A stretch of DNA of 64,000 bases, taken from NCBI GenBank assembly GCA_030603385.1, contig JAUVXW010000004.1:64001-128000 (forward strand). Reading direction: 5' to 3'. The translations under genes were made by a program, and so were the position numbers. Positions 1-64,000 of this stretch are shown in pieces. Below the pieces are notes generated by a model. The model had not been told where the DNA came from. It did not search any database and saw nothing but the letters and a program-made list of their open reading frames with translations. Source of the DNA: Promethearchaeota archaeon. GTDB lineage: Archaea > Asgardarchaeota > Lokiarchaeia > Sigyniarchaeales > SOKP01. Positions within the stretch are counted from its first letter, which is position 1. Every line of letters starts with the position of its first letter.

Positions 1-1150
1 TTTTCTTTACTTTTTTTGTAAGGGAAGGTTTTTCTCCGATTGCTAGTTGCAATAGTTCAATTATATGATACACTTTCAGCTTCCTTGGATATAATTTTTT
101 ATTTGCAGTAAATGTTGCTAAGCATCCAGCACAATAAACACACACTGCTTCAGCTTTAGATTTTCTAAATTCTTTAAAATTTCTAATAGTTACTCCTCTT
201 ATTTTAAAGGGTTGATATGAAGAATCCACAGAAAAGCCAGCACCTATTCCACAACATCGCATGTTTTCTCTGCATGCTTCAACTTCTACTATTTTAACCC
301 CAATTGCGTTGAGGATTCTCCTCGGTAAATCCATATATTCTTCACCAAACATTTTGGCATAACATGAATCTTGGATTGTTACAGATATGTTTAGTTTATT
401 TTTGATTACAATATTACCACTTTCAATTTCTTCCCATAGATATTGAATATAAGATTTAATCTCTTCAAACTTATACGTAAGACCATAACGCGGTAAAACA
501 TTCTTGAAGACATTTGTTCCTGCAGTACATAAAACTAATAATTTCTTCGGATTTAGTATTTTAAACCATTTATCTAATCTTTTTGCTACTTGAAATAATT
601 CATCTCGATATCCTGTACGAAATAATGTCTCACCGCAACAATACTCTAAACGCCCTCTTATATCTAATTCTTTAAAAAAACTTGTTTGAGTTAATTCTGC
701 GAATGTGATAATATTACAACCCGGATAAGTTAATGTATCACCTTTTAACGGTTTCAAGGATACCCATTCTTTAACTAATTCTTTTGTCTTCTTCGGGAGG
801 CGTTCCATAACATAAGATCGAAAATTTGGATAATGGGGATATAGAGTCATATAATATTTTCCCCTTTTCCTCAATCCTTCATTTTTATATTGCTCATTCC
901 ATCTTTGTAAAATCAAGCTTGTAGGATGAGCATTTTCAGGGCAATAGAAATTACATGAAAAGCAACTTTGACATTCAGTTAAAACTTTGTTGGTTTTCTC
1001 TCCTTTAATTAGTTTTGTTATTTCATCAATTGATTCATCTTTAGAAAGACTCATTACTGGACATTTGCTAAAACAATCTCCACATAAAGTACAAACATTT
1101 CTATTAAATGGTGAGAAAAACTCAATCCCCACAGGTTCAATATTAGTCAT
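1..1150 (-). CDS. (Fe-S)-binding oxidoreductase, HdrD/GlpC-like with CCG domains (3' end runs off the window)
   Basis: Manual translation from ATG 1150: CTLCGDCFSKCP and CQSCFSCNFYCP ferredoxin motifs, then YPGC, YCCG, IQDSC, RCCG and CAGC CCG-domain motifs. Open to the window edge. Confidence 0.85.
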   Translation of the reverse strand, partial: MTNIEPVGIEFFSPFNRNVCTLCGDCFSKCPVMSLSKDESIDEITKLIKGEKTNKVLTECQSCFSCNFYCPENAHPTSLILQRWNEQYKNEGLRKRGKYYMTLYPHYPNFRSYVMERLPKKTKELVKEWVSLKPLKGDTLTYPGCNIITFAELTQTSFFKELDIRGRLEYCCGETLFRTGYRDELFQVAKRLDKWFKILNPKKLLVLCTAGTNVFKNVLPRYGLTYKFEEIKSYIQYLWEEIESGNIVIKNKLNISVTIQDSCYAKMFGEEYMDLPRRILNAIGVKIVEVEACRENMRCCGIGAGFSVDSSYQPFKIRGVTIRNFKEFRKSKAEAVCVYCAGCLATFTANKKLYPRKLKVYHIIELLQLAIGEKPSLTKKVKK

Positions 1151-1211
1151 ATAATAATAACCAAAGTAAGAAATTATTAAAGATTAATCGTAAAAGCATG
1201 ATTAAAGGAAG

Positions 1212-2462
1212 TCATGGAAAGATACCTCTTAAATCAAAAGCTTTAGCAATCCGGGATACAGCGATAATGTAAGCCGCAGTACGAAGTTGAATCTTTCGTT
1301 CTTCATACACTTTATATACATCTTCAAATGCTTCTAATAGAATTCTTTTAAGTTCCTTATTAATTCTATCTAAATCCCAAAAATAAGCACGAATATCTTG
1401 GACATACTCAAAATATGAGACACAAACGCCACCAGCATTTGCAAGAATATCAGGAATCACATGTATCCCCTTATCAAATAAAATACGATCTGCATCAGGT
1501 GTAGTTGGACCATTAGCGCCTTCTAATATGATTTTGCAATTAATATCATTTGCATTTTCTTTTGTAATTTGATTTTCAATAGCCGCTGGTATTAAGACAT
1601 CGCATTCTGTTGTTAATAATTCAGAGTTGGTAATAAGTTTATACCTATCGTCATCATAATCTTTCAAATAATTACCTTCCCGTGTCCATTCTAATAATTT
1701 ATCGATTTGTAATCCTTCAGAATGATAAAGCCCACCAGATATATCTGAAACAGCTAAAATTTTACAACCCCGTTCATATAACAAACTAGCAATCCAACCA
1801 CCAACATTACCAAATCCCTGAATAACAATAGTTTGTGATTCTAGTTTGCAACTTAATTTTTCACACATAGCATCAATTACAAAGTATAACCCCATTCCTG
1901 TAGCTGAATTTCTACCTACTGATCCTCCAATTTCTATTGGTTTTCCTGTCACAACTCCAGGTACTGACCTCCCCTTATTCATACTGTAGGTATCCATGAT
2001 CCAGGCCATGATTTGTGCATTTGTGTTAACATCTGGCGCAGGTATATCAATATCAGGCCCGATAATATTTATTATCCCCGTTGTAAATCTTCTAGTAAGT
2101 TTTTCTAATTCTTTTCTTGATAATTCTCGAGGATTCACACATATTCCTCCTTTAGCTCCACCTAATGGTAATTTCAAAAGACTACACTTCCAAGTCATCC
2201 ATGTGGCTAATGCTTTGACTTCATCGAGATTAACATTAGGAGCAAACCTTAGACCCCCCTTTCCTGGACCTCGCACAGTTGAGTGGTGAACTCGATAACC
2301 TTCAAAAATTTGAAGTGAACCATCATCCATCATTATAGGAATAGATACTATTAGAGCTCTTTCAATTCTTTTAAGATATTTAGTTATATTTGGATCCAAT
2401 CCCATTTCTTTTGCCACTATATCAATTTGTTTTTTTGCTATTTCAAATGGATTTAATTCCAA
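1212..2462 (-). CDS. gdhA: Glu/Leu/Phe/Val dehydrogenase (glutamate dehydrogenase)
   Basis: GPGKGGLRF, MTWK, GGAKGG, PAPDVNT, QGFGNVG, EGANGP and NAGGVCVSY motifs. Confidence 0.93.
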   Translation of the reverse strand: MELNPFEIAKKQIDIVAKEMGLDPNITKYLKRIERALIVSIPIMMDDGSLQIFEGYRVHHSTVRGPGKGGLRFAPNVNLDEVKALATWMTWKCSLLKLPLGGAKGGICVNPRELSRKELEKLTRRFTTGIINIIGPDIDIPAPDVNTNAQIMAWIMDTYSMNKGRSVPGVVTGKPIEIGGSVGRNSATGMGLYFVIDAMCEKLSCKLESQTIVIQGFGNVGGWIASLLYERGCKILAVSDISGGLYHSEGLQIDKLLEWTREGNYLKDYDDDRYKLITNSELLTTECDVLIPAAIENQITKENANDINCKIILEGANGPTTPDADRILFDKGIHVIPDILANAGGVCVSYFEYVQDIRAYFWDLDRINKELKRILLEAFEDVYKVYEERKIQLRTAAYIIAVSRIAKAFDLRGIFP

Positions 2463-2511
2463 GTTTTTACACCTTCGATATTTTCTTTTCTTAAAATATA
2501 ATTTTTTGGTT

Positions 2512-3765
2512 TCATGGAAATAACCCTCTTAATTCATGAGCTCTAGCTAATCTTTCTCCTCCTATTGCATATGCTGCAGTACGGTACGTTATATCTTTTT
2601 CGCTTGATAAATTTAAAACAAACTCAAATGCTCTAAGTAAAATTCTTCTCATTTCACTATTAACTCTTTCAAGATTCCAAAAATATGAATGAATATCTTG
2701 AATATATTCAAAATACGAAACACATAAACCACCAGCATTTGCAAGAATATCTGGAATGATAATTATTCCTTTTTCATTCAATATTATATCTGCTTGAGAG
2801 GTTGTAGGGCTATTTGCACCTTCTAATATCATCTTACAATCAATATCGTCAGCATTACCACTAAAAATCTGATTTTCTGTTGCTGCTGGAATAAGAATAT
2901 CACATTTTGTACCAAATAATGCCTCGTTTGTAATGATTTCGACTTTATTCCCTTTATAATCTTTTAAAGATTTGCCTTGTTGTTTCCAACTAATCAGCTT
3001 ATTAATGTTTAAACCTTTATCAGAATGAATCCCTCCCTCTGAATCGGTGATAGCAATTATTTTACAACCAACATCACTTAAAATCTGGGCAACTACACTC
3101 CCTACTTTTCCAAAGCCTTGAATTGCTACTTTACTTGAGGTTAAACTGATATTTTGTCTTTCACATAAAGATTGAAGAATATAATACATTCCAGTTCCAG
3201 GTGCTTCTGTACGTCCCACTGTCCCCCCAATCTCAATTGGTTTTCCAGTTACAACACCAGGAATAGATCTACCTTTATTCATCGAATATGTATCCATAAT
3301 CCAAGCCATCTCGCGCTCTCCAGTGTTCATATCCGGAGCGAGAATATCAATATCAGGTCCAATCATGGTAAGAATTTCGGAAGTATATCTTCTCGTAAGT
3401 TTTCTCAGTTCATCGGTAGATAACTTCTTCCTATCAACACAAATTCCTCCTTTCGATCCTCCTAAAGGTAATTCTAACAAGCTTGTTTTAAACGTCATCA
3501 AAAAGGCTAATGCTTTTATTTCATCTAAAGTTACATCTGGAGAATATCTCAAGCCGCCTTTCGCAGGCCCACGTAAGGTTGAATGATGCACTCTATATCC
3601 TTCAAAAATTTCAAGTGAACCATCATCCATAACGACAGGCATGGACACAATTAAAGATCGTTCTACTTTTTTTAAATATTCAAGAGTGTTAGGCTTTAAA
3701 TCAATTACTTCAGCTGCAATGTCGAGTTTTTTTTTCGCACTTTCAAAAGGGTTAATATCTAACAA
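2512..3765 (-). CDS. Glu/Leu/Phe/Val dehydrogenase, second tandem paralog
   Basis: GPAKGGLRY, MTFK, GGSKGG, APDMNT, QGFGKVG and NAGGLCVSY. Colinear with the downstream paralog. Confidence 0.9.
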   Translation of the reverse strand: MLDINPFESAKKKLDIAAEVIDLKPNTLEYLKKVERSLIVSMPVVMDDGSLEIFEGYRVHHSTLRGPAKGGLRYSPDVTLDEIKALAFLMTFKTSLLELPLGGSKGGICVDRKKLSTDELRKLTRRYTSEILTMIGPDIDILAPDMNTGEREMAWIMDTYSMNKGRSIPGVVTGKPIEIGGTVGRTEAPGTGMYYILQSLCERQNISLTSSKVAIQGFGKVGSVVAQILSDVGCKIIAITDSEGGIHSDKGLNINKLISWKQQGKSLKDYKGNKVEIITNEALFGTKCDILIPAATENQIFSGNADDIDCKMILEGANSPTTSQADIILNEKGIIIIPDILANAGGLCVSYFEYIQDIHSYFWNLERVNSEMRRILLRAFEFVLNLSSEKDITYRTAAYAIGGERLARAHELRGLFP

Positions 3766-3921
3766 TTTCTATCACTTTGAAATTGTAATTTTAAGATAAT
3801 CTAATTAATACTTATTGTATAATATAATTTTTTCTAAAGTATATATCTTTAATAAAGGGTCTTAATAGAAGTAGTAAAAACGATATTAGAATAGGTAGAG
3901 TTTCAATGTAGTGTATTCAAT

Positions 3922-4071
3922 TTAGAAATGCTTAGTATTGCAATTTTCACATTCAATTTCTTCGAAATCTTCCAAGTCACTACGATAAATTATAATTCTA
4001 CCACTACCTCCACATAATTCACATTTTCCAATGGTTATAGTAGTTATTGTTTTTTCTTGTAAGCTCATCAT
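3922..4071 (-). CDS. 49-aa zinc-finger microprotein (CxxC...CxxC)
   Basis: Manual translation MMSLQEKTITTITIGKCELCGGSGRIIIYRSDLEDFEEIECENCNTKHF*. Below the ORF-track cutoff. Confidence 0.6.
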   Translation of the reverse strand: MMSLQEKTITTITIGKCELCGGSGRIIIYRSDLEDFEEIECENCNTKHF

Positions 4072-4287
4072 ATTATCAAGTAAAATTAAGTATTTTTAAA
4101 TATACATAAATGGAAAATTATAAATATAAAATATTAAATATATTCGATATTATTTGGACAAGTTCTCTAAAACAAGCCAAGTCATTGAAATCAAAGATAG
4201 TCTTTCCTTAGAAGACTTAATTAATGATATATTCATCAAATCTCCTTAATTAGGGAATCATATATAAAAGTAGTCTTAATTATAAAG

Positions 4288-5334
4288 CTAAAGGTTTATA
4301 AGACAATATTGAACAAATTTTAAAGGTTCATTAGCACACCCACCAGAGTCCAAACCCCCCAATTGATCAATTATCTTTTGAGGTATCACGTTATCTGCAA
4401 TCCATAAATCCTTTAAATTAACTAAAGATTCTAACCCTTTAATTTGAATTATTTTATTTTGACCTAAATCGAGTGTTTCTAATTTTGTAAGCGGTTCTAG
4501 TCCCTTAATTTCACCTATATTATTTTCTGAGAGAAAAAGGTTCTCTATATTTGTTAGAGAATATAAACCTTTAATATGGTTTATCTGGTTCTGTTTTAAA
4601 TTTAAGATTTGTAATTCCGTGCTGTTATCTAATCCCCTAATTTCTGAAATCTGGTTTGAATTTAACCATAGTGTCTCCAAATTTTCTAATGGCTCAAGAT
4701 TTTTTATTTCTTGAATTGAATTATTATTAAGATAAAGGCTTTTTAAATTATTTAGATTTTCAAATCCCTCTATGCTTGATATTTGATTTCCTGCTATATT
4801 TAGCACTTCTAAATTCTTTAGATTTTCTAGGTTTTCGATTTTTTGTAATTGATTTCCTGCAACCCACAATACTTCAAGATTACTCAAATTATCAAGCCCA
4901 CTGATTTTTGAGATGTTATTCCAAGATAAATCTAATCTCTGAAGAGATGTAAGATTTTCTAAACCTTTTAATTCTTCAATTTGGTTTCCCCTAAGATATA
5001 ATTCTTTCAAATTAGGTAAATTCTCTAATCCCTTGATTTCTTTTATTTCGTTGCTGATTAAATGTAAGATTTCGAGATTCTCCAGTTTGTCTAACCCTTT
5101 TATTTCTCTTATTTTATTACTCCCTAAATTTAGAATCTCCAATTCTGTTAGATTATCTAATCCTCTAATTATAACAATTTCATTAGAGCTAAGTTCAAGA
5201 TTATTCAAACCTTTAACGTTGTCTAAACCAATAATTTCCTCAATATCTTTGATTTCAAGAAGCCCTAAATCAAGGAAGCCATTTACTATTTCGAATTTAG
5301 TACCAGCCCATTGAACAGATTTCATTAATTTCAC
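4288..5334 (-). CDS. Leucine-rich repeat protein (Sds22-like 22-aa LRRs)
   Basis: About 12 repeats of LxxLxLxxNxIxxIxGLxxLxx. Confidence 0.93.
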   Translation of the reverse strand: MKLMKSVQWAGTKFEIVNGFLDLGLLEIKDIEEIIGLDNVKGLNNLELSSNEIVIIRGLDNLTELEILNLGSNKIREIKGLDKLENLEILHLISNEIKEIKGLENLPNLKELYLRGNQIEELKGLENLTSLQRLDLSWNNISKISGLDNLSNLEVLWVAGNQLQKIENLENLKNLEVLNIAGNQISSIEGFENLNNLKSLYLNNNSIQEIKNLEPLENLETLWLNSNQISEIRGLDNSTELQILNLKQNQINHIKGLYSLTNIENLFLSENNIGEIKGLEPLTKLETLDLGQNKIIQIKGLESLVNLKDLWIADNVIPQKIIDQLGGLDSGGCANEPLKFVQYCLINL

Positions 5335-5523
5335 TTAATTTGATGTAGTTAGATGATCGTAATATGTAATATCATTAATTAGATTAAATTATAAATTAAT
5401 TATAAAAGCCTTTTAATTTATTTATTTTCTTTATGAAAAACTTATTAAAAGTATAACTGAAATTTTACATTTTTCTAATTTATAACAAGAACTTATTAAA
5501 AATCTATTTATGATAGTTAAAGT

Positions 5524-5676
5524 ATGAATGCTATTGTTTGTAAAGAATGTGGATATTCATTCGAGAATAAGGAACCGGGTAAACATTTTTGCCCTAATTG
5601 CTCAAAAGAAATGAAGTTTTACAAGTTCGAAGCTTTTTGTGGCGCAAAACCAAACGAACTTCATGAGATAAATTAA
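5524..5676 (+). CDS. 50-aa zinc-ribbon microprotein, copy 1
   Basis: MNAIVCKECGYSFENKEPGKHFCPNCSKEMKFYKFEAFCGAKPNELHEIN*. Paralogous to the next ORF. Confidence 0.75.
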   Translation: MNAIVCKECGYSFENKEPGKHFCPNCSKEMKFYKFEAFCGAKPNELHEIN

Positions 5677-5703
5677 ATAATAATCCATAATTGTTTTTAT
5701 TAT

Positions 5704-5862
5704 ATGTCATTGTTTTACGCAGTATGTAAGGAATGTGGTTTTAGTTATAAGAATAAAGAACCAGGTAATTATTTTTGCCCTAATTGTAATAAAGAGAAGA
5801 AATTCTTAAAACTGGAATTGTTTGATGGTGTCAAACCTTCAGAAATCCATGAAAATGATTAA
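5704..5862 (+). CDS. 52-aa zinc-ribbon microprotein, copy 2
   Basis: MSLFYAVCKECGFSYKNKEPGNYFCPNCNKEKKFLKLELFDGVKPSEIHEND*. Protein-level conservation with copy 1. Confidence 0.75.
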   Translation: MSLFYAVCKECGFSYKNKEPGNYFCPNCNKEKKFLKLELFDGVKPSEIHEND

Positions 5863-5900
5863 AAGTTAAAATTTTAAGTTTGCATACATTTTTACTCTTC

Positions 5901-6608
5901 ATGGTAAGAGCTTTATATATGGATGATTCCTATCTTAAAAGTTGGAATGCAAAAATTACTAGTGTGAAAGATGGAAAATTTATTATTCTTGATCAAACTG
6001 CATTCTACCCTAAAGGAGGCGGACAAAATTGGGATGAAGGCTATATAATTAAAGATGATGAAAAATTTAGAGTTGTTTACGTTGGTAAATTTTCTGGTGA
6101 AATTAGCCATGAAGTCGATAAGTCTGGATTAAAAGAAGGTAATGAAGTTTCTTGTGAGCTAGATTGGGAGCGAAGATATGCTTATATGCGATATCATACT
6201 GCTTCTCATCTTATCTCAAACATTCTTTACAGAAGAGCTGATGCTAAAATTACAGGTAATCAAATCGAACTAGACAAAACAAGAATGGATTTCTCTATGA
6301 TTGATTATTCACCTGAAAAATTAAAAGCTTATGTAGATGAAGCCAACGAAATTATAGAACAAAATCTGCCCATTACTGTAGATTACATGTCAAGACAAGA
6401 TGTTTTAGGAAAACCAGAATTAGCTCGCTTAGCTGTAGGATTACCCAAAAATATCAAAGAATTTCGTATTGTTAGAATAGGAGATATCGACGAACAAGTA
6501 GACGGTGGTACTCATATCAATCATTTAAAAGAAATCGGTAAAATTGAAGTAATTAAAACTGTAAACAAAGGTAAAAATAATCGACGTATGTATTTTATAC
6601 TTAAGTAA
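5901..6608 (+). CDS. alaXM: Alanyl-tRNA editing protein AlaX-M
   Basis: LDQTAFYPKGGGQ, HTASH, DGGTH, KGKNNRRMY. The ATG at 5901 is preferred over the track's upstream start. Confidence 0.88.
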   Translation: MVRALYMDDSYLKSWNAKITSVKDGKFIILDQTAFYPKGGGQNWDEGYIIKDDEKFRVVYVGKFSGEISHEVDKSGLKEGNEVSCELDWERRYAYMRYHTASHLISNILYRRADAKITGNQIELDKTRMDFSMIDYSPEKLKAYVDEANEIIEQNLPITVDYMSRQDVLGKPELARLAVGLPKNIKEFRIVRIGDIDEQVDGGTHINHLKEIGKIEVIKTVNKGKNNRRMYFILK

Positions 6609-6735
6609 AAGAAACTTTTTTTCTAAAATTTGAAACTAGATTTTTTAATGAAATGTAAGATTTATAATCAGAAAAAATCTAATAATTCTAATTGCATGAT
6701 TTTTTTAAAAAATAAAAATCACAAGGGATTTTAAA

Positions 6736-8565
6736 ATGTTAGAAATGGCAAAAGCTGATAAATCTAATCTCATCAATGTTGAAGAGTTTAATAAAAGATT
6801 TCAAGAATGGGTTAAAAACCATGCTGAACTCATCCAAGAAATTGGGAAAATTTTTGAAGAAAATAAAATTTCATGGGGATCCATTCTTGAACAAAATGCT
6901 CAAAAATACCCTAATAATCCCGCTATTAAATTTGAAGATACTATTCTTACTTATAAAGAATTTAATGACAAGGTTAACCAGTATGCGAATTATTTTATCT
7001 CTTTAGGTTTGAAAAGAGGTGATGTCGTAAAGGTTTTAATAAAGAACCGCATTGAATTATTGCTGGTTTATACCGCTAATGCTAAAATCGGAGTAATATC
7101 TTCAATGATCAATACTGATCTTCGCAAAAAAACCCTAGTGTATAGTTTAAACCTAACACCTGGCAAGATTGTTGTAATTGGTGAAGAATGTTTTAATGCT
7201 TTTAATAAAATTAAGTCTGATGTCAATTTATCAGATGCCAAACAACTCTGTTTTATAAATGATAGTGGGGACATGAACCTTCCTGATGAATTCATTGACC
7301 TTCCGCAAACTGTAATGGATTTCCCTGTAGAGAATCCACCAACTACAATTGATGTTAAGACTTCAGATGTTATTGCTTATATATTTACTTCCGGTACGAC
7401 GGGCTTACCTAAAGCAGCACTTTTAACACATTATAGAGTAATTGCTGCGGGTTCTGTTTTTGGGAGAATGATCGCAGATTTTTCTTCTGATGATACTATG
7501 TATATTCCACTACCTTTTTTTCACGGTACAGCTCTAATGACGGGATGGCCATCCATCTTTATTTATGGAGGTGCTTTAGCTTTAGCCCGTAAATTCAGCG
7601 TTAGTCTCTTCTGGGAAGATGTTCGTAAATTTAATGCGACTGGCTTTAATTATGTTGGAGAAATATGTCGCTATCTAATGAATCAACCTTCTAAACCAGA
7701 TGATTCAAATAATCCTGTTAGAGTAGTGATTGGGAATGGTCTCCGTCCAGAAATTTGGCTAGATTTTAAAAAACGATTTAAGATCCCTTTTATTGGAGAA
7801 TTTTATGGGTCATCAGAAGGAAACGGAGCATTTGCTAATGTATTAAATTTTGATTGTACATGTGGATATTCTGCTGGCGGTTATGCCATTGTAAGGTACG
7901 ATCTTGAGGAAGATAAACCCATTAGAAACACGAGAGGATTTATGAGAAAAGTACGTAGAGGTGAAGTTGGCTTAGCTCTATTCGAAAGTACGGAAACAAG
8001 CAAATTTAGGGGGTATACTGATAAAAATGCAACTGAAGCGAAGCTGTATCATAATGTTTTTAAAGAAGGAGATGAATGGTTTAATTCAGGCGATTTAATG
8101 CGGAATCAAGGATGTAGTCATGCCCAATTTGTTGATCGTCTCGGAGATACTTTCCGATGGAAGGGACATAATGTTTCAACTACTGAAATAGAACAAATCC
8201 TTAATATATTTGATCAGATCTCAATGTCATCTGTTTATGGGGTTAAAATACCATTGGTAGATGGACGAGCAGGAATGGCAGCAATTGTTCTCTCATCCAT
8301 CGTTAATGAATTTGATTTCAAGGAACTAGCAAGGCTTTTTAATGATAATCTTGCCCCATATGCCATACCAATTTTTCTCAGATTTAAGTCAGATCTCTCA
8401 ATAACGTACACTTTTAAACTTAAAAAAGGAAAACTCAAAGAAGAAGGCTTCGACCCTCAACATATTGAAGATACCCTATATGTTATGCTACCAAACGAGT
8501 CAGAATACATACCTATGACGAAAGATATCTATAAGAACATTCAGAACCAGAAATATAACTTTTAA
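6736..8565 (+). CDS. Long/very-long-chain acyl-CoA synthetase (FATP/VLACS family)
   Basis: YIFTSGTTGLPKAA, EFYGSSEG, WFNSGDL, FVDRLGDTFRWKGHNVSTTE. Confidence 0.92.
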   Translation: MLEMAKADKSNLINVEEFNKRFQEWVKNHAELIQEIGKIFEENKISWGSILEQNAQKYPNNPAIKFEDTILTYKEFNDKVNQYANYFISLGLKRGDVVKVLIKNRIELLLVYTANAKIGVISSMINTDLRKKTLVYSLNLTPGKIVVIGEECFNAFNKIKSDVNLSDAKQLCFINDSGDMNLPDEFIDLPQTVMDFPVENPPTTIDVKTSDVIAYIFTSGTTGLPKAALLTHYRVIAAGSVFGRMIADFSSDDTMYIPLPFFHGTALMTGWPSIFIYGGALALARKFSVSLFWEDVRKFNATGFNYVGEICRYLMNQPSKPDDSNNPVRVVIGNGLRPEIWLDFKKRFKIPFIGEFYGSSEGNGAFANVLNFDCTCGYSAGGYAIVRYDLEEDKPIRNTRGFMRKVRRGEVGLALFESTETSKFRGYTDKNATEAKLYHNVFKEGDEWFNSGDLMRNQGCSHAQFVDRLGDTFRWKGHNVSTTEIEQILNIFDQISMSSVYGVKIPLVDGRAGMAAIVLSSIVNEFDFKELARLFNDNLAPYAIPIFLRFKSDLSITYTFKLKKGKLKEEGFDPQHIEDTLYVMLPNESEYIPMTKDIYKNIQNQKYNF

Positions 8566-8599
8566 AGAGGATAATATTTTAAAACTATATAAAATTTAA

Positions 8600-9573
8600 C
8601 TATATGTTAAAACCATCATCAAAATCATCATAATCTTCAAGGTCAAACCTTTTCCTTTCTTCTTCTTTCTTTTCTCTTTTAAGTTCTTTACGATCCTTAC
8701 GAGTAAGCTCATCTTTTCGTTTAACATAAATTTGTTCATATCTTTCTCTCAAAGCCTCAACATCTTCAACATGACCAATTTTGTCTTCCAATCCATCTTC
8801 AAAGAAAAAGTTCCGTTTGAATTTCTTAGCAGGAACACCCACATATATATAGTTTTTTTCTAAAACTTGTCCAACCGTCGTTACAGAATTAGCTGCTAAA
8901 ATACAATTATGCCCAATTTGAGTGCCTGGCATAACTATTGCGTGTGAACCAATCCTGACCTCATCTTCAATCACTGTCTTCCGTATTATCAACAAATTGC
9001 CTACGATTACAGCAGATTGGATGATTGCACCTTGTCCAACCACTACATCTTTTCCAAAATCTATAAATTCTGTATCAACCCATCCTTCGAACAAACTGTT
9101 CGAGATTTTAGTTTTTACTCCAAACATTTTGAAACAGACATTATCTAAAAATCCAGGGAAAGGGAATCTATGAGCAAGCCAGATTGGCCACCTTTTTATA
9201 GTATTCCGTAAACTCCAGTATCGGTAATCTTTATCTTCTGGAATTCTTAGGAAAACCCCTTCTCGAGGCTTATGAATTGCATTAACAATAAGTAGCAATA
9301 TTTTAGCAAAAATAATTGCTGAAAAAACAAGAGTTATATACATCAGAAATGCTAAAAGTGGTAGAAACGTGTAAAAATGAACGGGTCTTGCATAATTCCA
9401 TAAAAGTTGCCAATACACCCATAATTCCACGAGTATTGGTAATATACTTATCCAAATAAGAAAAATATAAAAAATCAAATAACGTTTCTTTACCAATACC
9501 GTCGGCGTGAATGGCCTTGTGTGAAAATGCGAATCGCATCTTACTCTACACGCATTGTATTTGGAACCGACAT
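8600..9573 (-). CDS. Membrane protein with left-handed beta-helix (hexapeptide) domain, type C. Intron-containing: exon 1 9573-9546, exon 2 9516-8600, 314 aa after splicing
   Basis: ATG 9573 has a GGAG SD. The spliced N-terminus MSVPNTMRVGPFTPTVLVKKRY aligns gap-free to paralog 27879 (MSVPASLNVGPNTTLTLVKKRY). Two TM helices and hexapeptide repeats (IEDEVRIGSHAIVMPGTQIG). Confidence 0.85.
9517..9545 (-). other. Putative 29-nt BHB-type mRNA intron
   Basis: Minus strand AATGC GTGT[AG^A]GT AAGATGCG ATT CGCATTTT C ACAC[AA^G]GCCATT. It has a 4-bp central helix, two 3-nt bulges and an 8-bp inner stem, contains an in-frame TAA, and its excision restores frame and a Gly codon. Confidence 0.8.
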
Positions 9574-9735
9574 TACTCTTCTCCTTTAACTTACTTATTT
9601 CTGTTTCTTTTTTACTACTTTTTTATTTAATTATTTAATAACTATAGATATTTACTAATATATCTTATTAACTAAAAATAAATCTTATAAATTATAAAAT
9701 CTACTTATAGTTAAAATTAGAAGTCCTCATTTTTG

Positions 9736-10884
9736 TTAGTTATTTAGAGCCATTTTGGTATAAATTGAAATAATATCTCCATCTTCAATTATATGGTTTA
9801 AATTAGCAATTTTTTGACCTGGATGTCTTGCAGAGTTCCCCCATATTAGCGAAAACCGAAAATCTTTTACAAATCTTTTATGAATCTTACGACAAAGAGT
9901 TTTCATGTTATCACCTTTATGAAGAATTATTGGTTCATCCATATCTGCTTCTTTTTTAGGAGGCTTTAAATATACTCGAATTAAATTCAATTCTTGGAAA
10001 ATACGATGGCGAAGTGCATTTATATTTTCTTGATTTTTTGCTGAAATCATGACCCAATGATTGTGCCCAATAGATTCCGTGATTTCTTCTGGTGAGAGTG
10101 GAATCTTCATCAAATCTACTTTATTAATTACAACAAATTCTTTTGTATAAACCCGATTTCCCATTATAAAATCAATTAATTGATCCGGTGTAGTATTTGG
10201 CTCAGAAAAATACACTCCTGCATTAAGAAGACCTAATTCGTTTGATAAAGCTTTAACCTCATTTTTATCCATTAATTGAGGGCCTTTTGAAGTGAAGTGA
10301 ATCCCACCTCGAGTTTATTCTTTAATAGAAATTCGTGATGGTCGACTATTTAAACGGATACCCGCATTATTTAGTTCATTTCTAATTTTTTTCAAATCTA
10401 GAAAATTGATGGTTCCATCTTCTCGAAAACAAATGATTATTAGAATCAATTCAGCTGTCCGTACAGCACCTAAGACTTGTTTCCCTTTACCTTTTCCGGT
10501 GGCGGCTCCTAATATGATACCTGGCAAATCTATCAGCTGTATTTTAGCATCCTCAATATTCATCATACCAGGAATGGCAGTTATTGTAGTAAAATCGTAA
10601 GCTGCTACTTTTGAATGAGTATCACCTTCAGTTAATAGGTTAAGCAATGATGATTTCCCAACGGATGGAAATCCAATAAAAGCTACTTGGGCATCACCCG
10701 ATTTTTTAATCCCAAAGCCCCCGCCACCTCCTTTCTTAGAACTCGCGATTTGAATCAAATTTTCTCGGAGTTTGGCTAATTGGGCTTTAATATAATTTAT
10801 ACTACGCTGAGTGCTCTTATTTGGGATAGTCTCTGCTAACCGTTCCTCAAGCTCCTTAATTCGATCTTCAACTTTTTCACTCAT
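9736..10884 (-). pseudogene. DRG/Rbg1-family OBG GTPase with TGS domain, interrupted by one in-frame TAA (10315-10317)
   Basis: GFPSVGKSSLL, YDFTT, DLPGII, C-terminal TGS domain (IWGNSARHPGQ). The two track ORFs are in one frame, joined by ISIKE*TRGGIHF. Confidence 0.8.
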
Positions 10885-11125
10885 TCCATGTATATAAAAC
10901 TACTATATCCAAAAAAATTTTCGAAAATTACCTAAGAAAAAGGTTTTTAATAAAGTTGATAATTTAGAAAAACATTTCAGAAGCCATTATGACGATATGG
11001 GTTATTAGTTGATGCCCATTGACCGAAATAATAGTTCGTAGAGGAATTTATTTTAGATAGATGGTAATAAAGAAAATTAAGTACTGAAAATTTTAAAAAT
11101 ATAACAAAAATAAAATAAAAGTTAA

Positions 11126-12343
11126 TTATTCCATTCTTTTCCTTCTGCGTCTTATTAACAGTAGGGCTGCTACACCAATCAATGCCCCTCCACTAATAAC
11201 CGAAATTAAAATAATCAGTTCGATTGGAATTCCACCATCTTGAGCTGAAATTGGACATTTCATTAATGGAAAATTGTCTTGACTTCCTCCAGTAATAATA
11301 TATGGTGTATCCCCAATTCCATCACCATCTTCGTCTGAACCCGTATAATCAGCCCAATAATTACCCTTAATTCCATTATCCCATTCATTAATAGCACCCT
11401 CATCATCAGCATTGAGAGTATTATTAAAACAATTTAGATATATGTTGTTAAATAAAGAAACATGCACGTTTATTCCAGCATCCCCGTTATGATTTACGGT
11501 GTTTCCTGTAATATTGTTATACAAACTACTCCATAAAGATATCCCCCATCTGTTGTTAAAGGAAATAACGCATTCAGATATAATGTTATTATCAGAATCA
11601 GTAATACCAATCCCAATATTATCATTATTATTTACAGTGTTTTCAGAAATAATGTTATTAATACAATCTCCTAAAATTACCCCATTCCAGTTGTTTTCAC
11701 ATATGTTTCCCGAAATGGTATTATTATCACTACTAAGGCCTAATGATATCCCCTCCCCATATTCTGCACCATTTACCGAATTTCCTGAAATTTCGTTATT
11801 ACTACTATGAGTTAAATATATTCCATCCACACTATTATTACTTACTGTATTTCCCGAAATTTCGTTATTGCTACTACTCGATACACGTATACCATGACCG
11901 TTATTATTTGAAACGTTATTGTTTATTAATAATCCATTACTCACTGATGATAATACGATACCCGCATTTGGATATTCAGCAGAATTATAAACTCTACAAT
12001 TTTCTATTTTGAAATACACATTGGAATTTGCAATCCAGATACAACTGCTAGAATTTTTCCCATCGATTATCAAATCTTCTATAACATACGGTTCAGAAAA
12101 GGTACCATTCCCCGTACAATTTCCCGCACTTTTAAAAGCAAGCCACCCAGAATTATCGTCAATATGAATTTTTCCCGAAACTGCTGAGATTTTTGGAATC
12201 TCGTTATTGAAAATAATATCATCGCTATAGCCCGAACTTTTGTTGTAATTGTCCGTAATATAACTAAGATTAGTGGTGATTATTGGTAATAATGCGAAAA
12301 GGATTCCTATGATGATTAAATTTGATTTTACATTTGATTTCAT
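11126..12343 (-). CDS. Membrane-anchored NosD/CASH right-handed beta-helix protein
   Basis: N-terminal signal/TM segment, repeated GIxLxxSxNNxISGNTVxxN, GNYWADY...DGDGIGDTPY, C-terminal TM plus RRRRKR. Confidence 0.85.
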   Translation of the reverse strand: MKSNVKSNLIIIGILFALLPIITTNLSYITDNYNKSSGYSDDIIFNNEIPKISAVSGKIHIDDNSGWLAFKSAGNCTGNGTFSEPYVIEDLIIDGKNSSSCIWIANSNVYFKIENCRVYNSAEYPNAGIVLSSVSNGLLINNNVSNNNGHGIRVSSSSNNEISGNTVSNNSVDGIYLTHSSNNEISGNSVNGAEYGEGISLGLSSDNNTISGNICENNWNGVILGDCINNIISENTVNNNDNIGIGITDSDNNIISECVISFNNRWGISLWSSLYNNITGNTVNHNGDAGINVHVSLFNNIYLNCFNNTLNADDEGAINEWDNGIKGNYWADYTGSDEDGDGIGDTPYIITGGSQDNFPLMKCPISAQDGGIPIELIILISVISGGALIGVAALLLIRRRRKRME

Positions 12344-12612
12344 ATTATTTTCACTATATTAGAAAAATATAATTTGTATGTGATTAGTAATTAAGGTAAT
12401 TTCCTTTATAACATTTCAATCTATTAAGGAATAAATCAATTAACATTTCTGTCAATTAAGTATAACGGGTTATAATAACAAGATTATTTTCTTATTTCAT
12501 AAATGCTCTCAAATGTTAGTTTTTGCCCTCTCTTTTACAATGTGAAACTTTTGGACTAATAAAATATTTAATTTGTTAATAATAAGCTTACTTCGCTGAA
12601 AATACTGATATT

Positions 12613-14505
12613 TTATTCCTCTTCGTCCTTTGTTTTTATTAAATCTTTTTTATCTTCATCTATATTTACTTCATGCGAAACTTCAAATTTTTTTGCTTCA
12701 TCTACATCTCTTTTCATAAGAATTTCTCTTTTTGATTCAGCGTACTTATTTTCTTTCAATTCTATAGCAGGTATACCAAAATATATCCAGCCAGGTTTTA
12801 AAACTTGATCGTAGGTGGTTGAACTAATTGCTCCAATTACAGATTCTTTTTTTATAATAGTTCCTGGTGCAATTGAAGTCTGTCCTCCAACCATAACATA
12901 GTCATCAAATAAAACACCCTTAATTAATAAATATTTTCCAACAACCATGGAAGACATAATGGTTGCCCCCTGTCCGATCAGAACTTTACGACCTAATTTA
13001 ATAAATTCAGAGTCACACCACGTATCAGCTAAATGACTTGAAAAATCCATATCAACCCCAAGTTGCTGAAAAGCTATTACATCTACCCATGGAAATGGTG
13101 AATTCCGTAAAAACCATAAAGAAATCTTCTTTATTTGCGTTCGGAGCTGCCAGAATTCAAAATCTGTGCTTCCTATTTGCGCTTTAAAAACGCCCTCTTT
13201 AGGTTTATGAATTAAATTTACTAATATTAAAAGTAATTTACTGAAAAGAATACACGCTACTATAAAGATGTATAGCAATCCAAATAAGATGACTGGAAAA
13301 AAAAGAAAAAATGGTAAATGAAATCTTATAGAATTTCCATCTATTATATCCCCGGAATACCAATACCATAGGATTGTAATAAGTAAACCTGAAATCCAAA
13401 ATATTGGTATATAGACTAACAAAAACTTTACATTCACTCTGCTTATCGCAGAGCTAGTTGTGAAATCAATCGCCAAATCTTCTTTTGAAAGACTATTAAT
13501 ATCTATTTTTTCTTCTTGTAAGTCATCCAACAATTGTGTGTTATTAGGAACTTTATCTGTTTTCTCTAATCTACGCTCTTTCTCTTTCAATTGATTTAAT
13601 AATTTTTTATCTTTATACTCTTCAATATTCGCATTCTTTTCTAGATCCTTTGGTTTAACATCTAAGTATTCCATAATCTTTCTTCTAAAGATTCTTCTCA
13701 TAGGCATTCCATAATAAAAGTGTTTTCCTCCCTTTAATACACTATGTTTCGGTGTAGAAGCTAGAGGTAATAGATATGAATCATCAAAAATCTCACATCC
13801 TGGGGCAATATTGGCAAATGCAGCAGATGTTACATTATTACCAACTTTAATTTTAAAATAGGAGATATTGCCAAAGATCCCCTCAACAAAATGGCTCGCT
13901 AATGTAGTATTCACACCAATATAACAGTTCTCGCCGCATTCTATAAATTTATCCATACCGACAGACTCCTCAAAGGTTGTACCTTTTCCAATTTTGTTTG
14001 AGCCAACAAAATTAAAAAACCAGTTGCTGAGCCAAGGAAATATACCCTTATTAAAAGTGTTTTTTCCGTATTTTATCATAAAAGCCCTGATATGATAATA
14101 ATTTGCTGTTCTACTTTTTACATTTCGTGGAATAATTCCAGATATCGATGGAGATGTTCTTTCCGTAATTCTCCATATAATTCGTGTGATTAACCCTATC
14201 AGAAATAAGTGAATTAAATAGCACATTATAAGAACTAATGGCATAAATAAAAGAGATATCAACGATTTAAAATCAGTAAAAATTGATATAAAACTAAGAT
14301 TTTCTAAAAAGTATATCCGAAAGGGAAAGAAAAAGTATAACAAAAAAACAAATCCGGGGATTACCCATGAAATGTAATAAATAATAAAGAAAATAATAAT
14401 ATACAAATGAAATTGAACACTTACCTCCTCTTTAATGACTTCATTATTCAATTCATTAGAAGAGGGATGTTCAATTTCACTGTCTTCGTTGTTCATTTCT
14501 ACCAT
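12613..14505 (-). CDS. Membrane protein with two TM+hexapeptide modules (AB fusion, copy 1)
   Basis: N-half resembles 28759-29688 and C-half (DFTTSSAISR...) resembles 27876-28766. Hexapeptide repeats in both halves. Confidence 0.8.
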   Translation of the reverse strand: MVEMNNEDSEIEHPSSNELNNEVIKEEVSVQFHLYIIIFFIIYYISWVIPGFVFLLYFFFPFRIYFLENLSFISIFTDFKSLISLLFMPLVLIMCYLIHLFLIGLITRIIWRITERTSPSISGIIPRNVKSRTANYYHIRAFMIKYGKNTFNKGIFPWLSNWFFNFVGSNKIGKGTTFEESVGMDKFIECGENCYIGVNTTLASHFVEGIFGNISYFKIKVGNNVTSAAFANIAPGCEIFDDSYLLPLASTPKHSVLKGGKHFYYGMPMRRIFRRKIMEYLDVKPKDLEKNANIEEYKDKKLLNQLKEKERRLEKTDKVPNNTQLLDDLQEEKIDINSLSKEDLAIDFTTSSAISRVNVKFLLVYIPIFWISGLLITILWYWYSGDIIDGNSIRFHLPFFLFFPVILFGLLYIFIVACILFSKLLLILVNLIHKPKEGVFKAQIGSTDFEFWQLRTQIKKISLWFLRNSPFPWVDVIAFQQLGVDMDFSSHLADTWCDSEFIKLGRKVLIGQGATIMSSMVVGKYLLIKGVLFDDYVMVGGQTSIAPGTIIKKESVIGAISSTTYDQVLKPGWIYFGIPAIELKENKYAESKREILMKRDVDEAKKFEVSHEVNIDEDKKDLIKTKDEEE

Positions 14506-14600
14506 TAAAAGCTTTGATTTGCAATTGATCCTTATTATATTTTAATAGATATTTTTTTCCTTTTAAATTTATGAGTCTTAAGCATAGATAAAGATTTGCT

Positions 14601-14996
14601 ATGAATAACAAATGTGAAAACTGTGGAAAATGTTGTTTAGATACAGAAATGATTCTTTCTTTTGAAGATATCGAATTAATAAAGAAAAATTCAATCGATA
14701 ATATAGGAGAAGGTGATTTTGTGTTTAAAAATGAAAATGAGCAATTTCAACTCAAAAACATTGATGGTCATTGCGTTTTTTTAAATTACTCTGCAAAGAA
14801 ATGTAACATTTATGAATTTCGACCTCAAGGATGTAGATTTTATCCATTAATCTATGATATTAACAAAAAAAAATGCTTACTTGATGATGATTGTCCTAAA
14901 AAGGATCAATTTTATAATACAAAACAAAGTCTAAAAATTACATGTTCGAATTTGAAAAGGTTTTTAGAACAACAATTTACTTTGAAAATTGATTAA
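14601..14996 (+). CDS. YkgJ family cysteine-cluster protein
   Basis: CENCGKCC ... CVFL ... CNIYEFRPQGCRFYP. Confidence 0.88.
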   Translation: MNNKCENCGKCCLDTEMILSFEDIELIKKNSIDNIGEGDFVFKNENEQFQLKNIDGHCVFLNYSAKKCNIYEFRPQGCRFYPLIYDINKKKCLLDDDCPKKDQFYNTKQSLKITCSNLKRFLEQQFTLKID

Positions 14997-15008
14997 AGTT
15001 GAGATATC

Positions 15009-16847
15009 CTAGGTCAGATCTTTTTTGTCTTCTTCAATGTTAATTTTATGCTCAACTTCAAACTTCCTCTCTTCATCTACATCTTTTTTCATAACAATAT
15101 CACGTCTTTCTTCAGCATATCGGTTTTTCTTTAATTTAATGACGGGAATTCCAAAATATATCCATCCTGGTTCGAGGATCTGATTATATGTAGTTGAACT
15201 TATAGCTCCAACGACTGAATCCTTACCTACTATTGTTCCAGGTGCAATGGTTGATTGTCCTCCTATCACTACAAAATCATCAAGAATAACATCTTTAATT
15301 AATAAGTATTTTCCAACGACCATTGATGACATTACGGTAGCACCTTGACCTATTAGAACGGATCTTCCCATTTTTATAAATTCACCATCGCACCACGAGT
15401 CAAATAAGGAACTTGAAAGAGTCATTTTTATACCCATTTTTTTAAAAACTAATATGTCCATCCAAGGAAGAGGCCAATTTCGTATAAGCCATAAAACAAT
15501 TTTTTTTAACTCTGTCCGTAAACACCAAAATTCGAAATCACCATTACCTTTTTCAGCTTTAAAGACCCCCTCTTTTGGTATATGAATTAAATTTATTAAA
15601 ATTAAGAATAATTTAGTAAAAAAGAAACTCGCTATAATAAAAATAAACCACATAAGGATGACCATCGTTGGTAAAAAAAATGCCATAACCAACCACCTAT
15701 TATATCCAACATAATAAGTAAATGTATAAAACATTATGGTTACTAGCATACCAGAAAGCCAAAATATAGGAACATAGACAACTAAAAATTTTAAATTTAC
15801 CCTTGAAATTGCACTACTTGTCGTAAAATCAATTCTTAAATCTTCTTCATTTATATTATTAATATCAATATTATCTTCATTTGAATCTGTGAATTCTTGT
15901 TCATATTTAGGAAAAACTTCAGATTGTTTGATATCTTTCATGGCTTTTAATTTTTTTAACAGATTTTTATCTTTATAGCCGTTAATATTTTCATTTTTTT
16001 CTAAATCCTCTGGTTTAACACCTAAGTATCCCATAATCTTTTTTCTAAAGATTCTTCTCATCGGAATTCCAAAATAAAAGTTTTTTCCTCCCTTTAATAC
16101 ACTATGTTTCGGTGTAGAAGCTAGAGGTAATAGATATGAATCTTCAAACACCTCACTTCCCGGAGCAATGTTAGCCATTGCAGCAGCGGTTACGTTATTA
16201 CCAACTTTAATTTCAAAATAGGAGATATTGCCAAAAATCCCCTCAATTAGATGGCTTGTTAAGCTTGAATTTACTCCAATATAACAATTCTCGCCTATGT
16301 TAATAAATTTATCATTAACACAAGATTCTTCTAATGTTGAACCTTTAGAAATTTTACTAGCTCCAATAAAATTAAAAAACCAGTTGCTGAGCCAAGGAAA
16401 AAGCCCTTTCATAAAAGCATTCTTTCCTTGCTTAATCATAAAACCTCTTATTTGATAGTAATTCAATGTTTTACTTGGGAAATTTCTTGGTATAATCCCT
16501 TCTTTACTTGGTGACCTTTTTTGGCTCAAACTCCAAAAACCACGTGTAATTAGACCTATGAAAAATAACCGGAGAAGATAACAACAAATGAGAACAAAAG
16601 GCATAGAGATTAATGCTAATAAAGGCTTAAACTCGGTAAAAAGTGCCAAAAAATTAGTAGTTTCTAAAAAATGTGGTAAGAAAAAAAGAATCATATAAGT
16701 CATAAATAAAATTGCCGGAATTAATAAAGAAGCTAGAAAAATTGTAAAAAGAATAAAGAGATACCAGAAATATGGATTTTTAATTTCTTCTCTAACAGTT
16801 TTTTCCTCTAAGCTATCCTCAGTCGATTGTTGCTCTATCGTTGTCAA
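15009..16847 (-). CDS. Membrane protein with two TM+hexapeptide modules (AB fusion, copy 2)
   Basis: Paralog of 12613-14505 and 17011-18843. Confidence 0.8.
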   Translation of the reverse strand: MTTIEQQSTEDSLEEKTVREEIKNPYFWYLFILFTIFLASLLIPAILFMTYMILFFLPHFLETTNFLALFTEFKPLLALISMPFVLICCYLLRLFFIGLITRGFWSLSQKRSPSKEGIIPRNFPSKTLNYYQIRGFMIKQGKNAFMKGLFPWLSNWFFNFIGASKISKGSTLEESCVNDKFINIGENCYIGVNSSLTSHLIEGIFGNISYFEIKVGNNVTAAAMANIAPGSEVFEDSYLLPLASTPKHSVLKGGKNFYFGIPMRRIFRKKIMGYLGVKPEDLEKNENINGYKDKNLLKKLKAMKDIKQSEVFPKYEQEFTDSNEDNIDINNINEEDLRIDFTTSSAISRVNLKFLVVYVPIFWLSGMLVTIMFYTFTYYVGYNRWLVMAFFLPTMVILMWFIFIIASFFFTKLFLILINLIHIPKEGVFKAEKGNGDFEFWCLRTELKKIVLWLIRNWPLPWMDILVFKKMGIKMTLSSSLFDSWCDGEFIKMGRSVLIGQGATVMSSMVVGKYLLIKDVILDDFVVIGGQSTIAPGTIVGKDSVVGAISSTTYNQILEPGWIYFGIPVIKLKKNRYAEERRDIVMKKDVDEERKFEVEHKINIEEDKKDLT

Positions 16848-17010
16848 TTTATTAAATTTTTAATTTTGATTTATATTTAGTAATTAAGATAATTTTTCTA
16901 AAAAACTCAATGTTTTAAAAATATGACCTAATTGTAAAATTGATTACTTGTTAAAAGAGTCTTTATAAAAGCAATTAAATATGAAAATAAATTAAAAAAT
17001 TAGAGGCTTT

Positions 17011-18843
17011 TTAAGCAAGATCTTTTTTGTCCTCATCTACATTGATTTCATATTCAATTTCATACTTTTTCTCTTCGTCTACATCTTTTTTCATAAGGAT
17101 TTCTCTTTGCGATTCAGCGTATTTGTTTTCTTTTAGCTTGATAACAGGAATTCCAAAATAAATCCAGCCTGGTTCGATAATTTGATTATATGTGGTTGTA
17201 CTAATAGCACCAACAACGGAATCTTTACCTATTATTGTTCCAGGTGCAATGGTTGATTGTCCTCCTATCACAGCAAAATCATCGCATATAACCTCTTTAA
17301 TTATTAAATATTTTCCAACGACCATTGAGCTCATAACCACAGCCCCTTGACCTACAAGGTTTTTACGCCCAAATTTAATAAATTCACCATCACACCATGA
17401 ATCATATAAAGTACTGGAAAGAGACATTCTTATTCCCCCAAATTTGAAGGCTAATATGTCCATCCAGGGAAGAGGCCAATTACGTATAAGCCATAGAACA
17501 ATTTTCCTTAATTCGGTCCGTAAACACCAAAATTCCCAATTAGTGTCTCCAACTTCGGATTTAAAGATACCTTCTTTAGGTTTATGTATTAAATTGATTA
17601 AAGTTAAAAATAATTTACTGAAGAAGAAACAAGCCAGTATAAAAACAAACCACATAAGGATGACCATCGTTGGTAAAAAAAATGCTATAACCAACCAGTT
17701 TCGAACATAAAATGTGAACGTATAAAACATTATGGTTACTAGCATACCAGAAAGCCAAAATATAGGAACATAGACAACTAAAAATTTTAAATTTACCCTT
17801 GAAATTGCGCTACTTGTTGTGAAATCAAGTGCTAATTCTTCTTCTGATAATTTATTAATATCTATTTTTTCTTCTTGTAGGTCGTCCAACATTTCTGTGC
17901 TATTAGGAATCTCATCTGTTTTCTCTAATCTACGTTCTTTCTCTTTCAATTGTTTTAATAATTTTTTATCTTTATACCCTTCAATATTCTCATTTTTTTC
18001 TAAATCGCCAGATGTTATCTCTAAATATTCCATAGTTTTTTTTCTAAATATCTTTCTTAATGGAAGCCCCCAATAATAATTATTTCCTTTTAGTGCACTA
18101 TGTTTTGGAGTTGAAGCTATTGGAAGTAAAAAAGAGTTGTCGTAGACTTCTGATCCAGGGCCAACGATATTCATTACTGCTCCAGTAACATTATCTCCCA
18201 CTTTTACCTTAAAGTAAGAAACATTCCCAAAAATTCCCTCAGTAGCGTGGCTGGATATGGCAGAATTAACCCCTATGTAGCAGTTCTTGCCTACTTCAAT
18301 AAATTTATCATTACTTACGGACTCCTCAAAGGTACAACCTTTTCCGAATTTACTTGCTCCGATAAAGGTGAAGAACCAATTACTAAGCCATGGAAAAATA
18401 CCTTTCATAAAGGAATTCTTTCCGTATTTAATCAAAAAGCTCCTAATATGATAATACTTGAGAATTCTACTTGGAAAATTTCTCGGAATTATCCCATCTT
18501 TACTAGGGGATTTTTTTTCACTCGATTTCCAAAAAGCACGAGTAATTAATCCCACGAAAAATAAGCGGATTAAATAACAACCAATAAGAACCAAGGGCAT
18601 AGAGATTAATGCTATAATGGGTTTAAATTCAGTAAAAAGCGTGATAAAACTTGTAGTTTCTAAGAAATGTGGTAAGAAAAAAAATCTCATATAAGTCATA
18701 AATAATATAGCAGGAATGACCAATGAAGCTAAAAAAATCGTAAATAGCATGAAGAGATACCAAAAATATTGATATTTAATTTCTTCTCTAATCATTCCGT
18801 TCTCAGAATCGTTTTCAATTGACTGTAATTTAGTATCTGCCAT
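17011..18843 (-). CDS. Membrane protein with two TM+hexapeptide modules (AB fusion, copy 3)
   Basis: Paralog of the two preceding genes. Confidence 0.8.
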   Translation of the reverse strand: MADTKLQSIENDSENGMIREEIKYQYFWYLFMLFTIFLASLVIPAILFMTYMRFFFLPHFLETTSFITLFTEFKPIIALISMPLVLIGCYLIRLFFVGLITRAFWKSSEKKSPSKDGIIPRNFPSRILKYYHIRSFLIKYGKNSFMKGIFPWLSNWFFTFIGASKFGKGCTFEESVSNDKFIEVGKNCYIGVNSAISSHATEGIFGNVSYFKVKVGDNVTGAVMNIVGPGSEVYDNSFLLPIASTPKHSALKGNNYYWGLPLRKIFRKKTMEYLEITSGDLEKNENIEGYKDKKLLKQLKEKERRLEKTDEIPNSTEMLDDLQEEKIDINKLSEEELALDFTTSSAISRVNLKFLVVYVPIFWLSGMLVTIMFYTFTFYVRNWLVIAFFLPTMVILMWFVFILACFFFSKLFLTLINLIHKPKEGIFKSEVGDTNWEFWCLRTELRKIVLWLIRNWPLPWMDILAFKFGGIRMSLSSTLYDSWCDGEFIKFGRKNLVGQGAVVMSSMVVGKYLIIKEVICDDFAVIGGQSTIAPGTIIGKDSVVGAISTTTYNQIIEPGWIYFGIPVIKLKENKYAESQREILMKKDVDEEKKYEIEYEINVDEDKKDLA

Positions 18844-19118
18844 TGCTGTTTAGTATATTGAGAATAATTCAATGATTTTTAAGATATATTAAATTAATAA
18901 GAAAATTTGATGTGCACTATTTAAAACTATTGCAAAATCTAAAAGAGAACTCGATGTCTTAATTTATTGGATCTTGAGATATAGTCTGTACATGTTTTAT
19001 AGTCTGGAATTCTATATCTAAATGGTTCTTCTTCCGCCATTTTTTTAGGAAATTTCGAAAGAAATTTGGATTTAGACTTATTGAATTAAGTTGGGTATCA
19101 AAAAAATCTGTAATTTTA

Positions 19119-19245
19119 GCTTGGATTACTCGGAAATAAAGCATTAAAAAATTAGAGCTTTTTCTAGTTATGCTTATATCCTTCGCAAAAATTTCTATAT
19201 TAATAATGGAGTGTTATTTAGATCTTCTACAGTTGTTTCATTTAA
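19119..19245. repeat. 127-bp direct repeat, copy 1 (copy 2 at 21412-21538)
   Basis: gcttggattactcggaaataaagc...ctacagttgtttcatttaa is identical by eye at offset 2293. Confidence 0.9.
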
Positions 19246-19386
19246 AATTTATTATATTCACCTATAAATGCAATAAATGCGGACACGAACAACAACTCGA
19301 ACTTTACTATGGTATAGACTAGATAAAAATTACTGGGCGGTATAATAATAACAAAAACAAATTAAAGAAAAAAAATGGATTTAAAT

Positions 19387-19827
19387 TTAAGGAGTAACAG
19401 TTATTTGCTTCTTATCAAAATCATCAGGATTTCCTCCATCTTCAAGAAATTCTGCGAAACTCTTTAAGCCTTTTAGTAATAACTCAGCAGCTTTTACGAG
19501 GATCTTTTCATTCTTTTCATCCTCAAAGTCTCCCCATATTGTAGCTTCGACAATATCTCCTTTGGGATTTAAAATATAACCCAATGCATTAAAGATTCCA
19601 CCTTCTATCCTCACTGAAATTTTATCTGGTTCAACGGTCTCAGTTCGAATAGATGTAAAATCCCCCACTGTAGATTTAACAGCGAATTTTCCTTCAGATA
19701 TTTGCGTTATTTCATTTGTAGGCAAATTCCATTTAACTCCTAATAAAGGGTCATCTAAGATATCAAAAATTCTCTTTTGAGACGCTTTAATATCGATCTT
19801 TCTCTCAACACGAACCAATACTTTCAC
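19387..19827 (-). CDS. SRPBCC/START-like family protein
   Basis: VERKIDIKASQKRIFDILDDP...KWN N-terminus and C-terminal helix LKGLKSFAE. Confidence 0.7.
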   Translation of the reverse strand: MKVLVRVERKIDIKASQKRIFDILDDPLLGVKWNLPTNEITQISEGKFAVKSTVGDFTSIRTETVEPDKISVRIEGGIFNALGYILNPKGDIVEATIWGDFEDEKNEKILVKAAELLLKGLKSFAEFLEDGGNPDDFDKKQITVTP

Positions 19828-19948
19828 ACCTACTATTTTTAAATTGGATTAAGACTTGTGCATTATACAAGTATAACATTTTCCTTTATATACATTTGTA
19901 TGAGAATTATCAGTTCTCGCTTGTAAAAAAGGGGAATTTTTCCATACT

Positions 19949-20343
19949 TCATTGAACATAGATGGTTGTCTTCTTATGTATTTTTACAACTTTAACTTGA
20001 GGCGTGTGATTTACAACGATTAGATCTATTTTTCGCTCCTTCTCTCGAAACGAGAAGATATCTCCTCTAGTCACAAGGCTATTGTTTAATTTTTTAGCTA
20101 AAACTTCTGGATTTTTTATTGCTACCTCCTGATGATAACATTTGTACCACTATCCTTATAATAGCTCGGAAATGCAAATGCTGAGGTTATCTTTTTTGCG
20201 GAATCATTATAAATGCATATAATACTACTGGCTTCGATGATATTATTCAAAAATAGACTTGGATCCACTCGAGCAATTCCCTTTCCGGCATCCTCTTTAA
20301 AAGCTTCCTTAACTCTTAATTTTTTTCCAATAATCTCTATCAC
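19949..20343 (-). pseudogene. Stand-alone CDC48/VAT N-domain remnant with internal deletion and frameshift
   Basis: LRVKEAFKEDAGKGIARVDP (CDC48_N) continues in another frame as VLAKKLNNSLVTRGDIFSF...IDLIVVNHTP..VVKIHKKTTIYVQ* (CDC48_2-like). The intervening segment is missing and there is no ATPase domain. Confidence 0.65.
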
Positions 20344-20358
20344 TATAAATTTTTATCC

Positions 20359-20724
20359 CTATAAATGAAAATAATAATGACTCTTATAATACACTCCCTT
20401 AATCTTTCCCTCATCAACCATACGAATTAGATCTCTTTCCACTTTCTCATCATTTATCTCATAGGATTCTTCTACCCCAAAATGACAATCAATAAATGCT
20501 TGAAGTGTATACGCTTTTTCTCTATTTTCTTCAAAGAATTGGTAAAATTTCGCTTGATTGTGCTCCAAGATTATATCCTTATTTATTCCGTTAAGCTTAT
20601 ACAGATCTTCAACTAGTAATACTCTATGATCTTCACAATAAAGTTCTTTCTTATGGTTTCTGGTGAAGTAAACAGGGTGGTTATCCTCAATTTCTTTAAA
20701 CATACTAACTTTTTCTTCTGACAT
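20359..20724 (-). CDS. Hypothetical protein
   Basis: 121-aa ORF with ATG and upstream AAGG SD-like sequence. Confidence 0.6.
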   Translation of the reverse strand: MSEEKVSMFKEIEDNHPVYFTRNHKKELYCEDHRVLLVEDLYKLNGINKDIILEHNQAKFYQFFEENREKAYTLQAFIDCHFGVEESYEINDEKVERDLIRMVDEGKIKGVYYKSHYYFHL

Positions 20725-20827
20725 TTTTATAACCTTCTTTTTTAGTGACTAATAATTATAGGGAAAGTATTTAAATGAAAAAAAATCTAAAATTGAAAAA
20801 AGGTTAGCCGTAGCCTTTCATGGCACA

Positions 20828-21067
20828 TTATACTGTCTTGCTTTTAGAGAGATTAAACCCAATTTTCCTTAAAATCCAATTTTCGATAAGAAACTCTTGT
20901 AGGATGTTTTCTTTTTTAGAATAGCTCGAGTCGATAAATCGTTTTGGAACCCAGAAAGAAATTCCATTATAAATCCTAATGAGAACTGATTTAGAAGTCT
21001 CATTCATGTAATATCCTTTTATTGTGCTACACAAATTAAAATCTTTTGGGATGATAGATTCTGTCAT
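20828..21067 (-). CDS. Small hypothetical protein
   Basis: 79-aa ORF with an ETSKSVLI...FWVPKRFI motif. Confidence 0.55.
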   Translation of the reverse strand: MTESIIPKDFNLCSTIKGYYMNETSKSVLIRIYNGISFWVPKRFIDSSYSKKENILQEFLIENWILRKIGFNLSKSKTV

Positions 21068-21128
21068 GAAATAAAGAAATGCCTAAATACATAAAAAAAG
21101 AAAAAGTGTGAAAATTTAGTAATTAAAT

Positions 21129-21188
21129 TTATTCTATCATTTTCAGAAATTCTTCTTCTGTAATGATTTTGGTTTCTTGTCCTTGGGC
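21129..21188 (-). pseudogene. BRCT-domain C-terminal remnant
   Basis: AQGQETKIITEEEFLKMIE* resembles the end of LigA/RFC-type BRCT domains. It is preceded by a stop codon and has no start. Confidence 0.4.
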
Positions 21189-21411
21189 TTATACATACTT
21201 AGTAAAAAAGATTTAAATACGTTTTCTACAAGTATATATTGAAGACAAATGAAAAAATCAGAAGTAATTTTAAACTAAACCAGATGCAATAATTCAATTA
21301 AAGGATGAGGAGGAAAATGAATAAAAAAATTTTGTTGTTGGATCATATACCTAAAACAACTTTATTTGAACCTGAAAATATTATATTATTTATAAATGAT
21401 TACCAAAAAGT

Positions 21412-21538
21412 GCTTGGATTACTCGGAAATAAAGCATTAAAAAATTAGAGCTTTTTCTAGTTATGCTTATATCCTTCGCAAAAATTTCTATATTAATAAT
21501 GGAGTGTTATTTAGATCTTCTACAGTTGTTTCATTTAA
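21412..21538. repeat. 127-bp direct repeat, copy 2
   Basis: Identical to 19119-19245 and overlaps the stop codon of 21535-22323. Confidence 0.9.
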
Positions 21539-22323
21539 TCCAGATTAAAATTGAATTCACAAATTTTATCATGAATCTTATTCTTTAATTCCCTTGATAT
21601 ATCATTGATAAAATCCTCTGGAATACTCTCTAAATATTCACCTAATACTTTTTCAATTGTAGGAGAAATTTTATTTATAACTATCTCAAGAATTTCATGC
21701 TTCTTTAAATATCTGTTTTGAAATGCCTGTATATAGGTTTTATTTAACTTCTTTAACCATACTTTTCCTTTATTCTCTAAAATTGTAAGAATCCTTCTGG
21801 AATTTGAATCATTAAAATGCTGAAACTCATATTCGTACCTAATTAAAATTTCTTTAAAGTACTGAATAATTTGTTCCTTTTCTTTTAAGTTTAAATCAAC
21901 TTTAGAGTTTAGAAAAATAATTACCATAAACTTATCAAACAGAAAATACAACTGGACTTTAATGTTGGATCCATGAATTTCAAGATTTGATAAGTTTTGG
22001 ATATTAGTTTGCCCAGCAAATGTTTTGAATGAGCTAAAATACATTGAAATTAGATCGATTTCTAATAAACTCTTATTATCTTCAGACAAATACGATTTTA
22101 TTGAGCCGTAATTTTCTTCCGGCTTATTTTCATATTCAAGAACCATGATTGTATTTCCAAATTGATCGGCAATTATCATACCAATAATCGGTGGTATTTT
22201 GTTAAAATTATATGAGAAATTTGCAATTTGGTCTAGTTTTCCATTTATTGATGTTCCGTGGTTTTGAATTCTATTGTAGGTTTTCATAAAATTGTCGTTT
22301 GAAATATTTTTTTGTAAAAACAA
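21535..22323 (-). CDS. Hypothetical protein, probable longin/roadblock-like domain
   Basis: IIGMIIADQFGNTIM...DLISMYFSSFKTFAGQTNIQNLSNLEIHGS pattern (beta-beta-alpha-beta). The fold call is inference. Confidence 0.55.
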   Translation of the reverse strand: MFLQKNISNDNFMKTYNRIQNHGTSINGKLDQIANFSYNFNKIPPIIGMIIADQFGNTIMVLEYENKPEENYGSIKSYLSEDNKSLLEIDLISMYFSSFKTFAGQTNIQNLSNLEIHGSNIKVQLYFLFDKFMVIIFLNSKVDLNLKEKEQIIQYFKEILIRYEYEFQHFNDSNSRRILTILENKGKVWLKKLNKTYIQAFQNRYLKKHEILEIVINKISPTIEKVLGEYLESIPEDFINDISRELKNKIHDKICEFNFNLD

Positions 22324-22772
22324 ATAATTAAATTAGCATTTCAAATATTTGCTCAATCATAATAAATCTCAAGGGGGGTGTCGGTTTTAACAAAAAGTGA
22401 ACTTTTCCTTTATAAGTTATTACGACAAAAACCATTTAACAGATAGTAATTAGATTATGGTGATCTTTTTTACTTCCATAAATAAAATTATTTATTTCTC
22501 TTCCTTAAAAGAAGTTATTGAATTCTTAAATACATTTTAACTCTTTTTATTTTGTTTAAATCCAAATAAATATCGAGAAGAGAGGATATGAAAAAATTCG
22601 GTCATAGAGAAAAGAAGATAAAAAGTCCAGAAAGCTCGTATACTGTCTTTACGGCATTAAATTATTTAATGTGCTTTTCTAGGAACTTCTCAATGGATTG
22701 AATCCCATGCAAAATCTTTATATATCATACCATTATCAATAAGCTTGGTAAAAAGATTAGTGAGATCTAAAA

Positions 22773-23201
22773 TTGTTGAGAAGATCAAGAATATCCTTCA
22801 TAGTTGTCTTAGTAAGTATGATTTTATTTCTAGTTCCATTATTCCTTCAAACAGGAATAGAAGAAGTCCCTATTAACCCGGAGGTCCCAGAAATAACAGT
22901 ACTCACCGATAGGTCTTTTATCTCTATTTATTTTTATATCCTTTCCCCAATGGGGCTTTTTATGCATATTGCTTTTCTCTATTTTATTTGGAACGAAAAA
23001 TCTCCGAAATATAGATATAAAAATCCAAGGAATATGGTTATCATGGGGGGAATTGCAGTAGTATTACTTCTCTTTGCCCCAAAGTATCTTTTTCCTGAAT
23101 TTCTTACAGAAGAGCAAGATATTATAATAATAGTATTAATGGCATTGAGTGCGATTTTACTATTTATTAGCGGAATAATCTACAAGAAAACAGAAACTTA
23201 A
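22773..23201 (+). CDS. Hypothetical membrane protein (4 TM)
   Basis: Four hydrophobic segments. Confidence 0.65.
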   Translation: MLRRSRISFIVVLVSMILFLVPLFLQTGIEEVPINPEVPEITVLTDRSFISIYFYILSPMGLFMHIAFLYFIWNEKSPKYRYKNPRNMVIMGGIAVVLLLFAPKYLFPEFLTEEQDIIIIVLMALSAILLFISGIIYKKTET

Positions 23202-23342
23202 TGATTACTTAATATTTTTCTCTAAAAATCTCTCAACTTTTCTTCAGGGAAAATAAATTTTTTATAGAATTAACTCTAATCCATTAGATACTGAATAAAA
23301 AAAAAAAGAATTTGTTTATTAAGTATTAAACTCATCAATTAA

Positions 23343-23678
23343 CTACTCAGGCGCTTTCATTCCAACCATTTCTAAAGCTTCCGATACTTTGAAACGAACT
23401 TCTATGTGATATTTATACCCTGGTATGTTATGATAGTTTACCATGTTCTTTTGTTCTAGGAATAAAAATTCCTCTAATTTACCTTCTTTTACATCATAAA
23501 CACTAAAACTTTCAATACCATCATCAGTTGCTTTTACAGCATTTGGAACTATTTCTTTTGCAAATTCTCTATGTTTGGATCGGTAATCTTTGGCAGTTTC
23601 TACATAAATTTTAGCTACCTCGTTTGTCTGATCAAGTGGAAATTTACTAGTTGAAACAACATAAGGCATATTTTTCAC
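23343..23678 (-). CDS. Hypothetical protein
   Basis: 111-aa ORF. Likely start is MPYVV, downstream of a GAGGTG SD. Confidence 0.7.
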   Translation of the reverse strand: MKNMPYVVSTSKFPLDQTNEVAKIYVETAKDYRSKHREFAKEIVPNAVKATDDGIESFSVYDVKEGKLEEFLFLEQKNMVNYHNIPGYKYHIEVRFKVSEALEMVGMKAPE

Positions 23679-24167
23679 CTCTTTTTACAATTACCATTTA
23701 TTTATTAATTTAGAAAATTGAATTTTCAATTTACAGAAAAGTCAAATAATTATTTAAGATTAACTATTTGACAAAATTAGTGAAGAATTAAATCTCATAT
23801 AAATAATTTGATATTGAACCTAAATCCAACCTAAGTCCAATTTGGGAAGATCCAAGACCTTCTTTATAAAGCCGTAAGCTAAATAAATAAGAAAAAAAAA
23901 GTTTTTTGGATGGGTCTACATTTCTAATTTCCTTTCTAATACAATTCCTTATTTGGGTTATATCATTCATTATTTTTCTACTAATAATTATATTTTCTTC
24001 AATAGAGATAAAAGATTATGAAATCAAAAAGTCTTTTAGCTTTTTCTGGATCTTTAAGCTCCTCGAACTTTTCTGAATTAATCAAAAACATAAATTTCAG
24101 TCTTAATAGGTTTAAATATAAGAGCATCTAAATTATAAATAATCATTTTAATTCATAAAATAGAGAT

Positions 24168-24992
24168 GTGAAATTTATGGTAGAAAATAAAGGTTCGTTA
24201 TTTGGTATTATCGCAATTATTATTGGAGCTTCTGGATTAGGGCTTGGAGCCTTTTCGATAGTGAATTTTCAAGTGGTCGAAGGACCACCTGGAGGTGATG
24301 GGCAGGATGGTACAGATGGTCAAGATGCTCCAATAGGGCTTGTCGTAGGAATTTTAGATCCAGACCAAGATGATACGGTATGGGGGGAAATAGTAATAAG
24401 AGCGTTAGTATATGGAAGTAATAACTATTCAGTGTCCGTGAAAGCAAATCAAACCGAAATTGGAACCCAATTACCCACCTTCTGGGATACATCTTTAGAA
24501 GTAGAAGGGTGGTATAATCTAACGGTTATAATTACAGACTATGAAACTAAAGAAACCGCTTTTGATGAAGTATGGCTCAAGGTGGAGAATCCGGTGAAAA
24601 CTTATTATCTTTCAACCGCAAATGAAATAATATGTACCACATCTTCAGGCGGTTGGCGAAGCGTTTTTGATTTAGACGGAGGATTGGGAGGTATTTTTAT
24701 AGAATTAGAAGAAGGAGAAGCCCTTTATCTAAGTTTTACAGGGTATTTTCGTGAACCGGCGTTTCCTGGCTATTATGATATTAGCTTCTATGATTGGGCT
24801 ATTGGTCCGATTGGGATACCACTTACGGTATATCTCGATGATACTTATCAAAGCGTTACTTTTGTAAGAGAAGTATTCTCTCCCTCTTATCAGATTCCTG
24901 GTATTCATCGGATAGATGTTGCTATATATGATCCACAACTTGGAATCCGGACTAAGGACCGATCTTTGATGGTACAAATCATAGTTCTTTAA
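24168..24992 (+). CDS. Membrane-anchored protein with short collagen-like Gly-X-Y repeat and Ig-like domain
   Basis: N-terminal TM, GPPGGDGQDGTDGQD, WDTSLEVEGWYNLTV Ig-like motif. Confidence 0.65.
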   Translation: MKFMVENKGSLFGIIAIIIGASGLGLGAFSIVNFQVVEGPPGGDGQDGTDGQDAPIGLVVGILDPDQDDTVWGEIVIRALVYGSNNYSVSVKANQTEIGTQLPTFWDTSLEVEGWYNLTVIITDYETKETAFDEVWLKVENPVKTYYLSTANEIICTTSSGGWRSVFDLDGGLGGIFIELEEGEALYLSFTGYFREPAFPGYYDISFYDWAIGPIGIPLTVYLDDTYQSVTFVREVFSPSYQIPGIHRIDVAIYDPQLGIRTKDRSLMVQIIVL

Positions 24993-25392
24993 AGATTCTT
25001 ATTTTTCTTTTAATTATCTTTTTTTTTATTTCATCTAAGTCTCTGATTGGGCATTTTAACGTTATATACTTGGCATGATCAAATTCAATTTTTTACCAAT
25101 AAAATAAATCACTAAATCATTACTCTGTATCCATTTATAAAGACGTTTTTAAACTGAATAGGATATAAGAAGACGTTAAAAGCGAAGGTTCATAACGAAT
25201 CGGACAAAACTATCCAAAGTTTAGTGCAATAACAAACAAATGGTAGATATTAATTCTCCTAAATACAATTCACTGTTATAATTTTCTCCGTCAAATACAG
25301 CAGCTTTCATATCTTGAACATTTTACATAAAATTTAGAAAGAAAACATGCTAGTATTGAAAAGATATAATAACTGTCATTTACTATATTATA

Positions 25393-25668
25393 ATGACAAT
25401 TGAAAAAATGAAGATGCAAATGACTGAAAAAATAATTCAAAAAGTCTCATCAAATGGAAGGATTGTCATACCAAAAAAATGGAGAGACAAGTTAGCTATT
25501 GATGATAAAAATGAGGTTGAGATGGAACTGAAGGATGATAAAACTATTTTAATCAAAAAAAAAATACATCCGCTTGAGATAGAGGATAACTTATTTAAAG
25601 GAGTAGCTCCGTTTACAGAAGAAGAGTTAGATGAAGCAAAAAAATCGTTATTCCCTAGTGAGAAATAA
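25393..25668 (+). CDS. AbrB/MazE/SpoVT-family antitoxin (VapB-like)
   Basis: KVSSNGRIVIPKKWRDKLAI, directly upstream of a PIN-domain gene. Confidence 0.85.
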   Translation: MTIEKMKMQMTEKIIQKVSSNGRIVIPKKWRDKLAIDDKNEVEMELKDDKTILIKKKIHPLEIEDNLFKGVAPFTEEELDEAKKSLFPSEK

Positions 25669-25696
25669 ACAAAAATTTAGTGGTTTTTGATATAAA

Positions 25697-26098
25697 ATGA
25701 CAGAAAAAGTAGTAATTGATGCTCAGGTCCTATTTTATTTCCATTATGAATATCAAAAGATTCCATTAATTCTCCAACAACTGAAAAAAAAAGTGATAAA
25801 TGGAGAAATAACAGTAATCCTCCCTACAATTGCAATCGCAGAATTATTTTGGAAAATGAGAAGAGCTGGAAAAACAGATGCATTTGAGGAGGCTCTCAAT
25901 CGATGGGAAAACTCAGAAAATATCATTATCGATGATTTTAATTTGGAAATCATTAAATTGATGTTAAAAAATACTGAAAGTCACGAATTGCATGATGAAA
26001 TCATTGCTATGACTTGTAAAAAGCACAATACGGACATTATTTACTCTAAAGACAAAAAATTTAAAGAAATATTCAATTTACTACTAAGATCTTGGTAG
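25697..26098 (+). CDS. PIN-domain toxin (VapC-like)
   Basis: VVIDAQ, IAIAE, LHDEIIAMT and IYSKD acidic PIN residues. Confidence 0.85.
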   Translation: MTEKVVIDAQVLFYFHYEYQKIPLILQQLKKKVINGEITVILPTIAIAELFWKMRRAGKTDAFEEALNRWENSENIIIDDFNLEIIKLMLKNTESHELHDEIIAMTCKKHNTDIIYSKDKKFKEIFNLLLRSW

Positions 26099-26181
26099 TA
26101 GAGAATTGTGTTTTTTCTCGCCTATAATTTAGAAAAAAGATAATTCATTTTAGTATTTCATCAAATTTAAAATGGAAAGAA

Positions 26182-26967
26182 TTAAACTTTGTAAAAATCC
26201 TTCCTTCTATCCTCAAAAATATCATTGAAATTGTTGAGTTTTTTGTCTCTTACTTTTTCTATATCAATTTCTGCAAACCCTGAATAAATCTTGTCGACTG
26301 GTGCTGACGAGAGGATTTGTCCATCATAAGAAGTAATCTGACTAGCCCCTGTAAATACGAAATTATCTTCCCCTCTTATTTCTTCTCCAATTCGATTCGC
26401 TGTAACGGCGTAAATTCGATTTTCTAAACATCGCGTTATCATTGCCTTTTGACAATAGGGAAGTACTAAATTTGCTGGATGAGCAATAATATCCGCACCT
26501 AAGAGTGCAAGTGTCCTGGCTGTTTCTGGAAAGAACCAATCAAAACATATCATTATGCCAATATTAACACCATTTACTTCAAACACTTTTAATGGTTTAT
26601 TGCCCGGAGAAAACCATAATTTCTCTTTATATTATAGATGAATTTTCCTATAAGTGTCAATAACTCCCTTATTTGAAACAATCAATGCCGAATTATATAT
26701 TTTATTGCCTTCTTTTTCTACAAACCCACCAATAATCACAGCTCCAGTATTTTTAGCAATTTTAAGTAAAAATTGAGATGTTTTTCCATTTATTTTTTCA
26801 GCTAAAGAAACTGCTTCTTCTTTTGATATGAAAGTATAACCCGTTGCAAATAACTCAGGTAATACTATTAAATCACCCTTCAAATTAGCAATTAATTTCT
26901 CAATTTCATTAAAATTTTGCTCCTTCTCGCCAAAAATGGGATTTGTTTGAATATAACCAACTTTCAT
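26182..26967 (-). pseudogene. Carbon-nitrogen hydrolase (nitrilase superfamily) interrupted by one in-frame TAA (26632-26634)
   Basis: E-K-C triad: LPELF, YRKIHL, ICFDWFFPE. The two track ORFs are in one frame, joined by KIHL*YKEKLWF. Confidence 0.8.
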
Positions 26968-27021
26968 TTTTAATCATTTTTGAATGTATATATTTTCATA
27001 AAATAAGATAATAACTTTATA

Positions 27022-27879
27022 TTAGTCAATTTTAGTTTCTTTGTCCACACGCATTGTATATAACTCTTCAAATTTTTCGTGTGATTCTATTTCCTTTTCT
27101 ATTTGCTTTTCAATTATATCTTCTAATCCTTCTTCAAAAAATACGTTTTTTTTGAACTTTTTTGCGGGAGCTCCTAAGTATATAAAATTTTCTTCTAACT
27201 CTTGACCAACAGTAGTCAAAGAATGCCCTCCTAAAATTGAATTCTTTTTAATATGTGTTCCAGGCATAACAACACTGTGAGCACCAATTACTACATTATC
27301 TTCTATAATTGTTTTTCTTATAATAAATAAATTTCCGACTATTAGAGCTGATTGAACAATAGCACTTTGCCCAACGACTATATTTTTTCCAAATTCAATA
27401 AATTCCGTATCAACCCACCCTTCAAAAAGTGAATTTGAATATTTAATTTTCATACCAAACATTTTTAAACATATATTATTCATAAATGGGAAGGGGAATT
27501 TATGAGATATCCAAATTGGCCATTTCTTTATCGTACTTCTTAAACTCCAGTATCTATAATCTTTATCAGAAGAGTGCCTTAAAAAAATACCCTCTCGCGG
27601 TTTATGAATACGATTGACGATTATGAGAAATATCTTAGCAAAAATTAAGGATACGATAATAGAAGTTAGGTACATTACAAAAACTAAAAGGGGTAAGAAA
27701 AAAAGGAAGTGAATAAATTTTGGCTCATAAAGTTTCCAAAACAACCAAAATTCAAATTGAATTGTAAAAATACTAATCCAGATCAAAAAAATATAGAAAA
27801 TTAAGTATCTCTTTTTTACTAAAGTAAGAGTAGTATTTGGTCCAACATTTAAACTTGCGGGTACTGACATAATGTTCAA
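27022..27879 (-). CDS. Membrane hexapeptide-repeat protein, type C (intronless paralog of 8600-9573)
   Basis: Shares KPREG.FLR...DKDYRYWSLR and NSLFEGWVDTEFI with 8600-9573. Confidence 0.8.
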   Translation of the reverse strand: MNIMSVPASLNVGPNTTLTLVKKRYLIFYIFLIWISIFTIQFEFWLFWKLYEPKFIHFLFFLPLLVFVMYLTSIIVSLIFAKIFLIIVNRIHKPREGIFLRHSSDKDYRYWSLRSTIKKWPIWISHKFPFPFMNNICLKMFGMKIKYSNSLFEGWVDTEFIEFGKNIVVGQSAIVQSALIVGNLFIIRKTIIEDNVVIGAHSVVMPGTHIKKNSILGGHSLTTVGQELEENFIYLGAPAKKFKKNVFFEEGLEDIIEKQIEKEIESHEKFEELYTMRVDKETKID

Positions 27880-28766
27880 TCCTCCGAGTTAATGTGAAGA
27901 AATTTTTTCTTATCTTCATCAATATTAACTTCTTGTTTAACTTCATATTTTATTTCTTCATCCACATGCTTTCTATAAATGAGATCTCTTCTTTGCTCTG
28001 CATATTTATTAGGTTTTAATTTCCTTGCAAATTGAGGGCCTATATAAATCCAGGCTCGTTCTAAAATTTGGCTAGGAATTATAGTAGAAAAAGCTCCAAG
28101 CACAGATTCCTTCTCCATAATAGTACCTGGAGAAACGTGTGATACACCACCAACTAGTATGTGATCTCCTAGGATTACCTTTTTTATTATCAGATAGTTT
28201 CCTACCACCATTGAACTCATTACTACAGCTCCCTGCCCAACGGTAATGTTTCGGCCAAATTCTATAAATTCTCCATCCACCCAAGCATCATGTGCGTGAC
28301 TTGAGAAATCAATTCTTATACCTAACCACTTAAATCCCCACGTAACGACCCACGGGAGCGGACCATTACTCATAAACCAAAATACGAGTTTTTTAAGTTC
28401 TACTCTCAATCTCCAAAATTCATAATCGTTATCACCCTCGATTGCTCTGAAAACACCCTCTTTGGGAGTATGGATCATATTTATTATAAGAAGGAATGCT
28501 TTTGTAAAAATCGCAATACCAAATATAAAGATAAAATATAAAACAAATAACCATATAGGAAGTAAAAACATATTTATATACCATGTAATATTTCGCGATA
28601 TATCGAAAAATATAGCAGCAGCCATGTATCCAGAAATCCATAAGATAGGGATGTATAAAGCTAGAAACTTATAACCAATTCTACTTATTGCACTGGTTGT
28701 TACAAAATCAATCGTATAATCTATTTTGTTAGTCTCGTTTTTTAATCCTTTTCCAACTTTACTCAT
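27876..28766 (-). CDS. Membrane hexapeptide-repeat protein, type B
   Basis: IDFVTTSAISR, PKEGVF, VGQGAVVMSSMVVG. Overlaps both neighbours (operon). Confidence 0.8.
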   Translation of the reverse strand: MSKVGKGLKNETNKIDYTIDFVTTSAISRIGYKFLALYIPILWISGYMAAAIFFDISRNITWYINMFLLPIWLFVLYFIFIFGIAIFTKAFLLIINMIHTPKEGVFRAIEGDNDYEFWRLRVELKKLVFWFMSNGPLPWVVTWGFKWLGIRIDFSSHAHDAWVDGEFIEFGRNITVGQGAVVMSSMVVGNYLIIKKVILGDHILVGGVSHVSPGTIMEKESVLGAFSTIIPSQILERAWIYIGPQFARKLKPNKYAEQRRDLIYRKHVDEEIKYEVKQEVNIDEDKKKFLHINSED

Positions 28767-29688
28767 TTAATTTACTCTCAATATTTTTCTTTTTTCTTTT
28801 TTTTGATAAATTCATCTTTTCGTTAAGATCTTCCGCTCTTTTCAAATCTTCTTCTGTGATTTGTAAGAAATCCATTACCCTTCTCTTAAAGATTTTTCTT
28901 AGAGGAGTTCCAAAATAGTAATTATTACCTTTCAAAATATTATATTTTGTTGCTCCTGTCACGGGAAACCACCAAGAATTATTACCAATTTCTACACCAG
29001 GACCAAAACAATTAAAACCTCCAGAAGTAACATTATTACCAATTTTTACTTTTGCAAAAGAAATATTTCCGAAAATCCCTTCTACAGCATGCGAGACCAT
29101 ACCAGGATTTGTTCCAATGTAAGAATTTTCTCCAATTTCTATAAATCGATCACCAGCAAGTTGTTCTTCTATAACCGTTCCTTTTCCAATTTTATTAGTC
29201 CGTGTAAAATTAAACATCCATTTTAATAGCCAGGGAAATGGTCCTCTTGAAAAAGCATTTTTCGGATATTTAATCGTAAAACTACGAAAGTGGTAAAAAT
29301 TTAAAGTTTTACTGGGTATATTTCTTGGAATAATCCCTGATTTTGAAGGGGATCGCTTTTCTGAGATGCCCCAAAACCATCGGGTAATTAATGCTACAAA
29401 AAATAGATGTATTAAGTAGCATACGATAATTACAAGAGGTAGACATAAAGAAGCAATTAGAGAAGGTAAATTGGTAAATATTGAGATAAAATTCCTTACT
29501 TCTAAGAAAAAGGGTAAATAAAATAGCATTATAAACATCATGAAAATTATGGCTGGTACTAGGAAAGAGCCAAAATAAATGACAAAAAATGCAGGTAAAT
29601 ACCAATGCAATTGTAAATTAATTTCTTCTTTAATAAGATTATTAGCAGGATCTACGTTTTTTGTTTCAGTTTCTTTTGTTTCCGCCAC
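28759..29688 (-). CDS. Membrane hexapeptide-repeat protein, type A
   Basis: GIIPRN, SHAVEGIFGNIS, IGENSYIG. Matches the N-half of the AB fusions. Confidence 0.8.
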   Translation of the reverse strand: MAETKETETKNVDPANNLIKEEINLQLHWYLPAFFVIYFGSFLVPAIIFMMFIMLFYLPFFLEVRNFISIFTNLPSLIASLCLPLVIIVCYLIHLFFVALITRWFWGISEKRSPSKSGIIPRNIPSKTLNFYHFRSFTIKYPKNAFSRGPFPWLLKWMFNFTRTNKIGKGTVIEEQLAGDRFIEIGENSYIGTNPGMVSHAVEGIFGNISFAKVKIGNNVTSGGFNCFGPGVEIGNNSWWFPVTGATKYNILKGNNYYFGTPLRKIFKRRVMDFLQITEEDLKRAEDLNEKMNLSKKRKKKNIESKLNE

Positions 29689-29927
29689 GATTTTTCCCTT
29701 TTAAGTAAAATCTTTCAAATTTCCACTATTTTCTTACGGTTTCTTTTTTTATATACTTGAGAGTATTTAAAAATTTTCAGATTAAAAATCATCGGATAAG
29801 TGGAAAAATAAGAGTGTTAAAAAACAATTATTTAATCTTTTTTTTTCTTTAGAAATTACTGACAAAACTTTATATACTAATCGCTCATTTTTTCCATAAA
29901 AGTCTATATGGCTTCGGCGAATTTAGA

Positions 29928-32662
29928 ATGAATAAAAATTGGAAATCTAAATATTTGGTATATTTAATAATAATAGGTTTTTCGATAGTTATAATTAGCA
30001 AAAATAACGTTAATCTCAACCTAGAACAGGTTAATAATACAGATGTGGTAAAAGATAAATTTGGAACTAAATTGAAACAAGCTTCTGGGTATTGGGATCC
30101 ACAAATTACCAAACCAGTAGGGGATGGACCTCGCAGTGTATTCATAGAAGACACAAACAACGATGGATATAATGATATTTGTACTGCTAATTTTGATGAT
30201 GATAATGTCTCAATACTTTTATGGAATAATACAATTGGTGATTGGAACCCACTGATTACAAGATCTGTAGGGAATACCCCTTTCAGTGTATTCATAGAAG
30301 ACACAAACAATGATGGATATAATGATATTTGTACTGCTAATTTGATTGATGATACTATCTCAATACTTTTATGGAATAATACAATTGGTGATTGGAACCC
30401 ACTGATTACAAGATCTGTAGGGAATGCCCCTTACAGTGTATTCATAGAAGACACAAACAACGATGGATATAATGATATTTGTACAGCTAATTTTTACGAT
30501 AATACTACCTCAATACTTTTAATAATAATACAATTGGTGATTGGAACCCACTGATTACAAGATCTGTAGGGAATTACCCTTTAAGTGTATTCATAGAAGA
30601 CACAAACAATGATGGATATAATGATATTTGTACTGCTAATTTTTTTGATGATACGATCTCAATATTCTTGTGGAATAATATCAGTGCCAATTGGGACCCA
30701 CAGATTACAAGATCTGTAGGAGAGGGACCTCGCAGTGTATTCATAGGAGACACAAACAATGATGGATATAATGATATTTGTACTGCTAATATTAATGATA
30801 ATACTATCTCAATACTTTTATGGAATAATACAATTGGTGATTGGAACCCACAAATTATAAAATCTGGAATAATAAATCTACATAACTTATGTATAGGAGA
30901 TGCTGATAATGATGGGGATAATGACATTGTCACCGCTAGTTCTGCTACAAATAATATCTTAATATTTTTATGGAATAATACGATTAGTGACTGGGATCCA
31001 GAGATTACAAAATCTGTAGGAAATGGCCCAGATATGGTATATATAGGAGATGCCAATAATGATGGGTATAATGACATTATTACTGCCAATCGTCTAGGTA
31101 ATACGGTCTCAATACTTTTATGGGTACCTCATTATGTAAATATTAGTACACCCGAAAATAGCATATATAACAAACCGATGAGTGGATATTACCTTTGTTC
31201 CAACGGATTTGAAAATGATGAAATTGGAAGTGAACCTGAATGGTTTGAACAAATTGGTACTAATGGCGGAACTGTGCAAGTTATTGGAACGCTCGATGGC
31301 CATGAATATGTTCTTGATATTTATGATTCTTCAACAGGTATTTTAAACGCTCACGTAAGAAAATTACTTCCCTCAATGCCGTCTTCCGGGACTGTGGAAT
31401 ATTGGATGAGGGTTGATGATTCTACAAAAGTGTGTGGATTTCGTATTGATCAAGGCGCAATACCTAATGAAATGGTTACTATGCGCACTTTTTTCAATTT
31501 CTTACAATATAATAACGGAACTGATTGGAACACCATTCGATTTATTTCTAATAATACTTGGTATCATATAAGAGTGGATTTCGAATGCACAACTGGGAAC
31601 TACCAAGGTCTTTCACAATACTCATGGCGATTGTATGTAAATGATACTCAATATGGTGATTATCCCTTTGCTAATAATCAATCATATGCATATAGAACCA
31701 CTTGGTATAATGATTATTTACACGCTATGTCAGATTATCATTATTATCTTGATGCTATTGGCTTTTCTTGGGATTCTAAGTATCACATAGGTGATAATTT
31801 AAATGAAGGAATGTTATTGAGCATTGAGGAAAATTTTGACCATGAGTGGATATGCTACTCAATTGATGGTTCGACCAATGTTACAATATTAGGAAATATA
31901 CCATTTGCTTTTCCTAGTGATGGTCAACATTCAATTCAGGTATTTGCACAAGATTCGGCAGGGGATATAATTACGTCAGACTTAAGATATTTTTTTATTG
32001 ATACAACATCTCCAGAAATTATAATAAATTCACCAGCTCAAAATTATTATTTTGGGATGAATGCACCCACTTTTGATATTTCTATAATAGAACCAAATTT
32101 AAATTCTACATGGTACACTTTAGATAGCGGAACAACTAATATTACATTTAGTGGATTGACTGGTACAATTAATCAAACAGAATGGGAAGGGTTTGGTCCT
32201 GGCCCGGTAACCATAGAGTTTTACGCAAATGATACTTTTGGCCTCGAGGATTATAATGAAGTGACAGTAATCAAAGAGCTAAATGCTCCATCAAGTAGTA
32301 TATCGTTTATCCCCCATAGTGGAGTTAATATTGTAAATAAATCAACATTATTTTCTCTATCAGCAGATGATAGTATGGAATCTGGAGTTGCTGTAATTAG
32401 ATATAAAGTAAATAATTCTAATTGGGTGGATTATATAAACTCATTCAGCTTGTCTGCGTATCCTGCCGGTGATTATTTGATCACATATTATGCCATTGAT
32501 GTAGCGGGTAATACAGAGATGGAACATTCAATTTTAGTAACCTTAGTGGACATACCTTCAAAATCTTCATCCACCATTCCTGGTTATAATATGTTTCTTA
32601 CTATTGGAATAATTTGTACACTTTTATTTATATTCTTTAGAAGGAAATATAAAATTAAATAA
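29928..32662 (+). pseudogene. Surface protein: 7 FG-GAP repeats, lectin/Ig-like domains and IPGY-TM-basic C-terminal sorting tail. One -1 frameshift at about 30522
   Basis: DTNNDGYNDI Ca-binding repeats every 50 aa. TTA-TGG-AAT in other repeats is TTA-AT-AAT in repeat 3. C-terminus TIPGYNMFLTIGIICTLLFIFFRRKYKIK. Confidence 0.8.
30093..31123 (+). repeat. Seven tandem 150-bp coding repeats (FG-GAP blades)
   Basis: Units start at TGG 30093, 30243, 30393, 30542, 30692, 30842 and 30992. Confidence 0.9.
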
Positions 32663-32864
32663 AATCTTTTTTTTATTTCTATCTTTAGTTTAATTTGAAA
32701 TTAAAAATTTGATTCTTATTTTTTGTTTAAATAAAATAATTTCATTTGATATACAAAAGATAGCACAAATAAGAATATTGAAGTTTTCGGATAGAAGCAT
32801 TAAAAATAAAGAATAAAGGAAAGCCGATTAACTTTTTAAGGCCTATAAAACTAATTTGTTGAAT

Positions 32865-33020
32865 TTAAGTTTTTTTCAAAAATGTGATCACACGAAAGAG
32901 ATGCAATTCAAAAAGCGTTTCATCTTGGGGAAATTCCTCTCTTAGTTCTTTAATCAGTTTTTCCTTTTCTTCATTTATTAAGTCTAAATTTTTTAAAAGA
33001 ATATCAATATCATACAACAT
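32865..33020 (-). CDS. 51-aa microprotein, copy 1
   Basis: MLYDIDILLKNLDLINEEKEKLIKELREEFPQDETLFELHLFRVITFLKKT*, with a GAGGGG SD upstream. Confidence 0.7.
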   Translation of the reverse strand: MLYDIDILLKNLDLINEEKEKLIKELREEFPQDETLFELHLFRVITFLKKT

Positions 33021-33054
33021 GTATTTCCCCTCTAAAATTTAAAAAGATAAACGA

Positions 33055-33525
33055 CTAAGTGGTATTTTTATGATTCGAATCTCCTATTAAATCTTCTTTG
33101 AACTTCCTCAAAACTGCTTCTTTAAAAGAATGAAAATCTTTCAAATTGTTCTGTAAGATATTGTATATAACCTCGTTATCAATTTCTAAATAAAAATGCC
33201 CTAAAAAATTACGGAATCTTACCATTTTAGTAAGTTGAGTTTTTAATTCCTCGTTTATAATTTCATGCTTGGCTAAGATTTTTATTATATCTGTAAATGT
33301 TTCAGGTTTTTCTTTATTATTGAGTGTCACAATATGATTTCCAATGTCAATACATATATTTATACAAATTTCTAAGGCTCTCTGTGCTGCGAAATAATTT
33401 TTATAATTAGAAAGGAATTCATCTTTTCCTATCTCTTTAAGTTCGCGTAAATTTTCCAATAATTGATCTAATTTATTAAATCTAGTTAGAATTAAGTCCC
33501 GATTTACTTTAATCCTTAAGCACAT
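33055..33525 (-). CDS. HEPN (DUF86/HepT) ribonuclease toxin
   Basis: RNFLGHFY (RxxxxH-Y) motif, downstream of an MNT gene. Confidence 0.9.
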   Translation of the reverse strand: MCLRIKVNRDLILTRFNKLDQLLENLRELKEIGKDEFLSNYKNYFAAQRALEICINICIDIGNHIVTLNNKEKPETFTDIIKILAKHEIINEELKTQLTKMVRFRNFLGHFYLEIDNEVIYNILQNNLKDFHSFKEAVLRKFKEDLIGDSNHKNTT

Positions 33526-33949
33526 CCATTATGGTCATTTTATCATAAATATCAAGTAGCGGTTTAATCTCTAAATAATCGTATAAAACTCTTATTTCAA
33601 ACTCATGCTGAAATGTCTCATCTTTGGAGTGGATAATACGCCCACTTTTTATAATGTTATATAAAAATCGAGGTGTGGCATCATTCAAAACACAAAAATC
33701 TATTTCAATTTTGTTTCCAAATTCCTTCTCTATTTCCAAACTTAAATCAACTAGATATAAATAATGTTTTTTATATATACGATCTAAAAGTATTCCAAGA
33801 TCTATATCACTAAATTCAGATCTATTACCTGATACATAAGAACCATACAAATAACACAATAGAACTTCATCTCGATTATTAAACACAATATTTATTAACC
33901 TTTCCAGCTCAGTTATCGATATTATTCTATGCCTTTCTCGTTCCATCAT
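33509..33949 (-). CDS. Minimal nucleotidyltransferase (MntA-like antitoxin)
   Basis: YLYGSYVSG...SDIDLGI motif. Confidence 0.9.
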   Translation of the reverse strand: MMERERHRIISITELERLINIVFNNRDEVLLCYLYGSYVSGNRSEFSDIDLGILLDRIYKKHYLYLVDLSLEIEKEFGNKIEIDFCVLNDATPRFLYNIIKSGRIIHSKDETFQHEFEIRVLYDYLEIKPLLDIYDKMTIMDVLKD

Positions 33950-34064
33950 AATTTACAAATATTATTTCAGTTTCATAATTAATTATAAATATAGCTATGC
34001 AGTCTAATAACTTTTTATCCCGTATCTAATATAATTCAATGTAAGAAATGATTTTAAGATTAAA

Positions 34065-34220
34065 TTATGCTTTTTTTAAAAATTTGATCACACGAAAGAG
34101 ATGCAATTCAAAAAGCATTTCATCTTGGGGAAATTCCTCTCTTAGTTCTTTAATCAGTTTCTCCTTTTCTTCATTTGTTAAGTCTAAATTCTTTAAAAGA
34201 ATATCAATATCATATAACAT
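34065..34220 (-). CDS. 51-aa microprotein, copy 2
   Basis: MLYDIDILLKNLDLTNEEKEKLIKELREEFPQDEMLFELHLFRVIKFLKKA*, exactly 1200 bp from copy 1. Confidence 0.7.
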   Translation of the reverse strand: MLYDIDILLKNLDLTNEEKEKLIKELREEFPQDEMLFELHLFRVIKFLKKA

Positions 34221-34224
34221 GCCT

Positions 34225-34500
34225 TTAATATCTACTTCCATGAGCGATTATTAAGATCTCGATGATTTCTTCCTTAATTTCATATACAATTCTATAGTTT
34301 TTAAAAATTATTTCTCTTAATTGATCATCCTCTCTATCTGGAAATTTTCGACCAATATTAGGAAACTGTTTTAATTGCTCAATCTTTTCAATTATCCCTT
34401 TAACAATTTCTCTAGCCTTTTCTGGAGAATCTTGTTCAATATAAGCAGAAATAGATTCAAGATCGTCTAACGCTCCAATAGACCATCTTATCACAACCAT
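34225..34500 (-). CDS. RelE/ParE-family toxin
   Basis: WSIGALDDLESI...LKQFPNIGR...YRIVYEI...IAHGSR. Confidence 0.88.
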   Translation of the reverse strand: MVVIRWSIGALDDLESISAYIEQDSPEKAREIVKGIIEKIEQLKQFPNIGRKFPDREDDQLREIIFKNYRIVYEIKEEIIEILIIAHGSRY

Positions 34501-34673
34501 TTTTTCATCTTTTCCTTTACCTCTTCATGTGAAATATATTTACCTTCCCTAATTTGCTCTTGTGCCTTATTGATTTTTTCATTTACGTACAACTTATAAG
34601 CGATTTCTTCCACATTAAGATTATCAGGCAATTTTTTAATAAAATCAATTGCGTTTTCTTTTGCGGTTGTCAT
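34491..34673 (-). CDS. Antitoxin partner of the RelE/ParE toxin
   Basis: Small ORF overlapping the toxin start. IKKLPDN...GKYISHEEVK. Confidence 0.75.
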   Translation of the reverse strand: MTTAKENAIDFIKKLPDNLNVEEIAYKLYVNEKINKAQEQIREGKYISHEEVKEKMKKWL

Positions 34674-35052
34674 ATTGATAATAAGGTAATTTTAGAATTA
34701 ATATGTATCTTTTGATTAATGAAATTTCTAAAAATTCCAAACCCATTTTTTATTTAAATATTACGGCTGATTTTTATAGATGATATGGTGTCTAAAATAT
34801 CGACGAAAAAAAATTGAGAGCTTTTAGAATAAAATCATTAAAAATAAATTTACAAATTTGTATATATTCCATAGATTTACACAATTATTAATTAATAAAA
34901 AGTAGAGTGGTTAATCAATAGCTTAATAATAACCCATCAATAATTTTATATTCGAATAAATAATAAAGTTATAGATAGGTTAAGGCAATTAAATTTACCA
35001 TTTAATACTCAAGCCGATAAAATTATTATTTTAACTTTCCAAACAATAATGG

Positions 35053-37314
35053 ATGAATAACATGACCGATAATTCGTTTTCGTTAATAGATTTATATCCG
35101 AAGTATGTAATTAATGCAAAGGGAGAGAAGAAGAAGTTCGATGAAAACAGTATTGCGAAAATTTTAAATAAGGAAACCGGATTGGATATGCAAATTGCTG
35201 AAAAAGTGGCTGAGGATGTTATTCGTACAATAATAGGCCTAGGAATAGATGAAATTACTACAAATTATATACGTGAGTTAGTTTGTGTTGAATTAACTCA
35301 ACGCGGACTAAATAAATACAGAAATCTGTTTGCTAGAGCTATTAATTTAGAAAGTATTGGATTCAAAATTGATGGTGGATTTATCAATCAATACAAAAGT
35401 AAGCAACCCGATTGGGGGCCTATAGGATATATTACATATAAGAGGACTTATGCTAGAATAGTTGAAGGTGAAAACCGTAAGGAAGAATTTTGGGAGACAC
35501 TTAGACGGGTTGTGGAAGGATGTTATTCAATTCAGAAAGAGCATTGTATGAAGTTAAGTTTACCTTGGTCTGACCAAAAAGCTCAAAAATCAGCCCAAAT
35601 AATGTTTGAAAAGATTTGGAATTTTAAGTTTTCCCCTCCTGGACGTGGCTTATGGATGATGGGAACTGAGTTCATTGCACGTCATGGTTCAATGTCTCTT
35701 AATAATTGTGGATTTGCATCAACAGAAGATATAGCCCTTAAATATTCAAAGGCGTTTGAATTTGTCATGGACGCTTTAATGTTAGGCGTAGGAGTGGGAT
35801 TTGACACTAAAGGAGCAGGAAAAATAAAAATACAAAAACCTAAGGAAGGGACTTTTAATTTTGAGATAGATGATTCTAGAGAAGGATGGGTCGAATCCCT
35901 AAAACTTATTCTTGAAGCTTACTTTTTAGGAAAACAAACCCCCACATTTGATTTTAGCAAGATTCGACTCGCTGGTACGCCAATTAGAGGATTTGGTGGT
36001 ATTGCCTCTGGTCCAAAACCATTGAGAGAGATGCTAGAAGACATTCAGAAAATTCTCGAGGCACGTATAGGAAAGATGATTACATCCGTTGACATCGTAG
36101 ACATTATGAATTATGTCGGCAAATGTGTAGTCGCGGGTAATGTACGGAGAAGTGCAGAAATTGCTTTAGGAGACCCTACCGATTTGGATTTTGTAACTTG
36201 TAAACAAGACGAAAAAGCATTATATTCTCATAGATGGGCTAGTAATAATTCCGTTTTTGCCCTAAAGGGGTTAGATTATTCATTTATTGCAGATCAAATA
36301 GCTATAAACGGAGAGCCTGGAATTTTTTGGTTAGAAAATGCTAGAAATTATTCAAGAATGGGTGATGCTCCTGATTATAAAGATAAGAAAGTAGCTGGGG
36401 TTAATCCATGTGGGGAACAAAGCTTAGAATCATTCGAGCTTTGTTGCCTTGTAGAGACTTTTCCGTCTCGTCATGATAGTTATGAAGAATTTGAAGAAAC
36501 ACTAAAATATGCTTATTTATATTCTAAATCTGTTACGTTAGTAAACACACATTGGAAAGAAACTAACGCAGTCATGCTTAAGAACAGGCGAATGGGAATT
36601 TCACAGACAGGAATAATTGAGGCTTTCGTTAAACATGGGAGAAGAATGGTTTTAGAATGGTGTGATAAAGCTTATAATTATTTGAGAGATTTAGATGAAC
36701 AATATTCTGATTGGCTTTGTATACCGAAGAGTATAAAGATTACAACAGTGAAACCTAGTGGCACAGTGAGCCTACTACCCGGAGTACCTCCTGGAATTCA
36801 TTATCCCCATTCGGAATATTATATAAGGAGAATTAGACTCTCAAAAAATTCAGATTTAATTGAACATATAAAGAATGCTGGTTATAAGATTGAGGACGAT
36901 TCATATTCACCAAACACAGTAGTGGCGGAGTTCCCAATTCATGAAAAACATTTCAATCGTTCTAAAAATGAAGTGTCAATTTGGGAACAAGCAGCTAACG
37001 CGATCGATTACCAACGATTATGGTCCGATAACCAGGTAAGTATTACAATAACTTTTAAGTCAGAAGAAGCAGATCAAATTAAACATGTTCTACAATTTTG
37101 TGAAGATAAGCTTAAAAGTGCAAGTTTTCTACCAATTAAAGAACACGGCTATAAGCAAGCACCCTATGAAGAAATAACTAAAGAACAATATGAAGAAATG
37201 AGTGCAAATACTAAGCCTTTACTTTTAGATGAGACAAAAGATAGAGCAATTGGGGTTAAATTCTGTGATGCGGATGGGGTCTGTGAAGTATCTATTGATC
37301 ATAGTAAAAAATAG
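35053..37314 (+). CDS. nrdJ: Class II (B12-dependent) monomeric-type ribonucleotide reductase with N-terminal ATP cone
   Basis: ATP cone, YKRTYAR, PPGRGLW, LNNCGF, GNVRRSAE, NPCGEQ, TTVKPSGTVSLL, C-terminal CxxxxxC. Confidence 0.92.
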   Translation: MNNMTDNSFSLIDLYPKYVINAKGEKKKFDENSIAKILNKETGLDMQIAEKVAEDVIRTIIGLGIDEITTNYIRELVCVELTQRGLNKYRNLFARAINLESIGFKIDGGFINQYKSKQPDWGPIGYITYKRTYARIVEGENRKEEFWETLRRVVEGCYSIQKEHCMKLSLPWSDQKAQKSAQIMFEKIWNFKFSPPGRGLWMMGTEFIARHGSMSLNNCGFASTEDIALKYSKAFEFVMDALMLGVGVGFDTKGAGKIKIQKPKEGTFNFEIDDSREGWVESLKLILEAYFLGKQTPTFDFSKIRLAGTPIRGFGGIASGPKPLREMLEDIQKILEARIGKMITSVDIVDIMNYVGKCVVAGNVRRSAEIALGDPTDLDFVTCKQDEKALYSHRWASNNSVFALKGLDYSFIADQIAINGEPGIFWLENARNYSRMGDAPDYKDKKVAGVNPCGEQSLESFELCCLVETFPSRHDSYEEFEETLKYAYLYSKSVTLVNTHWKETNAVMLKNRRMGISQTGIIEAFVKHGRRMVLEWCDKAYNYLRDLDEQYSDWLCIPKSIKITTVKPSGTVSLLPGVPPGIHYPHSEYYIRRIRLSKNSDLIEHIKNAGYKIEDDSYSPNTVVAEFPIHEKHFNRSKNEVSIWEQAANAIDYQRLWSDNQVSITITFKSEEADQIKHVLQFCEDKLKSASFLPIKEHGYKQAPYEEITKEQYEEMSANTKPLLLDETKDRAIGVKFCDADGVCEVSIDHSKK

Positions 37315-37555
37315 GTTAAATTTAAACTTCAATTAGTAATCATTCTAAATGTAATGCTATATCATAGGCGAATTTTAATAACCATTTATTTAACTATGAT
37401 CATTTATTTCAGTTCAAAAATCTATAATAATTTTTCACTCTGATAAGAAATAGTATTAAATTAACAAGAGATTAAGGTAAAAATTATAAGGTATCTTAAT
37501 GAAAATAAATTTAATACAATATTATTTATAATACAAATTTTGAATGTGATTTTGA

Positions 37556-38494
37556 ATGTCGGAAGAAGATCCGGTAGAAGAATTAGAAGAGATGGCAAAA
37601 AAGGCTAAACCACGAGCTAAAGCAAGAGCAAAACCAACAAAAAAGAAACCTAAAAAAACGACTAAAAAGGAGGTAGCGGCAGGAGCGGAGCCAAAACCTA
37701 AGAAGGCTGTTTATAAAGAAATGAAAGTTAATTTCTGGCGTACAAGACTGCACGATGAAGAACTTGGAATACATCAACAACTCAAATATCAAGCTAAAAC
37801 TAGGTTTTTCTCCAAAAACTTTGATATCGAAGGAGTAGTAGAAATAAACAAGGAGAAAAAATATATTATTGCTTATAGTAAGGAATCGTGGGAAGAAAAA
37901 CCTGAGGCAGAAAAAAGACTAGTCTGTAGAATTTTTACGATAATGGAAGAAAAAGTTACAGGTGCAGGTACCGCTAAAGGTGGGAACTATAAGGGAAGTC
38001 TTGAACTAAGTATTACCCACTCATTAATCCAGAGCTATGAAATTAAACATCCTGCTCCAGTATTCTTTATGCAAATACCTAGAACAATCAATTTAGTTCG
38101 AGTAGTTAGAGGTTGGAGATTAGTAGGAACACGATGGACATGGCCATTACTTCCAGAAGAGAAAGATGATAAATTCCAAATAGTTCGTGCAAAGGGGGTT
38201 ATTGGACCAGGGAGAAATTACAATATATTCATTGGTGATGTAAAAATTGCACGTGTAGATGGACAAGTTATCCAGAAGAATTTTGAAATTGAAGTTTATG
38301 ATGAACAATATGCGAAAGACAAAACTTTTACTATTTACTTGATTTTATTTGGATGTATGTGTAATTTTATGAAGGAAGCAGAGAAGATGGTTAAAAAAAT
38401 GTATAAAAAAATGAAAAAGACAGCAACCTCAGATTATAAACCGCCAAGATATGAACTAACTTTGTTCAGGAACCCTCGTATGATGAGACGTTAG
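37556..38494 (+). CDS. Hypothetical protein with Lys-rich N-terminus
   Basis: 312-aa ORF. The C-terminal part weakly resembles a LURP-one/tubby-like barrel (inference). Confidence 0.7.
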   Translation: MSEEDPVEELEEMAKKAKPRAKARAKPTKKKPKKTTKKEVAAGAEPKPKKAVYKEMKVNFWRTRLHDEELGIHQQLKYQAKTRFFSKNFDIEGVVEINKEKKYIIAYSKESWEEKPEAEKRLVCRIFTIMEEKVTGAGTAKGGNYKGSLELSITHSLIQSYEIKHPAPVFFMQIPRTINLVRVVRGWRLVGTRWTWPLLPEEKDDKFQIVRAKGVIGPGRNYNIFIGDVKIARVDGQVIQKNFEIEVYDEQYAKDKTFTIYLILFGCMCNFMKEAEKMVKKMYKKMKKTATSDYKPPRYELTLFRNPRMMRR

Positions 38495-38659
38495 AATAAA
38501 ATTATATAATTTATGAAATCCAGATTTTTTTTTTTAATTTTTTAAATTTTAAGTACGTAAAACTGAAGAATTTGCCGAAATCTCTTTTTCTAATAATTTA
38601 AAATAAAAAAAGAATTAAAAAAAAATTTTATAAAATACTTCCTTATTCATTAAGATTTG

Positions 38660-39433
38660 TTATTTTATTCCAAGTTTGTCTTTCCACTCTCTATAGCCAC
38701 TAGTTTCTCGTCCTCGATGTATGGGTTTTTGCCCCATCTCTTTCTTATAGATGTCTCTTAGTGTTCGCTCATCAGAATTCTTAATTGCTTCTTTTTTTAT
38801 GTTTTCCTCAATTTCGATCTCTTCTTCTATTTCTTTAACGTGGCTTAATACCCAAAACACACCTCTATTCCAGATCATGATTCCAATAAAAATGATTCCA
38901 ATAAAAAGCCAAACAAGTAGTCCTACCCACATAATCCACATTCCAAGTGAGAATTTATCCACCATCCCGCTCCAGACTTCTTTAACAAGCCCCAAGAATG
39001 CTGAGGGAAGAAGTCCTATAACAACACTTATAAGGGTTACATAGAGACCTAAGAGAGCAACGCCTATAAGCATGCGTAGTCCATAGTAGTCTGTCCATTT
39101 GTTTGCAATTAGACGATCTTTAAACATTATCTGGCATAATCGTACCATTCCTCCACGAAAAAGGGTATAGAAGAGAACTAATAAAAATAAATTACCTGTG
39201 ACTGCTCCAGCTATAATAGCTATCTGAAATCCAAGATCAAGGTCTAACCAAACATCCCAAGCACCTTTAGAGAATAAAAAATTAATAAGAACTCCCCATA
39301 TACCTAGTACGAGTATTACCGTACCAAGGATAAATCCATAATAAATCAATTTTGCGTAGCGTAGATCCCATGTACTATAAACATCAAGTGGATTGGGTTC
39401 TCTATCCGGAGCTTTTCTTCCTGTACGCGGCAT
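38660..39433 (-). CDS. Hypothetical membrane protein (4 TM)
   Basis: Four TM segments and a charged C-terminus. Confidence 0.75.
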   Translation of the reverse strand: MPRTGRKAPDREPNPLDVYSTWDLRYAKLIYYGFILGTVILVLGIWGVLINFLFSKGAWDVWLDLDLGFQIAIIAGAVTGNLFLLVLFYTLFRGGMVRLCQIMFKDRLIANKWTDYYGLRMLIGVALLGLYVTLISVVIGLLPSAFLGLVKEVWSGMVDKFSLGMWIMWVGLLVWLFIGIIFIGIMIWNRGVFWVLSHVKEIEEEIEIEENIKKEAIKNSDERTLRDIYKKEMGQKPIHRGRETSGYREWKDKLGIK

Positions 39434-39545
39434 AATTATTTCATCTTATGATTTTTTTTTTTAAATTTAGATTAAGTTTTAAAAATTCTATAATTTTATA
39501 ATTGGTTATTATACTATTTATTTTTACTTAGTAATTATTAAAAAA

Positions 39546-40004
39546 TTACCACTCTATGACAGCTTGACAGAAAGTACATGTTGGAACTTTTTCTTCTAGT
39601 TCTTCACCACAATATGGGCAGAATATTTTAACTTCTCCTGGTTTCTCCTTTGTTTGTTTTTTTCTTGCGGGTTTTTTCGCAGGTTCTTCTTCCTCTTCAA
39701 TCCCTGCTTTGTCGAGTACTCTCTCTTTTGGAGTCATTTCCTCAGGTTTCTTTTTTGGCTTTTCGAATGGTTTATCTGATTTAACTATTTTAGTGTTACA
39801 ATCTGGACAGTATTCTTTAAGTCTAGTAGAGAGATATATTGCTAAAATAATTGCACCAATCCCGATTGTAGCGACTATAACAATAACCCAGATAGTTTTC
39901 TGCGTTCTTGTTAATGGTTTCCTGCTAGGCTCTTCTACTTCATGTTTGCATATATTACAATAATTATATTTTATTTTCGGTGACATTTCTACCCAACTTT
40001 GCAT
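39546..40004 (-). CDS. LITAF-like zinc/membrane domain plus C-terminal zinc ribbon
   Basis: CNIC - hydrophobic stretch - CPDC, then CPYC..CTFC. Confidence 0.65.
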   Translation of the reverse strand: MQSWVEMSPKIKYNYCNICKHEVEEPSRKPLTRTQKTIWVIVIVATIGIGAIILAIYLSTRLKEYCPDCNTKIVKSDKPFEKPKKKPEEMTPKERVLDKAGIEEEEEPAKKPARKKQTKEKPGEVKIFCPYCGEELEEKVPTCTFCQAVIEW

Positions 40005-40116
40005 GTTTAATATGTGTTTTTTAATGAAAGATTATTTTAATTAAAAAACGTTTATATTACCTAATAATCAAGTTCTTTTTTTATAAATTATTATATTCTT
40101 TTTATATGATCTAAAG

Positions 40117-41430
40117 TTGCGTGAGAATTCATTTTATATTGAAACTTATGGCTGTGCTTCAAATAAAGCAGATTCTTATATTATTTCAACAATTTTATCA
40201 AATTCAGGTTATGTTCAAGCAAAATTAGAAGATGCTCAATTTCTAATTATTAATACGTGTGGGGTCAAGGAACAGACTGAAAACAAGATAAAGGACCGAT
40301 TGAAAAAGTTACATGAATTATATCGCAATAAATCTAATATTTATGTCATTATTGCTGGTTGTTTACCTCACATCACACCTGAATATATTAATGTTATTAA
40401 AAAGATTATCCCCTCATTTTCAGCTATTATAGATTTAGATAATTTTAAAGAACTTCCAGAAATATTCGATGAAATTAAACTTGGTAATAAAAATCGAATT
40501 TACAAATCAGAAAGATCAATTGATAAGGCAGAAATTTTAATAAATCATTCAATTGGAAAAATCACAGGAATAATACCAATTTCAGAAGGCTGTCTCGGTT
40601 CTTGCACTTATTGTTGTGTTAAGCATGTCAGAGGAAAATTATATTGCTACAATCCTAAAAATATTGTTCAAAATGTCAAATATCAATTAGAACAAGGGAT
40701 TAAACAGATTTATTTAACTTCCCAAGATTGTAGTATTTATCAATATCAAGGGGCTCAATTATCGAGTTTAATAAAAGATATTATTAATTTAGATTTTAAA
40801 TTTTATTTAAGAATTGGAATGATTAATCCAAGCTTTTTAATTAATAATACAGAACAATTAATCTCAATTTTCAAACAACCAAAAGTATATCAATTTCTAC
40901 ATATACCTATTCAATCTGGGAGTAATAAGATTCTTAAAGAGATGCAAAGAAAATATCTAATTTCTGATATCCTAGATAATCTTGAACTTTTAAGAAATGA
41001 ATTTCCTCATCTTACAATTTCCACAGATATCATATGTGGTTTTCCTGGTGAAACGGAATACGATTTCTATAGAACTATAAATTTTATTAAGTGGTTAAAG
41101 CCTGATATTCTAAATATTTCAAAATTTACTCCTAGACCTGGCACAAAAGCAAAAAACATGAAGCAGCTAGACAGTAAATTAATAAAAAAAAGGTCAATAA
41201 GGTTATCGAACGTTTTTCGGAACAGTTTAAAGCATATCAACGATAATTGGAAAGACTGGGAAGGTGAGGTTCTTCTATTACACGAAGGATCTGAGAAATC
41301 CCAAGCTTTTGGGAGAAATTTTGCTTATAAAAATGTATTTATCGATAATTATAAAGGCAAATTCGGTAAATTTGTTAACGTCAAAATAGAACGCGTTGAA
41401 GGTTTCAATTTGTTTGGAAAAATTATTTAA
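40117..41430 (+). CDS. tRNA t6A37 methylthiotransferase (archaeal MiaB-like/CDKAL1 type)
   Basis: ETYGC, INTCGV, AGCL (UPF0004), CLGSCTYC radical-SAM motif, C-terminal TRAM domain. Confidence 0.88.
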   Translation: MRENSFYIETYGCASNKADSYIISTILSNSGYVQAKLEDAQFLIINTCGVKEQTENKIKDRLKKLHELYRNKSNIYVIIAGCLPHITPEYINVIKKIIPSFSAIIDLDNFKELPEIFDEIKLGNKNRIYKSERSIDKAEILINHSIGKITGIIPISEGCLGSCTYCCVKHVRGKLYCYNPKNIVQNVKYQLEQGIKQIYLTSQDCSIYQYQGAQLSSLIKDIINLDFKFYLRIGMINPSFLINNTEQLISIFKQPKVYQFLHIPIQSGSNKILKEMQRKYLISDILDNLELLRNEFPHLTISTDIICGFPGETEYDFYRTINFIKWLKPDILNISKFTPRPGTKAKNMKQLDSKLIKKRSIRLSNVFRNSLKHINDNWKDWEGEVLLLHEGSEKSQAFGRNFAYKNVFIDNYKGKFGKFVNVKIERVEGFNLFGKII

Positions 41431-41442
41431 TAAAAAAAAAGA

Positions 41443-41640
41443 TTATTTTTTAAATCTATCTACAAGTAATTCTCCATTCGCTCCGACATTTTCAGGGGTA
41501 TTTTCGCGGATAATAATTGAAATATGAGGAAAATCTTCAGGGTATCCGTAAATTTCTTTAAATATTTTAGTAAATTGCTTAACTAGTTTTCTTTTAGTTT
41601 CTACATCTCGGGGTGGTCCTTCAATCATAATAATTGGTAT
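41443..41640 (-). CDS. 4-oxalocrotonate tautomerase family protein (apparent ATA start)
   Basis: (M)PIIMIEGP...KRKLVKQFT...ISIIIRENTPENVGANG. The Pro1 codon follows ATA 41640, 7 nt after a GAGGTGA SD. Confidence 0.75.
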   Translation of the reverse strand: MPIIMIEGPPRDVETKRKLVKQFTKIFKEIYGYPEDFPHISIIIRENTPENVGANGELLVDRFKK

Positions 41641-41762
41641 TTTTTTCTCACCTCATGATTAATAATGATGTTTTTTATATGAAAATATTTATTCTTACTA
41701 ACCCAAGTAAACTTCCTATTACTAACAATAGATTTAAATGTTATTCGTCTATAATCAAAAAT

Positions 41763-42083
41763 ATGCCATTCAAAGTTTTATTTATTGCACATGCACCTGA
41801 TGCAGATTATAAAAAACATAGAAGTGTAATTGATACTGGAATGTATAAATTGTATTCTATAGTTGTTAAAAACCAAGAAGAGGCAGTACAAGTATCCAAA
41901 GATTATTTGCAAAACGAATCAATAGAAGCTATATTATTGTGTCCTGGATTCAAACATGGTGATGTAGCTGAAATCTTTGAAGCTGTAGAAGGTAAAGCCA
42001 GTGTAAATGTAGCAAGAGGAGATGGCCCAAGTAGCAAGATTTCTGCGGAAGCTAGAAAAAGAGCAGGGTATTTTCGTTCATAA
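41763..42083 (+). CDS. DUF6506-like small protein
   Basis: FKVLFIAHAPDAD...AILLCPGF. The ATG at 41763 is preferred. Confidence 0.65.
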   Translation: MPFKVLFIAHAPDADYKKHRSVIDTGMYKLYSIVVKNQEEAVQVSKDYLQNESIEAILLCPGFKHGDVAEIFEAVEGKASVNVARGDGPSSKISAEARKRAGYFRS

Positions 42084-42130
42084 TTAAATCTTACATAATC
42101 AACAAGATAAAATAACTAATTATTTTTCAG

Positions 42131-43039
42131 TTAATCCCTTCCTAATTTAAAAGCTTCTAATGCTTTTTTAGCTATATTATCACCCCATTCTTGTACAAAA
42201 TGTCCTGCGTCTTTGATTTCCATCGGTTTGGGGCATCTTGGTATCATTCCTCTTAAAATCTCCATCATGGGTAGTCCAAGTACGGGATCTTGCATTCCGA
42301 CAGCCATAAAAGATTCTCCATTCCATTTATCTTGGAACCAATCACGAGCTCTTCTTGATATTTCAGCACCTGGAGCATCATAACTAGTTGGAACTAATTG
42401 AGGAAATCTTCTAACGCCTGCTTTATACTTAATATCAAGAAAAGGTGCATCATAAGCAACAATATCATCTTGAATTAAAATTGGTGTTGATCTTAGCATC
42501 AAGCTTCCAACATTCATATCAGGAGTTTGACTTACCCAATCTCGAAAGCCTCTAAATCCTTGAGAGATCTCAAAGTCTCCTGTCCCTAATATCGTGTTCA
42601 TTATTAGTAATTGTTTGAATTTAGTGGGGAATGTGAGAGGTAATGTAAGACCTAGAATTCCTCCCCAATCTTGACAGACAAGTGTTATATTATTTAAATC
42701 TAATTCGCTTATAAATTCGATTAGGGAATTCCTATGGAAATCAAAAGTATAAATAGCATCCTCAACAGGTTTATCAGATCTCCCAAATCCAAAATAATCA
42801 GGAGCCACAACTCGATAGCCTGCATTTAAAAAAATAGGTGCCATCTTACGGTATAGATATGCCCACGTTGGTTGCCCATGAAGGCACAAAAATACTTCAT
42901 TAGAACTTTTTGGACCTTCATCAATGTAATGCATTCTCAAATCTTCAAATCCTTTAAGATTATCAATGTAATGGGGTTTATAAGGGAAGTTAGGAAGATT
43001 CTTAAATCTTTCATCAGGTGTTCTTACAAAATCAATCAT
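42131..43039 (-). CDS. Haloalkane dehalogenase (alpha/beta hydrolase)
   Basis: RTPDERF, LHGQPTW, GFGRSDKP, CQDWGG, AGHFVQE. Confidence 0.9.
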   Translation of the reverse strand: MIDFVRTPDERFKNLPNFPYKPHYIDNLKGFEDLRMHYIDEGPKSSNEVFLCLHGQPTWAYLYRKMAPIFLNAGYRVVAPDYFGFGRSDKPVEDAIYTFDFHRNSLIEFISELDLNNITLVCQDWGGILGLTLPLTFPTKFKQLLIMNTILGTGDFEISQGFRGFRDWVSQTPDMNVGSLMLRSTPILIQDDIVAYDAPFLDIKYKAGVRRFPQLVPTSYDAPGAEISRRARDWFQDKWNGESFMAVGMQDPVLGLPMMEILRGMIPRCPKPMEIKDAGHFVQEWGDNIAKKALEAFKLGRD

Positions 43040-43143
43040 CTAAAACCAACTCCTTATTATATTTTATGTATCTTATAATTTGAAATACGTTAGAATATTA
43101 ATTGATATATTCTAATATTAATCTTTTCAAGAGATATCAAGAA

Positions 43144-44325
43144 ATGACTAAAAAATTATATTGGGAATCTCCCTATGAAACTAAGTTTACAGCAAAAGTA
43201 ATATCAATTAAAGAGTCTGGTTTTGTACTTGATAAAACCTTGTTTTATCCAGAAAGTGGTAATCAGGTAAGCGATCATGGTAATTTGAAAATTAAAAAGT
43301 TTAGATTTAAGATTGATGAAGTAACAAAACAAGGAGATGATATTATGCATCATATTACTGTCCCCTATAAAGACAAAATCAACATTGGAGATAAAGTGGA
43401 GGGTGAAATAGATTGGGAATATCGATATGGTTTGATGAAAGCTCACTCATCTCAGCACGTATTTTCAGCGGTTCTAAAAAATACAAATGATATTGATACA
43501 ATGCGTGCAAATCTTAATCATGAAGAAGTATTCCTTCAAACGTCTCAAAATTTAGATTATGAACAATTAAAAGAAATATTATATAAAGTAAATAACATTT
43601 GCACTTCAAAAAACTATAAAATAAGCGCAGAGATTATTCCTCTTATCAAGGCTCAAGAAATAGCTAATAAGATAAGAAGTCAAATTCCGAAAGAACCTCA
43701 AGTTCGCTTAATGGAGATTGAGAATCTAGATCTAGTGTGTTGTGGAGGAACTCATGTTCAAAATACGACAGAAATAGGCTGTCTATTCATCTATGATTTT
43801 AAAAAAGGGAATGAGATTAGATATTATGTAGGAAACAAAGCAACCCTGAATAGTTCAAATATTAATGTTAACCTGATTAATTTAGCTAATAGTTTAAACA
43901 TACCCATTTTAAAAATACGAGAGATCGTCAAAAAACGTTTGGAACTCCTTGAAGATATTCAAAATCAACAGAAAGATTTATCCTATAAGTTCTTGGATGC
44001 TATTTCAAAAACACCTTATAAAGTAATTAATAATACATCTTTGTTTTATCTTGAGTTTGATATTGATATAAAAATTCTAAATAAATCCATAAGTATCTTT
44101 CCTCAAAATTCTCTTATTATTGTATTGATGGGAAATAATAGGTTAAGATTACTTTCCTTGAATGAAAGTATAGATGCAAATAAGATTTTACAAAATATAA
44201 TTCAGAAATATGATGGTAAAGGAGGGGGAAATTCTAAATCTGCCCAGGCTGTTATAGGAAAAATGCCTGAAGATCTCTTATTTGAGATAGAACAATTAAT
44301 CAATAAAGAATTAGTAGTAAAATAA
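43144..44325 (+). CDS. Alanyl-tRNA editing protein (AlaX-L-like) with DHHA1 domain
   Basis: LDKTLFYPESGNQ, HSSQH, CGGTH, GKGGGN..AQ. Confidence 0.82.
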   Translation: MTKKLYWESPYETKFTAKVISIKESGFVLDKTLFYPESGNQVSDHGNLKIKKFRFKIDEVTKQGDDIMHHITVPYKDKINIGDKVEGEIDWEYRYGLMKAHSSQHVFSAVLKNTNDIDTMRANLNHEEVFLQTSQNLDYEQLKEILYKVNNICTSKNYKISAEIIPLIKAQEIANKIRSQIPKEPQVRLMEIENLDLVCCGGTHVQNTTEIGCLFIYDFKKGNEIRYYVGNKATLNSSNINVNLINLANSLNIPILKIREIVKKRLELLEDIQNQQKDLSYKFLDAISKTPYKVINNTSLFYLEFDIDIKILNKSISIFPQNSLIIVLMGNNRLRLLSLNESIDANKILQNIIQKYDGKGGGNSKSAQAVIGKMPEDLLFEIEQLINKELVVK

Positions 44326-44335
44326 AAAGTAAGGA

Positions 44336-45223
44336 TTATTTTAACCCGTGCTTCTCTAAAAAGGCTGTTAACCTGATACGATGGAATTTTAATCCTAAAT
44401 CATCCGGATTTTCACCAAAAGCAAGGGCTAATAATTCAGTTATATATAACACAGGTAAACCAAAAGTCTTGTTATCTATTTTTTCTGCTTTTTTCTGGTT
44501 ACTATCAAATTGTTGATAACACGCAGGACAATTTACAATCATAACTTCTGCGCCAGCATTCATAGCACTCGTTAATTTATTTGATAATATTTGCATAGCG
44601 GGTTCTTCTTCCGTATTGCCAACGCCAGTACCGCAGCATAGCATTTCTTCTTCATAATCAACTGGAATCGCACCTGCTGCCGCCACAATTTCTCTCAATT
44701 TAACAGGTTTCATAGGATCATCGGTTTGTACTTTTTCGGAAGGTCTATTATAATGACAACCTGTATGGCACGCAACCTTTAGACCAGATAAATCTTTTTT
44801 AACAAATTCTTTAATTTTTTCTGCTCCAAGTTCATGTAAAACTTCTACAAAATGCTTCACATTGATTGTACCTTTAAATTCTCTTCCGACGGTTTTTAAT
44901 AATTTATTTATTTTCTCTTTTTCATGATCATCATGTTTTAATTCTTCATTAACAAGTTTAAGAGTTTGAAAACATCCATTACATAAAGAGATAATATTCT
45001 TTCCTTCTTCTTCGGCAATGGTTAGGTTTCTTGCACCCATCGCTAACCAGCTAAGATGATCAGTGCTATTGAAACCAACTGGATCTGGACAACATGCAAA
45101 TGCAGCATCAGAAGTGTTAATTCCTAATTTATCAAAAACTTTTCTTGCAGATGCCTCAATAAACGGAATTCGATTACCAATGACGCATCCTTGAAACATC
45201 TTGTATTCTTCAGCTTTAGCCAT
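44336..45223 (-). CDS. hdrB: Heterodisulfide reductase subunit B
   Basis: FQGC, CCPDP, LCNGC, HTGCH, CCG and CPAC..QFD CCG motifs. Confidence 0.9.
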   Translation of the reverse strand: MAKAEEYKMFQGCVIGNRIPFIEASARKVFDKLGINTSDAAFACCPDPVGFNSTDHLSWLAMGARNLTIAEEEGKNIISLCNGCFQTLKLVNEELKHDDHEKEKINKLLKTVGREFKGTINVKHFVEVLHELGAEKIKEFVKKDLSGLKVACHTGCHYNRPSEKVQTDDPMKPVKLREIVAAAGAIPVDYEEEMLCCGTGVGNTEEEPAMQILSNKLTSAMNAGAEVMIVNCPACYQQFDSNQKKAEKIDNKTFGLPVLYITELLALAFGENPDDLGLKFHRIRLTAFLEKHGLK

Positions 45224-45389
45224 AATATTTACACTTTTTTAGAGTTAATTTTAGTAAATTAGTGTTTGTATTACTTAATATTTAGATCTATTAAGAATTA
45301 ATTAAAAAATTTGTTAAATAATTCAATAAGTTCTATATTACACACAAGAATAAAATAAATATAGAAAAAAATAGAAAAAATTTTGTCGT

Positions 45390-45821
45390 TTAATCTTTCT
45401 TTAACTTAATTCGTGCAAGTATTGTAAGAAATATACCCAAGAAACCATAACTACCGTGGACTATTCCTGAAACGATTCCTTCTACCTCTTCGACTATTGA
45501 TCCCTCAAATATACCTGAAATAAAAAAGATTATCAGACTAATTAAACCCATACCAGCACCTAGACTAATTAGGAATTTTCCCAATCTATAATGATCCATC
45601 GCAACAATAAGAGCTCCTGTGATAATAGATATTCCTCCTCCCATTGCTACATATCCTAAGACCTGTATAACAAGGGATACAATCTTAGCTACATCTTCTC
45701 CAACATCAGCCTCAATTAAATCAAAAAGTGTTTCGAAAAATGCAATACTCCCCACAACGGAACTAATAATCATTAAAATTCCGCCGATTATACATAGTAG
45801 AATCCATTTTTTGTTTTCCAT
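45390..45821 (-). CDS. Hypothetical 4-TM membrane protein
   Basis: Paralog of the N-terminus of 47008-47631 (IIGGILMI.SS.VGSI). Confidence 0.75.
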   Translation of the reverse strand: MENKKWILLCIIGGILMIISSVVGSIAFFETLFDLIEADVGEDVAKIVSLVIQVLGYVAMGGGISIITGALIVAMDHYRLGKFLISLGAGMGLISLIIFFISGIFEGSIVEEVEGIVSGIVHGSYGFLGIFLTILARIKLKKD

Positions 45822-45947
45822 TATTTTTTAAACCTCTTAGATTTAGATTTATGTAATTTTAATTGTATGATTAAAATTTAAAAGCTTTTTCTATAATTTA
45901 AAAGTCTTAAAAAAATAGCTTTTTCTAAGATATAAAACGTGGGAAAA

Positions 45948-46763
45948 TTAGGTTTCAATTCTTTCCGGATGAGTATATATATTCATTCTAGCTCCACGTG
46001 CAAAACCTATTAATGTGATTCCATAAGCAAAAGCTAATCTAATACCCGATTCTATTGCCGCTGAGAATGAGGCTACAATAGGAATTTTGGCCTGTATCGC
46101 TTTTAAAACTGAATCACTTGTTAATCGACCGGTTGATGTTAAAAAAACGTTTTCAAAGCTATGCTTTTTCAGCAGCATTTCACCAATTACTTTATCAATT
46201 GCGTTATGCCTACCAATATCTTCTTTTACAGCTAGTAAATTTCCTTCATTATCAAAAATAGCAGCACCGTGACATCCACCTGTTTCTCTATATAAAGGAG
46301 TAGCTAGTTGCATCTTTTTAATAGCAGAAAAAATTACATCTGAATTAATTTTTATTGATCCCTTAGACTTCAATTCTTCTTTAACATTAGCACTGTCTAA
46401 ACTGTTTTTAATTACTTTCCGCCAAGGTGAGGGAATACCACAGGTTGTATCAACAACTCTGCTTACTGGATTCATATCAATATCTTCAATTTTAAAGTCT
46501 ACCGTATTTTGTAATTCGATAAAAATATTATTTTCTAATTCTGCTATTTTTATTTCTTTAACGTCATTAACGGAATTTATAATCCCTACAGAAAATAAAA
46601 ATCCAAATGCTAATTCTTTAAGGTCCTTAGGTAAACAGATGATATTTACCAGTGGTTCTGAATCAATAAATATATCAACAGGGCTTTCGATAAGAACGAT
46701 ATCTTGTAGATCTTCTTTTTCTTTTTTTTTAATTCTAGTGATATTTACTTTCCGCTTGAACAA
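45948..46763 (-). CDS. fdhD: Formate dehydrogenase accessory sulfurtransferase FdhD
   Basis: TTCG, TGGCHGAA, EDIGRHNAIDK, TGRL, TLIGFARG...IYTHPERI. Confidence 0.92.
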   Translation of the reverse strand: MFKRKVNITRIKKKEKEDLQDIVLIESPVDIFIDSEPLVNIICLPKDLKELAFGFLFSVGIINSVNDVKEIKIAELENNIFIELQNTVDFKIEDIDMNPVSRVVDTTCGIPSPWRKVIKNSLDSANVKEELKSKGSIKINSDVIFSAIKKMQLATPLYRETGGCHGAAIFDNEGNLLAVKEDIGRHNAIDKVIGEMLLKKHSFENVFLTSTGRLTSDSVLKAIQAKIPIVASFSAAIESGIRLAFAYGITLIGFARGARMNIYTHPERIET

Positions 46764-47007
46764 AGTTTCGACCTATATCTAATTCTCTAAATTATTTTAT
46801 AAACAGTAATCTAAAATAGTTATTGAAACATAAATTTTAAAAAAATCTTTTATCCATTATAAATTTGTAAAGTAAAATTGAATTAAAAAAAAAGTCATTT
46901 AATTTTGGCTTCTTTTGTGAGATTTCTTTCTCTTTTCAACAAGAATAATTGTTAATATTAACTATAAATATGGGAAGCAGTTAAAAATAGAAAGTTAAAC
47001 ACTTTTA

Positions 47008-47631
47008 TCAATTTTCAAAACTGCTTCCACAGCTATTACAGAAAAGTGCATTTATAGGTAGTTCAACACCACAATTGGGGCAAAACTTATTCTCTGAAGT
47101 TATTGGTTGGGTAGATTCCCCCTCTTCCTCACTAATCTCCGTCGTTTTGGATTCTTCTTTTGCTTCTTTTTCCTTTTTTGGTTTTTTAATAAACATACGT
47201 CCAACAACTGCTGATGCAACACCTATAAATTGTAAACTGGCACCATAGGTAAAAAATCCTTTAAGTCTGGCTAAATAACTCAAAATCTGTGGATCGGAGA
47301 TAACATCTGTAGCATCTACAATTTTTGAAATCAGCCATATTATCAATGCAAGCGATCCAAAAGTTAATCCAATACCAACTATCCATTTTCCTACCCTAAT
47401 CTGATTCAACATTATTAAAAATGCTCCAACTATAATTGCTCCGCCACCCCAGTCTGCGATAAATCTGATTATAGTTAATATTATTTCTAGTAATGGTCTT
47501 AAATCTGGATCTACTTCAGTAGATATCATGTCATATAGAAATTCATAAATTCCGATACTCCCAACTGCAGAACTTAAAATCATTAGTATTCCACCAATGA
47601 TCAATAAGATGATTCCAGTTTTATGCTTCAT
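47008..47631 (-). CDS. 4-TM membrane protein with C-terminal double zinc ribbon
   Basis: TM segments followed by FCPNCG...FCNSCG. Confidence 0.78.
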   Translation of the reverse strand: MKHKTGIILLIIGGILMILSSAVGSIGIYEFLYDMISTEVDPDLRPLLEIILTIIRFIADWGGGAIIVGAFLIMLNQIRVGKWIVGIGLTFGSLALIIWLISKIVDATDVISDPQILSYLARLKGFFTYGASLQFIGVASAVVGRMFIKKPKKEKEAKEESKTTEISEEEGESTQPITSENKFCPNCGVELPINALFCNSCGSSFEN

Positions 47632-47774
47632 ATTATTATTATCTCATTATCGTTTTTAATCTAATAATTATTATACATCCATTAAAAATAATTAATATTA
47701 TTGTTATTATTAATCATAATCAATAAGGAATATCGAAATAAAATTTATAAAATGAGAATACAAATTCAAAAATT

Positions 47775-48626
47775 TTAGGCAGCGATAAATAATCTGCCAT
47801 TAGAACTATTTGAGATTTCTCCAGTTTTTTTATCAATTTTAGAATGATTTTTTTCAACAGAATGATCTCCACTATATTCGATAAATTTTCCAGTTATCTT
47901 TTCTCCGCTCATTAAAACAATTTCTTTTACTTCACCGATTTTCTTATAGGAGGGAAGTATTCTTGACACTTTACCTTTAACTACAATTGTACCTCTGACT
48001 TGGTCTGCGCCTGCACATCGATTGCAGTTCCCCTCAACAATAATGGTCCCTCCATGACTGTGAATTCCTAATAGGGATCCAGCACTTCCACAAATCAATG
48101 TTGGGAATCTTTTTCCGGGTTTTGAGCCGTTTACCCAAGTTAAAGCTTCGTCACCTATTTTACCATGAACTTTTATTGTTCCATTTTGCATTCCTTTCCA
48201 AAAGCCTCTATAAGCAGCACCAACATAATGACCGGCATCTCCAGTAATCTCTAATTCACCACCATTTAACATTGCGCCAGCCCAATCATCAGCATTCCCA
48301 TTAACTAGTATTTTACCACCCGTCATTTTGTTGCCAACATGCATACCCACATTTCCATTTACAACAATTTCACCCGCACTCATCTTTTCACCGATGCGTT
48401 TGACATTGGAAAGATTGCCCTCTATAACGACTTTTAAATCAGCTATTTCTCCCGATTTTCCGGATATATCAAAAAAATCTCCTAAAGATTTTTCTTCATT
48501 ACCATGGAAAACTGTTAACTTCTTGATATCTGTTAAGGTTTTTCCAGCGAATTGATCTGGGCTAATAACATCTGCTTCTAAGGGAAATTCAGATTCTTTC
48601 TTTAGCTTTAATTTAATTTCGGTCAT
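47775..48626 (-). CDS. fwdC: Formylmethanofuran dehydrogenase subunit C
   Basis: PLEADVISPD and GXGXG beta-helix repeats, in an fwd operon. Confidence 0.9.
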   Translation of the reverse strand: MTEIKLKLKKESEFPLEADVISPDQFAGKTLTDIKKLTVFHGNEEKSLGDFFDISGKSGEIADLKVVIEGNLSNVKRIGEKMSAGEIVVNGNVGMHVGNKMTGGKILVNGNADDWAGAMLNGGELEITGDAGHYVGAAYRGFWKGMQNGTIKVHGKIGDEALTWVNGSKPGKRFPTLICGSAGSLLGIHSHGGTIIVEGNCNRCAGADQVRGTIVVKGKVSRILPSYKKIGEVKEIVLMSGEKITGKFIEYSGDHSVEKNHSKIDKKTGEISNSSNGRLFIAA

Positions 48627-48629
48627 AAT

Positions 48630-49961
48630 TTACATCCCCTTTTTCTTTTTTACTACTTCAACTAATCTTTCTAGAATCTCTTTATCTGTTAAACAATCTC
48701 CAGGAGCATCTTTCACTTTTCTCAATCTGATCGGAACATTATCCATTCGATATGCTGTACCTTCACATTCAATTCCTGCAATAGCGGGAGGTAATATAAC
48801 ATCAGCATTCACAGAAGTCGGAGTATGATGCGGTTCAATTGATATTAAAGGATGTTTAAACATGTTTTTTACTGCTGCTGCTGGAAAATTGCTTGCAGGA
48901 TCGGATGCTACTATTAAAGATGCATCAATTTCATTTCTAATTAGTACATCAACAGATGAAAATTCTCCCGGATTATATCGGGGATATCCTTTTGAAAAAT
49001 CAATAGAATATGAATATCCTGTTTGCCATGTGAATACTTGATTTGCTCCAGCAACATTATAGTGCCCTCTCATTGGAGTTAATAAAAATTTCGTATAATC
49101 ATTTAATTCCCTTACTAAACAAATTGCTGCATCGACATTTCTATGGTGTGAAAGAGATTGTGTTAAACCCATCCCGAAAAAGATAACACCAAAGTTACAG
49201 GTTTTTAATTTGTTTACCAATTCAATAATATTTTCCATCGGAACTCCAGAAATTTCTTTGCTGTCTAATTCGGTACCCCTAAGAATGGCTCTAATTGCGT
49301 TTAATAATTCATAATCTTCACTTGGTTTTACTTGAACGAATAAATCCGCTATTTGAGCAGTGTGAAAATTTCTAGGATCAACAACTATTATAAATCTATC
49401 ATTTCTTCCATCTTTTCTAAAATATCCTCTTACAAACTCACTATATCTACTAAGATGTCTCGGATGAGCATGAACAGGATTACAACCCCAAAAAACTATA
49501 AGATCTGCTCTATTCTTATATTCCCCTAAAGTTGAGGTGGGGGCTCCAACATCTTGAATTGCTAATAATGATGGACCATGACATACAGAAGCAGTATTAT
49601 CTAATACAGCACCTAAAATTTCTGCTAATTCAACTCCTTTACCTTGAGCCTCACATTCAGTACTAGAAAATCCATATAGCAACGGTCTTTTAGCTTTTAC
49701 TAAGATATCCGCTGCTTTATTTAGTGCTTCATCCCAAGATACTTCCTTAAAAGAACCATTATATTTAATTAAAGGTTTTTCATATCGATGATCACTAGGA
49801 TTTGAAGCAAAATATTTTTTAGCACCTATTTGGCAGCCGTTTCTAACTTCTATAACTTTGTTTTCTTTAATATCAACATCTACTTCCAAATCATCACATA
49901 AAGTTCCACAAAAAGGACAAACTACATCTGTGATTGTATTGATTTTTTCTACCATATTCAA
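48630..49961 (-). CDS. fwdB: Formylmethanofuran dehydrogenase subunit B
   Basis: CPFCGTLCDD, VCHGP, NPVHAHPRH, PMRGHYNV, YRMDNVP. Confidence 0.93.
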   Translation of the reverse strand: MNMVEKINTITDVVCPFCGTLCDDLEVDVDIKENKVIEVRNGCQIGAKKYFASNPSDHRYEKPLIKYNGSFKEVSWDEALNKAADILVKAKRPLLYGFSSTECEAQGKGVELAEILGAVLDNTASVCHGPSLLAIQDVGAPTSTLGEYKNRADLIVFWGCNPVHAHPRHLSRYSEFVRGYFRKDGRNDRFIIVVDPRNFHTAQIADLFVQVKPSEDYELLNAIRAILRGTELDSKEISGVPMENIIELVNKLKTCNFGVIFFGMGLTQSLSHHRNVDAAICLVRELNDYTKFLLTPMRGHYNVAGANQVFTWQTGYSYSIDFSKGYPRYNPGEFSSVDVLIRNEIDASLIVASDPASNFPAAAVKNMFKHPLISIEPHHTPTSVNADVILPPAIAGIECEGTAYRMDNVPIRLRKVKDAPGDCLTDKEILERLVEVVKKKKGM

Positions 49962-50353
49962 GCCTCCTTTAATGTATTTATTAATTCTACTGCGCCTAAT
50001 ACTTTGCCATTTGGAATTGCTTCAACAGTTGCTTTCATACCTTTATAAGTCGGCGTTCCACAAGATTGTGAATCAGGATTTACAACTTGATTAGCCCATG
50101 GGCCCATAGGTATGAAAATAATTCCTGGATGAGGTCCTTCTTCTGATATTGTAGAATAAACTAAAACCTCACCAAAATCAGTAGCAACTTTTATCGGAGT
50201 TCCTACAAGACAATCTAGTTTCTTAAAATCTTCTTTATCAAATGCACAGATCGCAGCAGCACGTACACTTTCTCTAGATACTTTCCCGCCTTCAAGTGCA
50301 ACACCTTGATCTATTGTTCGACATGTAATTAATATTAAATTATTCATACTCAT
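49958..50353 (-). CDS. fwdD: Formylmethanofuran dehydrogenase subunit D
   Basis: LITCRTIDQG, IFIPMGPWAN, GTPTYKG. Confidence 0.9.
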   Translation of the reverse strand: MSMNNLILITCRTIDQGVALEGGKVSRESVRAAAICAFDKEDFKKLDCLVGTPIKVATDFGEVLVYSTISEEGPHPGIIFIPMGPWANQVVNPDSQSCGTPTYKGMKATVEAIPNGKVLGAVELINTLKEA

Positions 50354-50357
50354 TTTT

Positions 50358-51080
50358 CTATTCCTCCTTCTCTGCTTCACTCCATCGTAAAGTTTTTAAT
50401 CGTTCCAAAAGCGGTTCCCAAAACATTTTACTAAATTCTCCTGATGTTTTAACATCAGTAATCTCTAATTTAACCGCTCCCGTAGGACAACCATTGTCAC
50501 AAGAACCACAGAAAACGCATTTCTCTTCATCTACAGCCACATTTGGGACGGACTCCCATCCTTTATCTGATTTTTCTGGAACAGATATTGCCCCTGACGG
50601 ACATACCTCATAGCAAGTTTGACATCCACCAGGACATTCTTCATCAACGATGCTTATTTTCCCATCTGTATATTGTTTAACAACTCTTTCAATATCATTA
50701 TAACTAGCAATCTTTTTTGCTTCAAATTCCAATTTAGGAACAACATGTTCTTTTACTATTTGGATATCGTTTAGCTCAATGACTTCACCATCTTTTTTTA
50801 ATGTCAGGGCACTAAAAGGACACATATATACACAAGTTCCGCAGAAAACACAAGCTTCAGGGTCATATATCTCAGGTATTATATCTTCTAAAGTTGGAAA
50901 ACGACGGGATGTACCAACAGGGCCTCGTGAAATTGCGTCTTTGGGACAAACCCGGGCGCAAGTTCCGCAACCAATACATTTGGTTTTATCTAATATTAAT
51001 TCTAAACTTTCAGTAAGGAATTGAACTTTTACATGCTCTATCTCTTTACTAATTGATCTTGAAATTTTTGGAAATGAAAT
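50358..51080 (-). CDS. Polyferredoxin, FwdF-like (apparent ATT start)
   Basis: The frame stays open upstream of the track start to ATT 51080, 6 nt after GAGGTG. Four 4Fe-4S motifs (CIGCGTCARVCP, CVFCGTCVYMCP, CPGGCQTCYEVCP, CVFCGSCDNGCP). Confidence 0.8.
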   Translation of the reverse strand: MSFPKISRSISKEIEHVKVQFLTESLELILDKTKCIGCGTCARVCPKDAISRGPVGTSRRFPTLEDIIPEIYDPEACVFCGTCVYMCPFSALTLKKDGEVIELNDIQIVKEHVVPKLEFEAKKIASYNDIERVVKQYTDGKISIVDEECPGGCQTCYEVCPSGAISVPEKSDKGWESVPNVAVDEEKCVFCGSCDNGCPTGAVKLEITDVKTSGEFSKMFWEPLLERLKTLRWSEAEKEE

Positions 51081-51090
51081 TTAAAACACC

Positions 51091-51348
51091 TCATTTAACT
51101 TCAATTATTTCTAACAGTATTGCAGACTGGGGACAATTTTGAATGCAAACTCCACAGCCGTCGCAATTTACTTTTCGGTTTTCATCATAAACATCAAAAG
51201 CTATACCATTTTTGACCAATATTACCGCATTTTTTTCACTTAAAAAACTCTTAGTTTTTAATTGGTCAAAATTGATTGGACATGAGACCACACATATATT
51301 ACAACCAGTACAGATGTTTCGGTTAACTTTAAGCTTGTAAACTTGCAT
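51091..51348 (-). CDS. 2x[4Fe-4S] ferredoxin, FwdG-like
   Basis: CTGCNICVVSCP and CDGCGVCIQNCP. Confidence 0.82.
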   Translation of the reverse strand: MQVYKLKVNRNICTGCNICVVSCPINFDQLKTKSFLSEKNAVILVKNGIAFDVYDENRKVNCDGCGVCIQNCPQSAILLEIIEVK

Positions 51349-51641
51349 AATCTTCCCTTATTTTTAATTAGAGATAATAAAAAAGTCTGACAAAAGCGTA
51401 TAATTTTTGTAGCTTTAAAATTGATTAATAATTTCTTTCTATATGATGAATTATGTATTTAACTTAATTTGTAGAAAGTATATTTTTATAAAAAATTTGT
51501 TGTATGATTTATTAAGTTCAAATAATAAAAAGAGCTTAAATCAGAGATCGAAATTTTACTATTCCTTAAACTTATTAATTCCTACACGAATCTTATATTA
51601 ATTAGCTAATTTAATTTTGACTTTTATCGTAGTCTGATAAC

Positions 51642-52784
51642 ATGGAATCTACAAAAAGTGAAGATTGTCTTATTTTTTATGCTTTAACTCCCGAAATTAC
51701 TAAATTACGCCAAGTATATAATATAATCGGGAATTTTATGCAGAACAAGCAATCTATTGATCCTTCTGATCGATTTAATCTGATTTGGTTTCAAGATGAT
51801 GGGCCAAATTATTTAGATAATTTTACATTTGACCCAGAATATATTTCAAAGACTTTAAAGTCATTAGGTAAAGTTATTACTAAAGCAAATATCGCTGGTG
51901 GCGTATTTATTGCGATAACATTTATCATTGAAGTATTCAAAAAGATTTCTGAAAAGTTCTTTCGGTTATTGATATTGGTTGACGATGGCGCATATGAAAT
52001 CCCTGATGAATATCTCCCAGCACTTGAAGAATTAATTAAAAAAGTCAAGGATATGCCTTTTTTTATCGATATTATCTTGATGGGAAGTCCCTATTCTAAT
52101 CAAGCTCAGAAATTATTGAAACTAGCAAATTTATCGAATGGAGAATTATATGGAATCAAAAATATAAAAGATCTAAGTCCAATCTTAACAGAGTTATCAG
52201 AAAAGAAGCGTGTTTCAGAACCTTCGTTTGTAAAACAAAAATTACGAATGATACTCCCTGATAACCAACCATTTTACATAAATTTGGCGGATGACACTAA
52301 AAACGTTAATAATATAGCAACATGTTCCATTTGTTTTCATAAAGATGATCAGGGTATAGTAAAATGTCCTTCTTGTGATACTTCTGCTCATGAAGTATGT
52401 TGGGCACAATGGTCAGAAACTTCCAATATTGGAATTCCTCATGTGTTTAGATGCCATAATTGTTTCAATATATTAAAGCTTGATAAAGACTATATACGGG
52501 ATGTTCGAGCAGGAAAGATACCAACTATTGCAGAATTAACTAAAATGAAAAAAAGGAATATTATTGAATATCTGCATGAAATTGAATCTAAACGCGAACC
52601 TAAAGTTGTTCATACTGAAGATCCAATGGCAGTTGAAATTCGAGGGATGGTTGAAGCAACAAAATCGCAACCTAAAGAAGAAATTAAAAGAAAAAAAGTA
52701 TCAGTACATATTTGCCCTAATTGTAGCAAAATTATGATGGGTGATAGGAAAAACTGTCCTTCTTGTGGATTTGTTATGTTTTAG
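51642..52784 (+). CDS. vWA-like domain plus RING/PHD-like C4HC3 finger plus C-terminal zinc ribbon
   Basis: DRFNLIWF / LLILVDDG / IDIILMG / SNGELY vWA strands, CSIC..CPSC...HEVC..CHNC, and CPNC..CPSC. Confidence 0.65.
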   Translation: MESTKSEDCLIFYALTPEITKLRQVYNIIGNFMQNKQSIDPSDRFNLIWFQDDGPNYLDNFTFDPEYISKTLKSLGKVITKANIAGGVFIAITFIIEVFKKISEKFFRLLILVDDGAYEIPDEYLPALEELIKKVKDMPFFIDIILMGSPYSNQAQKLLKLANLSNGELYGIKNIKDLSPILTELSEKKRVSEPSFVKQKLRMILPDNQPFYINLADDTKNVNNIATCSICFHKDDQGIVKCPSCDTSAHEVCWAQWSETSNIGIPHVFRCHNCFNILKLDKDYIRDVRAGKIPTIAELTKMKKRNIIEYLHEIESKREPKVVHTEDPMAVEIRGMVEATKSQPKEEIKRKKVSVHICPNCSKIMMGDRKNCPSCGFVMF

Positions 52785-52945
52785 AAATATAAACTTAAAG
52801 CTAGAACGTAATAATACAATTATTTCATTCCTAAATCTTGGAATTGAGATTTTATAAACCATATATTTAAATAATTTAGGGCTAAAACTAATAATAAGTT
52901 GATTTAATAGGCTTTTTTAGACTTGTATTAATTTGGGTAAAAAAT

Positions 52946-54604
52946 ATGGATTCAGATGTATTTACTTTTCTTGTTGGAGGTAAAGCAGGAGAAGGAGTAA
53001 AAAAAGCAGGTTCTGTAGCAGCACATATGTTCTCGAGTATGGGTAGGCACATTTTCCAGATGGATGATTATATGAGTTTAATAAGAGGTGGTCATAACTT
53101 TTCTGTTGTAAGCACAGCTCCTAGATGGATTAGCAGTCATTATATGAAAGCAAATCTGGTTGTAAACTTTGATAAACGTAGCTGTGAAGCTCATATGAAC
53201 GATATTGCAGAAAAAGGGATAATGATTTTTAATTCTGATGAACAAGAAAATGAGCGCGGCATTGGAATTCCATTAACTTCAGAAGCAAAAAAATATCCGA
53301 TGAAAAGTTTAATGTATGGAGTAGGTGCCGTAGCTATTTTATCAGCTACAATTGGGTTTGAAAAAGAGAAAATGAATCAAATTATTGAAGAAGAATATTC
53401 AAGAGGAATAGAAGATAATATTGCTTTTGCCAACAAAATTTATGACTTAGTGTATCCTGATTGTGGCAAGAAATTTACATTAGATAAAGGAGATAAAAAG
53501 AGACCCATTATTACTGGAAATGAAGCAATTAGTCTAGGAGCAATAGCGGGGGGATTAGATGTTTATTATGGTTATCCTATGACTCCTGCATCAACAATCT
53601 TACACACACTCGCTCGTGAAGCTAATAATTTCGGTTTAGCTGTTGTTCATGCTGAAGGTGAAATTGCAGTCATTAATATGGCAATTGGCTCAGCTTTCAC
53701 AGGAGCAAGAGTCATGGTTGGCACGAGTGGTGGTGGTTTCGCTCTTATGACCGAAGGTTTCTCTTTAGCAGGTATCACGGAGGCTCCAGTATTAGTTATA
53801 TTATCTCAAAGACCGGGACCAGCAACTGGAGTTCCCACTTACACTGAACAAGCTGATTTAGCTTTTGCTTTGACAGCGGGGCATGGAGATTTCTTGAGAA
53901 TTGTGACTTCCCCTAGAACAGTTAGAGAAGCATATTATCTTTCAGGTGAAATGTTAAATTTAGTATGGAAATTTCAAACACCGGGGATAATATTAACTGA
54001 AAAACATCTTTCAGAGAGTAGCATGACGGTTGAAATTGATGTAGAGAAATCAAAATGGGAAGAGCCGAAAATGCATATAGTTGGTGATTATAAACGATAT
54101 TTAGATACTGATGATGGAGTTTCTCCTATGTTATTTCCACCATCAAACCAAATTATAAAATGGAATAGTTATGAACATGATGAATTTGGTATAACAACAG
54201 AAAATGCTGAGAAGATATCTTTAATGCACGATAAAAGAAATAAAAAGTTAAAAATACTAATAGAATACTTAAAGGGACAAGATACTGTTAGAATAATTCG
54301 TGGTGAAAATCCTACTAATATCTTCACCTATGGTTCAACTTATATGAGTGTTTTAGAAGCTCTTCGATATGCAAGTTTAAATCCCACAATCGTTGCGCCA
54401 ATTTATTTGAGTCCATTACCTATCTGGAAATTAGAAGAATTCAAAGAACAAGAAAATATCGTTATCGAGCAAAGCTCTACGGGACAATTTACTAAGCTCT
54501 TAAAAGAAAAAGCAGGGATGAAGATAAGAAATACAATTAAGAAGTATGACGGAAGACCATTTGATCCAATTGATTTAGCAAAAAAACTAAAGGAGGTGCT
54601 TTAA
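52946..54604 (+). CDS. 2-oxoacid:ferredoxin oxidoreductase alpha subunit
   Basis: GGKAGEG, IRGGHN, GYPMTPAS, TSGGGFALM, QRPGPATG. Confidence 0.92.
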   Translation: MDSDVFTFLVGGKAGEGVKKAGSVAAHMFSSMGRHIFQMDDYMSLIRGGHNFSVVSTAPRWISSHYMKANLVVNFDKRSCEAHMNDIAEKGIMIFNSDEQENERGIGIPLTSEAKKYPMKSLMYGVGAVAILSATIGFEKEKMNQIIEEEYSRGIEDNIAFANKIYDLVYPDCGKKFTLDKGDKKRPIITGNEAISLGAIAGGLDVYYGYPMTPASTILHTLAREANNFGLAVVHAEGEIAVINMAIGSAFTGARVMVGTSGGGFALMTEGFSLAGITEAPVLVILSQRPGPATGVPTYTEQADLAFALTAGHGDFLRIVTSPRTVREAYYLSGEMLNLVWKFQTPGIILTEKHLSESSMTVEIDVEKSKWEEPKMHIVGDYKRYLDTDDGVSPMLFPPSNQIIKWNSYEHDEFGITTENAEKISLMHDKRNKKLKILIEYLKGQDTVRIIRGENPTNIFTYGSTYMSVLEALRYASLNPTIVAPIYLSPLPIWKLEEFKEQENIVIEQSSTGQFTKLLKEKAGMKIRNTIKKYDGRPFDPIDLAKKLKEVL

Positions 54605-54608
54605 AAAA

Positions 54609-55448
54609 ATGGATGATCTTAAAACTTATGCTGAAATTACATGGTGCCCTGGATGTGGTAATTTTGGGATCTTTACAGCTGTAAGAAATGCAATCCCTCT
54701 TTTAGAAGAAAAAGGTATTAAGAGAGATAATATTGTAATAACTTCAGGGATTGGCTGTCATGGAAAAATTTTTGATTATCTTAATTTAAGTGGTTTTTAT
54801 GGACTACACGGTCGTAATTGTTCAAATTCAGAGGGTATAAAAATTGCAAATCCAGATTTAAAAGTAATTAACTTTTCTGGAGATGCGAATGGATTGGCGG
54901 AAGGTTTGGCACATACAATTTTCGCAGCAAAAAGAAACCAAGATATAACGTTTATTCTACATAATAACAGTGTTTACGCTCTCACAACGGGTCAATTTTC
55001 TCCATTAGCAGAAAAAGGTTGGAAAGGTCCATCTACACCCAGAGGAAGCTACGAAGAACCATTTAATCCGATGTCTTTAATGATCGAGGCAGGTGCAACT
55101 TTCGTAGCAAGAGGTTTTGCGGGAGATACAAAGCATCTCACTGATATTATAGTACAAGGAGTTGAACATGAAGGTTTTTCCTTCATAGAAATACTACAAC
55201 CTGCTGTTCCATACCATAAATGGACTGAATATAGAGAACAAGTTGAATACCTTGTAAAAGAACCGGAAACATATTTTAAAGCTTTTAAAGCTGCCAAGGA
55301 GAATCATAAATTTACTTTAGGGGTGTTTTATCGAACTCAAAGACCTGTTTATCACAAAGAGTTATATGCAGATCATAATCCTATAACAGATAGAATAAAT
55401 AGAAAGGTCAGGTTAGAGAAAATTCGGAAAATACTTGAATCCAAATGA
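54609..55448 (+). CDS. 2-oxoacid:ferredoxin oxidoreductase beta subunit
   Basis: WCPGCGNFG, SGIGC, LHGR, SGD..NN TPP motif, YALTTGQ. Confidence 0.92.
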   Translation: MDDLKTYAEITWCPGCGNFGIFTAVRNAIPLLEEKGIKRDNIVITSGIGCHGKIFDYLNLSGFYGLHGRNCSNSEGIKIANPDLKVINFSGDANGLAEGLAHTIFAAKRNQDITFILHNNSVYALTTGQFSPLAEKGWKGPSTPRGSYEEPFNPMSLMIEAGATFVARGFAGDTKHLTDIIVQGVEHEGFSFIEILQPAVPYHKWTEYREQVEYLVKEPETYFKAFKAAKENHKFTLGVFYRTQRPVYHKELYADHNPITDRINRKVRLEKIRKILESK

Positions 55449-55480
55449 AAGAATTTATGAATTTTGAAAATATTAGGTAT

Positions 55481-56008
55481 TTAGTTAAATGTATCGTAAA
55501 TCTTTTCAATTTCTTTAAGGATTTTTGAATATAGAGCAGAGGATATCCTAAATGTAGTATTTTCTACGAGATGATGGAGAAAATTTTTACATTTTTCTAT
55601 ACCAACAAATTTTAGGCGTGTTGCTTTGATGAGGACACCTAAAGTACCCGTGACTTTTAAGTCCAAAGTCCTAGCAATTTCCCGTGCTGCTAAATCATCA
55701 ATGATAATAATACTTTCACCAGTATTATCCTGAAGTTCCTTTGCAAGGGCTAATACTGACGCTTCTCCGGTATGAATGTGTAATTCCTCTAGTCTATCAA
55801 CGAGTTGCCTATTTATTGGTTCCTTTAATAAAAGCCAACTAGAAAAGGAATCTTTTAAAACTGTAAATTCAGCAACATTGTCATCGCTTAATACCTCTTT
55901 TTTAATGATTAATGTGGTGTAACATTCAGTAAAAAGCTTTGGTACTAAAGATAATGCACCAATTTTGCTTAGATATATCAAAGGTGAAGCATTTATAATT
56001 CCAATCAT
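55481..56008 (-). CDS. DUF3368-family PIN-like protein
   Basis: INASPLIYLSKIG, GEASVLALA, IIDDLAAR, VTGTLGVL. Confidence 0.85.
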   Translation of the reverse strand: MIGIINASPLIYLSKIGALSLVPKLFTECYTTLIIKKEVLSDDNVAEFTVLKDSFSSWLLLKEPINRQLVDRLEELHIHTGEASVLALAKELQDNTGESIIIIDDLAAREIARTLDLKVTGTLGVLIKATRLKFVGIEKCKNFLHHLVENTTFRISSALYSKILKEIEKIYDTFN

Positions 56009-56020
56009 ATTCTTGGCTAT

Positions 56021-56320
56021 TCAATCTAAGGCATATTCAATATCTTCCTTTATAGCTTGTTCATCGTATCCTGATACATTTCGCTTTTTTAATTCCTCCA
56101 TCATCTTTCTTAGCGAGACCCCAGCCTTTTCCGCAGCCTTCCAGGCACTCATGTTTTTTTCTCCTACTTGGTTACAAAGAACTACAAACATTTCCTCAGA
56201 TAGACTTTTCTCTAATAATTGACGGATGTAGGATGATTTATCTTTTTTTTTTAATCTTGCCATTAAAAACCTTAACTTTTCATCAAGATCATCATCTATT
56301 CTTACTGATAGAATTTTCAT
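56021..56320 (-). CDS. UPF0175-family/RHH partner (putative antitoxin)
   Basis: LSVRIDD RHH-like start and SAWKAAEKAGVS, upstream of DUF3368. Confidence 0.8.
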   Translation of the reverse strand: MKILSVRIDDDLDEKLRFLMARLKKKDKSSYIRQLLEKSLSEEMFVVLCNQVGEKNMSAWKAAEKAGVSLRKMMEELKKRNVSGYDEQAIKEDIEYALD

Positions 56321-56364
56321 GATTGTTCTATGTATACTAGATCATCTCTAGTATATATAATTAT

Positions 56365-56553
56365 TTGCAAGGGAGTCATTTTTGGGGGGATATCTATTAT
56401 GATGAAAGCTTTGATGTGACTATAGATTCGCTCGATAATGTTTACATTGTTGGTTCTTGTTGTTGCAGTTTTGGGGCAGGATCTAGGGACATGGTTTTGC
56501 TTAAATACATTCAAGATATATTTAAATCAATAATTAATTTTAATCGAATCTAG
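56365..56553 (+). pseudogene. SBBP beta-propeller repeat fragment
   Basis: WG..YYDESFDVTIDSLDNVYIVG...FGAGSRDMVLLKY single repeat with no convincing start. Confidence 0.5.
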
Positions 56554-56891
56554 ATAGAGTATAATATGGAGATCATAACCCTATTACTAACAGACTGTCG
56601 AGATATATACGATTAGATAAAATTCGCAAAAATCTTGAATCTAAATAAGGAACAAGTTTTATTTTTAAATAATATTTTAAGTAATATAAAAAAAAATAGT
56701 AGTATAGGATATTCGTTAATAAGACTTGATATTTTGGAAGTACAATCGAAAAGAAAATGAGAAATATTATAAGAAAAATTTAAATATAGAAATTTTTTTT
56801 TTGAGATAAAGCCTATTGTAATCATTTTCTTAGTTTGGAATTTTGTCGTTTATTTTTTTGTATTTTTTTCCCCATAAAATTAAGTATGGGC

Positions 56892-56906
56892 AAAAATCTT
56901 TAAATA
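56892..56906 (+). promoter_or_regulatory. Candidate BRE/TATA box for the histone gene
   Basis: AAAAATC followed by TTTAAATA (56899-56906), and a GGAGG SD at 56982-56986. The AT-rich background weakens this call. Confidence 0.4.
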
Positions 56907-56994
56907 TGTGGAAGATAATTATCTATATAACAAACTCTTGAAAAATAACAAAATTTAATAAAATAATAAAAAATTATTAGTGGAGGAAAAAAAA

Positions 56995-57273
56995 ATGGCA
57001 GGTTCTGAATATATTAGTTGGAGTCCTATTAGGCGCCTTATGAAACTATAATAATCAACTCGATTATTTCTTCAAAATAATGGCGCTTTAATCGTTGCTC
57101 GTGATGCAGTTAACGAGCTCGTTGAATGGATGGGTAGCTCCGCTGAGAAACTTACTAAAAGTGCTTTAACTTTAACTAAACACTCTAAAAGAAAGAAAAT
57201 CACGAGCTTCCTTTAGAATTCCTAAAAAAACGTGAAAAATGACATTCTTTTAGCGATTAAATACTTCAAATAA
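56995..57273 (+). CDS. Archaeal histone, 72 aa after removing two introns (exons 56995-57046, 57077-57206, 57237-57273)
   Basis: Spliced product MAGSEYISWSPIRRLMKHNGALIVARDAVNELVEWMGSSAEKLTKSALTLTKHSKRKKITRNDILLAIKYFK is an HMf-type histone fold (PIxRLMK..GA..V..DA; H.KRK.I...DI.LA). GGAGG SD present. Absent from the ORF track. Confidence 0.92.
57047..57076 (+). other. Putative 30-nt BHB-type mRNA intron 1 of the histone gene
   Basis: GCGCCTTA TGAA[AC^T]AT AATAATC AACTC GATTATT TC TTCA[AA^A]TAATGGCGC. Contains in-frame TAA TAA. Excision gives AAA CAT AAT (K-H-N). Confidence 0.85.
57207..57236 (+). other. Putative 30-nt BHB-type mRNA intron 2 of the histone gene
   Basis: CACG[AG^C]TTCC TTTAG AATTC CTAAA AAAA CGTG[AA^A]AATGAC. 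Contains in-frame TAG and TAA. Excision gives ACG AGA AAT GAC (T-R-N-D). Confidence 0.82.
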
Positions 57274-57543
57274 GTTAAAGTGAACTTAAAATTATAAATC
57301 TTTTTTTTTTATTATTATTATTATCTTATCGATAAAATTCAAGTTAAATGTTCCTTTAAAGGCTCTGCATGACAAAACACAGGGCAACCATGAGGAAAAG
57401 TTTAACAACCATACTTATAGTCTAATTCTCTAATAAAATAGCTTCTTGGATAGGATAAAGAGAGCAGATTGAGTACGTTAGAAACGAATCAGAAACACAC
57501 TTTCAAATGATATACAATAAATAATAGTCTTTTAAAGATAGAC

Positions 57544-57801
57544 TTAATGCTTTTGGAAGCTGGGGGATTTTAGATCAATTATTCGATGTTTGCTTGGGTT
57601 AAATATCCATTCGTTTTTACATTTTTTAGAACAGAAATAGTGCTTTGGAATTTTTTGAGTGATATTTATAAATACAAATTTATAAGGCCTATCATAATTA
57701 CTCTGATACTGTTTTACAGGTTTTCCACACAATTCACAATTTTTTTTCAAGATGATCATACTTTCATTTATTTCTTCTGCGGAATCTTTAAAAAATTTCA
57801 T
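57544..57801 (-). CDS. Small TRASH/YHS-like zinc-binding protein
   Basis: CELCGKPV ... HYFCSKKC. Confidence 0.6.
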   Translation of the reverse strand: MKFFKDSAEEINESMIILKKNCELCGKPVKQYQSNYDRPYKFVFINITQKIPKHYFCSKKCKNEWIFNPSKHRIIDLKSPSFQKH

Positions 57802-57941
57802 TTTTTTTCTTTTTTCGCATTTTACAATTTTAGCATCTATTACTTTAACTAATATAATAGTTTGCCTATAAAATTATTGTTTATATTTATTATAGTAAGA
57901 TGAAATGAAAAAATAGCAATATATGACGAAAGCTAAAAGTT

Positions 57942-59300
57942 TTAACCTAGATTGATACGACCAATTGCCCTAAAAGATAGATTCTTATTGAATATTTCAT
58001 AATCGTAGATTCTTCTTCCATCTACAAGATTAGGAGTTTTCATGTATTTTTTAAAGTCATCTGGAGTTAATTTTTTAAATTCATCCCATTCTGTTATTAT
58101 TAAGGCACATTCAGAATTTTTTAAGGCGTCTTCAACTGAATTAGCATATTTTATCTTATCTCCTAATTCTATTTCTGCTGTTTCATTAGCTTTAGGATCA
58201 TAACCTTCTATATTTGTTACGCCCCTTTTTATTAGTTCATTAATAACTCTAATACTAGCTGCTTCTCGCATATCGTCTGTACCTGGCTTGAAAGCAAGCC
58301 CTAATAAAGTGACTTTTTTACCAGCTAATTTTCCTGTCAATTGTTCAGCAAGATTAACAATATGAATTGCTTGGTCATCATTTATACCCAAAACTGCTTC
58401 TAATAACCTAGAGGTATACCCTTTAGATTTTGACCAAGCCTTTATAGCGTTCACATCTTTATGGAAACAGGATCCACCAAAACCAACTCCTGCTCCTAAA
58501 AATCTATGGTTCAATCGATAATCTAGACCCACCCCTTTCATGACCTGAACGATATCAACATTTGGCACCAATTCAGCGAAATTGGCAAATTCATTTGCAT
58601 AACTAATCTTAGTTGACAGTAGGCAATTATTTCCATACTTTACTAACTCAGCACTTTCTAAATTCATCCTTAAAATTGGACAATTTTCTAAATGATCTCC
58701 ATAAAAATATTCATAAAATTCTTGAAGCATCGCACCACTTTTCTCATCAAACTCTCCAATTACAATTCTATCTGGATGCAAAGTGTCTTCAATAGAACGA
58801 CCTTCAGCTAAAAATTCAGGCTGCATGCACAGTCCATAATCTTTTCCTGGTTCTTTACGTGATACTTCATTTATAATCTTAGATACCAAATTTCGAGTAG
58901 TCCCGGGTACTACAGTCGATCTTACAACAATTAGATGATAATTCTCTTTTTTCTTCAATGCCTCTCCAATTTCTCTAGCTGTACTCTCTATAAAACCTAA
59001 ATCAATACTTTTATCTTCTCTCATAGGTGTTCCTTGAGTGATCATCGAAATATCTGTTTCTAATACCGCCTTGACGGGATTAGTTAGGCATTGGAGAAGC
59101 TCCGGAACATTTTTTTTAATATTAGTCATCATATCCTGTAATTCCGCTTCAAAAAATGGAGCCTTTCCATCATTAATTATCGCCGCTTTTTTTTCATTAT
59201 GTGTGGATGCTAATACTTTTATATTTTTCTCAGCGAAACAAGCAGCAGAGCATAAACCTATAAATCCAGTCCCTAAGATTGAAACTTTATATTTATACAT
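57942..59300 (-). CDS. UDP-glucose/GDP-mannose dehydrogenase family protein
   Basis: GTGFIG, RSTVVPG, PEFLAEG, GFGGSCFHKD, GLAFKPGTDDMRE, DGRR. Confidence 0.92.
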   Translation of the reverse strand: MYKYKVSILGTGFIGLCSAACFAEKNIKVLASTHNEKKAAIINDGKAPFFEAELQDMMTNIKKNVPELLQCLTNPVKAVLETDISMITQGTPMREDKSIDLGFIESTAREIGEALKKKENYHLIVVRSTVVPGTTRNLVSKIINEVSRKEPGKDYGLCMQPEFLAEGRSIEDTLHPDRIVIGEFDEKSGAMLQEFYEYFYGDHLENCPILRMNLESAELVKYGNNCLLSTKISYANEFANFAELVPNVDIVQVMKGVGLDYRLNHRFLGAGVGFGGSCFHKDVNAIKAWSKSKGYTSRLLEAVLGINDDQAIHIVNLAEQLTGKLAGKKVTLLGLAFKPGTDDMREAASIRVINELIKRGVTNIEGYDPKANETAEIELGDKIKYANSVEDALKNSECALIITEWDEFKKLTPDDFKKYMKTPNLVDGRRIYDYEIFNKNLSFRAIGRINLG

Positions 59301-59568
59301 TATAAATCAATATTAGTATTTTGTTTTTAAATAGTTAAATTTTGAAAAATAGTTAAATTTTCTTTTTCAAACTTATATATAGATACTAAACTAATGAAAC
59401 TATATCTTTAATTTAAAGTTAAGAAACATACAAATAAATTTATAATTTAACGAATCTAGTATTAAATTTGTGTTCTCTTCCAATGAAAGTTGGAAGCATG
59501 GGAATTCTATGGGTAGGATTTTAAAATTAATTTTTCAATATTAATACAAAATAAGGTTAAACGATAAA

Positions 59569-60855
59569 ATGAAAGATATAAGAAAAGAATTAAAAATTAC
59601 GAATGAGGCATTAAAAGCTGTAAATGATTTTCTCTTGGATGAAAAAAATCCATTAATAAATAAACTATTCGAAGTAATCGAAAAATACGGTGGAGTCGAA
59701 GAAATCAACAAAAAAGCTAAAGAAGAAAGTCAATTAGACAACCTATTAGATAAATTGAAACATAAAAAGCTAGATTATATCCAAGATATTGAATGGTTGA
59801 TTAAACAAAGAGAAAAAAATGCTTTTATTAGTATACCTGATTATAGAAAAAAAATTCTTGGAGATAAATTATCTGAGATTACATTTGATAAGGATTTTGC
59901 TGTCACATTAGAGCTTTCAGCATGTCAATATTTTCCATTTTTTATAGATATTGTAAAAGCTGCAATTGAAGATCAGAATTTAATGCCGAGTAGAATAATC
60001 CGCGTTAGAAAAATGAAAGAACAAGAAGAGGATGGCGATTTATTAGCTATGGCAGCTGCGATGCAAATTATAGGAGCGACTTATGTAGAAACATTAGATA
60101 CCAAGGGAACGGCTCCTGGCCCTGATGGATTACCGATAAATGTACATCTTGGTGGACCCGAAACCATAACAGGTTATTTTGGAGGAATTGGGCAACCTAA
60201 CGATCTTGCATTAAAGTGGATTGATGAATATCTTTATTATTATACTAATTATGGTATCAAGCAAGTTTTAAATGTTAATCCTGGAACCGTCCTTCTTGGA
60301 TACTTCATGCATAAACTTGGAATAAATAATGAATTCAAAATCTCAGTATATATGGGAAATGATAATCCCTACGCTTGTTTGTGGACTCTTTTAACAGCAA
60401 AATTATTTGCCAGAGAAGATGGAACAAGTTCGTTGATTGGTTTTAATCTTGCTAATTCCGTAAATAATGAAACGATTGAACTCTCTGCTTATATTAGAAA
60501 AGAATTTGATTTTGAAGATGTTGTTAGATTTGAACATCATGTAATTGAGACACAGAAAAGTATTGTACGCCAACCATATGATCGAAGGGACGAATTAGTG
60601 GAGGTTGCTACGAAAGTAAAAAATATCAGTGCTAAACATGAAGGTGGTGATGTAGAAATGGATAAAAACAGAGAATATCCTTCAGATATTTTAGATTATT
60701 TTAGAGATAAGCAAGAGATTATTGATTCGGGTCATTGGGAATTTATGCGTAGAAATCACCTTGATAGATATATTGCTGTAAATACTACAGCTAAAATATT
60801 AACTGAAAATGGCATTGATATTATTGCTGCCCAAAATCTTCATAAATATGAATAA
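59569..60855 (+). CDS. Conserved-looking hypothetical protein, first gene of an apparent operon with the DapA-Fae fusion
   Basis: 428-aa ORF, 22 bp from the next gene. No family recognised. Confidence 0.75.
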   Translation: MKDIRKELKITNEALKAVNDFLLDEKNPLINKLFEVIEKYGGVEEINKKAKEESQLDNLLDKLKHKKLDYIQDIEWLIKQREKNAFISIPDYRKKILGDKLSEITFDKDFAVTLELSACQYFPFFIDIVKAAIEDQNLMPSRIIRVRKMKEQEEDGDLLAMAAAMQIIGATYVETLDTKGTAPGPDGLPINVHLGGPETITGYFGGIGQPNDLALKWIDEYLYYYTNYGIKQVLNVNPGTVLLGYFMHKLGINNEFKISVYMGNDNPYACLWTLLTAKLFAREDGTSSLIGFNLANSVNNETIELSAYIRKEFDFEDVVRFEHHVIETQKSIVRQPYDRRDELVEVATKVKNISAKHEGGDVEMDKNREYPSDILDYFRDKQEIIDSGHWEFMRRNHLDRYIAVNTTAKILTENGIDIIAAQNLHKYE

Positions 60856-60877
60856 ATTGAAGTGAGTTGACTAAAAT

Positions 60878-62365
60878 ATGGGAAAATTTGATTTTCGACC
60901 TAAAGGTGTTATGCCTGCTATGGTAACGCCGTTTAATAAGGATGAATCTATAAATGAAGAGAATTTAAGAAATTTAGTAAATTTTCTTATCGAACAAGGT
61001 GTAACTGGTCTTGTTCCAGTTGGTACTACTGGAGAATTTGTTAATATGACATTCAAGGAGCGTTTAAAAGTTATTGAAATTGTTGTGGATGAAGTAAATG
61101 GCAGAGTTCCAGTGATTGCTGGGACTGGGGAAACAGGTACAAAATTAGTTGTTGATGCTACTAATGCTGCCACTAACATTGGTGCTGATGCAGTATTAAT
61201 AGTCACACCTTATTATTTAAAACCTAAAGCAAAAGGATTATATGATCATTATTATACTATTACGGAAAAAACAGATATTCCAATAGTTTTATACAACATC
61301 CCCCCTTGTACTGGAGTGGAATTGCCATGGACCGTTGTTGAAGATTTAGTTGATATTGAAAATATCGTAGCAATAAAAGATTCGAGTGGAGATTACAAAT
61401 ATTTTTCGGCATTATTAGAAAAAGTAAGTGATAAGATCTCAGTTTTGATTGGATGGGATGAAAATGTGTTGGGGGCCTTAGCTGGGGGTGCTGCAGGTTG
61501 TATATTGGGATCAGCTAATATTTTTCCTAAAATATGGATTGAAATATATGATCATGTGAAAAATAATCATTTAGAAGAAGCACAGGTTCTTCAAAAAAAA
61601 GTACAAAAGTTAGCAAGACTATTAATAAATTCTGGTGCATTAGGGGTAAAATCATGTTTAAATATGATGAAAATTCCAGTAGGGACTACACGTAAACCAC
61701 TTGTGCTAGGAGACGCACTCTCTTATGAGATTAAAGACGAGTTACGGGTTGAACTTGAAAAATTAGGTTTTATTAAAAAAACAGAAATCCAATTTGAATT
61801 TGGAGACAAGTCACTTATAAGTCGTTTTTATGCTGTCGGAATTACTCCTCAGAAAATCTCTGATTTCGACTTAAAAGTAGGGGAATCTCTAGTAGGGGAT
61901 CGTGCAGAACTTGCTCATATTGACCTTCTAATCGGTAAAAAAAATGGACCTGTTGGTAATGCCTATGCTCAAGCTTTAACTAATCCAGAAGAAGGACGTG
62001 AAGGGCTTCAAGTCATACTTGAACCTAATATGCAAATTAAACCACCGACAATTATGATTCCTACCATTCGTCCAACTTCTCTCCGTCATGCTAGTCTTAC
62101 TTATGGGCCTGCTCAGGCTGCTATTGCTAAAGCTGTTATGCAATGTGTTGAAGATGGAATTCTTCCGAAAGAATTAGCTGAAGAAATCGTTCTAATTGTT
62201 AATGTTTTTGTTCATCCAAGTGCTAGTGCCAGAAAAAGAGTATTTATTAATAATTATAAGGCAACTCGAAATGCTATCCGAAAAGCAATGGAAGGCTTAC
62301 CAACTGTAGACGATGGAATAGAGAACGCAGAAATTGCACGACATCCTTTTAGGAACGATCCATAA
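60878..62365 (+). CDS. Fusion of a DapA/class I aldolase domain and formaldehyde-activating enzyme (Fae)
   Basis: N-terminal: VTPF, GTTGE, LYNIP, AIKDSSGD. C-terminal: VGESLVG..AELAHIDLLIGKK.GPVG, GPAQAAIAKAV, VFVHP, NY.AT..AI..A, HPF. Confidence 0.88.
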   Translation: MGKFDFRPKGVMPAMVTPFNKDESINEENLRNLVNFLIEQGVTGLVPVGTTGEFVNMTFKERLKVIEIVVDEVNGRVPVIAGTGETGTKLVVDATNAATNIGADAVLIVTPYYLKPKAKGLYDHYYTITEKTDIPIVLYNIPPCTGVELPWTVVEDLVDIENIVAIKDSSGDYKYFSALLEKVSDKISVLIGWDENVLGALAGGAAGCILGSANIFPKIWIEIYDHVKNNHLEEAQVLQKKVQKLARLLINSGALGVKSCLNMMKIPVGTTRKPLVLGDALSYEIKDELRVELEKLGFIKKTEIQFEFGDKSLISRFYAVGITPQKISDFDLKVGESLVGDRAELAHIDLLIGKKNGPVGNAYAQALTNPEEGREGLQVILEPNMQIKPPTIMIPTIRPTSLRHASLTYGPAQAAIAKAVMQCVEDGILPKELAEEIVLIVNVFVHPSASARKRVFINNYKATRNAIRKAMEGLPTVDDGIENAEIARHPFRNDP

Positions 62366-62751
62366 ATTCAAATTTTAATTTCTTCTTATTTTATGTTTGA
62401 ATAAAAAATAACGTAATAATTGTAGACTCTATTAAGAAAATTTGGGAAAATATATTAGCACTACATTTGGCTATCGAAAAATATAGAAAGTATCTGGTAC
62501 AATTCCTTTAAGTAAGAGCGCAGAAAACATTAAAAAATTTTTATTGAAAGATTAGAACTAATTTTTTGTAAAACTACTTTTTTCTATTCATTTATTAGAT
62601 TTTATAAATTATTAATTGAAATCCTTTAGTATGTTTATTTTTTAAACTCAAACCGCATAAATTTAATACTTCATAACGCTAATATTGATAATCTTAAGTA
62701 TTTCTATAATTATTAGTAAATTCAAATAAATAATTATGAAGATTAACAGAG

Positions 62752-63249
62752 ATGAAAAATGATATGGCAGAGCAAATATTGGAAATAGAAGTTGGAGCAG
62801 AAGCTCCTAATTTTTGTCTTCCAGATAAGGATAATAAAGAAGTATGCTTGAACGATTTTAAAGGAAAATTTGTTGTACTCTACTTTTACCCTAAAGATAA
62901 TACACCGGGATGTACAACCGAAGCAATAGGATTTACAGGAATCTTGCCTGAACTGCAAAAATTAGACACTGTTGTTATTGGCATTAGTCCGGATAGCCCT
63001 GAATCACATGCTAAGTTTATAAAGAAGAAAAACTTGAAAGTTACACTTCTTAGCGATGTTGATAAAAAAGTAATTAAAGAATACGGTAAATGGGCTAAGA
63101 AAAAATTTAGAGGTAAAAAATATATGGGTGTTGTTCGGAGTACATTTTTAATAAATCCTAACGGAAAGATAGTGCATATTTGGCCCAAAGTTTCTGTCAA
63201 GGGGCATCCTGAAGATGTTCAAAATGTTTTAACTGAATTAAGGAAATAG
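62752..63249 (+). CDS. bcp: Peroxiredoxin Bcp/PrxQ
   Basis: LYFYPKDNTPGCTTEA, GVVRSTFLI. Confidence 0.92.
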   Translation: MKNDMAEQILEIEVGAEAPNFCLPDKDNKEVCLNDFKGKFVVLYFYPKDNTPGCTTEAIGFTGILPELQKLDTVVIGISPDSPESHAKFIKKKNLKVTLLSDVDKKVIKEYGKWAKKKFRGKKYMGVVRSTFLINPNGKIVHIWPKVSVKGHPEDVQNVLTELRK

Positions 63250-63263
63250 TACTGTTTTAAATT

Positions 63264-63848
63264 ATGAATGTTAAAGAAGCAATTGAGAAAAGAAGAGCTT
63301 ACCGATCTCTTGATCCAATTGAAACAACTGATGAGTTAATTCGAGATCTTGCAGAAATAGTTAAAATTACCCCTTCATGTGTTAATAAGCAACCTTGGAG
63401 ATTTATTTTTGTTAAGGATAAAGCACAATTAAACAGATTATTTACGATTGTATCAAAAGGGAATAAATGGGTTGAAAAGACTTCAATGATTATTGCTGTA
63501 TTTAGTAAACCTGAAAATGATTGTATTATTGGAGACCGTCTTTATTATTTATTTGATACTGGAATGGCTACAGCATTTTTGATACTACGGGCTACAGAAT
63601 TAGGCTTAGTTGCACACCCCATTGCAGGCTTTAAAGAACCCCAAGCAAAAGAGATTCTTGAAATTCCTGATGAGATGAGATTAATTACTCTTGTTATTAT
63701 TGGAAAACATTCAAAAGATGTAAATCCTGTTCTATCTAATGCAATGAAATTAGGAGAAAAACAAAGACCTCCTCGAAAACAGTTAGAAGATTTTATCTTC
63801 ATAAATAGCTATAATAATAAATTCCATGAAGAAACAGGTAAAAATTAA
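63264..63848 (+). CDS. Nitroreductase family protein
   Basis: [23 protein letters not shown]. Confidence 0.9.
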
Positions 63849-64000
63849 TGAGTTATAACTTAAAAATGAGTAATAGAAATCATTTATCCAATGAAAAAAG
63901 CCCTTATTTACAACAACATGCTGAAAATCCTGTTAATTGGTATCCATGGGGAAAAGAGGCTTTTAATAAAGCTCAAGAGGAAGATAAACCAATTTTTTTA
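63848..64000 (+). CDS. Thioredoxin-domain protein YyaL/SSP411 (5' fragment)
   Basis: [29 protein letters not shown]...EDKPIFL, running off the window. Confidence 0.88.

What the first reader, a model, noticed from the sequence alone, without database searches (positions are those of the whole stretch)
9496..9590. Third BHB intron (29 nt, frame-shifting) hides the true 5' exon of a membrane hexapeptide-repeat gene
SEEN: the track starts this gene at a TTG (9496), but an SD-led ATG at 9573 gives MSVPNTMRV, then a TAA-containing hairpin, then PFTPTVLVKKRY in another frame. The intronless paralog at 27879 reads MSVPASLNV-G-PNTTLTLVKKRY, an internal control that fixes the insertion at 29 nt. The insert folds as GUGU[AGA]..AAGAUGCG-AUU-CGCAUUUU..ACAC[AAG]. 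Canonical BHB cuts give G|GG = Gly at exactly the paralog's Gly. INFERENCE: an independent gene with the same splice geometry. A length that is not a multiple of 3 excludes simple stop read-through.
Basis: partly seen in the sequence, partly recalled or inferred. Interest (0 to 1): 0.9.

Follow-up and report, generated by a model that had tools for sequence, protein, structure and literature searches.

The report
tRNA-type mini-intron hiding a gene start
A 29-base insert shaped like an archaeal tRNA intron sits 28 bases into a membrane-protein gene of an Asgard archaeon; comparison with relatives indicates it is cut out of the messenger RNA, a kind of splicing that the papers I could search document for only one archaeal protein gene (cbf5), though I found no RNA reads that show it.

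Summary
All coordinates are on the minus strand.

- **Gene layout:** an SD-led ATG at 9573 opens a 28-nt exon (MSVPNTMRV plus G). A 29-nt insert (9545-9517) carrying TAA follows. The rest of the gene (9516-8600) continues in another frame.
- **Fit to relatives:** removing exactly these 29 nt gives MSVPNTMRVGPFTPTVLVKK. This is the N-terminus of 28 of 30 same-genus orthologs and of more than 100 database homologs.
- **RNA shape:** the insert can be drawn as a canonical hBHBh' motif (4-bp helix GUGU/ACAC, bulges AG|A and AA|G). The canonical cuts coincide with the boundaries set by the orthologs.
- **Second allele:** one other species (G003) has a 30-nt version at the same site with the same helix.
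- **Selection:** five of six substitutions upstream of the annotated TTG are synonymous in the exon-2 frame. The spliced frame is under purifying selection in insert-bearing strains.
- **Enzymes:** the genome encodes two EndA paralogs and RtcB.
- **Weaknesses:** no RNA read or contig covers the junction, the BHB is not the minimum-energy fold, and my genome-wide scans had no power.
- **Unexplained:** the two insert-bearing species are not sisters yet share exon 1 and the 5' half of the intron.
- **Earlier notes:** the scan has noted similar mini-introns in other genes of this genome. I did not test those claims.

Best reading: an EndA/RtcB-spliced mRNA intron (about 0.8).

The parts
9581..9584 (-). 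Shine-Dalgarno-like GGAG, 7 nt upstream of the ATG
   Evidence: Read directly. The AGGAGAAGAGTA-ATG stretch is unchanged in strains L036 and L037, while the UTR further upstream differs.
9546..9573 (-). Exon 1, 28 nt: ATG plus MSVPNTMRV and the first base of a Gly codon
   Evidence: It is identical in the G003 allele. The peptide is nearly invariant in more than 100 homologs.
9517..9545 (-). 29-nt insert, the proposed BHB intron, carrying in-frame TAA at 9543-9541
   Evidence: Absent from 28 of 30 orthologs and from the paralog. It occurs once in the genome. It is kept in independent assemblies L036, L037 and the X6 contig.
9548..9551 (-). Central helix H, 5' strand GUGU (exon 1)
   Evidence: Pairs with 9519-9522. 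All four pairs are Watson-Crick in both alleles.
9519..9522 (-). Central helix H, 3' strand ACAC (intron)
9545..9547 (-). 5' bulge AG|A; predicted cut between 9546 and 9545
   Evidence: Geometry. The cut position agrees with the ortholog alignment.
9516..9518 (-). 3' bulge AA|G; predicted cut between 9517 and 9516
   Evidence: The bulge reads UAG in the G003 allele.
9523..9544 (-). Inner helix h': G9544-C9523, U9543 bulged, then the 8-bp hairpin AAGAUGCG / CGCAUUUU with loop AUU
   Evidence: In G003 an extra G makes this helix continuous.
9514..9515 (-). Outer helix h, 3' strand (exon 2), pairing with 9552-9553. After one bulged C, CAUU/AAUG can extend it
8600..9516 (-). Exon 2: GG, then 304 codons (transmembrane helices, left-handed beta-helix hexapeptide domain, charged tail), then the stop
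   Evidence: The spliced CDS is 314 codons.
9494..9496 (-). TTG used as start by ORF callers; in the spliced reading it is an internal Leu codon
   Evidence: Orthologs use CTT, TTA, CTG or TTG here.
27022..27870 (-). Uninterrupted paralog used as internal control

Best explanation
The 29 nt at 9545-9517 (minus strand) are a bulge-helix-bulge intron in the pre-mRNA of a membrane hexapeptide-repeat (left-handed beta-helix) protein.

Inferred mechanism:
- In the transcript, the end of exon 1 (GUGU) pairs with the 3' end of the intron (ACAC).
- This 4-bp helix is flanked by two 3-nt bulges on opposite strands. An inner intron hairpin and a short exon-exon helix stack on either side.
- The tRNA-splicing endonuclease, here probably a heteromer of the two EndA paralogs, cuts after G9546 and after A9517.
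- RtcB joins the exons.
- The mature mRNA is translated from the SD-led ATG at 9573 into a 314-residue protein that starts MSVPNTMRVGPFTPTVLVKKRY.
- Unspliced RNA would give only a 10-residue peptide from that ATG.

Shown here: the anatomy, its match to intronless relatives, a second allele, coding-type evolution of the spliced frame, and the presence of the enzymes.

Inferred only: that cleavage and ligation take place.
For: 1. Canonical cuts remove exactly 29 nt and create a GGG Gly codon. The product equals the N-terminus of 28 of 30 same-genus orthologs and of about 100 of 120 database representatives at 68-90% identity.
2. Only this register gives a BHB near the site. A random insert does so in 0.1-0.9% of trials, and in 0.014% at the observed quality.
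3. G003 carries a 30-nt allele at the same site with H, both bulges and h' intact. In the DNA its exon 2 is in frame with exon 1, whereas in G000 it is out of frame. Only excision restores both.
4. Five of the six substitutions among the three alleles between the 3' cut and TTG 9496 are synonymous third positions in the exon-2 frame. That frame has no start codon upstream in G000.
5. Within the insert-bearing clade, the spliced CDS shows 26 synonymous against 6 non-synonymous codon differences, and every allele is open for 314-316 codons.
6. The insert is real DNA, seen in four independent assemblies or contigs.
7. The genome has two EndA paralogs over the Pfam cut-off and one RtcB.
8. Splicing of a coding RNA by this route is documented for cbf5 (PMC2738675). 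Asgard tRNA genes are heavily interrupted by BHB introns (bioRxiv 10.64898/2026.10.13.758758).
Against: - No RNA evidence exists for the junction. The only RNA-library contig that maps lies inside exon 2.
- The BHB is not the minimum-free-energy fold, and folding energies are unremarkable (z -1.8, -1.5 and +0.3).
- Only two distinct alleles exist, so there is no double-sided covariation.
- The outer helix h has just 2 contiguous pairs.
- The relaxed BHB motif is frequent in this AT-rich DNA.
- My genome-wide test found no excess of true over mirror geometry among ORF-fusing candidates (917 against 929). That test had little power.
- The 44-nt identity of exon 1 plus the 5' half of the intron between non-sister species may reflect recent exchange rather than selection.
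Confidence: 0.8

Rival explanations
1. The insert is a disabling insertion. Exon 1 is a relic, and the protein is made from unspliced mRNA starting at TTG 9496, lacking 17 N-terminal residues, or the gene is on its way to decay.
For: ORF callers pick TTG 9496. No spliced RNA was seen. The 44-nt identity between G000 and G003 could be a recent exchange tract rather than constraint.
Against: - The 17 residues that would be lost are among the most conserved in more than 100 homologs.
- The 20 nt upstream of the TTG change almost only at synonymous third positions of the exon-2 frame (5 of 6; chance about 2%).
- The SD, ATG and exon 1 are unchanged in three lineages while the upstream UTR diverges.
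- There is no SD-like motif before the TTG.
- The insert meets BHB geometry in the one register that restores the protein.
Confidence: 0.1
2. The full-length protein is made by translational recoding, either a frameshift or ribosomal bypass of the hairpin as in phage T4 gene 60, and not by RNA splicing.
For: A stop codon sits right after the take-off region and is followed by a hairpin, a layout that resembles bypassing signals (own knowledge of T4 gene 60; sequence).
Against: - There are no matching take-off and landing codons. The codon before CCA in the exon-2 frame is AGG, so a bypass would not give the conserved V-G-P.
- G000 would need a frame change while G003 would need in-frame read-through of TAA, so one recoding mechanism cannot serve both alleles.
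- No slippery heptamer is present.
Confidence: 0.04
3. The insert is an assembly or sequencing artefact of the MAG.
For: The genome is a metagenome bin with about 7% estimated contamination.
Against: The identical 29-nt insert appears in a depth-85 contig of run X6 and in two JGI metagenome contigs, L036 and L037. The 30-nt allele appears in G003, L038 and the GenBank MAG contig JAHQWK010000032.
Confidence: 0.01

Closest known systems
BHB intron in the cbf5 (pseudouridine synthase) pre-mRNA of Crenarchaeota (Yokobori et al. 2009, PMC2738675, and the work it cites)
   Same: A short intron inside an archaeal protein-coding sequence, removed through a bulge-helix-bulge motif by the tRNA-splicing endonuclease. 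It has a patchy distribution among related species, with inferred gain and loss.
   Different: - The gene and phylum differ: a membrane hexapeptide-repeat protein in Asgard (Promethearchaeia).
- The intron lies only 28 nt into the CDS, so it hides the start codon from gene callers.
- It is present in 2 of 54 species of the genus, and these are not sisters.
- Splicing is not yet shown by RNA here.
[quoted passage not shown]
   Same: The hBHBh' geometry is the same: a 4-bp helix, two 3-nt bulges, and cuts after the second bulge base. Size is similar, and the same enzymes are implied (EndA with two paralogs, RtcB).
   Different: [quoted passage not shown] The outcome is a restored reading frame, not a folded RNA.
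Unconventional splicing of XBP1/HAC1 mRNA by Ire1 and RtcB/Trl1 in eukaryotes (own knowledge)
   Same: A tiny intron (26 nt in XBP1, not a multiple of three) is cut out of an mRNA by a structure-specific endonuclease and joined by a tRNA ligase, changing the reading frame.
   Different: The endonuclease and recognition motif are different (Ire1 acting on stem-loops). That system is stress-regulated and cytoplasmic. No homology is implied, and regulation was not tested here.
Translational bypassing in phage T4 gene 60 (own knowledge)
   Same: A stop codon and a hairpin interrupt a coding sequence that is nevertheless expressed as one protein.
   Different: Bypassing needs matched take-off and landing codons, which are absent here. 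The two alleles differ in frame relation.

Membership tests
Archaeal BHB (EndA-spliced) intron | 4-bp central helix flanked by two 3-nt bulges on opposite strands, with flanking helices h and h' | tested here: met
   GUGU/ACAC, with bulges AGA and AAG. Helix h' has 9 pairs and one bulged U. Helix h has 2 pairs, with 4 more after a bulged C. This is not the MFE fold.
Archaeal BHB (EndA-spliced) intron | Cuts after the second base of each bulge yield the functional mature RNA | tested here: met
   The spliced sequence recreates MSVPNTMRVGPFTPTV, as in 28 of 30 intronless orthologs and more than 100 homologs.
Archaeal BHB (EndA-spliced) intron | Motif kept in other intron-bearing homologs despite sequence change | tested here: met
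   The G003 allele (30 nt, 3 substitutions and 1 inserted base) keeps H, the bulge sizes and h'. In total 96.8% of cells are paired, against 23-58% when slid. There are only two alleles and no compensatory double change.
Archaeal BHB (EndA-spliced) intron | Splicing endonuclease and RNA ligase encoded by the genome | tested here: met
   Two PF01974 matches (99 and 71 bits; ORFs of about 200 aa) and one RtcB (558 bits).
Archaeal BHB (EndA-spliced) intron | Excision observed in RNA (spliced junction or circular intron) | tested here: inconclusive
   No RNA-library contig covers 9490-9600. No near-identical full-length product was found in the protein collection.
Programmed frameshift or translational bypass | Slippery site, or matched take-off and landing codons; one fixed frame relation | tested here: not met
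   Neither feature is in the sequence. The alleles differ in frame relation, 29 against 30 nt.
Disrupted gene or pseudogene 5' end | Loss of coding constraint on the cut-off part | tested here: not met
   Exon 1 is invariant. Five of six changes upstream of the TTG are synonymous. The spliced CDS shows 26 synonymous against 6 non-synonymous codon differences.
Repeated mobile element (MITE-like hairpin) | Multiple copies in the genome, terminal repeats or target duplication | tested here: not met
   There is a single copy in 3.9 Mb. No duplication is seen at the ends.
Hexapeptide-repeat (LbH) acyltransferase superfamily, the host gene | Hexapep repeats over the Pfam cut-off | tested here: met
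   PF00132 scores 41.7 bits against a cut-off of 27. The weak domain-level hit to TIGR02353, the Pls/PosA synthetase C-terminal domain, scores 35 bits and is far below its cut-off. I treat that hit only as a lead.

The most novel reading that the evidence does not exclude
This insert is one of a population of EndA-spliced mini-introns in Asgard protein-coding mRNAs, and it can move between species together with adjacent exon sequence. Exon 1 plus the 5' half of the intron are identical in two non-sister species whose genes are otherwise about 77% identical. Because the intron lies 28 nt from the start codon, synthesis of the full protein would depend on splicing, which makes the site a possible post-transcriptional gate in the archaeal lineage closest to eukaryotes.
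Probability: 0.3. Interest if true: 0.85.

Novelty: new member of a known kind. Interest (0 to 1): 0.7.

Why it matters
In the papers I could search, endonuclease-mediated splicing of an archaeal protein-coding RNA is documented for a single gene, cbf5 in Crenarchaeota. A well-supported case in an Asgard archaeon matters for four reasons.

- It suggests that the tRNA-splicing machinery also processes mRNAs in the lineage closest to eukaryotes.
- It shows that gene callers can mis-place starts and truncate proteins in these genomes. Here 17 highly conserved residues are lost from the annotation.
- It offers a compact test substrate: a 70-nt RNA with predicted cuts and a diagnostic tryptic peptide.
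- Its presence in two non-sister species with a shared 5' segment bears on an open question, namely how such introns arrive and spread.

Tried and rejected
- **RNA evidence.** X1 has a single 334-nt contig inside exon 2. X3 gave nothing. X6, of unknown kind and probably DNA, keeps the insert. This says nothing for or against splicing.
- **Protein collection search for a spliced product**. There was no full-length hit above 90% identity. Three homologs that start late (P0091, P0107, P0111) proved to be contig-end truncations or caller choices, not further introns.
- **Collection scans.** My first degenerate pattern had one N too many after the intron and found nothing. The exact 22-mer then found L036-L039.
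- **Genome-wide scan for BHB motifs whose removal fuses two open frames of at least 50 codons.** Candidates numbered 917 in true geometry and 929 in mirror geometry. There was no excess at any stringency or length.
- **Follow-up using paralogs that align across the junction.** This gave 8 against 5. Adjacent same-strand genes swamp the signal, so these tests neither support nor refute a genome-wide system.
- **Thermodynamic folding.** It does not single out the BHB.
- **Rfam and ARAGORN on the window.** Neither found anything.
- **Repeat-element idea.** Rejected, because the insert is unique in the genome.
- **Neighbouring split DRG GTPase as another intron.** Rejected. It is a single in-frame TAA where a close strain has CAA.

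Full report
**What is there**

The gene lies on the minus strand. The layout below is read directly from the sequence.

- GGAG (9584-9581) precedes ATG 9573.
- The frame reads MSVPNTMRV, then GAG TAA (stop at 9543-9541).
- From 9514 downward a second frame reads PFTPTVLVKKRY and runs on for 304 codons to the stop at 8600.
- In G000 this second frame has no ATG, GTG or TTG upstream of TTG 9496, which is where the ORF lister starts the gene.
- The in-window paralog (27022-27870) reads MSVPASLNVGPNTTLTLVKKRY without interruption.
- Relative to the paralog, the target carries 29 extra bases (9545-9517).

**The motif**

Drawn by hand, the RNA has five elements.

| Element | Positions and sequence |
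|---|---|
| Outer helix h | C9552-G9515 and G9553-C9514, extendable after one bulged C |
| Central helix H | G9551 U9550 G9549 U9548 with A9522 C9521 A9520 C9519 |
| 5' bulge | A9547 G9546 \| A9545 |
| Inner helix h' | G9544-C9523, U9543 bulged, then 8 bp AAGAUGCG/CGCAUUUU with loop AUU |
| 3' bulge | A9518 A9517 \| G9516 |

- This is the strand order of tRNA BHB motifs. On each strand the 4-nt helix comes 5' of the bulge.
- Cuts after the second bulge base remove 29 nt and join G to GG.
- In a scan 15 nt either side and over lengths 12-59, this is the only BHB found.
- Shuffled or random inserts meet the criteria in this register in 0.1-0.9% of trials. At the observed quality the figure is 0.014%.
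- ViennaRNA does not return the BHB as the minimum-energy fold, and the energies are not unusual.
- A relaxed BHB definition hits dozens of times in 370 nt of this AT-rich DNA. The motif alone is therefore weak evidence, and the coincidence of register carries the weight.

**Relatives**

The organism belongs to a genus with 54 species genomes in the collection. One member is deposited as a Promethearchaeia MAG, so this is an Asgard archaeon.

- Thirty same-genus orthologs (79-89% protein identity) were fetched.
- Twenty-eight have an uninterrupted start that reads MSVPNTMRVGPFTPTVLVKK. This is exactly the predicted spliced product.
- A pattern search for any 15-60-nt insert at this site, and a BLAST search with the insert, found it only in G000 and G003 among the 54 genomes.
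- Of 120 database representatives at 68-90% identity, about 100 start with this peptide almost unchanged. It is one of the most conserved parts of the protein.

**The second allele**

G003 (L011, identical to L038 and L039) has a 30-nt insert at the same position.

- Exon 1 is identical to that of G000.
- H and the bulge sizes are kept.
- One G·U pair becomes G-C, and one G-C pair becomes G·A.
- An extra G makes h' continuous, and the first base of the 3' bulge changes.
- In G003 the two exons are in the same genomic frame but are separated by TAA. In G000 they are in different frames.
- Excision at the BHB cuts restores the same protein in both. No single frameshift or read-through mechanism does that.

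**Evidence that the spliced frame is translated**

- Among the three alleles (G000; strains L036 and L037; G003), six substitutions fall in the 20 nt between the 3' cut and TTG 9496.
- Five of the six are synonymous third positions of the exon-2 frame. The sixth is Thr to Ser.
- By chance, five or more of six would fall on third positions about 2% of the time.
- Between G000 and strain L036, both of which carry the insert, the spliced CDS differs at 26 synonymous and 6 non-synonymous codons. Of the 35 base differences, 27 are at third positions.
- All alleles are open for 314-316 codons.
- The SD-to-ATG stretch and exon 1 are unchanged in the strains, while the UTR further upstream varies.

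**Reality of the DNA**

- The 29-nt form is present in a depth-85 contig of run X6 and in two JGI metagenome contigs.
- The 30-nt form is present in a JGI contig and a GenBank MAG.
- The insert occurs once in the 3.9-Mb genome, so it is not a repeat family.

**Machinery**

- The genome has two tRNA-intron endonuclease matches over the Pfam cut-off, in ORFs of about 200 aa. This is consistent with a two-subunit enzyme.
- It has one RtcB.
- A recent preprint reports that Asgard tRNA genes are heavily interrupted by BHB introns and that most of the genomes it examined have two EndA paralogs.

**What is missing**

- Laying four runs produced no RNA cover of 9490-9600 and no joints.
- Splicing itself is therefore inferred, not observed.

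**An unexplained feature**

- In a tree of exon-2 proteins, G003 groups with two intronless species (support 97/97), while G000 branches elsewhere. RtcB identities agree that G003 is not G000's nearest relative.
- Yet the first 60 nt of the spliced CDS of G003 are closest to G000 (0.90, against 0.73-0.75 to its tree neighbours). From nt 60 onward the tree neighbours are closest.
- The longest identical run in the 1.1-kb pairwise alignment (76% identity overall) is 44 nt long. It covers exactly the ATG, exon 1 and the first 16 nt of the intron.
- Two readings are open. Either the intron is old and was lost many times, with very strong nucleotide-level constraint on exon 1, or the intron-bearing 5' segment was exchanged between lineages by recombination.
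- I cannot decide between them. For this reason I do not count the 44-nt identity as proof of selection.

**Rivals**

- **Truncated protein from TTG 9496 (about 0.1).** The conservation of the lost residues, the synonymous pattern upstream of the TTG, and the BHB register all contradict it.
- **Recoding or bypass (about 0.04).** It lacks take-off and landing codons and cannot serve both alleles.
- **Artefact.** Independent assemblies exclude it.

**Comparison with known systems**

- The mechanism proposed is the one shown for cbf5 pre-mRNA in Crenarchaeota (PMC2738675). That paper also describes lineage-specific loss and warns about gene prediction.
- My literature searches found no report of such introns in Asgard protein-coding genes.
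- I therefore file this as a new member of a known kind. It is notable for its position 28 nt into the CDS and for its odd distribution.
- Earlier notes of this scan report similar inserts in other genes of the same genome. I did not verify those. I only saw that histone insert 57047-57076 passes my BHB function.

**Host gene**

- The protein has N-terminal transmembrane helices, a hexapeptide-repeat beta-helix domain (Pfam Hexapep) and a charged tail.
- It belongs to a set of paralogous membrane LbH proteins in the window: 27022-29688 as three separate genes, and 12613-18843 as three proteins of about 610-630 aa.
- Weak domain-level similarity to the C-terminal domain of Pls/PosA-type synthetases, together with a divergently placed AMP-dependent ligase at 6736-8565, hints at a split poly-amino-acid-synthetase-like system. 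This is only a lead.

Noticed in passing
window 9736-10884 (minus), codon at 10312-10314: The DRG/Obg-type GTPase next door (MMR_HSR1, MMR_HSR1_Xtn and TGS domains) is split into two ORFs by a single in-frame TAA. The close strain contig L036 has CAA (Gln) there and an intact 382-codon gene. This is a nonsense change or a consensus error in this MAG, not an intron.
   Followed up: yes
window 9517-9573 compared with L011:1441-1498: Exon 1 and the first 16 nt of the intron (44 nt) are identical between G000 and G003. The two species are not sisters in the exon-2 tree, the rest of the gene is about 77% identical, and the 5' UTRs cannot be aligned. This suggests either lateral exchange of the intron-bearing 5' segment or many losses combined with extreme constraint.
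   Followed up: partly
window 6736-8565 (+), 8600-9573 (-), 12613-18843 (-), 27022-29688 (-): There is a family of membrane-anchored hexapeptide-repeat proteins: three separate genes at 27-29.7 kb and three fused forms of about 610-630 aa at 12.6-18.8 kb. They show weak similarity to the C-terminal tandem domains of Pls/PosA-type synthetases, and an AMP-dependent ligase lies beside the intron-bearing gene. The set may be a split homopolymer-synthetase-like system.
   Followed up: partly
window 57047-57076 (+): The first of the two histone-gene inserts noted earlier is recovered by my BHB function (h 3 bp, h' 7 bp, length 30). The second (57207-57236) is not recovered under my contiguous-helix criteria.
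   Followed up: partly
G000 contig C26, around 45169, 48250 and 60851 (minus strand): Very long open frames (about 420-1030 codons on each side) are interrupted at three places. Both true-geometry and mirror-geometry candidates fuse them. They could be frameshifts, introns or assembly errors in giant repetitive genes.
   Followed up: no
window 8767-9091: A 334-nt contig from a hydrothermal-vent metatranscriptome library (X1) matches exon 2 with 8 differences. This hints that the gene, or a close relative's copy, is transcribed, though DNA carry-over is not excluded.
   Followed up: no

What the first reader, a model, noticed from the sequence alone, without database searches (positions are those of the whole stretch)
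9517..57236. Shared grammar of three mRNA micro-introns suggests a genome-wide non-spliceosomal splicing system
SEEN: three introns in 64 kb with unrelated primary sequence but common architecture. Each is 29-30 nt, has a perfect 4-bp central helix, a 5' bulge starting with A (ACU, AGC, AGA), a 3' bulge AAR so that the intron ends in AA, an imperfect junction then a short stem-loop, and at least one in-frame stop. All interrupt a codon (phase 1, 2 and 1). KNOWN: relaxed BHB/bulge-helix-loop substrates are cut by broad-specificity endonucleases ((alpha-beta)2, epsilon2), and eukaryotic HAC1/XBP1 mRNA splicing uses tRNA ligases. INFERENCE: if this density holds, many 'broken' or truncated genes in this lineage may be intron-containing. 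Splicing could act as a post-transcriptional switch, and this bears on intron evolution in the archaeal relatives of eukaryotes. I cannot verify how far this has been reported.
Basis: partly seen in the sequence, partly recalled or inferred. Interest (0 to 1): 0.92.

Follow-up and report, generated by a model that had tools for sequence, protein, structure and literature searches.

The report
tRNA-type mini-introns in Asgard protein genes
Three 29-30-base inserts that break a histone gene (twice) and a transferase gene of a Loki-type Asgard archaeon are shaped like tRNA introns. Related species lack them at exactly the predicted cut sites, so these mRNAs are almost certainly cut and re-joined by the tRNA-splicing enzymes. 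In the papers I could search, this is confirmed in archaeal coding sequence only for the gene cbf5.

Summary
The window holds three inserts: I1 (9517-9545, minus strand, 29 nt), I2 (57047-57076) and I3 (57207-57236), both 30 nt and both in one histone-fold gene.

- **Structure:** each has a perfect 4-bp central helix, two 3-nt bulges, a flanking helix, an inner hairpin and in-frame stops.
- **Comparative evidence:** cutting after the second bulge base restores the residues (Gly, His, Arg) found in uninterrupted orthologues of congeneric genomes (23 of 25 for I1; most of 19 genomes plus 79 of 80 metagenome loci for the histone).
- **Selection:** the I1 gene is under strong purifying selection between its two intron-bearing alleles (dN/dS 0.08).
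- **Enzymes:** the genome encodes a catalytic EndA with the broad-specificity loop, a second EndA lacking the catalytic His, and RtcB.
- **Census:** a motif-free comparison over about 43% of the coding capacity found 8 such introns. With I2 and I3 that makes 10 in 9 genes, all 29-32 nt, or roughly 20-25 per genome. This is far sparser than 3 per 64 kb.

Two things are missing. The only RNA run did not cover these genes, and my motif-first scan showed no enrichment because it was underpowered.

This scan has noted the same phenomenon before in this genome and in at least 41 Asgard genomes. I found no paper reporting it.

The parts
9517..9545 (-). Intron I1 (29 nt, phase 1) in a hexapeptide-repeat transferase gene. 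Layout: GUGU [AG|A] hairpin ACAC [AA|G].
   Evidence: It is absent from 23 of 25 congeneric orthologues, which read MSVPNTMRVGPFTPT without a break. Motif-free recovery.
9546..9573 (-). Exon 1 of the I1 gene: ATG at 9573-9571, encoding MSVPNTMRV plus the first base of the Gly codon. A GGAG lies upstream.
   Evidence: The nine residues are near-invariant in the 25 orthologues.
8600..9516 (-). Exon 2 of the I1 gene (hexapeptide-repeat transferase, stop codon included).
   Evidence: Pfam Hexapep, E 7e-11. dN/dS is 0.084 against the other intron-bearing allele, G003.
56995..57046 (+). Histone-fold gene, exon 1 (MAGSEYISWSPIRRLMK plus the C of the His codon). The Shine-Dalgarno GGAGG is at 56982-56986.
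   Evidence: DNA contigs of intronless relatives in two metagenomes diverge from the window exactly after 57046 (table 7).
57047..57076 (+). Intron I2 (30 nt, phase 1). Layout: UGAA [AC|U] au-7 bp stem-5 nt loop-uc UUCA [AA|A]. It holds TAA TAA in frame.
   Evidence: It is absent from orthologues L006-L023, which have His at the junction.
57077..57206 (+). Histone-fold gene, exon 2.
   Evidence: Pfam CBFD_NFYB_HMF: E 1.4e-8 for the intact orthologue and 1.8e-3 for this exon alone.
57207..57236 (+). Intron I3 (30 nt, phase 2). Layout: CACG [AG|C] 23 nt CGUG [AA|A]. It holds TAG and TAA in frame.
   Evidence: It is absent from most orthologues, which have Arg at the junction. G007 has a 30-nt intron at the same site with helix UACG/CGUA, a compensatory change.
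57237..57273 (+). Histone-fold gene, exon 3 (..NDILLAIKYFK, stop TAA at 57271-57273).
49903..49904 (-). Empty intron site in G000. A 97%-identical strain in metagenome run X1 carries a 29-nt insert here, in the gene at 48630..49961. Layout: GUGG [AA|U] hairpin CCGU [AA|C].
   Evidence: (table 4).

Best explanation
The three inserts are bulge-helix-bulge (tRNA-type) introns inside protein-coding genes of a Lokiarchaeia-type Asgard archaeon.

Proposed mechanism:
1. In the pre-mRNA, the last four exon bases before the 5' cut pair with four intron bases just before the 3' cut.
2. Two 3-nt bulges flank this helix, and the intron's own hairpin (plus, where present, a short exon-exon helix) holds the motif in shape.
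3. The heteromeric splicing endonuclease cuts after the second base of each bulge. It consists of the catalytic EndA on contig C44 and the His-less EndA paralogue on C9.
4. RtcB (C39) joins the exons.
5. This removes the stop codons and, for I1, the frameshift, so a full histone and a full transferase can be translated.

Because nearly all of the recognition structure lies in the intron, with only six exon bases involved, such introns can sit in almost any gene. About 20-25 appear to do so in this genome, and they are gained and lost between species and even between strains.

Shown here: the anatomy, the precise absence in relatives, selection on the exons, and the presence of the enzymes. Inferred: that cleavage and ligation actually happen on these mRNAs. 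I do not know of any function beyond being tolerated.
For: 1. **Exact junctions.** BHB cut sites give C|AU = His, AG|A = Arg and G|GG = Gly, which are the residues of uninterrupted orthologues.
2. **Canonical motif.** All three boundaries are canonical BHB, against a chance rate of 0.007 per exact boundary.
3. **Motif-free set.** Ten introns were recovered in G000 by protein comparison alone. Seven are canonical, with P about 7e-8 against a generous 4.9% null.
4. **Purifying selection.** The I1 gene has dN/dS 0.084 at dS 1.28 between G000 and G003, which both carry the intron. Both have intact 300-codon exons.
5. **Helix maintenance.** At the I3 site, G000 has CACG/CGUG and G007 has UACG/CGUA, a change on both sides of one pair. 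In G019, three of four intron substitutions fall in unpaired positions.
6. **Independent assemblies.** G019 carries I2 and I3, and G003 carries I1. This excludes an assembly artefact.
7. **Enzymes.** The EndA alpha is 8e-36 to the A. pernix catalytic subunit, keeps Tyr, His and Lys, and has K-P-R at the position of the specificity loop. The second EndA has His replaced by Thr. RtcB scores 558 bits. Papers PMC3241643 and PMC5829648 tie this loop and the (alpha-beta)2 type to relaxed and non-canonical substrates.
8. **Cut position.** The same position, between bulge bases 2 and 3, is documented for cbf5 pre-mRNA (PMC2738675).
Against: - There is no RNA evidence. The single metatranscriptome that holds part of this stretch has no contig over the histone gene, and I1 was outside the laid stretch.
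- My motif-first genome scans found no excess of frame-restoring BHB excisions over decoy helices or shifted frames. The background was hundreds to thousands against about 20 expected true cases, so the test was underpowered, but it is still a null result.
- The three window introns sit in genes with paralogues, so none is provably essential.
- I1 lies 10 codons into its gene, and a TTG at 9496 could start a shortened protein without splicing.
- G000 and G019 are too close (6 exon substitutions, dN/dS 0.5) to show selection on the doubly interrupted histone.
- The outer exon-exon helix of I3 is only 1 bp.
Confidence: 0.87

Rival explanations
1. The inserts are scars of small insertions (mobile or duplication-derived) that have inactivated the genes. 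On this reading the histone and the transferase are pseudogenes, and the BHB shape is incidental.
For: Both genes have paralogues in the genome. The G000-G019 histone comparison gives dN/dS 0.5 on only 6 changes. One intron elsewhere in the genome (proteasome alpha) is flanked by an 11-nt direct repeat resembling a target-site duplication.
Against: - The exons carry no other lesion.
- The I1 gene has dN/dS 0.084 across dS 1.28 between two intron-bearing alleles.
- The boundaries are canonical BHB far beyond chance.
- The same kind of insert sits in uvrB, proteasome alpha and thioredoxin.
- The three window inserts have no consistent target duplications.
Confidence: 0.05
2. The ribosome bypasses the inserts during translation (programmed hopping, as in phage T4 gene 60), without any RNA splicing.
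For: The gaps are short, contain a stop codon soon after the take-off point, and fold into a hairpin. These features also occur in gene 60 (my own knowledge).
Against: - I found no matching take-off and landing codons.
- The orthologous residues at the junctions (His, Arg, Gly) are obtained only by joining split codons at the BHB cut sites. Whole-codon hopping would give Asn or Arg in their place.
- The helix and bulge geometry is that of EndA substrates, and a compensatory change keeps it.
Confidence: 0.03
3. For I1 only: the intron is real DNA but does not need to be removed. Translation starts at the TTG at 9496 downstream of it and yields a protein lacking 16 N-terminal residues.
For: ORF-listing runs a 298-aa ORF from TTG 9496. 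The intron lies only 28 nt into the gene.
Against: The N-terminal MSVPNTMRVGPFTPTV is conserved in all 25 orthologues. In both intron-bearing genomes, exon 1, its ATG and the BHB are intact. Exon 1 and the 5' half of the intron are identical over 46 nt, although the rest of the gene is only about 80% identical.
Confidence: 0.08
4. The inserts are assembly or binning artefacts of a metagenome-assembled genome.
For: The genome is a MAG with 7% estimated contamination.
Against: The same inserts occur, with a few substitutions, in independently assembled genomes: G019 for I2 and I3, G003 for I1. DNA contigs of four public metagenomes cover the region, and none reports a 30-nt deletion there.
Confidence: 0.01

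Closest known systems
cbf5 pre-mRNA intron of Crenarchaeota (Aeropyrum, Sulfolobales, Desulfurococcales; Watanabe 2002, Yoshinari 2006, Yokobori 2009 = PMC2738675)
   Same: It is a BHB or relaxed-BHB intron inside a protein-coding gene. It is cut between bulge bases 2 and 3 by a hetero-oligomeric splicing endonuclease. It interrupts a codon, and it shows gain and loss among related species.
   Different: cbf5 is one gene with one intron per genome in thermophilic Crenarchaeota. Here I found at least 10 introns in 9 unrelated genes, none of them cbf5, with an estimate of about 20-25 per genome. Two sit in a single 72-codon gene. Their length is uniform at 29-32 nt, they mostly end in AA, they occur in a mesophilic Asgard lineage, and they are polymorphic between strains. 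cbf5 splicing is shown at the RNA level; this is not.
Archaeal tRNA and rRNA BHB introns cut by EndA and joined by RtcB, including the heavily interrupted tRNA genes of Asgard archaea (bioRxiv 10.64898/2026.10.13.758758; PMC5829648)
   Same: The motif geometry is the same and so, presumably, are the enzymes. Like most Asgard genomes in that preprint, this genome has two full-length EndA paralogues. Only 18-23 tRNA genes are detectable, which fits many hidden tRNA introns.
   Different: The host RNA is an mRNA, with no tRNA body to help recognition. The clear tRNA introns of this genome are shorter (19-27 nt) and their bulges are more variable. That preprint does not mention protein genes.
HAC1/XBP1 unconventional mRNA splicing (Ire1 plus tRNA ligase or RtcB) in eukaryotes
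   Same: It is spliceosome-independent splicing of an mRNA by a protein endonuclease. It leaves 2',3'-cyclic phosphate and 5'-OH ends, which are sealed by a tRNA ligase (RtcB in animals). It changes the reading frame or the stop codon.
   Different: The nuclease (Ire1) and the recognition element (twin stem-loops) are different. It acts on a single regulated target. I searched for no Ire1 homologue here.
BHB-containing 5' UTR and other EndA substrates in Haloferax volcanii (PMC7714728)
   Same: An mRNA is a substrate of the tRNA splicing endonuclease.
   Different: That site lies outside the coding sequence and is not needed to restore a reading frame (abstract and the scan's earlier notes; I did not read the paper in full).

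Membership tests
BHB (archaeal tRNA-type) intron removed by EndA and RtcB | [quoted passage not shown] | tested here: met
   I1 GUGU/ACAC, I2 UGAA/UUCA and I3 CACG/CGUG are all 4/4 Watson-Crick with 3-nt bulges.
BHB (archaeal tRNA-type) intron removed by EndA and RtcB | At least one flanking helix (h from exons or h' from the intron) of 2 bp or more, i.e. the canonical hBHBh', hBH or HBh' classes | tested here: met
   I1 has h of 2 bp, I2 has h of 3 bp, and I3 has h' of 2 bp followed by a 5-bp stem. The chance rate of a canonical motif is 0.007.
BHB (archaeal tRNA-type) intron removed by EndA and RtcB | Cutting between bulge bases 2 and 3 and joining the exons yields the functional product | tested here: met
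   The junction codons become His, Arg and Gly, as in uninterrupted orthologues. The cut-position rule is taken from PMC2738675.
BHB (archaeal tRNA-type) intron removed by EndA and RtcB | The genome encodes a splicing endonuclease able to cut relaxed or non-tRNA substrates ((alpha-beta)2 or epsilon2 type with the specificity loop) | tested here: met
   Two full-length EndA paralogues are present. One has Tyr, His and Lys and K-P-R aligned to A. pernix K44-R46. The other has His replaced by Thr. That the two form a heterotetramer is inferred, not shown.
BHB (archaeal tRNA-type) intron removed by EndA and RtcB | The RtcB-type 3'-phosphate RNA ligase is present | tested here: met
   One RtcB, 558 bits, in an open frame of 496 aa.
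BHB (archaeal tRNA-type) intron removed by EndA and RtcB | The helices are kept by compensatory change across homologous introns | tested here: inconclusive
   There is one double change in the central helix at the I3 site (C-G to U-A, G000 against G007). Loop-only changes occur in I2 of G019. One change in G019 I3 breaks a pair. There are too few alleles for statistics.
BHB (archaeal tRNA-type) intron removed by EndA and RtcB | The spliced RNA (and the excised or circular intron) is observed | not testable with these tools
   The one RNA run found has no contig on the histone gene, and I1 was outside the laid stretch.
cbf5-type pre-mRNA intron (orthologous intron) | It lies in the cbf5 / pseudouridine synthase gene at the catalytic Asp codon | tested here: not met
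   The host genes are a histone-fold protein and a hexapeptide transferase. The mechanism is the same, but these are not orthologous introns.
Self-splicing group I or group II intron | A ribozyme core of hundreds of bases | tested here: not met
   The inserts are 29-30 nt, and the window has no Rfam family hit.
Programmed translational bypass (T4 gene 60 type) | Matching take-off and landing codons, with the product read from whole codons on both sides | tested here: not met
   There are no matching codons. The conserved junction residues need split codons joined at the BHB sites.

The most novel reading that the evidence does not exclude
Loki-type Asgard archaea carry a population of uniform 29-32-nt tRNA-type introns in their protein-coding genes, about 20 or more per genome. 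This population is actively turning over. Introns are gained, lost and possibly transferred together with flanking exon sequence between species and strains, and they land repeatedly in small, highly expressed genes such as histones (five different sites in one family). Routine mRNA splicing with intron gain-and-loss dynamics would then exist in the closest prokaryotic relatives of eukaryotes, run by the tRNA-splicing enzymes and independent of any spliceosome.
Probability: 0.55. Interest if true: 0.88.

Novelty: new variant of a known kind. Interest (0 to 1): 0.78.

Why it matters
According to the papers I could search, splicing of archaeal protein-coding transcripts rests on a single confirmed gene, cbf5. 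If dozens of mRNAs per genome in Asgard archaea must be cut and re-joined by EndA and RtcB, several things follow:

- **Annotation.** Gene callers systematically mis-annotate these genomes by splitting or truncating histones, uvrB, proteasome subunits and other genes.
- **Translation.** In a prokaryote without a nucleus, translation must somehow wait for splicing or tolerate unspliced mRNA.
- **Intron evolution.** How introns enter, persist in and leave protein genes becomes testable in the lineage closest to eukaryotes. The system is simple and protein-only, and it has clear presence/absence polymorphism.

The uniform size and the terminal AA also give a concrete search model for annotating such introns.

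Tried and rejected
1. **Motif-first scans.** I ran genome-wide scans for frame-restoring BHB excisions against two controls: a complement-not-reversed decoy helix and a +/-1 nt frame control. Neither showed a usable excess. For example, 423 against 322/376 for the real helix, and 379 against 300/348 for the decoy. Background swamps about 20 true cases, so I dropped this approach in favour of the homology-first census.
2. **RNA evidence.** The one search for runs returned a single small metatranscriptome, X20. Its contigs cover 48.7-51.2 kb and 59.5-61.0 kb of the window but not the histone gene. I1 was outside the laid stretch. Nothing can be said about splicing.
3. **Window-level RNA scans.** ARAGORN and Rfam found nothing in the window.
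4. **16S rRNA.** I did not find it in the genome. I named the lineage from the record titles of relatives instead.
5. **The split DRG GTPase next to I1.** I considered it as a fourth intron and rejected it. It is a single in-frame TAA where the nearest relative has CAA.
6. **Several census hits.** I rejected several tblastn 'breaks' as gene starts, low-complexity sequence or antisense frames.
7. **First metagenome locus search.** I repeated the search with the intact orthologue.
8. **Shared tRNA grammar.** This is only partly borne out. The clear tRNA introns are 19-27 nt with mixed bulges.

Full report
**What is in the window.**
The window is AT-rich; the whole genome has 31% G+C. It belongs to contig C36 of a 3.9-Mb metagenome-assembled genome of 58 contigs. 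Close relatives found by protein search are MAGs titled Promethearchaeota / Promethearchaeia, such as Loki_b32 and ABR05. DNA holders are cold-seep, subsurface and marine-sediment metagenomes.

The three inserts are as follows.
- **I1** lies on the minus strand at 9545..9517 (29 nt).
- **I2** (57047-57076) and **I3** (57207-57236) are both 30 nt and both lie in one small plus-strand gene (ATG 56995, stop 57271-57273).
- Read straight through, that gene gives MAGSEYISWSPIRRLMKL**STRLFLQNNGA...KKITSFL*NS*KNVKNDILLAIKYFK.

**Anatomy.**
Written as helix [bulge, cut after base 2] interior helix' [bulge], the three are:
- I1: GUGU [AG|A] 22 nt ACAC [AA|G]
- I2: UGAA [AC|U] 23 nt UUCA [AA|A]
- I3: CACG [AG|C] 23 nt CGUG [AA|A]

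Each central helix is 4/4 Watson-Crick. Each motif has a flanking helix of 2 bp or more. Each interior is a hairpin set off by a short imperfect junction: an 8-bp stem in I1, a 7-bp stem with a 5-nt loop in I2, and a 5-bp stem with a 5-nt loop in I3.

In this genome, a random exact 29/30-nt boundary is canonical BHB with probability 0.007. It also carries the A-start and AA bulges with probability 0.0003.

**Comparative test.**
For the histone gene I fetched orthologues from 19 congeneric genomes.
- Most are uninterrupted ORFs of about 70 codons. An example is MAGSEYISWSPIRRLMKHNGAIIVARDAV...KKITRNDILLAIKYF.
- Cutting G000 at the BHB sites gives C|AU = His and AG|A = Arg, which are the residues of the intact genes.
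- The intact orthologue scores above the Pfam cut-off for the archaeal histone family.
- G019 has the same two introns with two substitutions each. Three of these four substitutions are in unpaired positions.
- G007 has a 30-nt intron at the I3 site with a different interior and the helix UACG/CGUA in place of CACG/CGUG, a change on both sides of one pair.
- G020 has a 30-nt intron at another site. One metagenome contig (L293) has one at yet another site. The other 79 of 80 metagenome orthologues are uninterrupted.
- A histone paralogue on contig C6 of G000 has its own 30-nt intron.

For I1, 23 of 25 congeneric orthologues read MSVPNTMRVGPFTPTV without a break. That is the product predicted by joining G|GG. 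Only G003 shares the intron; there it is 30 nt, with an altered hairpin and a UA|G bulge.

A motif-free protein comparison of the whole window with nine syntenic pieces of relatives recovered exactly I1, I2 and I3. It found nothing else in the half of the window that has orthologue cover.

**Are the genes alive?**
The I1 gene compared between its two intron-bearing alleles (G000 and G003) has dN/dS 0.084 at dS 1.28. Its exons are intact. That is hard to reconcile with a gene that is dead 10 codons after its start.

The histone comparison between G000 and G019 is uninformative, with only six changes. Against an intronless orthologue, dN/dS is 0.065.

A caveat for I1 is the possible downstream TTG start at 9496. 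Against it, exon 1 is conserved in all orthologues.

**Enzymes.**
The genome has two full-length EndA paralogues and one RtcB.
- The C44 protein (198 aa) is closest to the catalytic alpha subunit of the Aeropyrum pernix heterotetramer (E 8e-36). It keeps the catalytic Tyr, His and Lys, and it has K-P-R aligned to K44-P-R46 of the crenarchaeal specificity loop. PMC3241643 shows that this loop and its Lys confer broad substrate range.
- The C9 protein (200 aa) has Thr at the catalytic His position. This fits a structural beta-like subunit.
- PMC5829648 reports (alpha-beta)2 EndA with this loop across Asgard. The 2026 preprint on Asgard tRNA introns found two paralogues in 44 of 60 genomes.

**Is it genome-wide?**
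My motif-first scans with decoy controls gave no detectable excess. The background of chance BHB-like excisions that happen to join open frames runs to hundreds or thousands.

I therefore made a motif-free census. I compared ORFs from 2.0 Mb of a complete congeneric chromosome (G006) with G000 by tblastn, using a routine that looks for orthologue alignments broken by short inserts. This covered 474,000 aligned residues, about 43% of the coding capacity. It found eight introns in G000:
- I1
- uvrB (C4:251907-251936)
- a small GTPase (C1)
- the C6 histone
- a gene 9 kb beyond the window (C36:136995-137023)
- thioredoxin (C51:66051-66080)
- a dodecin-like gene (C11, about 21067-21098)
- proteasome alpha (C17:41993-42024)

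With I2 and I3, that makes ten introns in nine genes on eight contigs, all 29-32 nt. Seven of the ten are canonical BHB at boundaries fixed by the protein alignment. Even against a generous 4.9% null, P is about 7e-8.

Extrapolation gives roughly 20-25 per genome, or one per 150-200 kb. The 3 per 64 kb seen in this window is a local cluster.

G006 itself carries introns that G000 lacks: an uppS-like gene (30 nt) and a gyrB-like gene (about 53 nt).

**Grammar.**
Across 13 introns of this genus:
- The sequences are unrelated, at 34% identity against 29% for shuffles.
- Eleven end in AA, and 12 have A at the second-to-last position.
- Of the 12 whose 5' bulge I tallied, nine start with A.
- Most interiors are 22-23 nt, with a 5-9-bp stem and a 3-5-nt loop.

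Phase is not fixed: the uvrB, thioredoxin and proteasome introns are phase 0. The clear tRNA introns of this genome are 19-27 nt with mixed bulges. The mRNA introns therefore form a tighter class than the tRNA introns. Only 18-23 tRNA genes are detectable at all, which fits the heavily interrupted tRNA genes reported for Asgard archaea.

**Turnover.**
A DNA contig of a 97%-identical strain in run X1 carries a 29-nt insert of the same architecture at window 49903, in the gene at 48630..49961. G000 lacks it. In two metagenomes, DNA contigs of intronless relatives part from the window exactly after 57046, the last base of histone exon 1 (table 7).

G000 and G003 are not each other's closest relatives for the I1 gene, yet only they share I1. 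They are identical over 46 nt, spanning exon 1 and the 5' half of the intron, while the rest of the gene is about 80% identical and the upstream DNA is unrelated. This hints at transfer or conversion of the intron together with flanking exon sequence, or at an unusually strong constraint on that segment.

**What is missing.**
RNA evidence is missing. The single RNA run found does not cover the histone gene, and I1 was outside the laid stretch. Splicing is therefore inferred, not shown.

**Literature and earlier notes.**
My searches of open papers and preprints found archaeal coding-sequence splicing documented only for cbf5. The 2009 paper states that introns in other protein genes were predicted but not confirmed. 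The October 2026 preprint on Asgard tRNA introns does not mention protein genes. Subscription journals are not covered.

This scan's own earlier notes report the same phenomenon in at least 41 Asgard genomes. In this same genome they list uvrB, a histone, proteasome alpha, RNase HII, uL11, moxR, an RNA polymerase subunit, a mutase and a scramblase-like gene. My census independently re-found uvrB, the C6 histone and proteasome alpha. I did not test the others.

**Verdict.**
The kind of element is known from cbf5. What is new is the scale, the uniform form, the lineage and the strain-level turnover.

Noticed in passing
window 10315-10317 (minus strand), between ORFs 10318-10899 and 9736-10314: The DRG-type GTPase (MMR_HSR1 + MMR_HSR1_Xtn + TGS) next to the I1 gene carries a single in-frame TAA. 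The closest relative (G004) has CAA (Gln) at that position, and two others have CGC (Arg). No insert or BHB is present. It is a nonsense change, a population variant, a sequencing error or a read-through site.
   Followed up: partly
window 49903/49904, gene 48630..49961 (minus strand): A 97%-identical strain in metagenome run X1 has a 29-nt BHB-type insert here: GUGG [AA|U] 7-bp hairpin CCGU [AA|C]. It sits after ..VVCPFCG of a Cys-rich protein. G000 and the other runs lack it. This is strain-level presence/absence of an mRNA intron.
   Followed up: partly
window 9528-9573 (minus strand) against L031 (G003): G000 and G003, the only two genomes with intron I1, are identical over 46 nt (exon 1 plus the 5' half of the intron). 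The rest of the gene is about 80% identical and the upstream DNA is unrelated. Genomes closer to G000 for this gene lack the intron. This could be co-transfer of the intron with flanking exon sequence, or a strong constraint.
   Followed up: partly
G000 contig C17:41982-42035 (outside the window): The 32-nt intron in the proteasome alpha gene is bounded by an 11-nt direct repeat (GAGTACTAATC). Its central helix GUAC is a palindrome and both bulges are UAA. It looks like a target-site or tandem duplication, and may be a clue to how such introns arise.
   Followed up: no
Histone family: window 56995-57273; G000 C6:1296-1325; L011, L022, L293: One small histone family carries 30-nt introns at five different positions in different genomes, and two in the same gene here. 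Most orthologues have none. Histone genes look like recurrent targets.
   Followed up: partly
whole genome G000: In a genome that is 94% complete, ARAGORN finds only 18 tRNA genes and the Rfam tRNA model finds 23. Several are 90-105 nt long and contain BHB introns. ARAGORN's 'tRNA-Pyl' call on C27 looks more like an intron-containing tRNA-Pro.
   Followed up: partly
G006 chromosome samples (loci L129-L231): The relative G006 has its own mRNA introns that G000 lacks: a 30-nt insert in an uppS-like gene (..LIVDG / NRRWAK..) and an insert of about 53 nt near the start of a gyrB-like gene (..LKGLEGV / RRRPAMYIG..). I did not draw the BHB of the 53-nt insert.
   Followed up: no

What the first reader, a model, noticed from the sequence alone, without database searches (positions are those of the whole stretch)
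56995..57273. Histone gene split by two 30-nt bulge-helix-bulge (BHB) introns
SEEN: an unannotated histone with an SD and intact exons is interrupted twice by 30-nt, stop-containing hairpins. Intron 1 has central helix UGAA/UUCA, bulges ACU and AAA, inner stem AAUAAUC/GAUUAUU, and exon-exon outer helix GCGCC-UUA/UAA-(U)-GGCGC. Intron 2 has central helix CACG/CGUG, bulges AGC and AAA, inner stem UUUAG/CUAAA, and a weaker outer helix. KNOWN: the archaeal splicing endonuclease EndA cuts BHB motifs after the second nucleotide of each 3-nt bulge and RtcB ligates the exons. Such introns are typical of tRNA and rRNA, and crenarchaeal cbf5 is the established mRNA case. Applying that rule rebuilds K-H-N-G and I-T-R-N-D and gives a clean 72-aa histone fold. 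INFERENCE: this is a multi-intron protein-coding gene for a core chromatin protein in an Asgard archaeon, whose expression needs the tRNA-splicing machinery. Gene callers would miss such histones entirely.
Basis: partly seen in the sequence, partly recalled or inferred. Interest (0 to 1): 0.97.

Follow-up and report, generated by a model that had tools for sequence, protein, structure and literature searches.

The report
Histone gene with two tRNA-type mini-introns
A histone gene of an Asgard (Promethearchaeota) archaeon is broken by two 30-base inserts shaped like tRNA introns, and comparison with relatives indicates the tRNA-splicing enzymes must cut them out of the mRNA before the histone can be made; published work shows this for only one other archaeal protein gene (cbf5).

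Summary
Window 56995-57273 (+) is one reading frame for a 72-aa histone, broken by two 30-nt stop-bearing inserts (57047-57076 and 57207-57236).

- **Junctions:** cutting after the second base of each bulge rebuilds His (C|AT) and Arg (AG|A). All 54 uninterrupted homologues in the genus have these residues.
- **More introns:** I found 15 such inserts (14 of 30 nt, one of 31 nt) at six positions in 10 histone genes of the genus, plus three more alleles in metagenome and NCBI contigs.
- **Shape:** 13 of 15 have a 4/4 central helix in the exact bulge-helix-bulge register, against 0-1 of 15 in shifted registers. A scorer blind to coding picks the frame-restoring junction first in 9 of 10 genes.
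- **Selection:** stems covary. Genes that share an intron have dN/dS of 0.05-0.09 at dS about 1. One 99%-complete genome has only intron-bearing copies.
- **Machinery:** the genome has two EndA paralogues and RtcB. Its only RNase HII gene carries the same kind of insert in its catalytic motif.

No RNA data could be obtained, so splicing is inferred and not shown. This scan has already reported such mini-introns on other DNA of this genome and in other Asgard genomes. I found no paper describing them. Confidence is about 0.85.

The parts
56982..56986 (+). Shine-Dalgarno-like GGAGG, 8 nt before the ATG
   Evidence: Read directly. The same GTGGAGGAA...ATG context precedes the other histone paralogues.
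56995..57046 (+). Exon 1 (M1 to first base of the His18 codon)
   Evidence: Ends ...AUGAAAC.
57047..57076 (+). Intron 1, 30 nt, two in-frame TAA. One base of the 5' bulge, a 9-position stem (7 pairs), a 5-nt loop, the 4-nt central-helix strand and 2 bulge bases
   Evidence: It is the top hit of the coding-blind BHB scorer (score 39). It is precisely absent from the near-identical allele L172.
57033..57044 (+). 5' strands of the outer helix h (57033-40) and central helix H UGAA (57041-44) of intron 1
   Evidence: They pair with 57078-86 and 57071-74.
57077..57206 (+). Exon 2 (last two bases of the His18 codon to the first two bases of the Arg61 codon)
   Evidence: Pfam PF00808 scores 19 bits on this exon alone.
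57185..57193 (+). 5' strand (CUAAAAGAA) of the distal 9-bp exon-exon helix that brackets intron 2. It pairs with 57245-57253.
   Evidence: Genes with this intron have helices of 9-10 bp by script, and about 8 bp in L170 by hand. The 54 intron-less genes have 3-7 bp.
57207..57236 (+). Intron 2, 30 nt, in-frame TAG and TAA. Central helix CACG (57201-04) with CGUG (57231-34), inner stem UU/AA plus UUUAG/CUAAA
   Evidence: Compensatory change C-G to U-A in the central helix in G007 and in the Loki GC14_75-type allele.
57237..57273 (+). Exon 3 (third base of the Arg61 codon to the stop TAA at 57271-73)
57301..57310 (+). Run of T after the gene, a likely archaeal transcription stop (inference)
   Evidence: Read. 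Similar T-runs follow the paralogues.

Best explanation
This is a working histone gene whose pre-mRNA carries two 30-nt bulge-helix-bulge-type mini-introns.

**How it would work.**
- In the transcript, the four bases that lie 3-6 nt before each 5' junction pair with intron bases 25-28. This forms the 4-bp central helix.
- The intron's own hairpin (a 9-position stem and a 5-nt loop) forms the inner helix. Exon-exon pairing brackets the whole.
- The heteromeric (alpha-beta)2 splicing endonuclease EndA cuts after the second base of each bulge.
- RtcB joins the exons, and probably circularises the introns.
- Only the spliced mRNA encodes the 72-aa histone. The unspliced mRNA stops after 18 codons.

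**Shown here:** the anatomy, its specificity, recurrence, covariation, selection on the exons, and the presence of the enzymes.

**Inferred:** the cutting and the joining themselves.
For: 1. **Junction residues.** The bulge rule rebuilds CAT (His) and AGA (Arg). All 54 uninterrupted A/B-type homologues of the genus read MKHNGA there, and KK[IV]T[RK][ND]D (Arg in most, Lys in a few) at the second site. Sliding a junction by one base changes the residue.
2. **Blind prediction.** A BHB scorer that ignores coding ranks the frame-restoring 30-nt junction first in 9 of 10 interrupted histone genes.
3. **Recurrence.** There are 15 introns at six positions in 10 genes. Of these, 13 have 4/4 central-helix pairs in the exact register, against 0-1 of 15 for registers slid by 1-4 nt. 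Of the 15, 14 are 30 nt long and share one architecture, and 13 have a 3' bulge AA^A.
4. **Pairing and covariation.** Central helix plus inner stem are 90% paired, against 48 +/- 3% in 2000 column shuffles (none reached 90%). Both-sided compensatory changes occur within sites 2b, 1b and 2a.
5. **Selection.** Genes that share an intron site differ mostly at synonymous sites. Examples: G067_C1 vs G069_C12 dN/dS 0.084 at dS 0.92; G007 vs this gene 0.061.
6. **No back-up copy.**
   - G069 (99% complete) has only intron-bearing copies of this histone type, two genes with two introns each.
   - In G000 this gene is the only copy of its own sub-type.
7. **Independent assemblies.**
   - The same two introns occur in G019 and G069.
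   - An NCBI contig (L172) has the same gene with intron 2 but lacks intron 1 exactly at the predicted junction.
8. **Machinery.**
   - Two EndA paralogues of about 200 aa and one RtcB are present.
   - Asgard EndA is published as (alpha-beta)2 with the L1 loop that allows relaxed motifs (PMC5829648).
   - The cut between bulge bases 2 and 3 is the published rule (PMC2738675).
9. **An essential gene.** The only RNase HII gene of this genome has a 30-nt insert of the same architecture inside GIDEAGRGP.
Against: - No RNA evidence for this gene or its relatives could be obtained.
- No database protein equals the spliced product. The best match is 93% over exon 2.
- Both motifs are relaxed. Intron 1 has two unpaired positions between the 5' bulge and its stem. 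Intron 2 has no helix next to its 3' bulge, and alone it folds no better than shuffles.
- In G019 one central-helix pair of intron 2 is broken (G.A).
- Genome-wide BHB scans with an ORF-joining filter gave no excess over a mirrored-geometry control. The motif alone therefore has little predictive power in this AT-rich genome.
- G000 also has an uninterrupted close paralogue (C10), so this copy is not provably needed.
Confidence: 0.85

Rival explanations
1. The gene is a decaying extra paralogue (pseudogene). Inert 30-nt hairpins were inserted into it and are never removed.
For: G000 has an uninterrupted close paralogue on C10 and other histones on C45 and C4. Most genomes of the genus have intron-less copies. 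No RNA evidence exists.
Against: - The exons have no other lesion in any of the 10 interrupted genes.
- dN/dS is 0.05-0.09 between genes that share an intron, at dS about 1.
- G069 has only interrupted copies.
- The inserts keep a precise BHB register and covary.
- The same insert type sits in the single RNase HII gene.
Confidence: 0.05
2. The inserts stay in the mRNA, and the ribosome bypasses or recodes them, as in phage T4 gene 60 or the mitochondrial 'byp' elements.
For: The inserts are short, contain stops right after the upstream exon and form a hairpin, which superficially resembles hop elements.
Against: - Introns sit in codon phases 0, 1 and 2, and the conserved residue is rebuilt only by joining a split codon (C|AT, AG|A, TT|A). 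A hop cannot do that.
- Reading the intron 1 sequence, I found no matching take-off and landing codons in the right frame.
- One intron is 31 nt and shifts the frame.
- The specific 4-bp helix and 3-nt bulge register has no role in bypassing.
Confidence: 0.03
3. The inserts are assembly or sequencing artefacts.
For: The genome is a metagenome-assembled genome with 7% estimated contamination.
Against: The same inserts, with a few substitutions, are present in independent assemblies: G019, G069, an NCBI contig, JGI and Logan contigs.
Confidence: 0.01
4. The introns are cut by EndA, but splicing is deliberately inefficient or conditional. The introns would then act as a switch that sets how much of this histone paralogue is made.
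For: - The motifs of this gene are relaxed, so they are possibly poorer substrates.
- Intron-bearing and intron-less paralogues coexist.
- Histone paralogues are a hotspot, with six sites in about 70 codons.
Against: Nothing here measures efficiency. The same intron type interrupts housekeeping genes such as RNase HII, where a switch is not obviously useful.
Confidence: 0.06

Closest known systems
BHB intron in the cbf5 (pseudouridine synthase) pre-mRNA of Crenarchaeota (Watanabe 2002; Yoshinari 2006; Yokobori 2009, PMC2738675)
   Same: - A protein-coding mRNA is interrupted by a short intron.
- The exon-intron borders form a mostly relaxed bulge-helix-bulge.
- The cut lies between bulge bases 2 and 3.
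- It depends on a hetero-oligomeric EndA.
- Presence and absence vary among relatives.
   Different: - Different phylum (Asgard/Promethearchaeota) and different gene (histone).
- Two introns in one 72-codon gene, and six intron positions in the gene family within one genus.
- A uniform 30-nt architecture.
- cbf5 has one site, and its splicing was confirmed by cDNA. Here splicing is only inferred.
Archaeal tRNA and rRNA BHB introns, including the many non-canonical introns of Asgard tRNA genes (Marck and Grosjean 2003; bioRxiv 10.64898/2026.10.13.758758)
   Same: The same motif geometry and presumably the same enzymes. Half of the motif is exon sequence, so introns sit only where the exon can pair. 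This genome's tRNA genes are themselves heavily interrupted: ARAGORN finds only 22.
   Different: The host is an mRNA. The exon strand is constrained by codons and the outer helix is often weak. The product must keep a reading frame.
BHB motif in the 5' UTR of a Haloferax volcanii mRNA cut by EndA (PMC7714728)
   Same: EndA acts on an mRNA. I did not read it in full.
   Different: That site is in an untranslated region, in an organism with an alpha'2-type EndA according to PMC5829648. It does not interrupt a coding frame.
Archaeal histones of the HMfB type (Pfam PF00808)
   Same: The spliced product is a 72-aa single histone fold. It is 85% identical over the aligned part to an uninterrupted paralogue that scores 37.9 bits on PF00808.
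   Different: Known archaeal histone genes are described as uninterrupted.

Membership tests
Archaeal BHB intron (EndA/RtcB-spliced) | [quoted passage not shown] | tested here: met
   Both introns have a 4/4 central helix in the required register. Both are relaxed forms. In intron 1 the 5' bulge opens into a 5x2 loop. In intron 2 the 3' bulge has no closing helix next to it.
Archaeal BHB intron (EndA/RtcB-spliced) | Cutting after the second base of each bulge yields a functional joined product | tested here: met
   It rebuilds His and Arg as in 54 intron-less homologues and gives an open 72-codon frame. The rule is confirmed in PMC2738675.
Archaeal BHB intron (EndA/RtcB-spliced) | Flanking helices h (exon-exon) and h' (intron) | tested here: inconclusive
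   - Inner helix h' is present in all 15 introns.
- Central helix plus h' are 90% paired, against 48% in shuffles.
- Outer helix h next to the bulge is strong for intron 1 (10 bp with one bulged U in the MFE fold).
- Across the family h is only 52% paired and not above slid controls.
- Intron 2 uses a distal 9-bp helix instead.
Archaeal BHB intron (EndA/RtcB-spliced) | Structure kept by compensatory changes in relatives | tested here: met
   Both-sided changes occur in 3 pairs at site 2b, 3 at site 1b and 8 at site 2a. The numbers of sequences per site are small (2-4).
Archaeal BHB intron (EndA/RtcB-spliced) | The organism encodes a splicing endonuclease able to cut relaxed motifs, and the RtcB ligase | tested here: met
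   - Two PF01974 genes (99 and 71 bits) are present.
- One PF01139 gene (558 bits) is present.
- The (alpha-beta)2 type with the L1 loop is published for Asgard (PMC5829648).
- I did not check the L1 loop in this genome.
Archaeal BHB intron (EndA/RtcB-spliced) | The intron is absent from mature RNA (spliced reads, circular intron) | not testable with these tools
No cDNA-like contig or protein was found.
Archaeal histone (PF00808, HMfB type) | Significant match to the histone-fold profile over the whole domain | tested here: met
   - Read through its stops, the gene scores 19.6 bits, or 21.7 with neighbouring pieces (cut-off 21.4).
- Exon 2 alone scores 19 bits.
- The spliced product is 85% identical over the aligned part to P0001, which scores 37.9 bits.
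- The three-helix fold was not modelled.
Programmed translational bypass (T4 gene 60 or byp type) | Matching take-off and landing codons, with the coding sense kept without joining split codons | tested here: not met
   Junctions split codons in phases 1 and 2, and one family member is 31 nt long.
Group I or group II self-splicing intron | A catalytic RNA core of hundreds of nucleotides | tested here: not met
   The inserts are 30 nt. Rfam finds no family in 56500-57700.

The most novel reading that the evidence does not exclude
The 30-nt mini-introns are a young, still-spreading class of endonuclease-dependent introns in Promethearchaeota protein genes.
- They are gained and precisely lost at many sites, wherever an exon can supply a 4-nt helix strand.
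- Six sites occur in one 70-codon histone family within a single genus.
- Several core proteins, including chromatin proteins, could then be made only after mRNA splicing in a cell without a nucleus.
- Splicing efficiency may tune which histone paralogue is made.
Probability: 0.35. Interest if true: 0.9.

Novelty: new variant of a known kind. Interest (0 to 1): 0.8.

Why it matters
Splicing of protein-coding messages by the tRNA endonuclease is documented in print for a single gene (cbf5), in Crenarchaeota. [quoted passage not shown] Introns come and go at many positions within one genus.

If confirmed by RNA data, three things follow.
- **Origin of the nucleus.** A long-standing question becomes testable: how does a cell without a nucleus cope with introns in mRNAs that ribosomes can reach during transcription? 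This argument is central to intron-invasion models of the origin of the nucleus (my own knowledge: Martin and Koonin 2006).
- **Annotation.** Gene callers miss or truncate such genes. Surveys of Asgard histones and other proteins therefore undercount them. One example is the 62-aa 'hypothetical protein' LCGC14_1046730 of the original Loki metagenome.
- **Intron evolution.** The family offers a natural system for studying the gain and precise loss of endonuclease-type introns.

Tried and rejected
- **cDNA-like records.** I searched the protein collection with exon 2.
  - No hit was 100% identical.
  - The best candidate for a relative, P0030 (70/71 identical to the spliced G069:C12 product), turned out to be genomic DNA of an intron-less orthologue with matching flanks, not cDNA.
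- **Strict genome-wide BHB scan.** With 10 forced pairs and intron lengths of 14-60 nt it gave 38,914 hits, against 38,630 for a mirrored-geometry control. An ORF-joining filter gave 404 against 435.
- **Looser genome-wide scan.** With a 4/4 central helix and an inner stem of at least 7 of 8 pairs, it gave 126 against 98 at 60 or more open codons. That is not significant.
  - The motif alone cannot census such introns in this AT-rich genome.
  - The strict scan misses even the histone introns, because their outer helices are bulged.
- **Sequence copies.** blastn-short of the 15 introns against the genome found no further copies beyond noise. They are not a sequence-conserved repeat family.
- **MAFFT alignment of the 14 intron regions (A1).** It shifted the registers and was not used for pair counts, which I made on an ungapped structural alignment by script.
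- **False leads.**
  - The 56-aa database proteins starting MKHNGA looked like a seventh intron site. They are mis-called starts of intact genes.
  - A BHB-like hit at window 51266 (-) in a ferredoxin-like gene is a false alarm, because the ORF is continuous.
- **Other scans.** Rfam, the sigma-70 promoter scan and the terminator scan gave nothing relevant.
- **Other readings.** Translational bypass, pseudogene and assembly artefact were considered and are listed as rivals.

Full report
**1. The observation**

Window 56995-57273 (+) is a single reading frame. It starts at an ATG seven bases after GGAGG and ends at TAA. Four stops lie within two 30-nt segments and interrupt it. No ORF of 60 aa or more exists here.

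The parts are:
- exon 1: 56995-57046;
- intron 1: 57047-57076;
- exon 2: 57077-57206;
- intron 2: 57207-57236;
- exon 3: 57237-57273.

- **Intron 1.** With its flanks it folds at -17.5 kcal/mol, z = -5.0.
- **Intron 2.** Alone it is not better than shuffles, z = -0.1.
- **Two refinements.** The 5' bulge of intron 1 is followed by two unpaired positions. Intron 2 has no helix next to its 3' bulge, but it is bracketed by a 9-bp exon-exon helix, 57185-93 with 57245-53.

**2. It is a histone, and the junctions are exact**

Read through its stops, the gene matches Pfam PF00808. The genome has an uninterrupted close paralogue on contig C10 (P0001, PF00808 at 37.9 bits).

Cutting after the second base of each bulge is the published rule (PMC2738675). 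It gives C|AT = His and AG|A = Arg, and a 72-aa protein. I extracted 54 uninterrupted homologues from the genus. All read MKHNGA at the first site, and KK[IV]T[RK][ND]D at the second, with Arg in most and Lys in a few. Moving a junction by one base changes the residue, so the position is not free.

**3. The same thing recurs, independently**

I searched the 54 species-level genomes of the genus with P0001 and read through stops. I then fetched the interrupted matches. Ten interrupted histone genes with 15 inserts emerged.

| Site | Position in the gene | Genes |
|---|---|---|
| 1 | His codon, phase 1 | this gene, G019:C201, G069:C6 |
| 1b | Leu/Val codon after NGA, phase 2 | G041:C27, G069:C12, G067:C1 |
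| 2c | after HSK/HAK, phase 0 | G069:C12, G067:C1 (31 nt) |
| 2a | Lys codon of RKK, phase 2, in another paralogue type | G000:C6, G024:C23 |
| 2b | Arg codon, phase 2 | this gene, G019, G069:C6, G007:C128 |
| 3 | after RDD, phase 0 | G020:C1 |

- Every spliced product is a full-length histone.
- The 30-nt inserts share one architecture: 1 bulge base, a 9-position stem, a 5-nt loop, the returning 9-position stem, the 4-nt helix strand and 2 bulge bases, which add up to 30 nt.
- The 3' bulge is AA^A in 13 of 15.

Metagenome and NCBI contigs add three alleles.
- A Loki GC14_75-type gene (L170/L171) and a related allele from the SRR1555744 marine-sediment metagenome (L173) carry a 31-nt site-2b intron.
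- The gene caller truncated the Loki GC14_75-type gene to the 62-aa protein LCGC14_1046730.
- A near-identical copy of the present gene (L172, GCA_044345325.1) keeps intron 2 but lacks intron 1 exactly at the predicted junction.

**4. The BHB register is specific**

- **Blind scorer.** A scorer that knows nothing about coding, run over each whole gene with intron lengths of 15-60 nt, ranks the frame-restoring junction first in 9 of 10 genes.
- **Central helix.** At the junctions fixed by the protein alignment, it has 4/4 pairs in 13 of 15 introns. With the 3' partner slid by 1-4 nt either way, it has 4/4 pairs in 0-1 of 15.
- **Overall pairing.** Central helix plus inner stem are 90% paired. 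The figure is 35-46% for slid partners and 48 +/- 3% for 2000 column shuffles, none of which reached the observed value.
- **Compensatory changes.** Both-sided changes occur within sites. At site 2b the central-helix pair C-G becomes U-A in G007 and in the Loki GC14_75-type allele. Three inner-stem pairs change at site 1b.
- **Outer helix.** The exon-exon helix next to the bulge is not a general feature: 52% paired, not above controls. The family is therefore best described as relaxed BHB (HBh'-like). The literature says only (alpha-beta)2 and epsilon2 endonucleases cut such forms (PMC5829648).
- **Distal helix at site 2b.** It is 9-10 bp in genes with that intron. In a hand count the Loki-type allele has about 8 bp. 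It is 3-7 bp in all 54 genes without the intron.

**5. Not pseudogenes, not artefacts**

- **Selection.** Genes that share an intron site must have diverged while carrying it. Their dN/dS values are:
  - 0.084 for G067:C1 vs G069:C12 (dS 0.92);
  - 0.094 for G041 vs G067;
  - 0.061 for G007 vs this gene.
- **No back-up copy.** G069 (99% complete) has no uninterrupted gene of this histone type, only two genes with two introns each. In G007 and G020 the best match is also the interrupted gene. In G000 this gene is the only copy of its sub-type.
- **Independent assemblies.** The inserts recur in separate assemblies with a few substitutions, which fall mostly in the loops.
- **Gene tree.** Intron-bearing genes are scattered among intron-less ones, needing at least 7 changes of state, or 3 if only well-supported branches count. 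The clade of the present gene has 100/100 support, with L172 inside an unresolved trio. This hints at precise loss of intron 1, but the support is weak.

**6. Machinery and context**

- The genome has two EndA paralogues of about 200 aa (C44, C9) and one RtcB (C39).
- Same-genus genomes are deposited as Promethearchaeota or Promethearchaeia MAGs, that is Asgard.
- ARAGORN finds only 22 tRNA genes in 3.9 Mb, 9 of them with anticodon-loop introns. This fits the heavily interrupted tRNA genes reported for Asgard (bioRxiv 10.64898/2026.10.13.758758).
- Earlier notes of this scan list similar mini-introns in other genes of this genome and report RNA-level removal in other Asgard genomes. I treated these as leads and tested one.
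  - The only RNase HII gene (G000:C17) has a 30-nt stop-bearing insert inside GIDEAGRGP.
  - The one junction that restores the motif has central helix UGGU/ACCA at 4/4, bulges AG^A and AA^A, and 8 of 9 inner-stem pairs.
  - The alternative junction has 0/4.
  - A proteasome-family gene on the same contig is also found in two pieces.

**7. How it most likely works**

- The pre-mRNA folds locally at each junction.
- EndA cuts after bulge base 2 on both strands.
- RtcB joins the exons.
- The unspliced message would give an 18-aa peptide.

The steps shown here are anatomy, specificity, covariation, selection and enzyme presence. Cleavage and ligation are inferred.

**8. What is known, and novelty**

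In the papers I could search, EndA-dependent splicing of a coding sequence is confirmed only for crenarchaeal cbf5. Putative introns in other genes are merely 'predicted' (PMC2738675). None of the papers listed in five searches describes such introns in Asgard protein-coding mRNAs.

The mechanism is of a known kind. The following appear new:
- the host lineage;
- the gene (a histone);
- two introns in one 72-codon gene;
- six sites in one gene family;
- the uniform 30-nt design.

The scan itself has already reported this class on other DNA, including another histone gene of this genome. Within the scan this is therefore a further case, not a first.

**9. Limits**

- There is no RNA evidence.
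- There are few sequences per site (2-4), and relatives are not independent.
- Motif-only genome scans showed no excess over controls, so I make no claim about how many genes are affected.

Noticed in passing
G000:C6:1127-1367 (locus L004, intron L004:1297-1326): A second histone paralogue of the same genome carries a 30-nt stop-bearing insert after ...CGGAAGAA. It has a near-canonical hBHBh' motif: outer helix GGGUCG/C(U)GACCC, central helix GAAG/CUUU, bulges AA^U and AU^A, and an inner stem of 7 bp. Splicing gives ...HAGRKKLTLGDMDLAMTIL. This is probably the histone already reported by this scan (e1-5551249).
   Followed up: yes
G000:C17:18113-18742 (locus L179, intron L179:1524-1553): The only RNase HII gene of the genome has a 30-nt insert with a TAA inside the catalytic GIDEAGRGP motif. 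The frame-restoring junction has central helix UGGU/ACCA, bulges AG^A and AA^A, and 8 of 9 inner-stem pairs.
   Followed up: yes
G000:C17:41819-42434: A proteasome-family gene matches the Pfam profile in two separate pieces (positions 1-61 and 96-189). This suggests one or two further inserts.
   Followed up: no
L170 (JGI 3300005253), L171 (Logan SRR7787540), L173 (ENA ERZ940452 / SRR1555744): The 62-aa database protein LCGC14_1046730 ('hypothetical protein', marine sediment metagenome) is a histone truncated by a 31-nt site-2b intron. The exon for NDILLAIKYF follows in another frame.
   Followed up: yes
L172 (NCBI GCA_044345325.1, contig JAZHCF015645204.1): This is a near-identical allele of the window's gene, 7 differences in 195 nt. 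It lacks intron 1 exactly at C|AT and keeps intron 2. The exon inverted repeat GCGCCUUAU...AUAAUGGCGC is still there without the intron.
   Followed up: partly
G041:C27:36900-38350 (locus L046): Two histone genes lie about 870 nt apart on the same strand. One is uninterrupted and one has a site-1b intron. They differ at only 11 of 195 coding positions. This is a recent duplication with gain or loss of the intron.
   Followed up: partly
intron 1 of the window (57047-57076) versus the site-1b intron of G041:C27 (L046:1164-1193, minus strand): Introns at two different sites 13 nt apart share the core AAUAA..AACUC..UUAUU, with an identical loop. This could mean a common origin or a slide of one intron. 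With 30 AT-rich bases the similarity may also be chance.
   Followed up: no
G032:C1:600586-600786 (locus L041): A related family has an uninterrupted histone with a lysine-rich N-terminal tail of about 20 residues before the fold (MAKKKSKKPAPKKKKPASRASY...).
   Followed up: no
whole genome G000: ARAGORN calls only 22 tRNA genes in 3.9 Mb, 9 of them with anticodon-loop introns. This suggests that many tRNA genes are hidden by non-canonical introns.
   Followed up: no
window 55481-56320 (-): Upstream of the histone gene lie two small overlapping minus-strand ORFs of 175 aa and 99 aa. By eye they look like a PIN-domain toxin and antitoxin pair. I did not test this.
   Followed up: no
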